NCBI GenBank assembly: GCA_019721075.1
Contig: JAHEAD010000008.1
Span: forward strand, 62,001-96,805
DNA from: Candidatus Sysuiplasma jiujiangense
Lineage (GTDB): Archaea > Thermoplasmatota > Thermoplasmata > Sysuiplasmatales > Sysuiplasmataceae
Direction: 5' to 3'
DNA length: 34,805 nt
Within the stretch, counting starts at the first letter, position 1. Each line of letters opens with the position of its first letter. The notes beneath the pieces are model-generated. The model saw nothing but the letters and a program-made list of their open reading frames with translations, did no database searches and was not told where the DNA came from. Below, one piece after another: positions 1 to 34,805 of this stretch. Position numbers and translations under genes: made by a program.

Positions 1-297
1 GGGATTTTTTCCTTCATTCTTGACAAACAGTTCTTCGATCCCCATAACCTCTGCCAGGTTTTCAGCGTAATGAAGCGGTGTACCGCCTTCTGACAGGGAG
101 ACTATCTTTTCCTCATCTACCTGGGGGAGAAGTGCGGAATAGCGCCACAAATTGAAATCCTGCGGCGGCGGCAGCAAACTGCTTACCTTAACCTCACCCT
201 CGCTCATCCATTCGAGCAGCCCTCCGCATTTCTTGCATGACAGAAGTACAGATGAGGCTGAAATGACAGTCGAGCAGTCAAGGCAGATGAAATTCAT
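1..297 (-). CDS. thrC: Threonine synthase, N-terminal part (runs off the window edge; not in the supplied ORF track)
   Basis: Manual translation of the reverse strand from ATG at 297: MNFICLDC...CKKCGGLL...NLWRYSALLP...IVSLSEGGTPL...LFVKNEGKNP. This shows the N-terminal Zn-ribbon, the WRY and SLxEGxTPL motifs, and KxEGxNP immediately before the PLP-binding TGSFKDR motif. Confidence 0.9.
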   Translation of the reverse strand, partial: MNFICLDCSTVISASSVLLSCKKCGGLLEWMSEGEVKVSSLLPPPQDFNLWRYSALLPQVDEEKIVSLSEGGTPLHYAENLAEVMGIEELFVKNEGKNP

Positions 298-873
298 TTC
301 AGCACCGTGTTTACCGGAAAGCGGAAAGACTACGGTATTTTAAAAGATTGTATCGAATCGATGACAGCACGGTATAATTTTCAGCATAAGGCAATAAACC
401 GAAGGAATCGTGACGGATCCCGGTTTTGCAGTGAACGTACCAGATCAATTCACGGACCGGGCAGTGGCAATGTCACGGAAGCGCGATGACCTGCTGATTT
501 ATACCTGCTGCGGTCAAATATGTCATCAGCTCCCAGCGGCACACTTGCAGGTAACAATCAGTCACGGCTTCGCATCTTCAGGCCAGCGGTTGCGCTGCCT
601 GGTGCTTTGCTGTTCAGACGCCTATGGAACAGCTACTGACATCCTGTTTTATGGAAGGGATTAATGAACCTTCATAGCTGAATGCATAATTATTGCAGCG
701 CCGGAGACAAAAACAGAGCGGGAACCAAATAGGGTGCAGGCAATGTGCTTTTGCCTCTGCAGAGACAAAAGAACGACACATACAATTGAACTGCCAGAGC
801 GTACAGGTCAAATTGTGGCAGAGTCTCGATGTCCAAAGTTTAATAGCGACTGTTGCTTTTCGTGTGTTGAAAG

Positions 874-1572
874 GTGATACAGACGACAAAATTGACCTGG
901 CTGGGCCATTCCGCATTTCTGCTTGAAGGAAAGAACAGAATACTGTTTGACCCGTTTATTTCCGGGAATCCTGTTGCAAAATCCAGGCCCGCCGAGATAA
1001 AAACCGATATCGTTTGTGTTTCGCATGGCCACGGCGATCACGTGGGCGACTCTGTAGACATTGCAAAGAGAAACAAGGCCCCAATTGCGTCAATTTTCGA
1101 ACTGGCTGTTAGATTTGATTCTCAGGGAGCCAAAGTGGAACAGATGAATATCGGCGGCGGCGTCAGAATTATGGATAGCAGCATAAACATGGTAAATGCT
1201 CTGCACTCGTCTGATGTATTTGAGGGGGAAGCGCTTCAGACAGGCGGTTCGCCGGCCGGTTTTGTGGTGGAAAGCGGCGTCACTGTTTATCATGCGGGGG
1301 ACACGGGATACTTCGGCGATATGAAATGGATAGGAGACTTCTACAGGCCGAAGGTTGCAATACTACCGATTGGAGATCGATTCACGATGGGGATCAGAGA
1401 GGCTGCGTTTGCTTCATCGGTTATTGCGCCGGAAATCGTGATTCCTATGCACTACAGTACGTTTCCCGCAATACAGCAGGATCCGTCGAAGTTTGAGGAG
1501 GAGGTCAGGCGGATCAGCTCTGGAAATATAAGGGTAAAGGTTATGAAGGTCGGCGAGACAATAGAGCTCTGA
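874..1572 (+). CDS. UPF0173-type metal-dependent hydrolase (metallo-beta-lactamase fold)
   Basis: WLGHSAF, DPFI, SHGHGDH (HxHxDH), YHAGDT, LPIGDRFTM and PMHY motifs. Confidence 0.9.
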   Translation: MIQTTKLTWLGHSAFLLEGKNRILFDPFISGNPVAKSRPAEIKTDIVCVSHGHGDHVGDSVDIAKRNKAPIASIFELAVRFDSQGAKVEQMNIGGGVRIMDSSINMVNALHSSDVFEGEALQTGGSPAGFVVESGVTVYHAGDTGYFGDMKWIGDFYRPKVAILPIGDRFTMGIREAAFASSVIAPEIVIPMHYSTFPAIQQDPSKFEEEVRRISSGNIRVKVMKVGETIEL

Positions 1573-1583
1573 AAGGATATCCA

Positions 1584-2402
1584 ATGAGCCAGGATCGCCA
1601 GACGAAAGGAGATATGTCGACAGCAAGAGGCATAGCAAAGGCCATTGCCGACACGGCCTACAGCGCTTATGAAAAGCGTCTCCTGGCGGAAGTGAGGAAA
1701 TTCCCTGTTCCAAGGCATGTGGCTGTAATAATGGACGGCAACAGGCGATATGCGGAAGAAATGGAATTGCTGCAGAATGAAGGGCACAGGAGGGGCAAGG
1801 ATAAACTGGAGCAAATGCTTGACTGGTGTCTGCTGCTGGATATCAGGGTGCTGACTGTCTATGCATTTTCCACGGAAAACATGAAGCGGAACAGCGACGA
1901 GGTAGAATCGCTGATGAATATGTTTGAGGAGAATTTCAAAAAGGTGGGGGATGATGCGCGAGTGCACAGGCATCACATACGGATAAGGGCCATAGGGCAG
2001 ATCGAGCTGCTGCCCGATAAAGTACAGAGGGCGATACGCTATGCCGAAGAGAGAACGAGATCCTACACCGACTATACGTACAACATTGCAGTGGCTTACG
2101 GAAGCAGGCAGGAGATCATAACAGCCATAAAGCAGATAGCAAGGAAGGCAACTGCCGGCGAAATCACTATAGACGACATAGATGAAAAATTAATGTCAAA
2201 ATTCCTCTACACGGACGGACTTCCCGACCCTGACCTTGTATTGAGGACGTCGGGTGAAGAAAGGATTTCAAACTTCCTCCTCTGGCAGGCTGCCTACAGC
2301 GAACTCTATTTCAGTGATGTATACTGGCCGACATTCAGCCTTCTTGATTTTCTCAGGGCCATACGCTCCTATCAGCTAAGGCGGAGGAGATTCGGAAGCT
2401 GA
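1584..2402 (+). CDS. uppS: cis-prenyltransferase (undecaprenyl/polyprenyl diphosphate synthase)
   Basis: HVAVIMDGNRRYA, YAFSTEN, RTSGEERISNFLLWQ and C-terminal RRFG motifs. Confidence 0.95.
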   Translation: MSQDRQTKGDMSTARGIAKAIADTAYSAYEKRLLAEVRKFPVPRHVAVIMDGNRRYAEEMELLQNEGHRRGKDKLEQMLDWCLLLDIRVLTVYAFSTENMKRNSDEVESLMNMFEENFKKVGDDARVHRHHIRIRAIGQIELLPDKVQRAIRYAEERTRSYTDYTYNIAVAYGSRQEIITAIKQIARKATAGEITIDDIDEKLMSKFLYTDGLPDPDLVLRTSGEERISNFLLWQAAYSELYFSDVYWPTFSLLDFLRAIRSYQLRRRRFGS

Positions 2403-3326
2403 AACGCGATCGTCGGCTAAAATCTTCCTGAGTCTTGAACCGTAAAACAGATATTCCTGAGCGTATCCCGCAAATCTTCCGAAATGTTCCATTGCCCATT
2501 CCCTCACTTTCCGAATAGGCACAGTTCTGCCGTCAAAATAGAGCAGTTCCACGCCTCTCTTTACCCAGCGGTCAACAGGGAAGGCTTCAAGCTTGTCCAT
2601 CGAGAAAAGCAGGACACAATCTGCAACCTTGGGTCCGACACCGTTGAATTCGTTCAGTATTTCAAATGCCCTGTCGTAATCCATCCTTCTGAGCGAGCTG
2701 AGGTCTATCCCCTCATCCCTTACCTTTTTCGCAGCATCTGCCAGATACCTCGATCTGAAGCCCAGTTTCATCGACCGTAATTCAGATTCCCGCGCATTGG
2801 CCAGTGCATCTATTGTGGGAAATGTCCAGAAAGTTCTGCCTTCATAATGCACTTCATCGCCGTAACGAGAAGAGAGCCTTTCAACGTCTCCTCTTATTTT
2901 CGGTATGTTGGAATTTATTGAGCAAATGTAGGATGCGAGGCATTCCCACGGGTCCTGCCTCATAAGACGCAATCCCGCGTATTTCCTCAGTGCCGCTTCT
3001 ATATTGTCATCCCTGGAAATCTCTTCCATTATTGTTTTGATGTTGTCGTCAAATCTGAATAATTCTCCGATCGCACCAAGCACGCCGAAATATCCTGTAT
3101 CGGGGCTCATTGAAACCATCAGTTCGTTCGCTCTCTGTCTTATCTTCAGTATTCTGCGCCCCTGAACGCAGTAGTAGTAGGAACCCGTTCTGTTCCATCT
3201 GAAGGCCTGCCCGCACTCAACCGTCAGCTTTAGATTGAACGGTTCCAAAACATTTACAGAGATGTGTTTTCCGCTTCCATGCTGCTCGGCAGAGTCGGAG
3301 TTTTCTGTTCGAGAGAGGGACTTCAT
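2376..3326 (-). CDS. 8-oxoguanine DNA glycosylase/AP lyase (OGG1-like; OGG_N plus HhH-GPD)
   Basis: N-terminal CGQAFRW, QDPWECLASYICS, HhH GVGPKVADC with catalytic Lys, FPVD, and AGYAQEYLF. Exact start uncertain. Confidence 0.88.
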   Translation of the reverse strand: MKSLSRTENSDSAEQHGSGKHISVNVLEPFNLKLTVECGQAFRWNRTGSYYYCVQGRRILKIRQRANELMVSMSPDTGYFGVLGAIGELFRFDDNIKTIMEEISRDDNIEAALRKYAGLRLMRQDPWECLASYICSINSNIPKIRGDVERLSSRYGDEVHYEGRTFWTFPTIDALANARESELRSMKLGFRSRYLADAAKKVRDEGIDLSSLRRMDYDRAFEILNEFNGVGPKVADCVLLFSMDKLEAFPVDRWVKRGVELLYFDGRTVPIRKVREWAMEHFGRFAGYAQEYLFYGSRLRKILADDRVSASESPPP

Positions 3327-3469
3327 TCACCTCTCAGTAATGGACACAGGTAATAAAGGAATTCTCAGAACCGCTCGGTACCGGAAACGGGACTGAAATA
3401 ATTCACATGAATAAATACAGGTATTGTACTATTGAACCGACATGAACGGACACGGATGGAGAGCCTGAA

Positions 3470-4627
3470 ATGAGGAAGGTGTTTGTCGTAGGAAGCTCAA
3501 TGTCAAAATTCGGAAGGATGAATGAAACAGGAAGGGAATCGCTAGCAACTGTCTCACTTAATGCAATAAATGACGCCGGAATAGAACCTACTGAAATCGA
3601 TTCGACATTTTATTCCAATGCATTCGGCATCACCGAAGGGCAGCTGCATGTGGGGCCGCTGATCAATTCGGCCCTGGGCATTCCCGAAGTGCCTTCAGTG
3701 ACTGTGGAAAGCGCCTGCTCGAGCTCCTCTGCAGCGCTACATGAGGCTTATGTGCACGTGGCAAGCGGTCAGGATGAAGTCTGTCTCGTTGCCGGAGGGG
3801 AAAAGCTGAGCCACCTTGACACTCTTTCAGCCACAACATATTTTGCAATGGGTTCCGATTTTTCATTTGAAGCCAGCAGCGGTGTTACTTTCCCGGGTCT
3901 GTATGCCAGTATGGCCATTGCACATATGAAAAAATACGGCACAACACAGAATATGCTCGGTGCAGTTGCCATCAAGAATCATGAAAACGCTGCCAAAAAT
4001 CCGCTAGCCCATTTCCACAAGAGGATAACAATGGAGAATTATCTCGAGTCTCCGGTTGTCGCATACCCCTTCCATCTTTACGACTGTTGCCCGTTTTCCG
4101 ACGGATCAGCCGCAGTTGTGATTGCTTCGGAGGAAAAGGCGAGGAAACTCACGCAGGAACTCGTGGAAATCATGTCCAGCGAAAGGGCTGGAAGTGCCGC
4201 CACTTTGCAGGACAGGAATGACATCACCCATCTGGAAGGAGCGTCCAAAGCTGCAGAAAGGGCTTTTTCCAGGGCACATCTGCAACCAGCGGATGTTGAT
4301 GTTGCTGAAGTCCACGATTGTTTCACGATAGCAGAAATTATTGCTACAGAGGATATCGGCTTCTTCAGGAAGGGCTGTGGAGGGAAGGCAGCAGAGGAGG
4401 GGGAAACGGCCATAGGAGGAAGAATAGCCGTTAATCCCTCCGGAGGGCTGAAGGCCAAAGGACATCCTGTCAGCGCAACAGGCGTTGCGCAGATACATGA
4501 GATTTACGAGCAGCTCACCGGGAAGGCCGGCCAGAGGCAGGTTAAAGGCGCAGAGATAGGACTTGCACACAATGTGGGGGCAACGGGCGGTTCCTGTTCC
4601 ATACACATACTGGGAAGAAGAAGGTGA
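3470..4627 (+). CDS. Thiolase (SCP2/archaeal type, acetyl-CoA C-acyltransferase)
   Basis: ESACSS catalytic Cys, EVHDCF, NPSGGLKAKGHP and AHNVG motifs. Confidence 0.93.
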   Translation: MRKVFVVGSSMSKFGRMNETGRESLATVSLNAINDAGIEPTEIDSTFYSNAFGITEGQLHVGPLINSALGIPEVPSVTVESACSSSSAALHEAYVHVASGQDEVCLVAGGEKLSHLDTLSATTYFAMGSDFSFEASSGVTFPGLYASMAIAHMKKYGTTQNMLGAVAIKNHENAAKNPLAHFHKRITMENYLESPVVAYPFHLYDCCPFSDGSAAVVIASEEKARKLTQELVEIMSSERAGSAATLQDRNDITHLEGASKAAERAFSRAHLQPADVDVAEVHDCFTIAEIIATEDIGFFRKGCGGKAAEEGETAIGGRIAVNPSGGLKAKGHPVSATGVAQIHEIYEQLTGKAGQRQVKGAEIGLAHNVGATGGSCSIHILGRRR

Positions 4628-5001
4628 ACGGCGTGCAGTCTATTTCTGATTTTGAGCAAAATATCAGAGCAGGAAGACTTGTTGGTTACGTTTGCGGGCA
4701 GTGCGGCCACAGAGGTCTGACCTTCACTCTTCTGTGCCCCCGATGCCATTCTGAAAAACTATCGCCTTTCACATTCAAGGGGAGCGGCACAGTACGGACA
4801 TACACATTGCTCAGCGTGCCATCTGAAAAATTCGTGGAGGATGCACCGTATGCATATGTGGTTGTTGACCTTGATGAAGGTGGCAGCACATCCGGCTGGA
4901 TGGCGGAGGTGCATTCACCTGCTGAAATAGCTGTGGGAGACAGAGTTGTTTTTGCACGAGATGGGAAAAAGGGGATCGCGTTCCAGAAAGAGAGCCATTA
5001 G
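4624..5001 (+). CDS. DUF35-type Zn-ribbon/OB-fold protein (thiolase partner)
   Basis: CGQC...CPRC Zn ribbon, G.V.TYT and PY..V.LDEG OB-fold motifs; 4-bp GTGA overlap with the thiolase stop. Confidence 0.9.
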   Translation: MNGVQSISDFEQNIRAGRLVGYVCGQCGHRGLTFTLLCPRCHSEKLSPFTFKGSGTVRTYTLLSVPSEKFVEDAPYAYVVVDLDEGGSTSGWMAEVHSPAEIAVGDRVVFARDGKKGIAFQKESH

Positions 5002-5109
5002 CGGAAAAAGGCACAATTCAGGTCATTGAATCCGCACGGGAAATATGTCTTCTTCCGGGAGTTATTAATTAATTGTTGTCCATCTGGCCTACCGGGAGAT
5101 GATAACAGT

Positions 5110-6081
5110 ATGCTCAATGCAAAGAAAATAGGGGTCATCGGCGCAGGAACAATGGGCTCGGCGATAGCAGAGCTGTTTGCATTCAATGGGATGGAAGTAA
5201 CACTGAAGGATGTAAACGACGGACTTGTTCGGAAAGGCATGAAAAATATCGACAGGATACTGTCTGATCTTGTTTCCTTTCAATCGGGGAGAGCATCGGG
5301 ACAGATAAGGAAAATAGAGGAACTTGGTGTAAAACTCACCGAAGAGCAGAAAGGGTCCGTAAGGGCGTCACTCAAACCGTTGTATTCGGAAAAGGAAAAA
5401 AATGAAATTCTGGCAAGAATACACGGTTCAACGTCCTATGACGATCTCAGGGATGCCGATCTCGTAATTGAGGCTGCCTTTGAAGATATCGGTGTCAAGA
5501 AGAAGATATTCGGCGAAATGGAAAGTGTTGCGCCGGAAAGCGCAGTTCTGGCATCCAATACATCCTCCATATCAATTACAGCCATAGCTTCATCGACAAA
5601 TACAAGGCACAGGGTTATCGGCATGCATTTCTTCAACCCGCCGTATACCCTGCCTCTTGTGGAAATAATCCCCGGAATCGATACAGCTGAGGAGACTGCA
5701 GCAAAGGTCGTTGACCTGATCAGAAGCATGAAGAACCACAGGTACCAGATGGTGCCTATCAGGGTCAGGGAATCCCCGGGCTTCCTGGTGAACAGGCTCC
5801 TTGTCCCCATGCTGAACGAGGCATGCTTCCTCCTCGAGGAGGGCATAGCCTCCGCCGGTGACATAGATACGGCAATGAAAAAAGGTGCAGGGCTGCCCAT
5901 GGGACCGCTTGAGCTGGCAGACATGGTCGGAGTGGACATCTCGTACAATGTCTCGAAGGTTCTGTACGACGAATTCTGTGACTCCAAGTACAGACCATCA
6001 CCGCTGCTTAAAAGAATGGTTGATGCGGGAAGACTGGGAAGGAAGACCGGAAAGGGATTTTTTGACTATTCCTCACAGTGA
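5110..6081 (+). CDS. 3-hydroxyacyl(butyryl)-CoA dehydrogenase
   Basis: GVIGAGTMG NAD motif, IEAAFE, ASNTSS, GMHFFNP, PGFLVNR, PMGP and LGRKTGKGF motifs. Start moved from 5026 to the ATG at 5110. Confidence 0.93.
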   Translation: MLNAKKIGVIGAGTMGSAIAELFAFNGMEVTLKDVNDGLVRKGMKNIDRILSDLVSFQSGRASGQIRKIEELGVKLTEEQKGSVRASLKPLYSEKEKNEILARIHGSTSYDDLRDADLVIEAAFEDIGVKKKIFGEMESVAPESAVLASNTSSISITAIASSTNTRHRVIGMHFFNPPYTLPLVEIIPGIDTAEETAAKVVDLIRSMKNHRYQMVPIRVRESPGFLVNRLLVPMLNEACFLLEEGIASAGDIDTAMKKGAGLPMGPLELADMVGVDISYNVSKVLYDEFCDSKYRPSPLLKRMVDAGRLGRKTGKGFFDYSSQ

Positions 6082-6213
6082 ACGTGGCAACGGTAATTTC
6101 ATGCATCACGGCAAGACGCATTCATATGGAGGGAAATGCAGATTTTGCACATCGATTTATACAGAAGAAGATACAGGAGAAGGCGCTTACATCAATACTG
6201 GAAGGTGAAATGA

Positions 6214-7407
6214 TTGGTTGATTTCTCATTTTCCGAAGAACAGGAATTGCTGAGGGAAAGTGCAAGGAAATTTTTCGAGACGGAGCTTAGACCGCTTTCC
6301 GCCCAGATCGACAGGGAAGCCAGATTCCCTTCTGAAATCATAAGCAGGATGGCGGGAATGGGATACATGGGAGTGCCAATTCCGGAGGAGTACGGCGGAG
6401 CCGGTCTTGGAAAAACGGGGTACTGCATTCTTCTCGAGGAGCTTGGCCGTGTGGATGCTTCTGTGTGCACAATCCTCAGCGCACACTGTTCACTAGGAAG
6501 CATCCCGCTGCTCTACTTTGGAAATGAGGAACAGAAACAGAAATACCTAATACCGGCAGCAAAGGGGACAACCCTGCACTCTTTCAATCTTTCAGAACCG
6601 GGCGCCGGTTCAGATGCTTCATCCATACAGACAACGGCGACAAAGGAGGGGCATAGCTACGTGATTAACGGCACAAAGCTCTGGGCAACTAACGGAAAGG
6701 AGGCAGATGTCTACATTGTTTTTGCCGCCACCGCCAGAAAACAGGGTGCCGCCGGTGGATTGACCGCATTCATTGTCGAAAGGAAATTTGGTGGTATCAA
6801 ATTCGGGAGAGAAGAGGAAAAGATGGGAATCAGGGGAAGCAGCACTATGCAGCTGTTCTACGACAACGTTAGCGTCCCAGAGGAGAATGTTCTTGGCAGG
6901 ATCGGAGATGGCTTCAGGATCGCTATGACAACACTGGATGTCGGGAGGATTACGCTTTCAGCAGGTTCCCTGGGTGCATCATCCAGGGCAATAGAGCTTG
7001 CTCTTGCATACGCAAAAAACAGGATACAGTTCGGCAGGTCTATCGCGGAATTTCAGGCTATCCAGTTCAAGCTTGCAGAAATGGGGATAAGGACGGAAGC
7101 ACTCCGTTACTTCCTATACAACGTAGCTGCAAGAGCGGATGCTTTGGGAACGGACGTTTCCGCGTGGCCGAAAAGCAAAAGGGAGGATCTTACCAGGGAA
7201 GCAGCCATGCTCAAAACATTTGCAAGTGAAACAGCCTCTTTCTGTGTGGATGAATCGCTTCAGATACATGGCGGAACAGGATTCATCAAAACCTCCGAGA
7301 TTGAAAGAATGTACAGGGATGCCCGTATTGCCGAAATATACGAGGGAACAAATGAAATACAGAGAATGGTCATCGGCCGGGATATGGCAAGAAGAGGATG
7401 GCACTGA
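6214..7407 (+). CDS. Acyl-CoA dehydrogenase
   Basis: LSEPGAGSD, NGTKLW, KMGIRGS, RIQFG..I..FQ, QIHGG and IYEGTNEIQ motifs; GGTGA SD upstream of a TTG start. Confidence 0.95.
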   Translation: MVDFSFSEEQELLRESARKFFETELRPLSAQIDREARFPSEIISRMAGMGYMGVPIPEEYGGAGLGKTGYCILLEELGRVDASVCTILSAHCSLGSIPLLYFGNEEQKQKYLIPAAKGTTLHSFNLSEPGAGSDASSIQTTATKEGHSYVINGTKLWATNGKEADVYIVFAATARKQGAAGGLTAFIVERKFGGIKFGREEEKMGIRGSSTMQLFYDNVSVPEENVLGRIGDGFRIAMTTLDVGRITLSAGSLGASSRAIELALAYAKNRIQFGRSIAEFQAIQFKLAEMGIRTEALRYFLYNVAARADALGTDVSAWPKSKREDLTREAAMLKTFASETASFCVDESLQIHGGTGFIKTSEIERMYRDARIAEIYEGTNEIQRMVIGRDMARRGWH

Positions 7408-7446
7408 TTCGTACACATTCGGAGCATAAATGATCGTGGTGATAAA

Positions 7447-7854
7447 TTGGAGAGAATAATGAAGATCCAGGCGCTGCTCTACAATGCAGCCGAAAGCATG
7501 GAGTATCTGCTGCTGAGGAGACCAGAGAGCAGAGGAGGAATGTGGGGACCGGTGACAGGTCATGTCGAAAAGGGCGAAAAACTCCTGGATGCGCTACAGA
7601 GAGAAATAGAGGAGGAGACAGGCATTGGAGAGCTGGCATACATCATTGATCTGCGCGTTCCATTCGAATTCACGAAAGATAATACTAAAATTGAAGAACA
7701 TTCCTTTGGCGTCCAGACAGGAACCAGGGAAGTTCGAATTTCGGAAGAGCATGTCGAATATGCATGGCTGCCCTATAAACAGGCGGCGGAAAGACTGAAC
7801 TGGCCAAATCAGAAGACATCGCTTCAGGTACTGAATGACATGATTAACCTCTGA
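7447..7854 (+). CDS. NUDIX hydrolase
   Basis: Nudix box GHVEKGE..DALQREIEEETGI and SEEH..YAW. Start could be the ATG at 7459. Confidence 0.9.
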   Translation: MERIMKIQALLYNAAESMEYLLLRRPESRGGMWGPVTGHVEKGEKLLDALQREIEEETGIGELAYIIDLRVPFEFTKDNTKIEEHSFGVQTGTREVRISEEHVEYAWLPYKQAAERLNWPNQKTSLQVLNDMINL

Positions 7855-7918
7855 ATCAGGTCACTCTTGTTGCCCCGTGACAGTCCAGCCTGGACTGAAA
7901 TGCAGATTTCGACCACAA

Positions 7919-7926
7919 TTTATAAA
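7919..7926 (+). promoter_or_regulatory. Candidate archaeal TATA box for the 8033-11508 gene pair
   Basis: TTTATAAA in the intergenic region upstream of the membrane-protein gene. Confidence 0.4.
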
Positions 7927-8032
7927 TTATCAAGATTGATAGCAACATTAGTCTGGCAGCTGGCAAAGACGTCTTCGTTCTTTGGAAGGAAGGTGGGATG
8001 CATGCTCTCTGCAGACGCCGGATCGTGCTGAT

Positions 8033-8755
8033 ATGAAAACAGGATACAGGGCGCTGATTGGTGCTATCGTTGCAATTTTGGTTCTAGCCGCAGCTGGCGC
8101 CATTCATCTCGAGGCATATCTTTCAATTCTTATTGCTTCGCTCCTTGCCGGTGCAATCGTATCGGAGAGGGTCAGGATTGCCAGCGCGTTTTCCATGGCC
8201 CTTGTTTTCAGCATTCTGTCGCTGGCTGCACTGCTCTACTGGCAGCATTTATTTGTTTCCTTCCCTTTTTTGGAGATCCCATTCACCGTTACCATTTCCC
8301 CGTATATTGCCGCGTCCGGTTCCTCCCAGGAGATTTTTCAGCTCGGGTATGAAATTGCGGTCACGCTTCTTGGAGGAACAATCGGTGCAGTCGCCACCCA
8401 TTTCTTTATTGACATTTTAAAGAAACAGGGTAACGCTGCCGAGAGCGGGGAAACAGAAATTGACAGGCTGAGCAAGAAGCTTGAAATGCTCACCAAGGAG
8501 AGGGAGAAACTGGAGGAGGAATTGAGAGTATGTGAAATGATAGAACAGGGGGCTAAGACCCGTATAGCAAAGAATGAGATTACTCAGAATGACTACGAAT
8601 CCATAATCTACCGCAACGACAACTACAGAATGAAACTGAAGGGAAGGATGGAGAAGGTAAATTCTGAAATACAGCAGCTCAGGGTGGATATAGAGGCGAG
8701 ACAGAAGGCAGTGGCTGGGACGGGATTTTCAAAGGGTCCTGCCAAAACCGGCTGA
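8033..8755 (+). CDS. Hypothetical membrane protein: about 4 N-terminal TM helices plus a C-terminal coiled coil with a SHOCT-like motif
   Basis: Hydrophobic N-terminal half; charged heptad-rich C-terminal half (LSKKLEMLTKEREKLEEEL); KNEITQNDYE. Start set at ATG 8033. Confidence 0.75.
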   Translation: MKTGYRALIGAIVAILVLAAAGAIHLEAYLSILIASLLAGAIVSERVRIASAFSMALVFSILSLAALLYWQHLFVSFPFLEIPFTVTISPYIAASGSSQEIFQLGYEIAVTLLGGTIGAVATHFFIDILKKQGNAAESGETEIDRLSKKLEMLTKEREKLEEELRVCEMIEQGAKTRIAKNEITQNDYESIIYRNDNYRMKLKGRMEKVNSEIQQLRVDIEARQKAVAGTGFSKGPAKTG

Positions 8756-8769
8756 GGGATGAGACAAAT

Positions 8770-11508
8770 ATGCTAGGAAATCTACTCAAGACCAGATCCG
8801 GGAGACGGATCGTTGTAGCCATAGTGGTCGCAATACTCATCATCAGCGGACTGGCAGTCTACCTCCTGTCTCTTCCGTCCAAGCAGACAAAGTCATCAAC
8901 AACTGCCCCCGGGAATGCAGAAGTCAGCGGCTATCCGGAGGTTGTAAACATGAGCGTCAGCGCAAACCAGAGCTTCCCTCTGACATTTTTAGTCACTGAC
9001 AGATATGTTCAGGGAATAACCGTAACTGTGGACAGCCAGTCACCGGTAACAAACGCAACAGCGTATTTTATGGCGCAGGGAACAAACTGGAATATAATAG
9101 ACGGGGGAAAGGGTATCGAGTCAACGCTCGGGGAAATGCCGGTGGGATTCAGGGATACCAACATAACGCTCAAGATCACGGGAAACGATAACGCCAGCGG
9201 ACATATCGATTTCCACGAGGCAGCGGCTGTTGGCACAATCACACCATCGTTCGTTTCGGTCAACATAACCAGCTACCATCAGGCTCCAGTGCCCAAACCA
9301 AAGAAACCGTCGATATCATTTACCAATCTTCCAGCAACCGTTAGGGTGAGATCTGGCACTTCAGGAAGCTACGTGATAAACTATACAGAGAAAAATAGCC
9401 CAGGACCACTTTCGTGGGCAACAAACGAATCCTGGGTTTCGATTACAACAATAAACAGCACCAGCGCAGTGGCAAACTACATCGCCCCGAATGTGACTGC
9501 CAACACAACCTACGTCGTGAGCATAAACGTATCCTCGGCCAACGGCGCAGCCAACAGCTCTGCGCTCACGGTTATTGACTACATCACATCCGCTGTTTCT
9601 GTCAAATCATACATAATGCTTGACAATCTGCCCGCGACACTGACGGTATATTCCGGTTCAAAAGGAACATTCACCATAAACTACACTGCATTAAATGCGA
9701 CAGCGCCACTTGTCTGGAGCGCTAACAGAACCTGGGTGATGGTCTCAACAAATAACGGCACAACCGCATTTGCAAACTACACCGCCCCGAATGTGACTGC
9801 CAACACAACAGCGATTGTGAACATATCTGTAATTTCAAGCAACGGGATTACAAATTCATCAACAATTACATTCAACATCATCAGCGAGAAAATCTCGCCG
9901 GCACCAGCGGGCAAAATCATCTTCGAGAACCTTCCGGCAACTATCACTGTACCCTCCGGCTCGACAGGGACATACGTCATCAACTATACTGCAGTGAACA
10001 CAACCGGATTGATAAACTGGACTGCAAGCGTCCCTTGGGTTGAAATGGTTCCAGTGAATGCTACACTGACAGACGCCAACTACACTGCACCGGTAGTCAC
10101 ACCGGGACCGCTCAGCATACTGAATCTTACGGAGCTGTTTTCGTTCAACAGGACATTTGTGGTTACAATAACAGCCATATCGTCAAACGGGATTGAAAAC
10201 AGCTCAACGCTGACTTTCATAGTTACGGCTGTGAACACAACAATTCCAAGACCGAACTACCTGATATACACATCCATCTGTCTGAACAACTCCGAACTGA
10301 ATGCAGAGATAAACGGCGGGATACACATTGACATAAACACGGCAGCACCGCCGCCGCCGAGCGGCCAGCCACTCATTTACATGATATACACGCTGATATG
10401 CCTGAACGACTCTGAACTCAGCATAAAGGTCAACGGCGGGATACACATCGATCTCAATGCACCGCCGCCGAACAGCGAGCTCATCGTTTATACCGTAATA
10501 ACGGCAAACAATTCGGAAATCAATCTGCGCATAAATGGCGGGATATCCTTCGGAACTCACGCTCCGCCGCCTCCGCCGCCTGGCCTGAGCATCGTTAGTT
10601 TCACTTCAATAAGCAGCATCAATTCGGAGATAAATCTGGAAATAAGCGGACTGCAGCAGACATCTCAGCAACCGGCAGGAACGGCTTCTGCCGGAACGGA
10701 TAACACCACAGTCCGGATTGTCGCATATACCTCTGTCTACCTGAATGATTCAGAGGCATCCGTCCGGATAAATGGGGGCCTGAACATTGGCCTGGACACA
10801 GGCACTTCCCCGATGAACGAAACAGCACCACTCGCTACCATCATTCAGATGAACAACTCCAGTCTCGAAATTTCGGTGTCAGGCGGTGTCGCCTTAAATG
10901 CACATCCGCAACCGCCAATGCCGCCGGCTCCAACCGTGCAGATCGGGACATTTTTGTTTCTGAATAATTCGGAAATGAAAGTTTCGATACAGGGAGGCTT
11001 TTCGGTTAATGCCGCGGCACAGCCGCCACCGAGCAGCCAGCCTGCCACATACACAGTATACACGCTGATATGCCTGAACGACTCTGAACTCAGCATAAAG
11101 GTCAACGGCGGGATACACGTACTGCTCGACGCTCAGACAACATCGGTTACAACCGTTATCTGCATCAGCGATGGTACTTTCAGTTACAGCACAAACAACC
11201 GGAATGGAAATGAGCAATCTCGCATCAATGGAACAGGAAATGCAGGCGCCGGCTCTGAAGGGGCAGGCGAGGCTGTTACGTATTCAAACACAACCGTCCT
11301 ACCGTCAGTGAAGATAAAACTGATGATAAACAGGCACACAGAATACGCAACGGGTCTTCTATATGTCACGGCACATAACCCATCTCAGACAGGGAACGGG
11401 ACAGGGACTTCGGGCATGTTTGACATGTCCTACGATGGATTTGGAGCCCATATCCCGATGTCGTCGCTTGCACTGGTGTTTATAAACCCTACAGGGCCGC
11501 CGACTTAG
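8770..11508 (+). CDS. Large secreted or membrane-anchored surface glycoprotein with Ig-like and beta-rich tandem repeats
   Basis: Basic N-terminus plus hydrophobic helix; very many N-x-S/T sequons; three ~100-aa NLPAT repeats; about 9 C-terminal YTxIxLNxSE...NGG repeats. Confidence 0.85.
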   Translation: MLGNLLKTRSGRRIVVAIVVAILIISGLAVYLLSLPSKQTKSSTTAPGNAEVSGYPEVVNMSVSANQSFPLTFLVTDRYVQGITVTVDSQSPVTNATAYFMAQGTNWNIIDGGKGIESTLGEMPVGFRDTNITLKITGNDNASGHIDFHEAAAVGTITPSFVSVNITSYHQAPVPKPKKPSISFTNLPATVRVRSGTSGSYVINYTEKNSPGPLSWATNESWVSITTINSTSAVANYIAPNVTANTTYVVSINVSSANGAANSSALTVIDYITSAVSVKSYIMLDNLPATLTVYSGSKGTFTINYTALNATAPLVWSANRTWVMVSTNNGTTAFANYTAPNVTANTTAIVNISVISSNGITNSSTITFNIISEKISPAPAGKIIFENLPATITVPSGSTGTYVINYTAVNTTGLINWTASVPWVEMVPVNATLTDANYTAPVVTPGPLSILNLTELFSFNRTFVVTITAISSNGIENSSTLTFIVTAVNTTIPRPNYLIYTSICLNNSELNAEINGGIHIDINTAAPPPPSGQPLIYMIYTLICLNDSELSIKVNGGIHIDLNAPPPNSELIVYTVITANNSEINLRINGGISFGTHAPPPPPPGLSIVSFTSISSINSEINLEISGLQQTSQQPAGTASAGTDNTTVRIVAYTSVYLNDSEASVRINGGLNIGLDTGTSPMNETAPLATIIQMNNSSLEISVSGGVALNAHPQPPMPPAPTVQIGTFLFLNNSEMKVSIQGGFSVNAAAQPPPSSQPATYTVYTLICLNDSELSIKVNGGIHVLLDAQTTSVTTVICISDGTFSYSTNNRNGNEQSRINGTGNAGAGSEGAGEAVTYSNTTVLPSVKIKLMINRHTEYATGLLYVTAHNPSQTGNGTGTSGMFDMSYDGFGAHIPMSSLALVFINPTGPPT
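9310..10230 (+). repeat. Three ~300-bp intragenic repeats encoding Ig-like modules
   Basis: NLPATxxVxSGxxGxxxINYT...W.....WV....ANYxAP recurs three times. 9472-9509 and 9772-9809 match at 37/38 nt with a period of exactly 300 bp. Confidence 0.85.
10385..11118 (+). repeat. Exact 62-bp direct repeat pair (10385-10446 and 11057-11118)
   Basis: tatacacgctgatatgcctgaacgactctgaactcagcataaaggtcaacggcgggatacac occurs twice, 672 bp apart and in frame. Confidence 0.92.
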
Positions 11509-11540
11509 CTGATATCCATTACAGCGGGTCTCCCCAAACC

Positions 11541-11568
11541 TTTTATTTTTTACTTACCCTGTTTTTTT
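11541..11568 (+). terminator. Putative archaeal oligo-T terminator
   Basis: ttttatttttt...gttttttt tracts about 30-60 nt after the stop codon at 11508. Confidence 0.6.
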
Positions 11569-11615
11569 GTGACAGATGACAGAAGAAATTAATTATTAGC
11601 TGGCAATTGTAGGCT

Positions 11616-12203
11616 GTGAATATAAAAATCGAAATACTGGACATAATTGCAGTGATCGTCCTCGTATCGCTGATATTTGTTGCCTTCCTGTTCCTGACGC
11701 CTACATCAATAACGCAGAGCACAAATGCGACCAGCCTGGTCCAGGCGGACGGCAGTTTCGCAACGTACTACATCAACCTGACAGCAGCAAACGGTTACAG
11801 GACCATACCGCTCTCCGTCTCCAACCTCCGGTTCACCGGAGCTCCCGGATGGAACTACAGCATCTCACACAGCCGCTTTGTACTGTATTCCGGCAGCAGT
11901 TATTCAGACGAGATTACAGTTTTTGTGCCGCCGAATGCAGCCATTGGAAGCAATACGACTCTTTCGCTGACACTGTCATCATATTCGTCACCCGGAGCAT
12001 ATTCCCAGACGCTGTCGTTCAGAACGATTGCCGCCTCAAAGCCGTTTGTCCAGTCGGCCGGCCAGATAACCACTGTGGACGTGCTGGGACTCAACCTGAT
12101 CCCCTGGTACGCAATAATCGGCCCCCTTGCCGTTGTTGTTGTATCCGTGGGCTCTGGAATTATAGTGTCCTATTCTATCGGGAGCGACTCAGGGAAGAGA
12201 TGA
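11616..12203 (+). CDS. Hypothetical membrane protein (N- and C-terminal TM helices flanking an extracellular Ig-like domain)
   Basis: Two hydrophobic termini; Ser/Thr-rich beta-type middle (GAPGWNY...ITVFVPPNAAIG) with N-glycosylation sequons. Confidence 0.75.
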   Translation: MNIKIEILDIIAVIVLVSLIFVAFLFLTPTSITQSTNATSLVQADGSFATYYINLTAANGYRTIPLSVSNLRFTGAPGWNYSISHSRFVLYSGSSYSDEITVFVPPNAAIGSNTTLSLTLSSYSSPGAYSQTLSFRTIAASKPFVQSAGQITTVDVLGLNLIPWYAIIGPLAVVVVSVGSGIIVSYSIGSDSGKR

Positions 12204-12470
12204 ATCTACGCTCCTCCTCTCGCGGGATGTTTCAAAGAGAATTGCTGCCACAACATGGGAACAGATTACCGGTTTGCCTGCTTTGAGACTGCCGAGCGCA
12301 CATGTGCAGTTGAATGATCCGCCGCTCATCAGCCTTACTTCGTATCGCCTGTGCTCCCCTTCCACAAAAAGATAGACGCCCTTTTCGGTTTCGGCATCAA
12401 GGCTCACTTTCCCGTCATTAAAGAGTTCGGAGCCCTTCCTGTAAATGGAAGTAGGAGGCACTCGAAGCAC
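12189..12470 (-). CDS. SWIM zinc-finger protein
   Basis: VEGE..RYEV...FNCTC...ICSHVVAA, matching the CxC-x(n)-CxH SWIM signature. Confidence 0.8.
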   Translation of the reverse strand: MLRVPPTSIYRKGSELFNDGKVSLDAETEKGVYLFVEGEHRRYEVRLMSGGSFNCTCALGSLKAGKPVICSHVVAAILFETSRERRSVDSSLP

Positions 12471-12515
12471 CGTGAAATCATAAGTAATTTGGTATTAAGA
12501 GATATTGCAAAACCA

Positions 12516-15368
12516 TTATTTTTTCCTGACGATGAAATAGCTTGCCGTCGCTGCGATTATAATAGTCAGAAACAGTATAATCAGCGTCGTATGATTTTCG
12601 AGAAGCGGGATAAGGCCCAGTCCCTGAATCGTCAGTTGCGTGGTGATATTGACGGTATCTCCTGCCGTATCCGTAACGATAAGCTTTACACGATATGTGC
12701 CACCTGATGCGAACACATGGTTTACGGGATTTCCGCTGGAAACAGCACCGCCACCGAAATGCCATGAGTAGAAATAGACGCCTGAACCCCCGGAAACGCT
12801 GGCGTTGAAGGTAGCATTGTACGGTGCAACACCGTTGCTTGAAGGCAGGACAGTTATGATTCCGTTCAGAGGAGGGAAGACGCGTATGGTTTCGGAGGCG
12901 TTTGCGGACGATCCGTAATAGTCCTTCACTGTCAGAAACAGTGAATAGTTTCCCACAGCAGTGTAGGTGACGTTGAGCGACATACCGCTAGATCTGTAAA
13001 CTACGGACTGGTTGGCATACTGCCAGCTAGCGGCATATGGCTGTCTGCCGCCAGCAACCACAGCCGTGAATGTTATACGCAGCGGATAGCTGCCTCCCAG
13101 TCTGCTCGAATTTATTGAAACGGCAAGGTGGGGATAAACAGCTATGCTGAAAATAGATTGTGCAGTGTAGTAGCCGTTCGGTGCTCCCGTATCCAGCGCA
13201 TACACGGTCACAAGAGCAGAAATCGTGTCGCCGCTGGAATAAACATGTGTCGCAGTCGCCGAACCGGAATCGTTCAGGTACGAGCCATCACCGAATGCAT
13301 AATCGAATGAAGTGGAAATGACTCCGAACGGTTCATTGCTGACAGCGGTGGAAAAAGAGACGGCGAGAGGTGCGTCCCCGTTTGAAGGAGTTCCGGAAAG
13401 GGCCGCCGACATTGTATTCCCCGGCGCGCTGTACGCTGTCACGTTGAAAAATGAAACGGATGTTTCGGATGCGTTATCTGTCACAGTAAGGCGAAATGAA
13501 TAGTTTCCTGCGTGCGAAATCTTAGCTACCGTGGCTGCCGAGCTGTTGAATGTTCTCCATCCTCCCGATGAGTTGTTTATAGCCCAGTTTATGTTGTACG
13601 GACGCAGGCCGCCGGTTATGTTTGCATACAGCGAAACAGAGAGCGGAATGTCTCCCCAGGAGGGAGAGCCGGTTGCATGTGCTGCGAGTGGTTGTGTCGG
13701 CTGTCTCGCCAGCACAAGAAGGAGATTGTAGACGGACGGAGTACCGATGCCGGTGACCATATCATATCCCGGTCCTGCGCTGTAGTAGCCGTTGTAACCC
13801 GAAGTGACATCATTGAATGAAACTGAATAATTGGCGCTGTTGAGAATTTTGTAAATGGCTGGATTCAGGAAACCAATTGGTCCCTCACTTTTTGCAAGCC
13901 GGACCTGGTTCTCCAGTGAAATTATTCCGCCCCAGATAGGTGCACCAAAACTCGTTCCGCCGGCCTCATCCCATGTGTTGTTGTAATATACGAAGTAGCC
14001 GCTGCTCGGTTTCGCATTAAGGGAAACGTCAGGTACCTCCCTTCCGCCGCCAGATACAAAATCTCCATATCCTGTCTGCCAGGAAGGCCTGCTGAAGACA
14101 GTGCTTACGCCTCCTCCGCTCCTGTTCCATCCTGTCTCGGAAGAGACTGCGACATTGCTTCCGGATTGTGTCAGGTTAAGCCATGTCCCGCCCACTCCGG
14201 TCACGAACGGCGACGAAGCAGGGAAGTCGACAGTTGGAGAAGACGTATTGTCATATGCGCCGAAATCTCCGCTTGCAGCGAAGGTTGTGATACCTTCCGC
14301 GGCCGCCTGCATGAATGTCTGGTTATCGGAAGACATTGTTGACGTAGGTGTCTGACTCTCGGGAGTTCCCCAGCTCGTTGTCATTACAGAGGAGAGATTG
14401 TGTTCGACAACATAGTTGAAAAGCTCTGTAAACGTGGACAGCTGCGGATTCGGCCCCTCAATTACATTGATTGTTGCGTTGGGAGCTGTTGAACTCATCC
14501 ATTCAGTGTCAAGAGTCGTTTCAAGATCCAGCTGTGAAGTTTGCCCGTACGGCTGGAGCACATTTATTCTCTTTGGCACAATCGAAAATGTATTGTCGAA
14601 ATTTGCAACCGTTGAATTACTGAAAGCGTAGGCTGTTACAATTGAAACAGCAGTGCCCGAACCCGAATATCCGTCACTGTAAATGCCGGTAAAATTATAC
14701 GCCTCATGTATTGTTGCGGGGTTGTATGGTGGTGAAGCATCCGGTCCTGACGGAGGCGTATAATATGGAGCTGCCGAATTGTTAACATAAAGGGCGGGAT
14801 GGGATGCAACATCAAAATTCTGGAGACCCTCTATTCCGTTTACCAGGGGCGCTATCTGAAAAGGGACGGTGACGGTGCCTGCTGCGGTATAGTAAGTTTT
14901 GCCTTGAAGAGTGAATGAAATCATAGTTACTCCAAAAGCGGAGGACACAGAGGAAGGTGTCGCAGTTGCCTCCAGGAGAAGCCTGTCCGAAGCCACGTGC
15001 AGCACATGAATCCCGTGGCTCTGAAGATAGTCCGTCACAGCGTGCACCTGGGACTCAGTCGGAGAAAAACGGGAATCAAACTGCGCGGGCGAAAGAAACG
15101 CATGGTAATTGTAGCTTGCAGGATTCGATTGTTCCGCAATCAGCGTGGCAAGCGCCTGCTCATGGTTCAGTTTGAGCGATACCAGAATGTGAAACGTTGC
15201 ATCATCGAGTTTATGGACAGACGCAGAGCCGGCTGGAACAGGCAGACCATCGGAATTTACCGGAAGGTAGAAATCAGGAGATCTTCCTGTAGGCGGGAAA
15301 GAGGACAATTGAATCAGGCTTGCAGAAAGAAGAACAACCATTACCGAGGCTAGTATGACTTTTTTCAT
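12516..15368 (-). CDS. S53 (sedolisin/kumamolisin) peptidase with pro-domain, about 4 PKD-like domains and a C-terminal membrane anchor
   Basis: Signal peptide; pro-kumamolisin-like region (YHAFLSPAQF..RFSP); ETTLD (Glu/Asp), ASGD (oxyanion Asp), GGTSFGAP (Ser), YDMVTGIGTP; GxxPL/Y PKD starts; terminal TM helix plus RKK. Confidence 0.92.
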   Translation of the reverse strand: MKKVILASVMVVLLSASLIQLSSFPPTGRSPDFYLPVNSDGLPVPAGSASVHKLDDATFHILVSLKLNHEQALATLIAEQSNPASYNYHAFLSPAQFDSRFSPTESQVHAVTDYLQSHGIHVLHVASDRLLLEATATPSSVSSAFGVTMISFTLQGKTYYTAAGTVTVPFQIAPLVNGIEGLQNFDVASHPALYVNNSAAPYYTPPSGPDASPPYNPATIHEAYNFTGIYSDGYSGSGTAVSIVTAYAFSNSTVANFDNTFSIVPKRINVLQPYGQTSQLDLETTLDTEWMSSTAPNATINVIEGPNPQLSTFTELFNYVVEHNLSSVMTTSWGTPESQTPTSTMSSDNQTFMQAAAEGITTFAASGDFGAYDNTSSPTVDFPASSPFVTGVGGTWLNLTQSGSNVAVSSETGWNRSGGGVSTVFSRPSWQTGYGDFVSGGGREVPDVSLNAKPSSGYFVYYNNTWDEAGGTSFGAPIWGGIISLENQVRLAKSEGPIGFLNPAIYKILNSANYSVSFNDVTSGYNGYYSAGPGYDMVTGIGTPSVYNLLLVLARQPTQPLAAHATGSPSWGDIPLSVSLYANITGGLRPYNINWAINNSSGGWRTFNSSAATVAKISHAGNYSFRLTVTDNASETSVSFFNVTAYSAPGNTMSAALSGTPSNGDAPLAVSFSTAVSNEPFGVISTSFDYAFGDGSYLNDSGSATATHVYSSGDTISALVTVYALDTGAPNGYYTAQSIFSIAVYPHLAVSINSSRLGGSYPLRITFTAVVAGGRQPYAASWQYANQSVVYRSSGMSLNVTYTAVGNYSLFLTVKDYYGSSANASETIRVFPPLNGIITVLPSSNGVAPYNATFNASVSGGSGVYFYSWHFGGGAVSSGNPVNHVFASGGTYRVKLIVTDTAGDTVNITTQLTIQGLGLIPLLENHTTLIILFLTIIIAATASYFIVRKK

Positions 15369-15551
15369 TCAGAATCACATGCCGAAATTGTTTTTATTCG
15401 TTTTGCCTGTTGCTGACAGGCAAAGTAAACGCAGTGATCGGATTCGGGTTTTACAGCACTTGCCATGTTTGCTATTTAAATTTAAGGTTCTGAACAGCAG
15501 CTTCAGTAAATATTAATATGAATTGTTGGGTAATAAAAGAATGGTGAGTGG

Positions 15552-15854
15552 ATGCCTACCGAAGAAGAAGTGCTCGAAACTTTGAGAGAATGTTACGATC
15601 CTGAAATACCCATCAACATAGTGGATCTTGGGCTCGTTTACAACGTTTCAATCGAGGACGGCAAGGTTTCGGTGACAATGACACTGACAGCCCCTGGGTG
15701 TCCTGTCAGCGGTATGCTGAAGGATGATGTAACTTCGAAACTGCTCTCCATAAACGGTGTGAAAGAGGCAAACGTGGATATTGTCTGGGAACCCGTCTGG
15801 ACCCCGGAAAAAATGTCTGAAGATGCAAAGAGGCAACTCGGCTGGATGACCTGA
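15552..15854 (+). CDS. DUF59/MIP18 (SufT/PaaD-like) Fe-S cluster assembly protein
   Basis: DPEIPINIVDLGLVY, MTLTAPGCP and WEPVWTPEKMS motifs; GGTGA SD. Confidence 0.93.
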   Translation: MPTEEEVLETLRECYDPEIPINIVDLGLVYNVSIEDGKVSVTMTLTAPGCPVSGMLKDDVTSKLLSINGVKEANVDIVWEPVWTPEKMSEDAKRQLGWMT

Positions 15855-15893
15855 ATGGGTGCATAGCTCCAATATTGTTACAGCATTGCGGCA

Positions 15894-16535
15894 TCAGAAG
15901 TTAACGCCGTATCTTGATGCGAGTTTGGTTATATCCCTGTCAGCCCATTTGAAGAACTCTTTCTGGCTCACAGAAACGACATCTATGCCGTTTCCAGTGG
16001 CCGAATCCCTTTTCAGTGCGGCGCAGATGGCCCTGACAGCAAGGTCAAGGGCTTCTTCCCTTGGCAGATCGGTTGACTTATATCTGTCCTCCATAACACC
16101 GTAAACGTATGGTGAGCCTGATCCCACCGATATGAAGTCGTCCTCTTCCGCCCCGCCGGCCGGGTCGACAGAATAGACGTGAGATCCTGTTTTATCGACA
16201 CCCGCCACTATGGGAAATGTATATTCCGGATAGAATTTGGTCTGATTGAGCATGTTTGCTAGGAGTGTGGATATTCCGCCAACACTGATCTCGAAGCCGT
16301 TCTTGAACTTGAAAATGTTGCTTTCAGCCTGAAGAACCCTTACGACGTGCTGGCTGTCTCCAAGCCCGCCGGCTATAGTTGCTACAATGTGATCGCTTAT
16401 CCGGTGGAGCTTGGTTGTGTTCTTTGAGCTGATCATTGTGTCCATCGTTGCCCTGCGATCGGTCGCCACGAGGATGCCGTCCTTCCATTTGAATCCCAGT
16501 GTTGTTGTCCCTGTCGACTGAATTGTGCCTGCCAT
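15894..16535 (-). CDS. psmB: 20S proteasome beta subunit
   Basis: 9-aa propeptide ending in G followed by TTT; Thr1, Asp17 and Lys33 intact; GSGSPY and RDSATG motifs. Confidence 0.95.
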   Translation of the reverse strand: MAGTIQSTGTTTLGFKWKDGILVATDRRATMDTMISSKNTTKLHRISDHIVATIAGGLGDSQHVVRVLQAESNIFKFKNGFEISVGGISTLLANMLNQTKFYPEYTFPIVAGVDKTGSHVYSVDPAGGAEEDDFISVGSGSPYVYGVMEDRYKSTDLPREEALDLAVRAICAALKRDSATGNGIDVVSVSQKEFFKWADRDITKLASRYGVNF

Positions 16536-16738
16536 ATGCAGAAGTTATAATTATTCGATATATTAACGATTTGATGTGCCGGCGGCGCTTTTGAGGAAAA
16601 ATACCCGTCCAGGATGTATATTCAGCTTTCTTAATAGCTGTTTTGGAAAAAGGGGGCAAAAGGCTGTTCCTGAATAAAAATGAAATTAAGAGATTTGTGC
16701 AAGAATAAACCGCATCACAGATTGTTGCAGAATTACTC

Positions 16739-16957
16739 TTACTTCTTCATTACTTTCATGAAGCCGCCGCTCTCGTGAACGGAAAGCCCCCGGGCATAAA
16801 GCAGGTTTTCGAAATCATCCCAGGTTGTCTCCTCGAGTCTCGGGTTGTTACCCTTGGTAAACTCGAGCTTTGTCGTTCCCTTCACCTTCGCGGGTCTTAG
16901 TCCCTTTGAGTATGCAATTCTCTTTGCTTCCTCGAAGGGAATCTCTCTCATTGCCAT
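16739..16957 (-). CDS. Small hypothetical protein (about 72 aa)
   Basis: MAMREIPFEEAKRIAYSKGLRPAKVKGT...WDDFE...ESGGFMKVMKK has protein-like composition; GAGGGA SD-like sequence upstream of ATG 16957. The longer start at 17047 is less likely. Confidence 0.7.
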   Translation of the reverse strand: MAMREIPFEEAKRIAYSKGLRPAKVKGTTKLEFTKGNNPRLEETTWDDFENLLYARGLSVHESGGFMKVMKK

Positions 16958-17197
16958 TTCTGATGCATCCCTCTCTTCTGTTTTTAGCCACTTTCGCAGC
17001 TGTTGGCTATATCGCAAAGCAAGTATTTCATACTTTCCGTCAGACAATTGTCTTACTTTATGCAGTTAAATTTATATACAAATATCCAAAAGGCGCCTGA
17101 ACTGCGGCCTAACGGCGGCCAGACAGCACGGTCGTTTCAAGTCGATAGGAGAAAATATAATAAAATATCTTATTGCGGTTCAGCAATGAGGTGGGCA

Positions 17198-17917
17198 ATG
17201 AAAAGCAAAGAATGGCAAAACGAAGCTGTAAAGCTCACGATTCCATTCTCAGAGCCGGGTCTTTCCACCTCAATGCTGCTGGAGGTCAAGGGGGAAGACG
17301 AGAGGCAGATTCTGGTTGAATGCGGTGACGGCACGTCCAGCTTCCTATTTTCGAAGTACGGTCGGAATTCTGCGAGGTACGAAACGCTGTCTGACGTACT
17401 GATATCGCATGAGCACATGGATCATGCAGGCGGAATACCTTCATTTCTGCTTCTCATGGAAGTTGCGGGAAGAACAGCAGATCTGAATATTTTTACGCCG
17501 TGCGGTGACAGCGGTTTCATAGGGAACGTTATCAGGCAAATTCAGCCGAAATTGCACTTTATCGTCAATGTGGCAAGTTCATATGACAAATTCAGTTACC
17601 CGGTCAAATCACCAGTCGTATTCCGGAGTTTCAGAACACGGCACAGAGACAGCTTTCCTTCCAACAGGTGCGGTGACATAGTTCCTTCAAATGGGTACTG
17701 CATAACGGTTAACGGCAGTAAACTCGTTTTTTCGGGTGATACGGGACCGTGCAGGGAACTGGAGGAGGAGTGCAGCGGAGCCGAACTGGCGGTTATCGAG
17801 TCGACGTGGGATAAGCCGGTTGACTGCGATTCGCTTCATCTTACGGTCGCACAGGCAAAACGATACGGTTCATTGGCAAAAGATCACATATTAATCCATC
17901 CGGTCAGGGATGTCTGA
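17198..17917 (+). CDS. RNase Z/BN-like metallo-beta-lactamase-fold hydrolase
   Basis: ECGDG, ISHEHMDHAGG, FSGDTGP, IEST, HLT and IH motifs; GAGGTG SD before ATG 17198. Confidence 0.8.
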   Translation: MKSKEWQNEAVKLTIPFSEPGLSTSMLLEVKGEDERQILVECGDGTSSFLFSKYGRNSARYETLSDVLISHEHMDHAGGIPSFLLLMEVAGRTADLNIFTPCGDSGFIGNVIRQIQPKLHFIVNVASSYDKFSYPVKSPVVFRSFRTRHRDSFPSNRCGDIVPSNGYCITVNGSKLVFSGDTGPCRELEEECSGAELAVIESTWDKPVDCDSLHLTVAQAKRYGSLAKDHILIHPVRDV

Positions 17918-17936
17918 ATATCAAAGAACAGGATAT

Positions 17937-20900
17937 CTAGTGCAGGTAGTCCGCAGATTCTGAAAGCCACTCTTCAGTGACCACCTCTTTGCGTGAAGGT
18001 ATGAACACATGGAAAACCGAGCCGCTTCCCACCTTGCTCTCGACCCAAATCCTGCCGCCATGCCTGTCAACGATGAGCTTCGAAATCGGAAGGCCGAACC
18101 TGAAACCGGTGCCGGAATGCAGGATTGAAGCATCAACAACATAATATCTGTCAAATATGAACGGCATATCTTCATCAGTAATGCCCCTCCCAGTATCCTC
18201 AACCGAAAGCAGGACTCCGTCCCTTTCGTTTTTAAGTGAAATGATTATTTTCCCGCCCGGATTCGTGTATTTCACCGCGTTAGAGACAAGATTGTGAAAC
18301 ACCTTTTTCATCAGCGAATAATTGGCATTTACTTTCGCCAGATCTTCCTGAATATCGACTTTCAGATCAATGGATTTTGTATCAAGTTGGGGGGAAATCA
18401 TCGAAGTGACCTCTTCAACCAAAGGCACCATGGAGATTGGCTGCATTTCTATTTCCAGCAACATAGCTTCCATTCTTGTGAATTCCAGCATATTTGTTAT
18501 TATCTCATTCAGTTCGGTTACGCTTGCTAGAAGGCTTTCTACGTTCTTCATCTCAGTTTCGTTGAATTTGCCTACCTTCCCCATTTTCATGAGCTCTATG
18601 TATACCTTGATAGATGTCAGAGGGGTCCGCAGCTCGTGGGCCGCAATGCTTGAGAAATTTGAACGCAGCGTATCCAGCCGGCTCAGTTTGTTGAGAGCGT
18701 CATATGTTGCCCTGAAATTTCTGGAGTTTTCGATACCGGTCGAAACTATGGCGGATACAGTCTGGATAAAGTCAAGGTCTATCTTACTGAACGAACCCTC
18801 AGAAATATTTAAGCAAACAATGGCGCCGAGTAATTTACCGGCAAAAGATATCGGTGCCCCCATGATTGATTTAATCGCATCTCCTTTGACTATATCTGCA
18901 AAGGCTGATCTGAAATCATCAGGAAAGTTTGAGATTGCCGTTTGGCACTTGCTTTCATTCTCAAAAGAAAAATAGCCTCCGGATTCTGTAATCACAGAAG
19001 CAAAACCGTTCTGTTTTTCCCCATACAGCTTCCACCGGCCGATGCCTGCACCCAGAGATTCCTCCACGAGGTTTTTATTATGACCGGAGGCAAACTCCAG
19101 CCGCAGCTGCCCGTTTTCATCCAGAAGGAAAATTAGCACAATATCCGGGGAAGTGAATGCCGTAACCTCCTCACAGCTGTAGTTCAGAATTGAACGAAGC
19201 TCAAATGTTGAACTTACATTTCTGGCGATTCGCAGTTCGGAAGACAGCGCGGAAAGAGAAAGAGAAGAATTGATTGCATTGCGTCTGCTCTCGATGACAT
19301 TAGAGAATGCGGATGCTATTGAGGCAGCTATCTCCATATTTTCTCCCGAGACATGTTTTCTCTGCAAGTCAAAGGCTACAAAAACGTCCTCACTGTCGTC
19401 ATCATGCTTATTCCCGGGAAGTATCAGGAGTGTGGAAACTCCACATCTGCTCAAACCAGGTCGTTCCAGCAGATCCTTTGATGAGATTTGAATCACTTTT
19501 CCTGCGGATTCCATATCTTTCGACAGAATGACGTCGCAGATTAACTTCCCAATGTCATTTATCAGCTTTGCATCGACGCTTTCTGCGGAAGAGAATACTG
19601 AAATGCAGTGAACGACTGCATCTCTCTTCCGCAGGCTGTAGAGAGCGGAGTGCGACATGCCTGTCACCTTTGATACAAGCAGGCAGAATCTTGACGAAAC
19701 ATCTGTCTCGTTTAGCTTCCAGCCGGTGCCGTCGGTTTTGAATGAGGAGGAAATCAGGTCGGACATATCAGCGCCAATGGAAAAATTCAATGACTTCATG
19801 CTTTGGGAGCCCATCATAAAAAGAAAATTTCCAAAAATACCAGCGTAACGCATGATGGACAGGTTACCGGTTTCTGATAACGCCGGCGATTTTCTGCCGA
19901 GAAGAAACAAATAGAAGAGCGGATAGGAGGAATTGTTGCCGACAGGCCCGGGCACAAGCAGGCCACTTTTAAAATTGTGCTGTTTGAGACCTGCGATTGT
20001 CTCTATTGTTATCTGCCGATTAAGAAAATCGGATTGTGAAATGCGATATGTTGAATGATGGGAAGCAGGTATGTCTTCAACTCTGATTTCCTCATTCAAG
20101 CCAGTCTCATTTTCTGGATAGGAGCATATAAGTTTGTAGTGACCTGCAGGCGAGTAATGGTAGAATATAGCAAGTTCGAATCCGAATGCGTCGGCCATCA
20201 GCCTGCAAAACGTGCTGCACAGTTCGTACAGCGTTGTTTGCGGGTCCAGTTTGCCGAACTCCTCAAGCAGAGCTCTGTTGACGGAATCGATTGATCGCCG
20301 GGCGCTGATGCCCTCTCTGAAATTTTCCAGCATGCAGATTGCCCTGAATACAGGTTTAAGGGAGGAGGCGGTTGCATTTGCTGCCTGGATCGACTCGTTT
20401 GATATAACGCATAGAAGAGAGATTAAGTCTTTGCCGCTGTGTTGAAAGAGACCTATGCAGACCTGATTGTCGTATTTGATCCTCTCCCCAAAAATTGAAA
20501 CCATCAGTTTCCCGAGCTGATTATCGTTTGAATTCTTTGTTTCGAAAATCAGGGTGTCGGAATAATCAGGGGCCAGCTGATCTGCAGTCAGGTTTGACAA
20601 ATCGGCTGTACCCACTGGACCATTGAATCGCCGGGCAACAGAAATACACTCCGGATCGCCTCCCTTTTTGAAGTATACTGCACAAGTCAGTTTTGAGAAT
20701 GCAGAAAGCAGGTTGTTCGCTACGTTATTGACTGGATTCTCACTGACATTTCTGGATGAAAAGGTGCTGATGAGACTCCTCAAACCGTCCAGATTTTCTC
20801 TCTCAGCAATCAACTGAGTGAGCAACGATATTTCGCGGCTCCTTGATCTTGCCGCAACCGATATTGCATTCAATGCAGCAGAGAGATACGAATATTCGGC

Positions 20901-22274
20901 ATCAGCCGCGGTTCTAGCATATACTGTCGATGCAGTTGCGCCCGATTTCATCAGCGGAATGTAGCAGAGGTAGTTAAGGCCGTTGCCTGAATCCGGCACG
21001 CCGCTTACGGGCGGTTCTGACAGAGATGTGCTTGAAACTTCGTTTTTTTCCGAAATTATCACTACCTGCTCAGCTGACGCCCTGTGAACATTGATGTCGC
21101 CAGCAAGATATCTTCCAGCCGATGAAGAATTCCGATCCGTGCATTTGCAGAATTCAGGACAACATGATACTGTTCCGTTACTGATGCTGAGCAGACAGAG
21201 TTCGGAAGAGTTGCCAAGAATGCCGGATAAGGCAGAGAAGGAAACTTCCAGCAGAGAAGGAATATCCGCAGTCAGACTGATTTCATTCAACGCTTCAACC
21301 AGAAATTGAGATTTGGCTGCAATTTCGATATCTGCTGCATCCCTGATATTCCCGAGGAGGAGCGATCTTATCAATCTCTGAAGCAGGGTGGCGAAATCCT
21401 CAAGCTGTTTGAACGGGGAATCGCCAGGATCTATCAAAAAAATAAGAATATAGTTTGATGCAATGGCAACAGGACAAAGTATCATGCCGCTGTAAAACTT
21501 TGCGAGGGTTGAGAAGGCCGGCGCAACATTGCTGTCTAAGCTGACGGAGATCTGCATCTTCAAAAGGATGTTGAGTTCTAAAAACACATTTGAATCGTTG
21601 CAGCAATCGCTAAGGGAAGGCTCGATATGAGAAAACAGACCGGATTCCATCAATCCGCCGTCCGTATAAATGTAAAGTGCGATCCTGTCAACCAGCAGAT
21701 TGTGCGAAATATTGCGCCGCAGCCTGTCAAGTGCATATGACAATCCTGACAAACCCTTATCAAAACCTGAACGGGATTCGTCGGCCTGCAGAGTAACGGA
21801 CGATTCGCCCATACTGCCCGAGAGTATAAATGAGCCACGGATTGTCCTTATCATAGACTCTTCCAAATTGCCTGAATCGGTTGTCGCTGGATCTACCAGC
21901 GACGCATGACAGAAACTATCATCCTTTATTGGAACAGTTAAATTAAAAATACTGTGACCGTCCATCTTGAAAGTCCCGTCTGGACAGGGTTCTGCCTGTA
22001 TCAATAAAGAAGACATTTTTTCCCTTGGAACGCTTTCTGAGAAGGACATCGAACTGAGCAATTGCCGATTATCCCGGAAGAGGCCCAACATGACCGCCTT
22101 TGACCCGGATAGTCCAATGCATAGCCGGGACGCAGCTGAGAGAGCCTTGCCAGCGTCAGTGTTTTTTAAATCCAGAGGGAAAAAAATATAGTCCGATTTC
22201 GAACCGTTAAGATTTGACACGCACGCTACACCTCCATGGGCGCAAATGGCGCTGCGGACAGACCGCGTGGACAT
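17937..22274 (-). CDS. Large soluble sensor histidine kinase (multiple GAF-like domains, HisKA, HATPase_c)
   Basis: H-box AAHELRTPLTSI, N-box NLVSNAVKY, G1 EDTGRGI, F-box IFDRYY, variant G2 GTGFRFGL, HGGRIWVES..G.GS.F. A clear GAF precedes HisKA (SIMGAPI...LLGAI...FSKIDLDFIQTV). No obvious TM segment. Confidence 0.92.
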   Translation of the reverse strand: MSTRSVRSAICAHGGVACVSNLNGSKSDYIFFPLDLKNTDAGKALSAASRLCIGLSGSKAVMLGLFRDNRQLLSSMSFSESVPREKMSSLLIQAEPCPDGTFKMDGHSIFNLTVPIKDDSFCHASLVDPATTDSGNLEESMIRTIRGSFILSGSMGESSVTLQADESRSGFDKGLSGLSYALDRLRRNISHNLLVDRIALYIYTDGGLMESGLFSHIEPSLSDCCNDSNVFLELNILLKMQISVSLDSNVAPAFSTLAKFYSGMILCPVAIASNYILIFLIDPGDSPFKQLEDFATLLQRLIRSLLLGNIRDAADIEIAAKSQFLVEALNEISLTADIPSLLEVSFSALSGILGNSSELCLLSISNGTVSCCPEFCKCTDRNSSSAGRYLAGDINVHRASAEQVVIISEKNEVSSTSLSEPPVSGVPDSGNGLNYLCYIPLMKSGATASTVYARTAADAEYSYLSAALNAISVAARSRSREISLLTQLIAERENLDGLRSLISTFSSRNVSENPVNNVANNLLSAFSKLTCAVYFKKGGDPECISVARRFNGPVGTADLSNLTADQLAPDYSDTLIFETKNSNDNQLGKLMVSIFGERIKYDNQVCIGLFQHSGKDLISLLCVISNESIQAANATASSLKPVFRAICMLENFREGISARRSIDSVNRALLEEFGKLDPQTTLYELCSTFCRLMADAFGFELAIFYHYSPAGHYKLICSYPENETGLNEEIRVEDIPASHHSTYRISQSDFLNRQITIETIAGLKQHNFKSGLLVPGPVGNNSSYPLFYLFLLGRKSPALSETGNLSIMRYAGIFGNFLFMMGSQSMKSLNFSIGADMSDLISSSFKTDGTGWKLNETDVSSRFCLLVSKVTGMSHSALYSLRKRDAVVHCISVFSSAESVDAKLINDIGKLICDVILSKDMESAGKVIQISSKDLLERPGLSRCGVSTLLILPGNKHDDDSEDVFVAFDLQRKHVSGENMEIAASIASAFSNVIESRRNAINSSLSLSALSSELRIARNVSSTFELRSILNYSCEEVTAFTSPDIVLIFLLDENGQLRLEFASGHNKNLVEESLGAGIGRWKLYGEKQNGFASVITESGGYFSFENESKCQTAISNFPDDFRSAFADIVKGDAIKSIMGAPISFAGKLLGAIVCLNISEGSFSKIDLDFIQTVSAIVSTGIENSRNFRATYDALNKLSRLDTLRSNFSSIAAHELRTPLTSIKVYIELMKMGKVGKFNETEMKNVESLLASVTELNEIITNMLEFTRMEAMLLEIEMQPISMVPLVEEVTSMISPQLDTKSIDLKVDIQEDLAKVNANYSLMKKVFHNLVSNAVKYTNPGGKIIISLKNERDGVLLSVEDTGRGITDEDMPFIFDRYYVVDASILHSGTGFRFGLPISKLIVDRHGGRIWVESKVGSGSVFHVFIPSRKEVVTEEWLSESADYLH

Positions 22275-22524
22275 ATCTTATTGGGAGGAACGCAGCAGAG
22301 GCGACTGAAAATTGAGTGAGAATAAGAGGTCATTTTACCTGATTTCAAAGGAGGCGGCGCTTTTAAAGCTTATTCCGAGAATTTCACGTATAGAAGTTTC
22401 ACCAGCAGGAGGAACGCATGAACTTGCCTGCAGTCATTACGGTTTTTAAAATTTCAACTCGACAGCATTAAATACGATTAGCTGAACTTATTTGTCATTA
22501 CAGACAAAAACGGTTGTAGCGATA
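22275..22524. promoter_or_regulatory. Divergent promoter region between the histidine kinase and the KaiC-like cluster
   Basis: Head-to-head gene arrangement; TATA-like elements TTTTAAAG (22361), TTTTAAAA (22444) and ATTAAATA (22467). Confidence 0.5.
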
Positions 22525-23268
22525 ATGTCGGAATTTGATCTGGAAGGTTCATTTCCAATGAGAAGTTCAATACTTCTCAGAGGACCTCCTGGAAGCGGAA
22601 AGACTGAGTTCCTTCTAGATCTTGCGAATCGCTGGCTTCTGAACAGAGAGAAAGTTCTTTACGTGGCTGTATCGACAAGCGGAGAAGAAATACTTTCGAG
22701 ACTGACCACCATGGCCGGTAGAGGAATACTGTCAGACCGACTCGTAATAATAGACTGCTACAGGAACAACCCAAGCGATTCAGGTGACAGGCTGATTGTG
22801 AACATAAACGGGCTCTCGCATCTGGAGAGCATAACTCTGGCCATATCAACAGCGGTTGATGGACTGGGGAGTCCTGTCAGAATCATCTTTGACGGATTGT
22901 CCACTCTCTTTCTGCACAATGCTCCGCAAACGATGGCAAAATTCTTTCAGGTACTTTCAACCAGATCAAAAGGTGAGTTCGGTTTTATACTTTCATCCGT
23001 CGTAGAAGGTATGCATGAAAACATGACAATGAATACGCTTATGTCTCTTGCCGACGGTGTTATTGAGGTGGCAGTTGATTCGAACATGGCCAGATTCATC
23101 AGGGTAAGATACATCAAGGGAAGAGAGAGCAATCCGATTTGGTACCAATACAAGCTCAGGAACGGAAAAGTGGAGCTGAAAACAGCACATTTCGACGAAG
23201 GAAGCACAGACGCAACTGACCGTAAGTTCGGAGATGGAAACATATACAAAAGAGGTGATTGGTTTTGA
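22525..23268 (+). CDS. KaiC/RAD55-family RecA-fold ATPase 1
   Basis: Walker A GPPGSGKT, IIDCY, Walker B IIFDG and LADGVIE. Start set at ATG 22525. Confidence 0.85.
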   Translation: MSEFDLEGSFPMRSSILLRGPPGSGKTEFLLDLANRWLLNREKVLYVAVSTSGEEILSRLTTMAGRGILSDRLVIIDCYRNNPSDSGDRLIVNINGLSHLESITLAISTAVDGLGSPVRIIFDGLSTLFLHNAPQTMAKFFQVLSTRSKGEFGFILSSVVEGMHENMTMNTLMSLADGVIEVAVDSNMARFIRVRYIKGRESNPIWYQYKLRNGKVELKTAHFDEGSTDATDRKFGDGNIYKRGDWF

Positions 23269-23981
23269 CGGATGTTTACACGACGGGCCGAATCAGAACC
23301 TACATTGACGGATTTGACGAGATAATCGGAGGTGGCATTCCGGAGGGGAGCGTAGTATTGCTTTCCGGCCAGCCCGGTACAATGAAAACTTCCCTTGCAT
23401 TCAGCATCATTTACAATAACGCCGTCAGAAACAGATTTGGCTCCGTCTACCTATCCCTGGAACAGAAGAGAAGCAGCCTGATTCGGCAGATGAATGGAAT
23501 GGGAATGGATATAGAGAAACAGGAAAGTGTCAGGGTGATGGACCTTAGCGGCATCAGGGAAGAACTCGAAAAAGCAGAAAGGGACGAAACAGTTATTACC
23601 GTTCTCAAGGAACACATCGAGAAGAGCATAAAGGATTCGGGCTGCAGGATATTTGTACTCGATTCTCTGAACGTGATAGACATTTCTGCCGGTTTGACTT
23701 CAAGAAGAAGTCAGATATACTTCCTGTTTGAGTGGCTGCGGGAAACGAATCTGACATCTTTTTTAATATCCGAAAGCAGCGCAGATGAAATACTCGACAG
23801 CGGAAGGGAAGAAGGTTACCTTTCTGACGGCATTATTCACCTCAGTCTGTCCTCCGAGGATGAAAATGCGGTACGAAGAAGAATCAGATGCGCGAAAATG
23901 AGAGGAACAAACCACGACACTTCATTCTATTCCCTACAATTTGTCAACGGAAAATTCGCAGTCACGCAATCTATGAGTTGA
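23259..23981 (+). CDS. KaiC/RAD55-family RecA-fold ATPase 2
   Basis: TYIDGFDEIIGGGIPEGS, GQPGTMKT, YLSLEQ, VLDS, YLSDGII and KMRG motifs; overlaps the previous stop, suggesting translational coupling. Confidence 0.92.
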   Translation: MVLTDVYTTGRIRTYIDGFDEIIGGGIPEGSVVLLSGQPGTMKTSLAFSIIYNNAVRNRFGSVYLSLEQKRSSLIRQMNGMGMDIEKQESVRVMDLSGIREELEKAERDETVITVLKEHIEKSIKDSGCRIFVLDSLNVIDISAGLTSRRSQIYFLFEWLRETNLTSFLISESSADEILDSGREEGYLSDGIIHLSLSSEDENAVRRRIRCAKMRGTNHDTSFYSLQFVNGKFAVTQSMS

Positions 23982-23986
23982 GCATT

Positions 23987-25219
23987 ATGGCGGATTTACA
24001 GTTCTGTCCAGTTTGCGGATATGCGTTGAGACGGCATGAAATGCAGTGCGGCCGGTGCGGCGAGGATTTTTCAGGCGGAACAAAGGGGGATGAAGAAAAC
24101 AGGAACAGAGGAAAAGGAGACACAGACAGATGGAGCGGAGATTATACAATTGAGGCAATAAGCTTTGGGCGCGTGGCAGCTGGTTCGGGTGTCAGGGAGA
24201 TCAACCCAAATGAAGGAGTTCAGGAAAAGAAAACATCATCCTTCCATTCCGGCAAAAAAGAGGCCACCGGTGACGATTCGGGTATGGTAGAGGAATTGAG
24301 AAGAAAGATTGACGAAATGAACCGGATGGTGGCAAATCTCACAAAACCAGCGCGGAATACCGCTGAAACCGCTGCCGATGGTCCTTCCGGCAGCACAGCT
24401 GACAGGGAGCGGCTGAAAAGGAGACCGTGGAACAGAAATGATCCTGAGTTCAGGGCGATGGTGAACATGCATCTTGCCAGGATAGCCGGCATGGAGGGCT
24501 CACGCCCAGAGGCCACGCATTCGCGTGCTGTGAGATATCTGCCTTTCATTTCACAGGATATGATAAGGCCTGGAATAGCTGATGATTCGGTGGTGCTGTT
24601 TGTCGGCCCTGCCGGGACAATGAAATCAACAGCTGCAATGACTGCGGGACTCGATATTGCAAGAATATCATCAAGACCGCTGCTCTACGTTCTCCTCAAT
24701 GATTCTGCGTCCAGATTCCTGGCAAAAGTCATACGCGCCGGCATCCTGCAAAATGAAGAGAAAAGACTCGTCCGCATCATAGACGGAAGGGAAATCAGGC
24801 AAAATACAACCGACTGGGAAGGGAACTGGCAGAAAATACTGATGGAGTATATGAAGAGAGAACTGGGAAAACAGAAATACTCGGCCGTCGTCCTCGACAA
24901 TATCAATTCATTCACTTCGATGGTAACATCGGAGAGACCACGCAAATCGGTGTTTGACTATTTCGAATGGTGCAGGGAAAGTGGTCTGATATGTATTGCG
25001 ATAAGAGAAGGAAGCTATGCATCGGCCCTTCGTGAGAGAACTGCGGAAGCTTATCTTGCTGACGGCGTGGTGCAGTTTTCGTCAAGGCAGACGGAAGACG
25101 GGAATACGATGCCTGTTTTCAGGGTCCTCAAGATGAGGGGGTCCGAGATAGATACGGGTTATTATGCGATTCAGCTGAGCTCCGGTGCCCTGAAGTTCGT
25201 TCCGGCAGTTGCGATTTGA
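23987..25219 (+). CDS. KaiC/RAD55-family ATPase 3 with N-terminal Zn ribbon and disordered/coiled-coil linker
   Basis: CPVCG...CGRCG; low-complexity linker; GPAGTMKS, VLDN, YLADGVV and LKMRG motifs. Start set at ATG 23987. Confidence 0.88.
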   Translation: MADLQFCPVCGYALRRHEMQCGRCGEDFSGGTKGDEENRNRGKGDTDRWSGDYTIEAISFGRVAAGSGVREINPNEGVQEKKTSSFHSGKKEATGDDSGMVEELRRKIDEMNRMVANLTKPARNTAETAADGPSGSTADRERLKRRPWNRNDPEFRAMVNMHLARIAGMEGSRPEATHSRAVRYLPFISQDMIRPGIADDSVVLFVGPAGTMKSTAAMTAGLDIARISSRPLLYVLLNDSASRFLAKVIRAGILQNEEKRLVRIIDGREIRQNTTDWEGNWQKILMEYMKRELGKQKYSAVVLDNINSFTSMVTSERPRKSVFDYFEWCRESGLICIAIREGSYASALRERTAEAYLADGVVQFSSRQTEDGNTMPVFRVLKMRGSEIDTGYYAIQLSSGALKFVPAVAI

Positions 25220-26235
25220 CTGCCTTCGGACTGCTGCCTTAATGCGGTACTGAGATGAATCGTCGCATTTTCCGGCGAAATTGAATTTATGTAGAAACCG
25301 GTACCCTTCTCGAAACCTGCTATTCTGCTGACGGTTGGTATAATCTCAATATGCCAGTGATAATATGGACATCCGATACTATTAACTGGCGATGTGTGGA
25401 TATAAAAATTGTACGGCGGATCGTCCAGAACAGAATAAAGGGCGTAAAGTGACTTTTGAAGCAGCGCCGCAAGATCTGAAGCTTCATCATGGGTGCATTC
25501 CGCAAATGACGGGCAGTGCCTTTTCGGCAGAATCATGAGTTCATAGGGGTATTTGGAGGCGAACGGTGCGATGCAGATGAAGGAATTGTTATCAAACACG
25601 ACCCTTTTGGCCTGCTGAATCTCCTCTCTTATTATAGAGTCATAGATGCAATCTCCACCCATGTCCGTAAAATAGTTCTCCGCGCCCCTCAACTCACTTG
25701 CGACATATACAGGTATCATCGGCGTCGCTATAATCTGGCTGTGGGGATGCTCGAGGGATGCACCTGCCTCAGAGCCATGGTTTTCGAATACGAGTATGTA
25801 TTTGAATCGCCTGTCCCTGGACAGATCTGTGACGCGCTCTCTGTACATCTGTATGAGTTCCCTTACCTGGCTGTGAGACTGCAGGGCTATTGGTTTTGAG
25901 TGCTCTGGCGACTCTATTACTACCTCATGACATCCTATTCCTGTTATATCGGTGAAAACCGATCTGGAATTCTTTTCCAGTTTTCCTTCGATCCTCAGTG
26001 CCGGAAACTTGTTTGGGACTGTTCTTATCCACCATCCGGGGCCATCCGGTACTGTGCTAACACGCCTGAAAGCATAGATCTCAGGAGGGGTCAGCCTCTC
26101 ATTTCCTTCGCAAAAAACACATGTGCCTTCTCTGACTGGCGCATGCGGCCTAACGAAGTCACGGGGTCTTTTTGCTCTCTCCTCCGAAATCACCACCCAA
26201 GTGTCCGTCACGTAATCTTTCCTAATCTCGGACAA
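25171..26235 (-). CDS. galT: GalT-family hexose-1-phosphate nucleotidyltransferase
   Basis: ERAKRP, CVFCEGNE..TPPE, VPNKFPAL, AGASLEHPHSQ (HxHxQ), YHWHIEI and AGFE motifs; GGAGG SD before a TTG start. Confidence 0.92.
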   Translation of the reverse strand: MSEIRKDYVTDTWVVISEERAKRPRDFVRPHAPVREGTCVFCEGNERLTPPEIYAFRRVSTVPDGPGWWIRTVPNKFPALRIEGKLEKNSRSVFTDITGIGCHEVVIESPEHSKPIALQSHSQVRELIQMYRERVTDLSRDRRFKYILVFENHGSEAGASLEHPHSQIIATPMIPVYVASELRGAENYFTDMGGDCIYDSIIREEIQQAKRVVFDNNSFICIAPFASKYPYELMILPKRHCPSFAECTHDEASDLAALLQKSLYALYSVLDDPPYNFYIHTSPVNSIGCPYYHWHIEIIPTVSRIAGFEKGTGFYINSISPENATIHLSTALRQQSEGSQIATAGTNFRAPELS

Positions 26236-26567
26236 TTAGTACGTTCCTCCGCAAAATCATTGTGAATTCCACAGAATACATCAGGTGAAGCCAATAACGA
26301 TTAGCGGTATTTATGTATTTTTTCAGATCGCTTCAGTTCTCCAAAGAATGGAATACCGTCTGGTGTAAGCCTGAAGGATCAAAGGTTTTGCAGGAAGCAG
26401 TTTTCGCTGCCATTGTTACGCTGCATTACGGGCAGGTCAGAATAAATGCGAAAAACAGGCATTATCTGTTCGGAGAGTGAGACTGGTTCGGGAACAGCGT
26501 GCCGGGAACCTGGTGCAGGATAATACAGGGGGAAGGTTCACGGTAAGACAATTCATCCCGAATGGAA

Positions 26568-26575
26568 TATATAAG
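26568..26575 (+). promoter_or_regulatory. Candidate TATA box for the receiver-nfo pair
   Basis: TATATAAG about 40 nt upstream of ATG 26614. Confidence 0.5.
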
Positions 26576-26613
26576 CGTGAATGGATGCAGAGGCGGAATA
26601 ACAGGGATTCCTG

Positions 26614-26973
26614 ATGAAAGTTCTTGTTGTAGACGATTCGTCGCTTACGAGAGCAGCCATGGTTGCCGCCCTTTCTGCATATAACTACGAGATAGTGGCA
26701 GAGGGACAGGATGGCGACGACGCCGTCAGGCTCTACAAAGACAGGAAACCTGATGTTATTCTTATTGACCTGGCTATGCCGAACAAGGATGGGTTGGAGG
26801 CAATAAAGGAGATCCTCGAATTTGATCCGCAGGCAAAAATAGTTGCGATCAGTGCGCTCTATGACAGGAGCATGCAGAAGAGGGCGATTGAACTTGGCGC
26901 TGCTTCCTACATTGTCAAGCCTTTTGAACTCACTGAACTAATCTCGGTAATGGGCAAATTCGAGAAGCAATAG
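26614..26973 (+). CDS. Stand-alone response regulator receiver (CheY-like)
   Basis: VLVVDD, phospho-acceptor ILIDLAMP, AISA and VKPF motifs; no output domain. Confidence 0.93.
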   Translation: MKVLVVDDSSLTRAAMVAALSAYNYEIVAEGQDGDDAVRLYKDRKPDVILIDLAMPNKDGLEAIKEILEFDPQAKIVAISALYDRSMQKRAIELGAASYIVKPFELTELISVMGKFEKQ

Positions 26974-26985
26974 TATGGTGAGTTA

Positions 26986-27825
26986 ATGCTTCTTGGAGCT
27001 CATGTTGGCATAGGGGGCGGATTCTCGAAAGCCGTATCGTCCGGCATATCTATTAACGCGGATGCAATTCAGGTGTTCACCAGGAATCAGATGCAGTGGA
27101 AGGCAAAACCTATCGATGAAGGTGATGCCGAACTTTTCAAAACTGCATTCCGGGAAAGCGGATTGAAGAGTGTCGTCGCCCACGGTTCATATCTTACAAA
27201 TCTGGCAAGCAGCGAACAAACCACGGCCGATAAATCGGTCGAGGCGGTTATCGACGAAATTTGCAGATGTGACCTTCTTGGCATACACACTTATGTTTTC
27301 CACCCCGGCAGCCATGTTGGTGCTGGTGAGGAAAAAGGACTCAGAAGAGAGGCGGAAAATCTAATAAAGATACTTGATGCAACATCCGGTTGTAAGGTCA
27401 AACTCGCACTTGAAACGATGGCCGGCCAGGGGAATATCATCTGCAGCAGGCTGGAATCCATTGCTGAAGTCCTGAAGAGCGTGGACTCAGTGAGGCTGGG
27501 TGTCTGCGTGGATACTTGCCACATCTTTGCAGCCGGTTACGACATAACAGATAAATCCGGATTTGACAGGTTTATGAACAGTTTCAGAAAAACAATAGGC
27601 ATTAGAAGGCTGATTGCGGTACATCTGAACGACTCAAAAACAGAACTTGGCAGTCATGTAGACCGGCACGAGAATATAGGAAAGGGGAAAATTGGAATTG
27701 CAGGGTTCCGGGCCGTTATGAACACTGATGCTCTGTCAAAAATTCCGATGCTGCTTGAAACACCGGGGGGGGAAAGGGTCTATGCGCGCGAAATCAGGCT
27801 CCTCCGGGGGCTTGTGAAGAAGTGA
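26986..27825 (+). CDS. nfo: Endonuclease IV (AP endonuclease)
   Basis: LGAHV, AHGSYLTNL, FHPGS, LETMAGQG, CVDTCH, HLNDSK, DRHENIG.G and LETP motifs. Confidence 0.95.
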   Translation: MLLGAHVGIGGGFSKAVSSGISINADAIQVFTRNQMQWKAKPIDEGDAELFKTAFRESGLKSVVAHGSYLTNLASSEQTTADKSVEAVIDEICRCDLLGIHTYVFHPGSHVGAGEEKGLRREAENLIKILDATSGCKVKLALETMAGQGNIICSRLESIAEVLKSVDSVRLGVCVDTCHIFAAGYDITDKSGFDRFMNSFRKTIGIRRLIAVHLNDSKTELGSHVDRHENIGKGKIGIAGFRAVMNTDALSKIPMLLETPGGERVYAREIRLLRGLVKK

Positions 27826-29194
27826 TGCTTGAATATATTTCCAGATACTTCTTTGCAGAAACTTCCCATGAGAAATCACGTCCCATGCAGTTTCCCACAA
27901 CCGACCTCCATAACTCAGGGGAGGAATAAACAGAGACTGCTTCGGAAAGTGCATCTGCGAGCTGTTCATGATTTTCATCAACAAAGACGAACCCCTCCCC
28001 TTCGCCCGTATCCTGATCGAACTGGGATACCGAGTCCGCAAGTCCTCCTGTCTTTCTAACAACAGGGACGGTTCCGTATCGCATGCTTATCATCTGGCTC
28101 AGACCGCATGGTTCGAATCTTGATGGCATTACAAATATGTCCCCTCCTGCGTAAAGCCGATGCGCCAGCCTTTCGTCGAACCGCAGGACAGCCCTTATAC
28201 CGGGTGTCGAGGAGGCTATGTCACGTATCCTCTTCATGAGGTCCTCGTCACCTGTTCCCAGAACAATCAGCTGGAAGCCGTCTTCTATTTCGCCGAGCGC
28301 GTCAAGCAGCAGGTCAATGCCTTTCTGTCTCCACAGTCTCCCAATCGATACGATCAGGGGTCTTCTTACCTGGGGAAGCGAGAATTCTCTCTGAACACGG
28401 CTTTTGCATACAGACTTGCCGGAAATATCACCCCTGCTGTAGTTCGAAGGTATCATAGTATCGGTTGCAGGATTCCACATGTTGTAGTCGATGCCGTTGA
28501 GAACTCCCCTCAGCTTGTAACTTTCCTTTCTGAGTATTCCGTCCATTTTAAAACCGTATTCCGGCGTCTGAATTTCCCGGCTGTAACTGGGACTTACGGT
28601 AACGAGTGCGTCGGAATAAACGATTCCTGCCTTCATTGAACTTACATTTCCATAAAATTCAATGCCATCGATGAAGAAATACGAGTGATCTATACCTATA
28701 GTATCCATGAGCGAAGGGCTGTAGTTACCCTGGAATTCAAGATTGTGAATAGTGAACACGGAGCGTACGGAGGCTCTGTTCTGCTTGAGAAGCAGTGGCA
28801 CATATCCTGTCTGCCAGTCGTTGCAGTGTGCTATTTCATAGTTACCGCCGGATATCAGTTTGGCAGAAGCCGCCGAAAAATGGGCGAACCTTACAGGATC
28901 GTCCTCATATCCATACATCCGTGGTCTGCCGAATAGCTCGGGATTCCTTATCTTCAGTGCACGCCACGATCCTACATTCTCAGCTGAGATCTTGAATACC
29001 AGTCCGTTCAGGCTGATGGTTTCAGCCTGTTCATTTGGCACTGATGTCCCGCCGTCTGCATTGTAATCAGGTGTTATGACATCGACAGAATGCCCCATGG
29101 AAGAAAGCGTGTTGGAAAGCGAGTATACATAATCTGCAAGGCCCCCTGTCTTTGAAAACGGAAGCGCTTCAGCGGATACTACTGCAATTTTCAT
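27794..29194 (-). CDS. glgA: Glycogen synthase (GT5)
   Basis: E..PFSKTGGLAD, NDWQTG, FTIHNL.FQG, VSPSY..EI, NGID...WNP, MPSRFEPCGLSQ and TGGLAD motifs. True start ATG 29194. Confidence 0.95.
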   Translation of the reverse strand: MKIAVVSAEALPFSKTGGLADYVYSLSNTLSSMGHSVDVITPDYNADGGTSVPNEQAETISLNGLVFKISAENVGSWRALKIRNPELFGRPRMYGYEDDPVRFAHFSAASAKLISGGNYEIAHCNDWQTGYVPLLLKQNRASVRSVFTIHNLEFQGNYSPSLMDTIGIDHSYFFIDGIEFYGNVSSMKAGIVYSDALVTVSPSYSREIQTPEYGFKMDGILRKESYKLRGVLNGIDYNMWNPATDTMIPSNYSRGDISGKSVCKSRVQREFSLPQVRRPLIVSIGRLWRQKGIDLLLDALGEIEDGFQLIVLGTGDEDLMKRIRDIASSTPGIRAVLRFDERLAHRLYAGGDIFVMPSRFEPCGLSQMISMRYGTVPVVRKTGGLADSVSQFDQDTGEGEGFVFVDENHEQLADALSEAVSVYSSPELWRSVVGNCMGRDFSWEVSAKKYLEIYSSITSSQAPGGA

Positions 29195-29290
29195 TAACTC
29201 CCAGTCCTCATTGTAACATTGCAAAGCGTTGATCTGTTTACACTTACAGCCGATAAAGCGACCAATTATTATAATTCTCTTCGTACTGTC

Positions 29291-29710
29291 ATGCTGCATA
29301 TGACGGGATTTACACACCGGTTTCCTGTAAACTGGGTAGACACTGATGCACTTTCGGTTGTGCATTTCTCAAACTACTTCAGATATTTTGAAAAGACTGA
29401 GGATGCGTTCTACAGTAGCCTCGAATCAGAGGAAAGAGAATTGCTGAAAAGACTTCAGGTCTCTTTCCCGAGGGTGGATGTTCACTGCACCTACAGATCA
29501 CCGCTTAGATACGGGGACATTGCGGAGGTCGAGATATCCCTGGAAGGCATGACAGACAAATCCGTAAAACTGCATTTTGAAATCAGGAATGCAAGCCGAA
29601 AAGTGGATTCGGCATCAGGCCATATAACCCTCGTCTGCGTTGACACGAGTAACTGGAAGGCTGTCAGCATCCCTGAAAAGTTGAGGGAGATCTACAGGAA
29701 ACTCGGCTGA
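29291..29710 (+). CDS. YbgC/4HBT-family acyl-CoA thioesterase (hotdog fold)
   Basis: V.WVDTDA..VVHFSNYFRYFE and Y.SPLRYGD motifs. Start is ATG 29291 or 29300. Confidence 0.88.
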   Translation: MLHMTGFTHRFPVNWVDTDALSVVHFSNYFRYFEKTEDAFYSSLESEERELLKRLQVSFPRVDVHCTYRSPLRYGDIAEVEISLEGMTDKSVKLHFEIRNASRKVDSASGHITLVCVDTSNWKAVSIPEKLREIYRKLG

Positions 29711-29717
29711 GACATGC

Positions 29718-30899
29718 CTACTTCAGCGAATTTGTCCTGATCTGAACGAGAGCCATCAAAGTAGCAGCCAGAGCAGATGTGATGAAGGCATACAGATAAG
29801 ATGCAAAAATATTGAACGTGAATAAAATTCCCATAAGCAAATTGGACGAAAACAGTCCTATGCTCCTCCATGCTCCAAGACTGCCCATGCCACGCGAGAT
29901 GCGGTGTGGTGCGGCGAGCAGCGCTGCAACAACAGGTTCAAATGTTTCTATGCTTCCCGTGCCAACGCCAAGAAGAGCTGCTGAGAGATAGAAAGAAAAA
30001 AGTCCAAAGTGGTAAAGGTAGGCTATGCCTATTGACAGGGAACCTATTGCCGCAATCGAGTAGCCGAACATCCAGAGTCCTCCGGCGGGCTTCAATCTTC
30101 TCGAGCCGAAGAAATAGCCTGATAAACCCGATGCGCCGAGAAAAATTGCATAGGTGAGGAGACCTAATGAATAGCTGTTCTCGACCCTTGCGACTGTGAT
30201 TATCGGAAAACCCAGGCTGTAGTAGCTGAAACCGAAGAGACCGGCTGAGACCAGAAACAGTTTCATTGCTGAATCATTCTCCACCTGATTCACATTCTGT
30301 CCGTGAAAATTTTTGCTGAATTCCGTATTTCTGTTTTCCCTGACCAAGGAAAGAGAAAGGGACGAAACCAGTATCGGAATTACAGTAAGAAGCATAACGA
30401 GTGAGATACTGAAATTGGCATAGACAAGAAAGAAGGCTATAACAGTTGAAAGCATCCCCCCGCCCACATCCAGCAGATGCAGGAAACCAAATATCCTGGG
30501 ACGTTCCATCGTGTCTGACTGTTCGGCAAGCAATGCCCGCCTTGGAGGAGAACGGAAATTTCTTGACCACCAGCCACCAAGATAGAGACCGGAACTTTCC
30601 AGTATATTTGCAGGTAGACCGCTGAATGAAAGGAGCGGAATCAGCAGATTGCCTGCGAGGGAGAGTTTCTTTTTGCTGAACCTGTCACCGAGACGTCCTC
30701 CAATGTAAGAAAATAGCGATCCCACTCCATATGAAAATGACATCAGGAGGCCGAAAACATAGGCTGGCTGCTTCAGGATAAAAGTGACAAAAATAGGAAA
30801 GAGACCGATGACTGCCTGGTAACCCAAGTCGGCAAAGAATGCCGATAGCGATATCAACAATACTTCTCTCGTAAGCCATGCAGCTGTCTTGACAGCCAT
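29718..30899 (-). CDS. MFS transporter
   Basis: About 12 hydrophobic segments, motif A-like GGRLGDRFSKK, and R.PPR.ALL. Confidence 0.9.
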   Translation of the reverse strand: MAVKTAAWLTREVLLISLSAFFADLGYQAVIGLFPIFVTFILKQPAYVFGLLMSFSYGVGSLFSYIGGRLGDRFSKKKLSLAGNLLIPLLSFSGLPANILESSGLYLGGWWSRNFRSPPRRALLAEQSDTMERPRIFGFLHLLDVGGGMLSTVIAFFLVYANFSISLVMLLTVIPILVSSLSLSLVRENRNTEFSKNFHGQNVNQVENDSAMKLFLVSAGLFGFSYYSLGFPIITVARVENSYSLGLLTYAIFLGASGLSGYFFGSRRLKPAGGLWMFGYSIAAIGSLSIGIAYLYHFGLFSFYLSAALLGVGTGSIETFEPVVAALLAAPHRISRGMGSLGAWRSIGLFSSNLLMGILFTFNIFASYLYAFITSALAATLMALVQIRTNSLK

Positions 30900-31179
30900 A
30901 ACGGGTTCATTAACTGTTTGATATATTACGGTTGGTAAAACGGATGTTTTTAGTGCGCATCTTCTGATGGTGCCTGCGCTTCCTTCAGGTCAGAGCCTGA
31001 CAGGGGGCACCCGGAAAAGTGAAAAATGCAATAAGCTGGTTTCATTGCATTCTCGGGAATGAAAGTTGTCGTAACTTCTCTTTGGAAAGAATGATATACA
31101 GCACGATCCGTATAATACGCCGTGACGATAGCTTAAACGGTTGGATATTTAGCAGATAACGTGGGCTGGCAGTGATCAA

Positions 31180-32265
31180 ATGAAAGCGATAGTTATGGCA
31201 GCGGGAAAGGGAACGAGACTGCTGCCGATTACAGCTACAAGGCCGAAACCAATGATACCGTTATTGAATGAGCCCATACTCGACCACATGATGAAAGTTC
31301 TCAGGGAGAGCGGGGTGACAGAGGCGACCGTTCTTGTCGATTATCTCTCTGACAAGATCGTCAAGCATCTCGGCGACGGAAGCAAGTATGGCATGGAAGT
31401 TCAGTACACGACGGATAACATCAAAAGGGGTACTGCCGGGGCAGTGAAATTTGCGTCAGAGAATATCTCCGAGCCGTTTCTTGTTGTGTCAGCCGATGTG
31501 CTCACAACAATTGATCTGCGTAAATTCATCGAATCCCACCATGAACATGGGGCAGCTGTATCCATGGCACTCTCGAGTGTACGCGACCCGTCACAATTTG
31601 GTGTGGCAATACTTGATGAAAACAACCGCGTAACCAGGTTTCAGGAAAAACCGAAAAGAGAAGAGGCGTTCAGCAATCTTGTAAACGCCGGAATGTATGT
31701 TTGTGCGCCTGAGGCAATGAAACTCATACCGGCAGATCGGCCATCTGATTTTTCCAGGGATCTGTTTCCGCTGATGCTGTCAAGGAACGATCGCATCTAC
31801 GGTTTTACATTCGACAGTTACTGGAATGACATCGGTCTTCCGAGCACCTACTTGGGAGCCACAAGGGATCTTATTGAGGGACGCGTTGATGGCCAGGCAG
31901 CGGAGGAAAGCATATCAGACGACGAAGAAATGAAACACGGAAGGCTAGTGACTGGAAGCAATTGCTCTATCTCGGCATCCGTCCAGATTGAAGGCTTTGC
32001 GGTTCTCGGCGATAATGTGTCTGTGGGAAAAAACGTTAAGCTGTCACATTCGATAATCTATTCAAACACGCTTATAGGGGACAATTCAATTATATCGGAC
32101 GCAATTGTGGGGGAGGGTGTGATCCTCGGCCGTTCTGTTACCCTCGACGAAGGAGTTGTTATAGGGGACAGGACCAGAATCGGGGAGGACAGCCGCATAG
32201 GGCACAATATAAAAATCTGGGTACGTTCAAGACTCGGTTCCGGAACAAAAATGCTGCATACGTGA
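31180..32265 (+). CDS. NDP-sugar pyrophosphorylase (mannose/glucose-1-phosphate nucleotidyltransferase) with C-terminal left-handed beta-helix
   Basis: AAGKGTRLLPIT..PKP, GTAGA, FQEKP, VNAGMY and YWNDIG motifs; hexapeptide repeats. Confidence 0.92.
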   Translation: MKAIVMAAGKGTRLLPITATRPKPMIPLLNEPILDHMMKVLRESGVTEATVLVDYLSDKIVKHLGDGSKYGMEVQYTTDNIKRGTAGAVKFASENISEPFLVVSADVLTTIDLRKFIESHHEHGAAVSMALSSVRDPSQFGVAILDENNRVTRFQEKPKREEAFSNLVNAGMYVCAPEAMKLIPADRPSDFSRDLFPLMLSRNDRIYGFTFDSYWNDIGLPSTYLGATRDLIEGRVDGQAAEESISDDEEMKHGRLVTGSNCSISASVQIEGFAVLGDNVSVGKNVKLSHSIIYSNTLIGDNSIISDAIVGEGVILGRSVTLDEGVVIGDRTRIGEDSRIGHNIKIWVRSRLGSGTKMLHT

Positions 32266-32269
32266 TAAA

Positions 32270-33025
32270 ATGAGACTTTACTCGTGGGACAGATACGAAC
32301 CTCTGAAAGTGACTAATGCGGGAATTGCCATTGGCAAGTTCTTTGGCGAAAACCAGACCATCGGCACAGGAAGGGATGGCCATCCCATATCGAGGTTTAC
32401 AAGAAGATGTCTTGTCAGCGGCCTTGTGACCAAAGGAACACAAGTTCTCGACTTCAGATTGGTTCCCAGCCAGGTTCTTAGATTTGGCATCGGTAAGCAG
32501 AAACTCGACGGTGCTGTGTACGTGTCGTTTTACAGGGGAGAAGTCCAGATTCATGTGTACGACAGCGAGGGCAGGAATATGCATGCAGAAGGACTGCTCG
32601 AAATAAGAGAGCTTGCCGGGGAAACTGCAGGGGAAAGCTGCTCATCCGCCGATATCGGTTCACTGATGCAGTATACAAACGGCATAGATGACTACATAGA
32701 GCATTTGCTTCCAAAGATAAAGTCCAGGATAGCCGACAGAATGCTGATAGACACGCAGTCAGACCCGATATCACTCGTCGTTGAACCGCTAATGAAAAAA
32801 TTGGGCATAGAATACAGGATTTTCAACCCTATGCTGATAGACAGTGGTGAGACAGCCAGTAAGGAAGAATTTTTCAATGAGCTGAGGAATCAGAAATACG
32901 ATTGCGGGGCAATAATCGAAAGGGATGAGCTTCTCGGTGCCACTTTTATTGACAGAAACGGTTCTTCACGGCGTTTCGGCTCCTTCGAAGAGATGCTGAT
33001 TAAGCTTTCCGAAAAAGAAAAATGA
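32270..33025 (+). CDS. Truncated, degenerate alpha-D-phosphohexomutase-like protein
   Basis: Domain I pattern GRDG.PISR...L.SGL...G..V.DF..VP...RF, GAVYV, D.EG and DDYIEHL; lacks the SHN phosphoserine loop and DxDxD; only 251 aa. Confidence 0.75.
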   Translation: MRLYSWDRYEPLKVTNAGIAIGKFFGENQTIGTGRDGHPISRFTRRCLVSGLVTKGTQVLDFRLVPSQVLRFGIGKQKLDGAVYVSFYRGEVQIHVYDSEGRNMHAEGLLEIRELAGETAGESCSSADIGSLMQYTNGIDDYIEHLLPKIKSRIADRMLIDTQSDPISLVVEPLMKKLGIEYRIFNPMLIDSGETASKEEFFNELRNQKYDCGAIIERDELLGATFIDRNGSSRRFGSFEEMLIKLSEKEK

Positions 33026-33031
33026 GATAGG

Positions 33032-34687
33032 ATGATGCGGAAGAAATATCTTTCATTCATCTTTATTTTCCATCTGCCATGTCTGATGGGTGACGTTTCC
33101 GCATACAACGGCCAAGATTTGCTCAACGATGCGGTTTTTGAGAGTTATTTGCCGCTCATTATGTTTTTCAGAAATACGGAGCATTCTGCTGGAACGGTGC
33201 CTGTCAATCTGGCTGTATCGCCGGCGGTCACAGAAATGATGTCAAGGGGTTCATTCAGGAGAAGATTTGAAAAGTATGCAGATGATTTTGCCAGGACACT
33301 ATCAGGTGACATGAAGTTCTTCGCAGAGCATGGAAAGAAACGTCTGGTCAGGGCCGCGGAGTACTGGCTCGACAGACTGGATGGGATGATTTCACTGTAT
33401 AGCGACATAGACGGCGACATCGTTTCTGAGCTCGAGAAACTCGGTGGCAGAGGACTCGAGTTGATGGCTACGACAGCAACCAGCAACTGTATTCCCTTGA
33501 TAAGCTCCGATGTTGAAGTCAGGGCACAGATCAGGCTTGGCTTGAAATCGTTTGAAGAGACGTTCGGATATGTCCCGCACGGCTTCTGGCTGCCTTTTGC
33601 CAGGGACATATCGGCCACCTCCCATGAAAAACGTCTTGCAGACGGTACAGAGAGGACAGACTGGGTGACGGAAATACTGGCTGATGCAGGCATAAGCTAT
33701 TTTGTTGCTCAGCCTCACTGCCCGACTGCGTTGAGCATGCCGGACACTGACAGAAACACTTCAGGAGAGAAAAATACACAGTCCGAGGTGCCAAGGGGTC
33801 GTACATCAGAAACACAAATACAGGAAGTCCCACCTCGGCAAGGCGCGGGAGCAGGACGAAGATCTATCGTATCGTTTGAGGCCGACAGTGAATATGGAGA
33901 TCTGATTTTCCCTGTGACAGGCTTTCGAAAGGAGGTACCCGAATATTTAAACACGGCGAGAAGGACCTTTCCGGGAGGCATCCGCTACTGGAATAACACA
34001 GATGGTTCTGACGATTTGGAGGAACGCAATGCATACGGATATGAGACGGCAGAAGCGTTGGCTTCTGAGAAGTCGGCGATTTTTCTGGATGCCGTTCGTT
34101 CAGGAGCCTTTGGAGCGGACAGGGAGCTGGCCATAGTCCCTTTTTATACGATCTTTTCGGGAGAACCATGGCATGAAGCTCCGCTATGGATCGAAAAACT
34201 GTTCCTGAATATCGACGCCTCTGGCGTAAAGCCGACAACAGTTTCAGATTATCTGAAGATGAGCAAACCGGCAATGACGGATTCGAAGGCTGACATCGTG
34301 CGGTACGGCGAGTACGCTTTCTCAATGCTGTACAATGTGAATAGCGAACAGATTCTGAGAAGATTACATGAAACTGAGGCACGATTTGAAACCGTGCTGA
34401 CGGAAGAGTGCGGGTCAGGCGGAACTGAGTTAAGCAGAAGGGTGCTGAAACAGATGGCCAGAGAGCTTCTGATTCTCCAGAGTTCTGACTTGCAATTGCT
34501 AATATCCGAGAACAGACACAGAGAATATGCGAATAGAACAGTGCTTCACCATCTGGAACAATTCGACAGACTGGCTGAAATGTGGAAATCCGCCTACATT
34601 AGCGGGGACATGGCCAAAGAACTCGAAATGATCGAAAGGAATGATGACCTGTTCAGCTCCATCGACCTCTCAATGTGGAAGCAATAG
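33032..34687 (+). CDS. GH57 / DUF1957 glycogen branching enzyme-like protein with catalytic residues apparently substituted
   Basis: HLP, ESYLPL, AQI..G...FG..P.GFWLP and QMARELLILQSSD match the GH57 branching-enzyme layout; the catalytic Glu and Asp positions read F and Y. Confidence 0.82.
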   Translation: MMRKKYLSFIFIFHLPCLMGDVSAYNGQDLLNDAVFESYLPLIMFFRNTEHSAGTVPVNLAVSPAVTEMMSRGSFRRRFEKYADDFARTLSGDMKFFAEHGKKRLVRAAEYWLDRLDGMISLYSDIDGDIVSELEKLGGRGLELMATTATSNCIPLISSDVEVRAQIRLGLKSFEETFGYVPHGFWLPFARDISATSHEKRLADGTERTDWVTEILADAGISYFVAQPHCPTALSMPDTDRNTSGEKNTQSEVPRGRTSETQIQEVPPRQGAGAGRRSIVSFEADSEYGDLIFPVTGFRKEVPEYLNTARRTFPGGIRYWNNTDGSDDLEERNAYGYETAEALASEKSAIFLDAVRSGAFGADRELAIVPFYTIFSGEPWHEAPLWIEKLFLNIDASGVKPTTVSDYLKMSKPAMTDSKADIVRYGEYAFSMLYNVNSEQILRRLHETEARFETVLTEECGSGGTELSRRVLKQMARELLILQSSDLQLLISENRHREYANRTVLHHLEQFDRLAEMWKSAYISGDMAKELEMIERNDDLFSSIDLSMWKQ

Positions 34688-34753
34688 AAACGGATGCCGG
34701 AAGAGGCAGTATCTCCGAAGACGATCGTAACAGAAGTACTAGGATCGAATGAG

Positions 34754-34763
34754 TATATATAAG
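34754..34763 (+). promoter_or_regulatory. Candidate TATA box for a gene beyond the window
   Basis: TATATATAAG in the terminal intergenic sequence. Confidence 0.35.
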
Positions 34764-34805
34764 GAAAACAGGAAAAGCCAGCATTACACGCAGCCTCATC
34801 GACTC

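Follow-up and report, generated by a model that had tools for sequence, protein, structure and literature searches.

Makarova, Galperin and Koonin (mBio, 2017) reportedly described archaeal KaiC-like clusters as a 'signal transduction hub'. To our knowledge, hardly any partners are known for archaeal KaiC-like proteins or for receiver-only regulators, although both are abundant. Other archaea have receiver-KaiC fusions, and iKaiC-REC and REC-DUF835 regulators occur in Methanomicrobia and Thermoplasmata (PMC5847659, excerpt). The locus described here lies in a window (the whole stretch of DNA that was analysed, 34,805 nucleotides) of a Sysuiplasma-like Thermoplasmata genome that is 97% complete. 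Like the archaeal hubs, it combines tandem single-domain KaiC-like genes, predicted to be active or inactivated, with bacterial-type two-component parts; a GAF-rich cytoplasmic kinase and a receiver-only regulator, with output by protein contact as proposed here, are common archaeal forms in the excerpted literature. It differs from the hubs and from iKaiC-REC in that receiver and KaiC are separate genes and all three KaiC-like proteins have Walker A, and from the hubs in the family-specific, very fast-evolving N-terminus of its kinase.

The cyanobacterial KaiABC-SasA/CikA-RpaA system likewise joins a KaiC-superfamily ATPase to a histidine kinase and a response regulator, and the presence of glucan metabolism nearby is a likeness in concept only (PMC11372060, excerpt). 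In contrast to that clock, the window has no double-domain KaiC, no CII phosphosites, no KaiA or KaiB, no KaiB-like or receiver-like domain on the kinase and no DNA-binding regulator, and the analogy with SasA, CikA and RpaA that was drawn in the preliminary description fails on every defining feature tested. On balance, we think that the locus as a whole consists of a separate kinase-receiver-KaiC module with incidental glucan genes side by side.

Layout of the locus

Profile searches and the open reading frames of the window placed every named gene at the coordinates and in the orientation given in Table 1, which bears out the inventory of the preliminary description (a soluble histidine kinase, three KaiC-like genes, a GalT-like gene, a lone receiver, glgA, a pyrophosphorylase and two apparently dead carbohydrate enzymes). 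The kinase gene stands head-to-head with Kai1, about 300 bp apart; the three PF06745 genes are in tandem, overlapping or abutting, and the remaining genes follow Kai3 in the order listed. The window ends 118 bases short of the contig end.

Table 1. Genes of the kinase-KaiC-receiver locus and its glucan neighbours (window positions).
Feature	Position	Strand	Basis and remarks
Soluble sensor histidine kinase	17937..22274	-	profile search; likely start 22220
Kai1, single-domain KaiC-like	22525..23268	+	PF06745, motifs
Kai2, single-domain KaiC-like ATPase	23259..23981	+	PF06745, motifs
Kai3, zinc ribbon and KaiC-like domain	23987..25219	+	PF06745, motifs
GalT-like nucleotidyltransferase	25171..26235	-	structure-relative match
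Stand-alone CheY-like receiver	26614..26973	+	profile search, active-site residues
Endonuclease IV (nfo)	26986..27825	+	profile search; incidental neighbour
Glycogen synthase GlgA (GT5)	27794..29194	-	TIGR02095, motifs; start 29194
Acyl-CoA thioesterase (4HBT family)	29300..29710	+	profile search; incidental
MFS transporter	29718..30899	-	profile search; incidental
NDP-sugar pyrophosphorylase, left-handed beta-helix	31180..32265	+	profile search; signature motif intact
Truncated dead phosphohexomutase-like protein	32270..33025	+	motif alignment
GH57 branching-enzyme-like pseudo-enzyme	33032..34687	+	structure match, catalytic residues

The term 'glycogen locus' holds insofar as glgA and glucan-type genes are there, but it consists of three separate transcription units that alternate in strand and have nfo, thioesterase and MFS genes interspersed. 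The genome's main glucan cluster (glgB-glgE-treS-mak-glgX-treZ-treY) is elsewhere, on a different contig, and contains no signalling genes. In one metatranscriptome run a small share of the window's words (0.13) was recovered, and 7 short contigs fell on Kai3, glgA, psmB and the small gene at 16739 and on the junctions receiver-nfo and pyrophosphorylase-mutase; strand and transcript limits cannot be read from these contigs, and nothing follows from the parts left uncovered. Two other runs gave no contigs on the window.

The KaiC-like triad

Each Kai protein has one PF06745 stretch (Kai1 40 bits, E 2.8e-10; Kai2 148 bits, E 4.7e-43; Kai3 57 bits, E 2.3e-15; cut-off 26.6 bits), and a comparison of the Kai1 alignment with KaiC structures gives E 1.6e-19. 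Walker A, Walker B, the catalytic Glu and the K-x-R finger serve ATP hydrolysis. Walker A is retained by all three proteins. In Kai1 it is intact (GPPGSGKT), and the catalytic Glu pair and the K-x-R arginine finger are replaced (the finger Lys is missing); judging from these residues, Kai1 probably binds nucleotide without hydrolysing it. The GxxGxMKT loop, the first catalytic Glu (LEQ), Walker B and the KMRG finger are all kept in Kai2, the likeliest candidate for the active subunit of the triad, which is most like a CI domain (73 bits against the first and 32 against the second domain of 8fwi). Kai3 starts with a CxxC-CxxC zinc ribbon, whose four Cys are kept by all 13 aligned proteins, which come from four families, followed by a variable linker and a KaiC-like domain that keeps the GxMKS loop and the KMRG finger and has the first catalytic Glu replaced.

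At the position of the CII motif HISTITD, Kai2 reads EGYLSD, Kai3 EAYLAD and Kai1 LMSLAD. Searches for KaiA and KaiB gave 0 matches each in the 97% complete genome (Synechococcus controls were positive), and the module has no DNA-binding output, its regulator being receiver-only, as had been proposed. A circadian or hourglass timer like the cyanobacterial KaiABC would have the sequence relationship to KaiC on its side and nothing further; with single CI-like domains and neither a CII Ser/Thr pair, nor KaiA or KaiB, nor a DNA-binding regulator in the module, a timer is hardly credible, and a circadian clock was rejected on the single-domain KaiCs, the missing phosphosites and the missing KaiA and KaiB.

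The histidine kinase and the receiver

The kinase open frame comprises 1445 aa (1427 aa in the database form), in which Pfam finds GAF (1026-1179), HisKA (1204-1270) and HATPase_c (1321-1428) domains. The phospho-His is His1213 in the His box HELRTPL; the N box (NLVSNAVKY), G1 (DTGRGI) and F box (FDRYY) are present, and the G2 box is a conserved variant (GFRFGLP/GFRLGLP). No membrane segment is convincing: two hydrophobic windows stand isolated and are not retained in kin. The label 'multi-GAF' is likely to be right from profile comparison, by which residues 330-470 are GAF-like (probability 72%) and 680-815 resemble 850-1000 (82%), and from a language-model match to GAF-like units (0.97), but Pfam detects one GAF only. 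With a generic GAF profile made from proteins outside the family, only the last GAF was detected in single sequences; in the N-terminal part the window kinase gave no score, and one relative scored at most 11.6 bits, barely above shuffled controls. The N-terminal part of about 1000 aa is probably a series of tandem GAF-like domains; its identity to kin is 10-34% per 100-aa window, against 73-78% in the kinase helix region. This N-terminal region has 10 representatives at E<=1e-30 in a set of 1.84 billion. Among the sensors scanned in the genome the kinase is the only one with a Pfam HisKA match, and three other non-hybrid GAF-HATPase sensors are possible receiver partners.

The active site of the receiver (D7, D8, D52, S80, K102) is intact; D7, D8, D52 and K102 are invariant in 13 of 13 receivers and S80 in 12. 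It is the sole receiver-only protein found in the genome. A chemotaxis CheY was rejected, since neither CheW nor archaellin was found in the genome and the NF041367 score is 96 bits against a cut-off of 200. A metagenome scan with the receiver alignment gave only generic receivers of 30-45% identity among the matches listed (at least 83 loci). From co-location and gene counts we infer phosphotransfer from kinase to receiver: the multi-GAF cytoplasmic kinase would sense small molecules and autophosphorylate His1213, and would hand the phosphate on to the lone receiver at Asp52. As the receiver lacks an output domain, it would act by protein binding, most likely on an assembly of Kai1, Kai2 and Kai3; these may form a mixed ring, with one subunit active and the other two partly inactive, and serve as a nucleotide-dependent switch.

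The signal might also run the other way, with the KaiC ring as the input to the N-terminal region of the kinase (SasA-like) and the receiver as the output. The divergent pairing of kinase and Kai1 would suit this, and the role of the N-terminal 1000 aa leaves room for it. However, a domain search found no KaiB/thioredoxin-like domain on the kinase, the Kai-linked kinases outside the family bear PAS or Cache sensors instead, and the GAF-like N-terminus diverges very fast while Kai is conserved, which would fit ligand sensing better than a fixed interface. We consider the reversed direction very unlikely.

Distribution of the proposed module across Thermoplasmata

The Kai1 subfamily was found in 94 of the 401 genomes of the class and forms one well-supported clade. 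Outside the family, 7 of 39 Kai1 loci have a kinase and/or receiver inside the stretch retrieved, to which L036, L149 and L150 are to be added; the other 32 of the 39 carry neither, so the Kai1 cluster works without them in most families. In two outside families (f14, f20) the order is kinase-receiver-HTH-Kai1-(V4R membrane protein)-Kai-ZnR/Kai. Kai-adjacent kinases and receivers belong to at least three separate lineages, and those of the window family form clades of their own, in quick trees with long branches flagged. Pairing with Kai1 thus arose repeatedly, for which a hand calculation from rough counts gives a chance of about 1%, kin not being independent. Orthology of the window kinase and receiver with their Kai-linked counterparts in f14 and f20 was rejected because they fall into separate clades in the quick trees, and 'independently assembled' is in this respect an apt description. 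The membrane V4R, DUF835 and small-GTPase members of other families' clusters are missing at the window locus. The tree leaves the orthology of Kai2 and Kai3 to the second and third genes of outside clusters to position and the zinc ribbon. A named-genome scan with the Kai1 alignment gave 3 weak, irrelevant loci among the matches listed.

Within the family, kinase and Kai1 diverge from a common promoter region in all 9 genomes of genera g1 and g3; the kinase was not found in the third genus, g2 (genome 80% complete), where the order is Kai2-Kai3-receiver-nfo with 78 bp from Kai3 to the receiver and no galT. In the window and 8 relatives galT lies between Kai3 and receiver, the latter preceded by a 379 bp gap in the window, and G002 has a further 5 kb insertion there. 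The nfo gene, as conserved as its neighbours, starts 12 bp 3' of the receiver gene.

It is conceivable that the kinase-receiver pair, the KaiC triad and the glucan genes are all unrelated neighbours, the pair having targets elsewhere and the triad working alone. The 32 outside Kai1 clusters without a two-component gene and the coupling of the receiver to nfo would agree with this, some chance adjacency is to be expected, as these genomes have numerous KaiC-like genes (as many as 24 matches) and several kinases, and conserved neighbourhoods are lacking for most receiver-only genes of archaea (PMC5847659, excerpt). Against it stand the occurrence of no fewer than three unrelated kinase lineages next to Kai1, the divergent kinase-Kai1 promoter in all nine genomes and the Kai3-receiver adjacency in g2, and we regard it as unlikely. 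Kinase, receiver and the three KaiC-like proteins probably form one protein-level signalling unit; the recurrent pairing and the g2 adjacency speak for the post-translational unit without KaiA or KaiB that had been proposed, in which the proteins would be in contact. The locus may be a stripped-down form of a widespread Thermoplasmata KaiC-like cluster that lacks the membrane sensors, the small GTPase fusion and the HTH gene and to which a family-specific kinase and receiver would have been recruited.

Glucan genes beside the proposed module

GlgA scores 512 bits with TIGR02095 (cut-off 328), has intact KTGGL and FEPCGL motifs, and no other glycogen synthase was found in the genome. GlgC was not detected (best genome match 159 bits, window pyrophosphorylase 133, TIGR02091 cut-off 425), and glycogen phosphorylase (GlgP) was not found in the genome. 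As in the GlgA-TreY/TreZ and GlgE route of Pseudomonas aeruginosa (PMC11046441, excerpt), GlgA occurs without GlgC, and TreY, TreZ, GlgX, TreS, maltokinase, GlgE and GH13 GlgB are all in the host genome; unlike P. aeruginosa, the host is archaeal, has glgA apart from treY and treZ, shows no glycogen phosphorylase and has a dead GH57 and a GalT-like gene by glgA. The GalT-like protein has Arabidopsis GalT-like 1z84 as its nearest solved relative (E 1e-68, against 6e-29 for 1hxp). Since galT adjoins glgA in 13 of 17 outside-family loci, it belongs with glgA and is inserted between Kai3 and receiver in two of the three genera.

The catalytic features of both 'apparently dead' carbohydrate enzymes are indeed lost. 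The mutase-like protein has neither the phospho-Ser loop (TASHNP) nor the DGDADR metal loop, and its C-terminal domains are missing; an intact 450-aa mutase is encoded on contig C15. It is 54-77% conserved in the family, always directly behind the pyrophosphorylase, of which it is a conserved partner. In Streptomyces SCO1388 (PMC5982138, excerpt) a nucleotidyltransferase is likewise followed by a phosphomannomutase as its phosphohexomutase-like part, in a fusion; the window pair is two genes, with a mutase part of about 250 aa. No relatives of the dead mutase that are longer and fused came up in a search, though this is weak evidence. The conserved pair tracks glgA in genomes lacking GlgC.

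The GH57-like protein matches GH57 branching enzymes (3n8t, 5wu7) over its full length (E 1e-41), with the nucleophile Glu and the acid/base Asp replaced. Catalytic residues and the HxHLP motif are altered in 5 of 5 family copies and intact in 8 of 8 from families f25 and f27. It is about 29% identical to same-genus orthologues, is missing from its place in 5 of 10 family genomes and is a drifting pseudo-enzyme. A plain pseudogene was rejected: none of 400 neutrally mutated lineages was stop-free at 29% identity, so the frame is under some selection where kept. The family, with glgE and glgB each in 9 of 10 genomes, combines a bacterial-type GlgE/GlgB/trehalose cluster with this decayed GH57 branching enzyme.

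The preliminary description took the locus for a switch controlling carbon storage. Such a post-translational switch, acting via GlgA, the GalT-like protein or the pyrophosphorylase/pseudo-mutase pair, with the genes gathered for that purpose, would be consistent with the block Kai3-receiver-nfo-glgA-thioesterase-MFS-pyrophosphorylase-pseudo-mutase in all three family genera (the MFS gene is absent at the corresponding place in G005) and with the location of galT, elsewhere a glgA partner, inside the Kai-receiver unit in two of them. With neither GlgC nor GlgP, a Pseudomonas-like GlgA-TreY/TreZ-TreS/Mak-GlgE/GlgB route would start at GlgA, which would make it a sensible control point (PMC11046441, excerpt), and, the kinase and receiver being family-specific, a missing link elsewhere cannot exclude a family-specific function. 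However, this conservation equals the background: 223 of 270 and 249 of 303 unrelated adjacent pairs are kept in the family (82–83%), 169 of the 324 g2 genes sampled belong to blocks of at least 8, blocks of 21-46 genes are shared with G005, and nfo, thioesterase, proteasome beta and a sedolisin are linked as tightly as the glucan genes. The suspicion that nfo, thioesterase and MFS are incidental is in keeping with this. Linkage in relatives, proposed as a check, is thus present within the family but uninformative there, because unrelated adjacent pairs are equally kept, and fails outside it: glgA is in 0 of 39 outside-family Kai1 loci, f14 and f20, the two outside families with kinase-receiver-KaiC, have no glgA (0 of 7 and 0 of 6), KaiC is in 0 of 17 outside-family glgA loci, and none of the 18 outside-family genomes with both Kai1 and glgA has them on one contig. 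The separate units on alternating strands, the relocation of the pyrophosphorylase unit away from glgA in G002 and the seven other glucan genes elsewhere without signalling genes also count against the switch, which we judge to be unlikely as well, and the claim of control over carbon storage is not upheld. A literature search found nothing joining Thermoplasmata, glycogen synthase and KaiC (the text of Makarova 2017 or the supplements of PMC5847659 may already contain Thermoplasmata clusters of this kind) and nothing uniting at least three of ADP-glucose phosphorylase, GalT-like, glycogen and GH57.

Returning to the module with incidental neighbours, the glycogen genes' position beside it looks like ordinary inherited gene order and not evidence of a glycogen switch. 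The glgA, galT and GH57 genes may be scattered remnants of an older archaeal glucan cluster, placed beside the module in the family ancestor, which would have stayed there because the family rarely rearranges its genes.

Significance

That kinase and receiver gate a three-KaiC ring that directly controls entry into glucan and trehalose synthesis, through GlgA, the GalT-like protein as an ADP-glucose phosphorylase or the pyrophosphorylase with the dead mutase as a regulatory subunit, and without KaiA, KaiB or transcription, is unlikely; if true, entry-step control would make this the first archaeal KaiC hub with a metabolic output. Such a glycogen output would be far more striking, and gene order gives it no support. 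The compact, all-soluble set of five proteins (kinase, receiver and three KaiC-like proteins) is suited to in vitro study of two-component input to a KaiC hub.

Gene content of the window

The window is the terminal part of contig C54 in a 2.29 Mb genome (97% complete), and its proteasome and gene content are archaeal in character. All genes named in the preliminary description were recovered in the window by sequence and profile annotation, and the receiver is 87% identical to a cluster protein assigned to Candidatus Sysuiplasma superficiale, which makes this a Sysuiplasma-like genome within Thermoplasmata. The window also holds an ordinary beta-oxidation unit, made up of consecutive genes for thiolase, an OB-fold partner, an acyl-CoA dehydrogenase and, before the latter, 3-hydroxyacyl-CoA dehydrogenase, and a small gene whose product the protein atlas groups with unnamed clusters of 72-76 aa, mostly from Thermoplasmatota (0.92); an RNA-library contig maps onto this gene.

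Features of the window and related loci (window coordinates unless a genome and contig are given; G000, the window's genome; f1, its family, with genera g1, g2 and g3 and nine relatives compared; other f numbers, further families of the class)
Feature	Position	Strand	Remarks
Beta-oxidation unit	3470-7407
Secreted-looking protein, 912 aa	8770-11508	+	Thr/Ser/Pro-rich, internal repeats; no Pfam match
Sedolisin-like protease with PKD domains	12516-15368	-	domain annotation
Small gene, ~73-75 aa	16739-16960	-	no Pfam match; 85-98% identity across f1
Histidine kinase	17937-22274	-
Kai1, Kai2, Kai3	22525-25219	+
GalT-like gene (galT)	25171-26235	-
Receiver	26614-26973	+
NDP-sugar pyrophosphorylase and dead mutase	31180-33025	+	fixed gene pair in f1, f22 and f28 (L133-L144)
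GH57	33032-34687	+
Second tandem of three KaiC-like genes	G000:C45:19974-22041
glgB-glgE-treS-mak-glgX-treZ-treY	G000:C12:83449-97462 (L041)		complete, bacterial-type, in an archaeon
Second receiver copy of one relative	G001:C81:434-919 (L111)		diverged (50%)

KaiC-like proteins and histidine kinase

Kai1, Kai2 and Kai3 are each single-domain. The ATPase motifs are complete in Kai2; Kai3 has a zinc ribbon and misses the first catalytic Glu, and Kai1 has neither the catalytic Glu pair nor the finger Lys (we assume the usual functional reading of these motifs). The CII Ser/Thr pair is present in none of the three, and KaiA and KaiB, reported as missing from the window, were not found anywhere in the 97% complete genome, nor were CheW and archaellin. 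A circadian-type clock is a reading to which we give hardly any credence. The genome has 17 PF06745 matches in total, and three further KaiC-like genes stand in tandem on another contig.

The H, N, G1 and F boxes of the kinase are intact and its G2 box is a conserved variant. The kinase core covers about residues 1190-1445, and the genome has five other sensor HATPases. Compared with same-genus members, the surroundings of the phospho-His are 73-78% identical, residues 1-1000 only 10-34% (per 100 residues); this N-terminal part diverges far more quickly than any neighbour, and its length differs among relatives by as much as 300 aa. The kinase had been described as multi-GAF. Pfam detects a single GAF (1026-1179), as in all four relatives scanned, and single-sequence searches did not confirm further units, but profile comparison placed another GAF-like unit at ~330-470 with 72% probability and matched residues 680-815 to 850-1000 as an internal repeat (82%), and a language-model search with residues 300-1010 led to GAF clusters at 0.97. 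Judged from sequence, the kinase is probably multi-GAF.

Linkage within the family

The order kinase-Kai1-Kai2-Kai3-galT-receiver-nfo is kept in all eight relatives of genera g1 and g3, and one relative (G002) has a 5 kb insertion ahead of the receiver in the otherwise kept order. In genus g2 (G004), Kai2-Kai3-receiver-nfo-glgA are found on one contig and glgA-thioesterase-MFS-pyrophosphorylase-dead mutase (the last a truncated phosphohexomutase-like gene) on a second; this assembly (80% complete, short contigs) yielded no galT, kinase or Kai1. Within f1, linkage is equally good for sedolisin, sufT, proteasome beta, nfo and thioesterase. As a control, 223 of 270 adjacent orthologue pairs of G005 (19 stretches from 7 contigs; blocks of up to 46 genes) and 249 of 303 of G004 (21 stretches) were also adjacent in the window's genome, and linkage within f1 is therefore no evidence for shared function. 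The conserved linkage in relatives proposed as a check thus holds in g1 and g3, but says little against such background synteny. One relative carries a second, diverged receiver copy.

Linkage outside the family

In a quick tree the Kai1 subfamily forms one clade; it is present in 94 of 401 genomes of the class Thermoplasmata. In 39 Kai1 loci outside f1 (of ~95 outside matches, selected for long contigs and family spread), glgA, galT, GH57 and the dead mutase were found in none, and a kinase and/or receiver in seven. The usual neighbours are more KaiC-like genes, genes for a KaiC-Arf GTPase fusion and a Ras-like GTPase, and genes for membrane proteins (V4R, DUF835), TPR and HTH proteins; counterparts in the window's genome are limited to DUF835 proteins and one Ras-like GTPase, on other contigs. 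In families f14 and f20 the Kai cluster starts with kinase-receiver-HTH-Kai1, and glgA was found in none of their seven and six genomes, respectively.

Conversely, among 17 of the 28 glgA matches outside f1, no locus contained a KaiC-like gene or a receiver and one had an unrelated kinase 6 kb off, whereas galT adjoins glgA in 13 and an intact GH57 branching enzyme is present in eight. Kai1 and glgA co-occur in 18 outside genomes, on the same contig in none (counted by hand; assemblies fragmented). We accordingly assign galT and GH57 to an old glgA cluster, and the Kai cluster to a signalling context. A carbon-storage switch, as proposed in the preliminary description, could be a family-specific invention of f1, whose own kinase outside families cannot test; with the f1 linkage at background level and Kai-glgA linkage absent from the outside loci examined, we consider it improbable.

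A large gene cluster is conserved in Thermoplasmata at L054, L055, L058-L068, L084, L090 and L092. It combines as many as seven KaiC-like genes with a double-HTH regulator, zinc-ribbon/TPR-KaiC, a KaiC-Arf GTPase fusion, a Ras-like GTPase and membrane proteins of the V4R and DUF835 types, to which a PAS kinase and receiver are added in two families. In f4, f24, f26, f30, f33 and f35 (L071-L083, L085, L086) a lone Kai1 adjoins a gene of 480-530 aa, a GvpD-like P-loop protein in both cases scanned. The glgA-galT(-GH57 branching enzyme) clusters of f22, f25 and f27 (L095-L099, L103, L109, L112) also contain a GT4 glycosyltransferase and a maltokinase-like gene.

Glucan genes

The closest solved structure to the GalT-like protein is a plant protein, 1z84, an ADP-glucose phosphorylase. 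The main glucan cluster of the genome (glgB of GH13 type, glgE, treS, maltokinase, glgX, treZ and treY) lies on contig C12; glgE and glgB are each present in 9 of 10 f1 genomes, and in the window's genome GlgC had no match over the cut-off and no glycogen phosphorylase was found. This gene set equals the set-up described for Pseudomonas aeruginosa, with a route from GlgA through linear glucan and trehalose to GlgE, and the same review records the GlgE route in a few Thermoplasmatales (PMC11046441).

Both catalytic residues of GH57 are gone in all five f1 copies, which are mostly 22-29% identical among themselves, with the reading frame still open; in the remaining five of the 10 f1 genomes the gene is absent behind the dead mutase. 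We infer that the GH57 branching enzyme was replaced by the GH13 enzyme, the kept frame perhaps encoding a glucan-binding protein. All 10 f1 genomes carry the dead mutase (54-77% conserved), as do 7 of the 251 outside genomes searched (E<1e-20); the pyrophosphorylase gene immediately precedes it in every case. All seven also carry glgA, unlinked to the pair, but they represent two families only, and seven other outside glgA genomes among those searched are without it. The dead mutase may be a regulatory (pseudo-enzyme) subunit of a candidate GlgC substitute.

Recruitment of kinase and receiver to Kai clusters

The cores of the Kai-adjacent kinases fall into three lineages (f1; the main f14/f20 cluster; a paralogous f14/f20 cluster with f16), and the receivers divide likewise (quick trees, long branches flagged). 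The f1 kinase is 33-35% identical to the Kai-linked kinases of f14/f20 and up to 38% to unlinked ones. If the chance of finding a kinase less than 5 kb from any one locus is ~2-5%, three recruitments in ~10 Kai1 lineages would be expected about once in a hundred (a hand estimate; the lineages are not independent). Against a joint role, Kai1 clusters mostly lack two-component genes, and the receiver's phosphate could instead come from three other non-hybrid sensors of the window's genome. That kinase-receiver, triad and glucan genes are unrelated neighbours we think rather unlikely in view of the three separate recruitments.

Repeated recruitment is the best evidence, from gene neighbourhoods, that kinase, receiver and triad may work together, which fits the receiver-KaiC fusions and the view of archaeal two-component systems as acting via protein contacts (PMC5847659). 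We favour, at slightly better than even confidence, a module of kinase, receiver and Kai1/2/3, with the glucan genes as incidental neighbours. GAF input would pass to His1213 of the kinase and on to Asp52 of the receiver, which would then bind a mixed Kai1/2/3 ring; that KaiC instead acts upstream of the kinase seems very doubtful. Of the proposed KaiC-plus-two-component switch, the signalling part is supported by kinases and receivers beside Kai clusters in three lineages, and the carbon-storage part is not, its linkage being background. The literature covered, which excludes the defining 2017 paper, contained no account of this cluster and none that connects KaiC with glycogen in Thermoplasmata. 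The locus is a variant of an already predicted kind, an archaeal KaiC-like hub with two-component parts.
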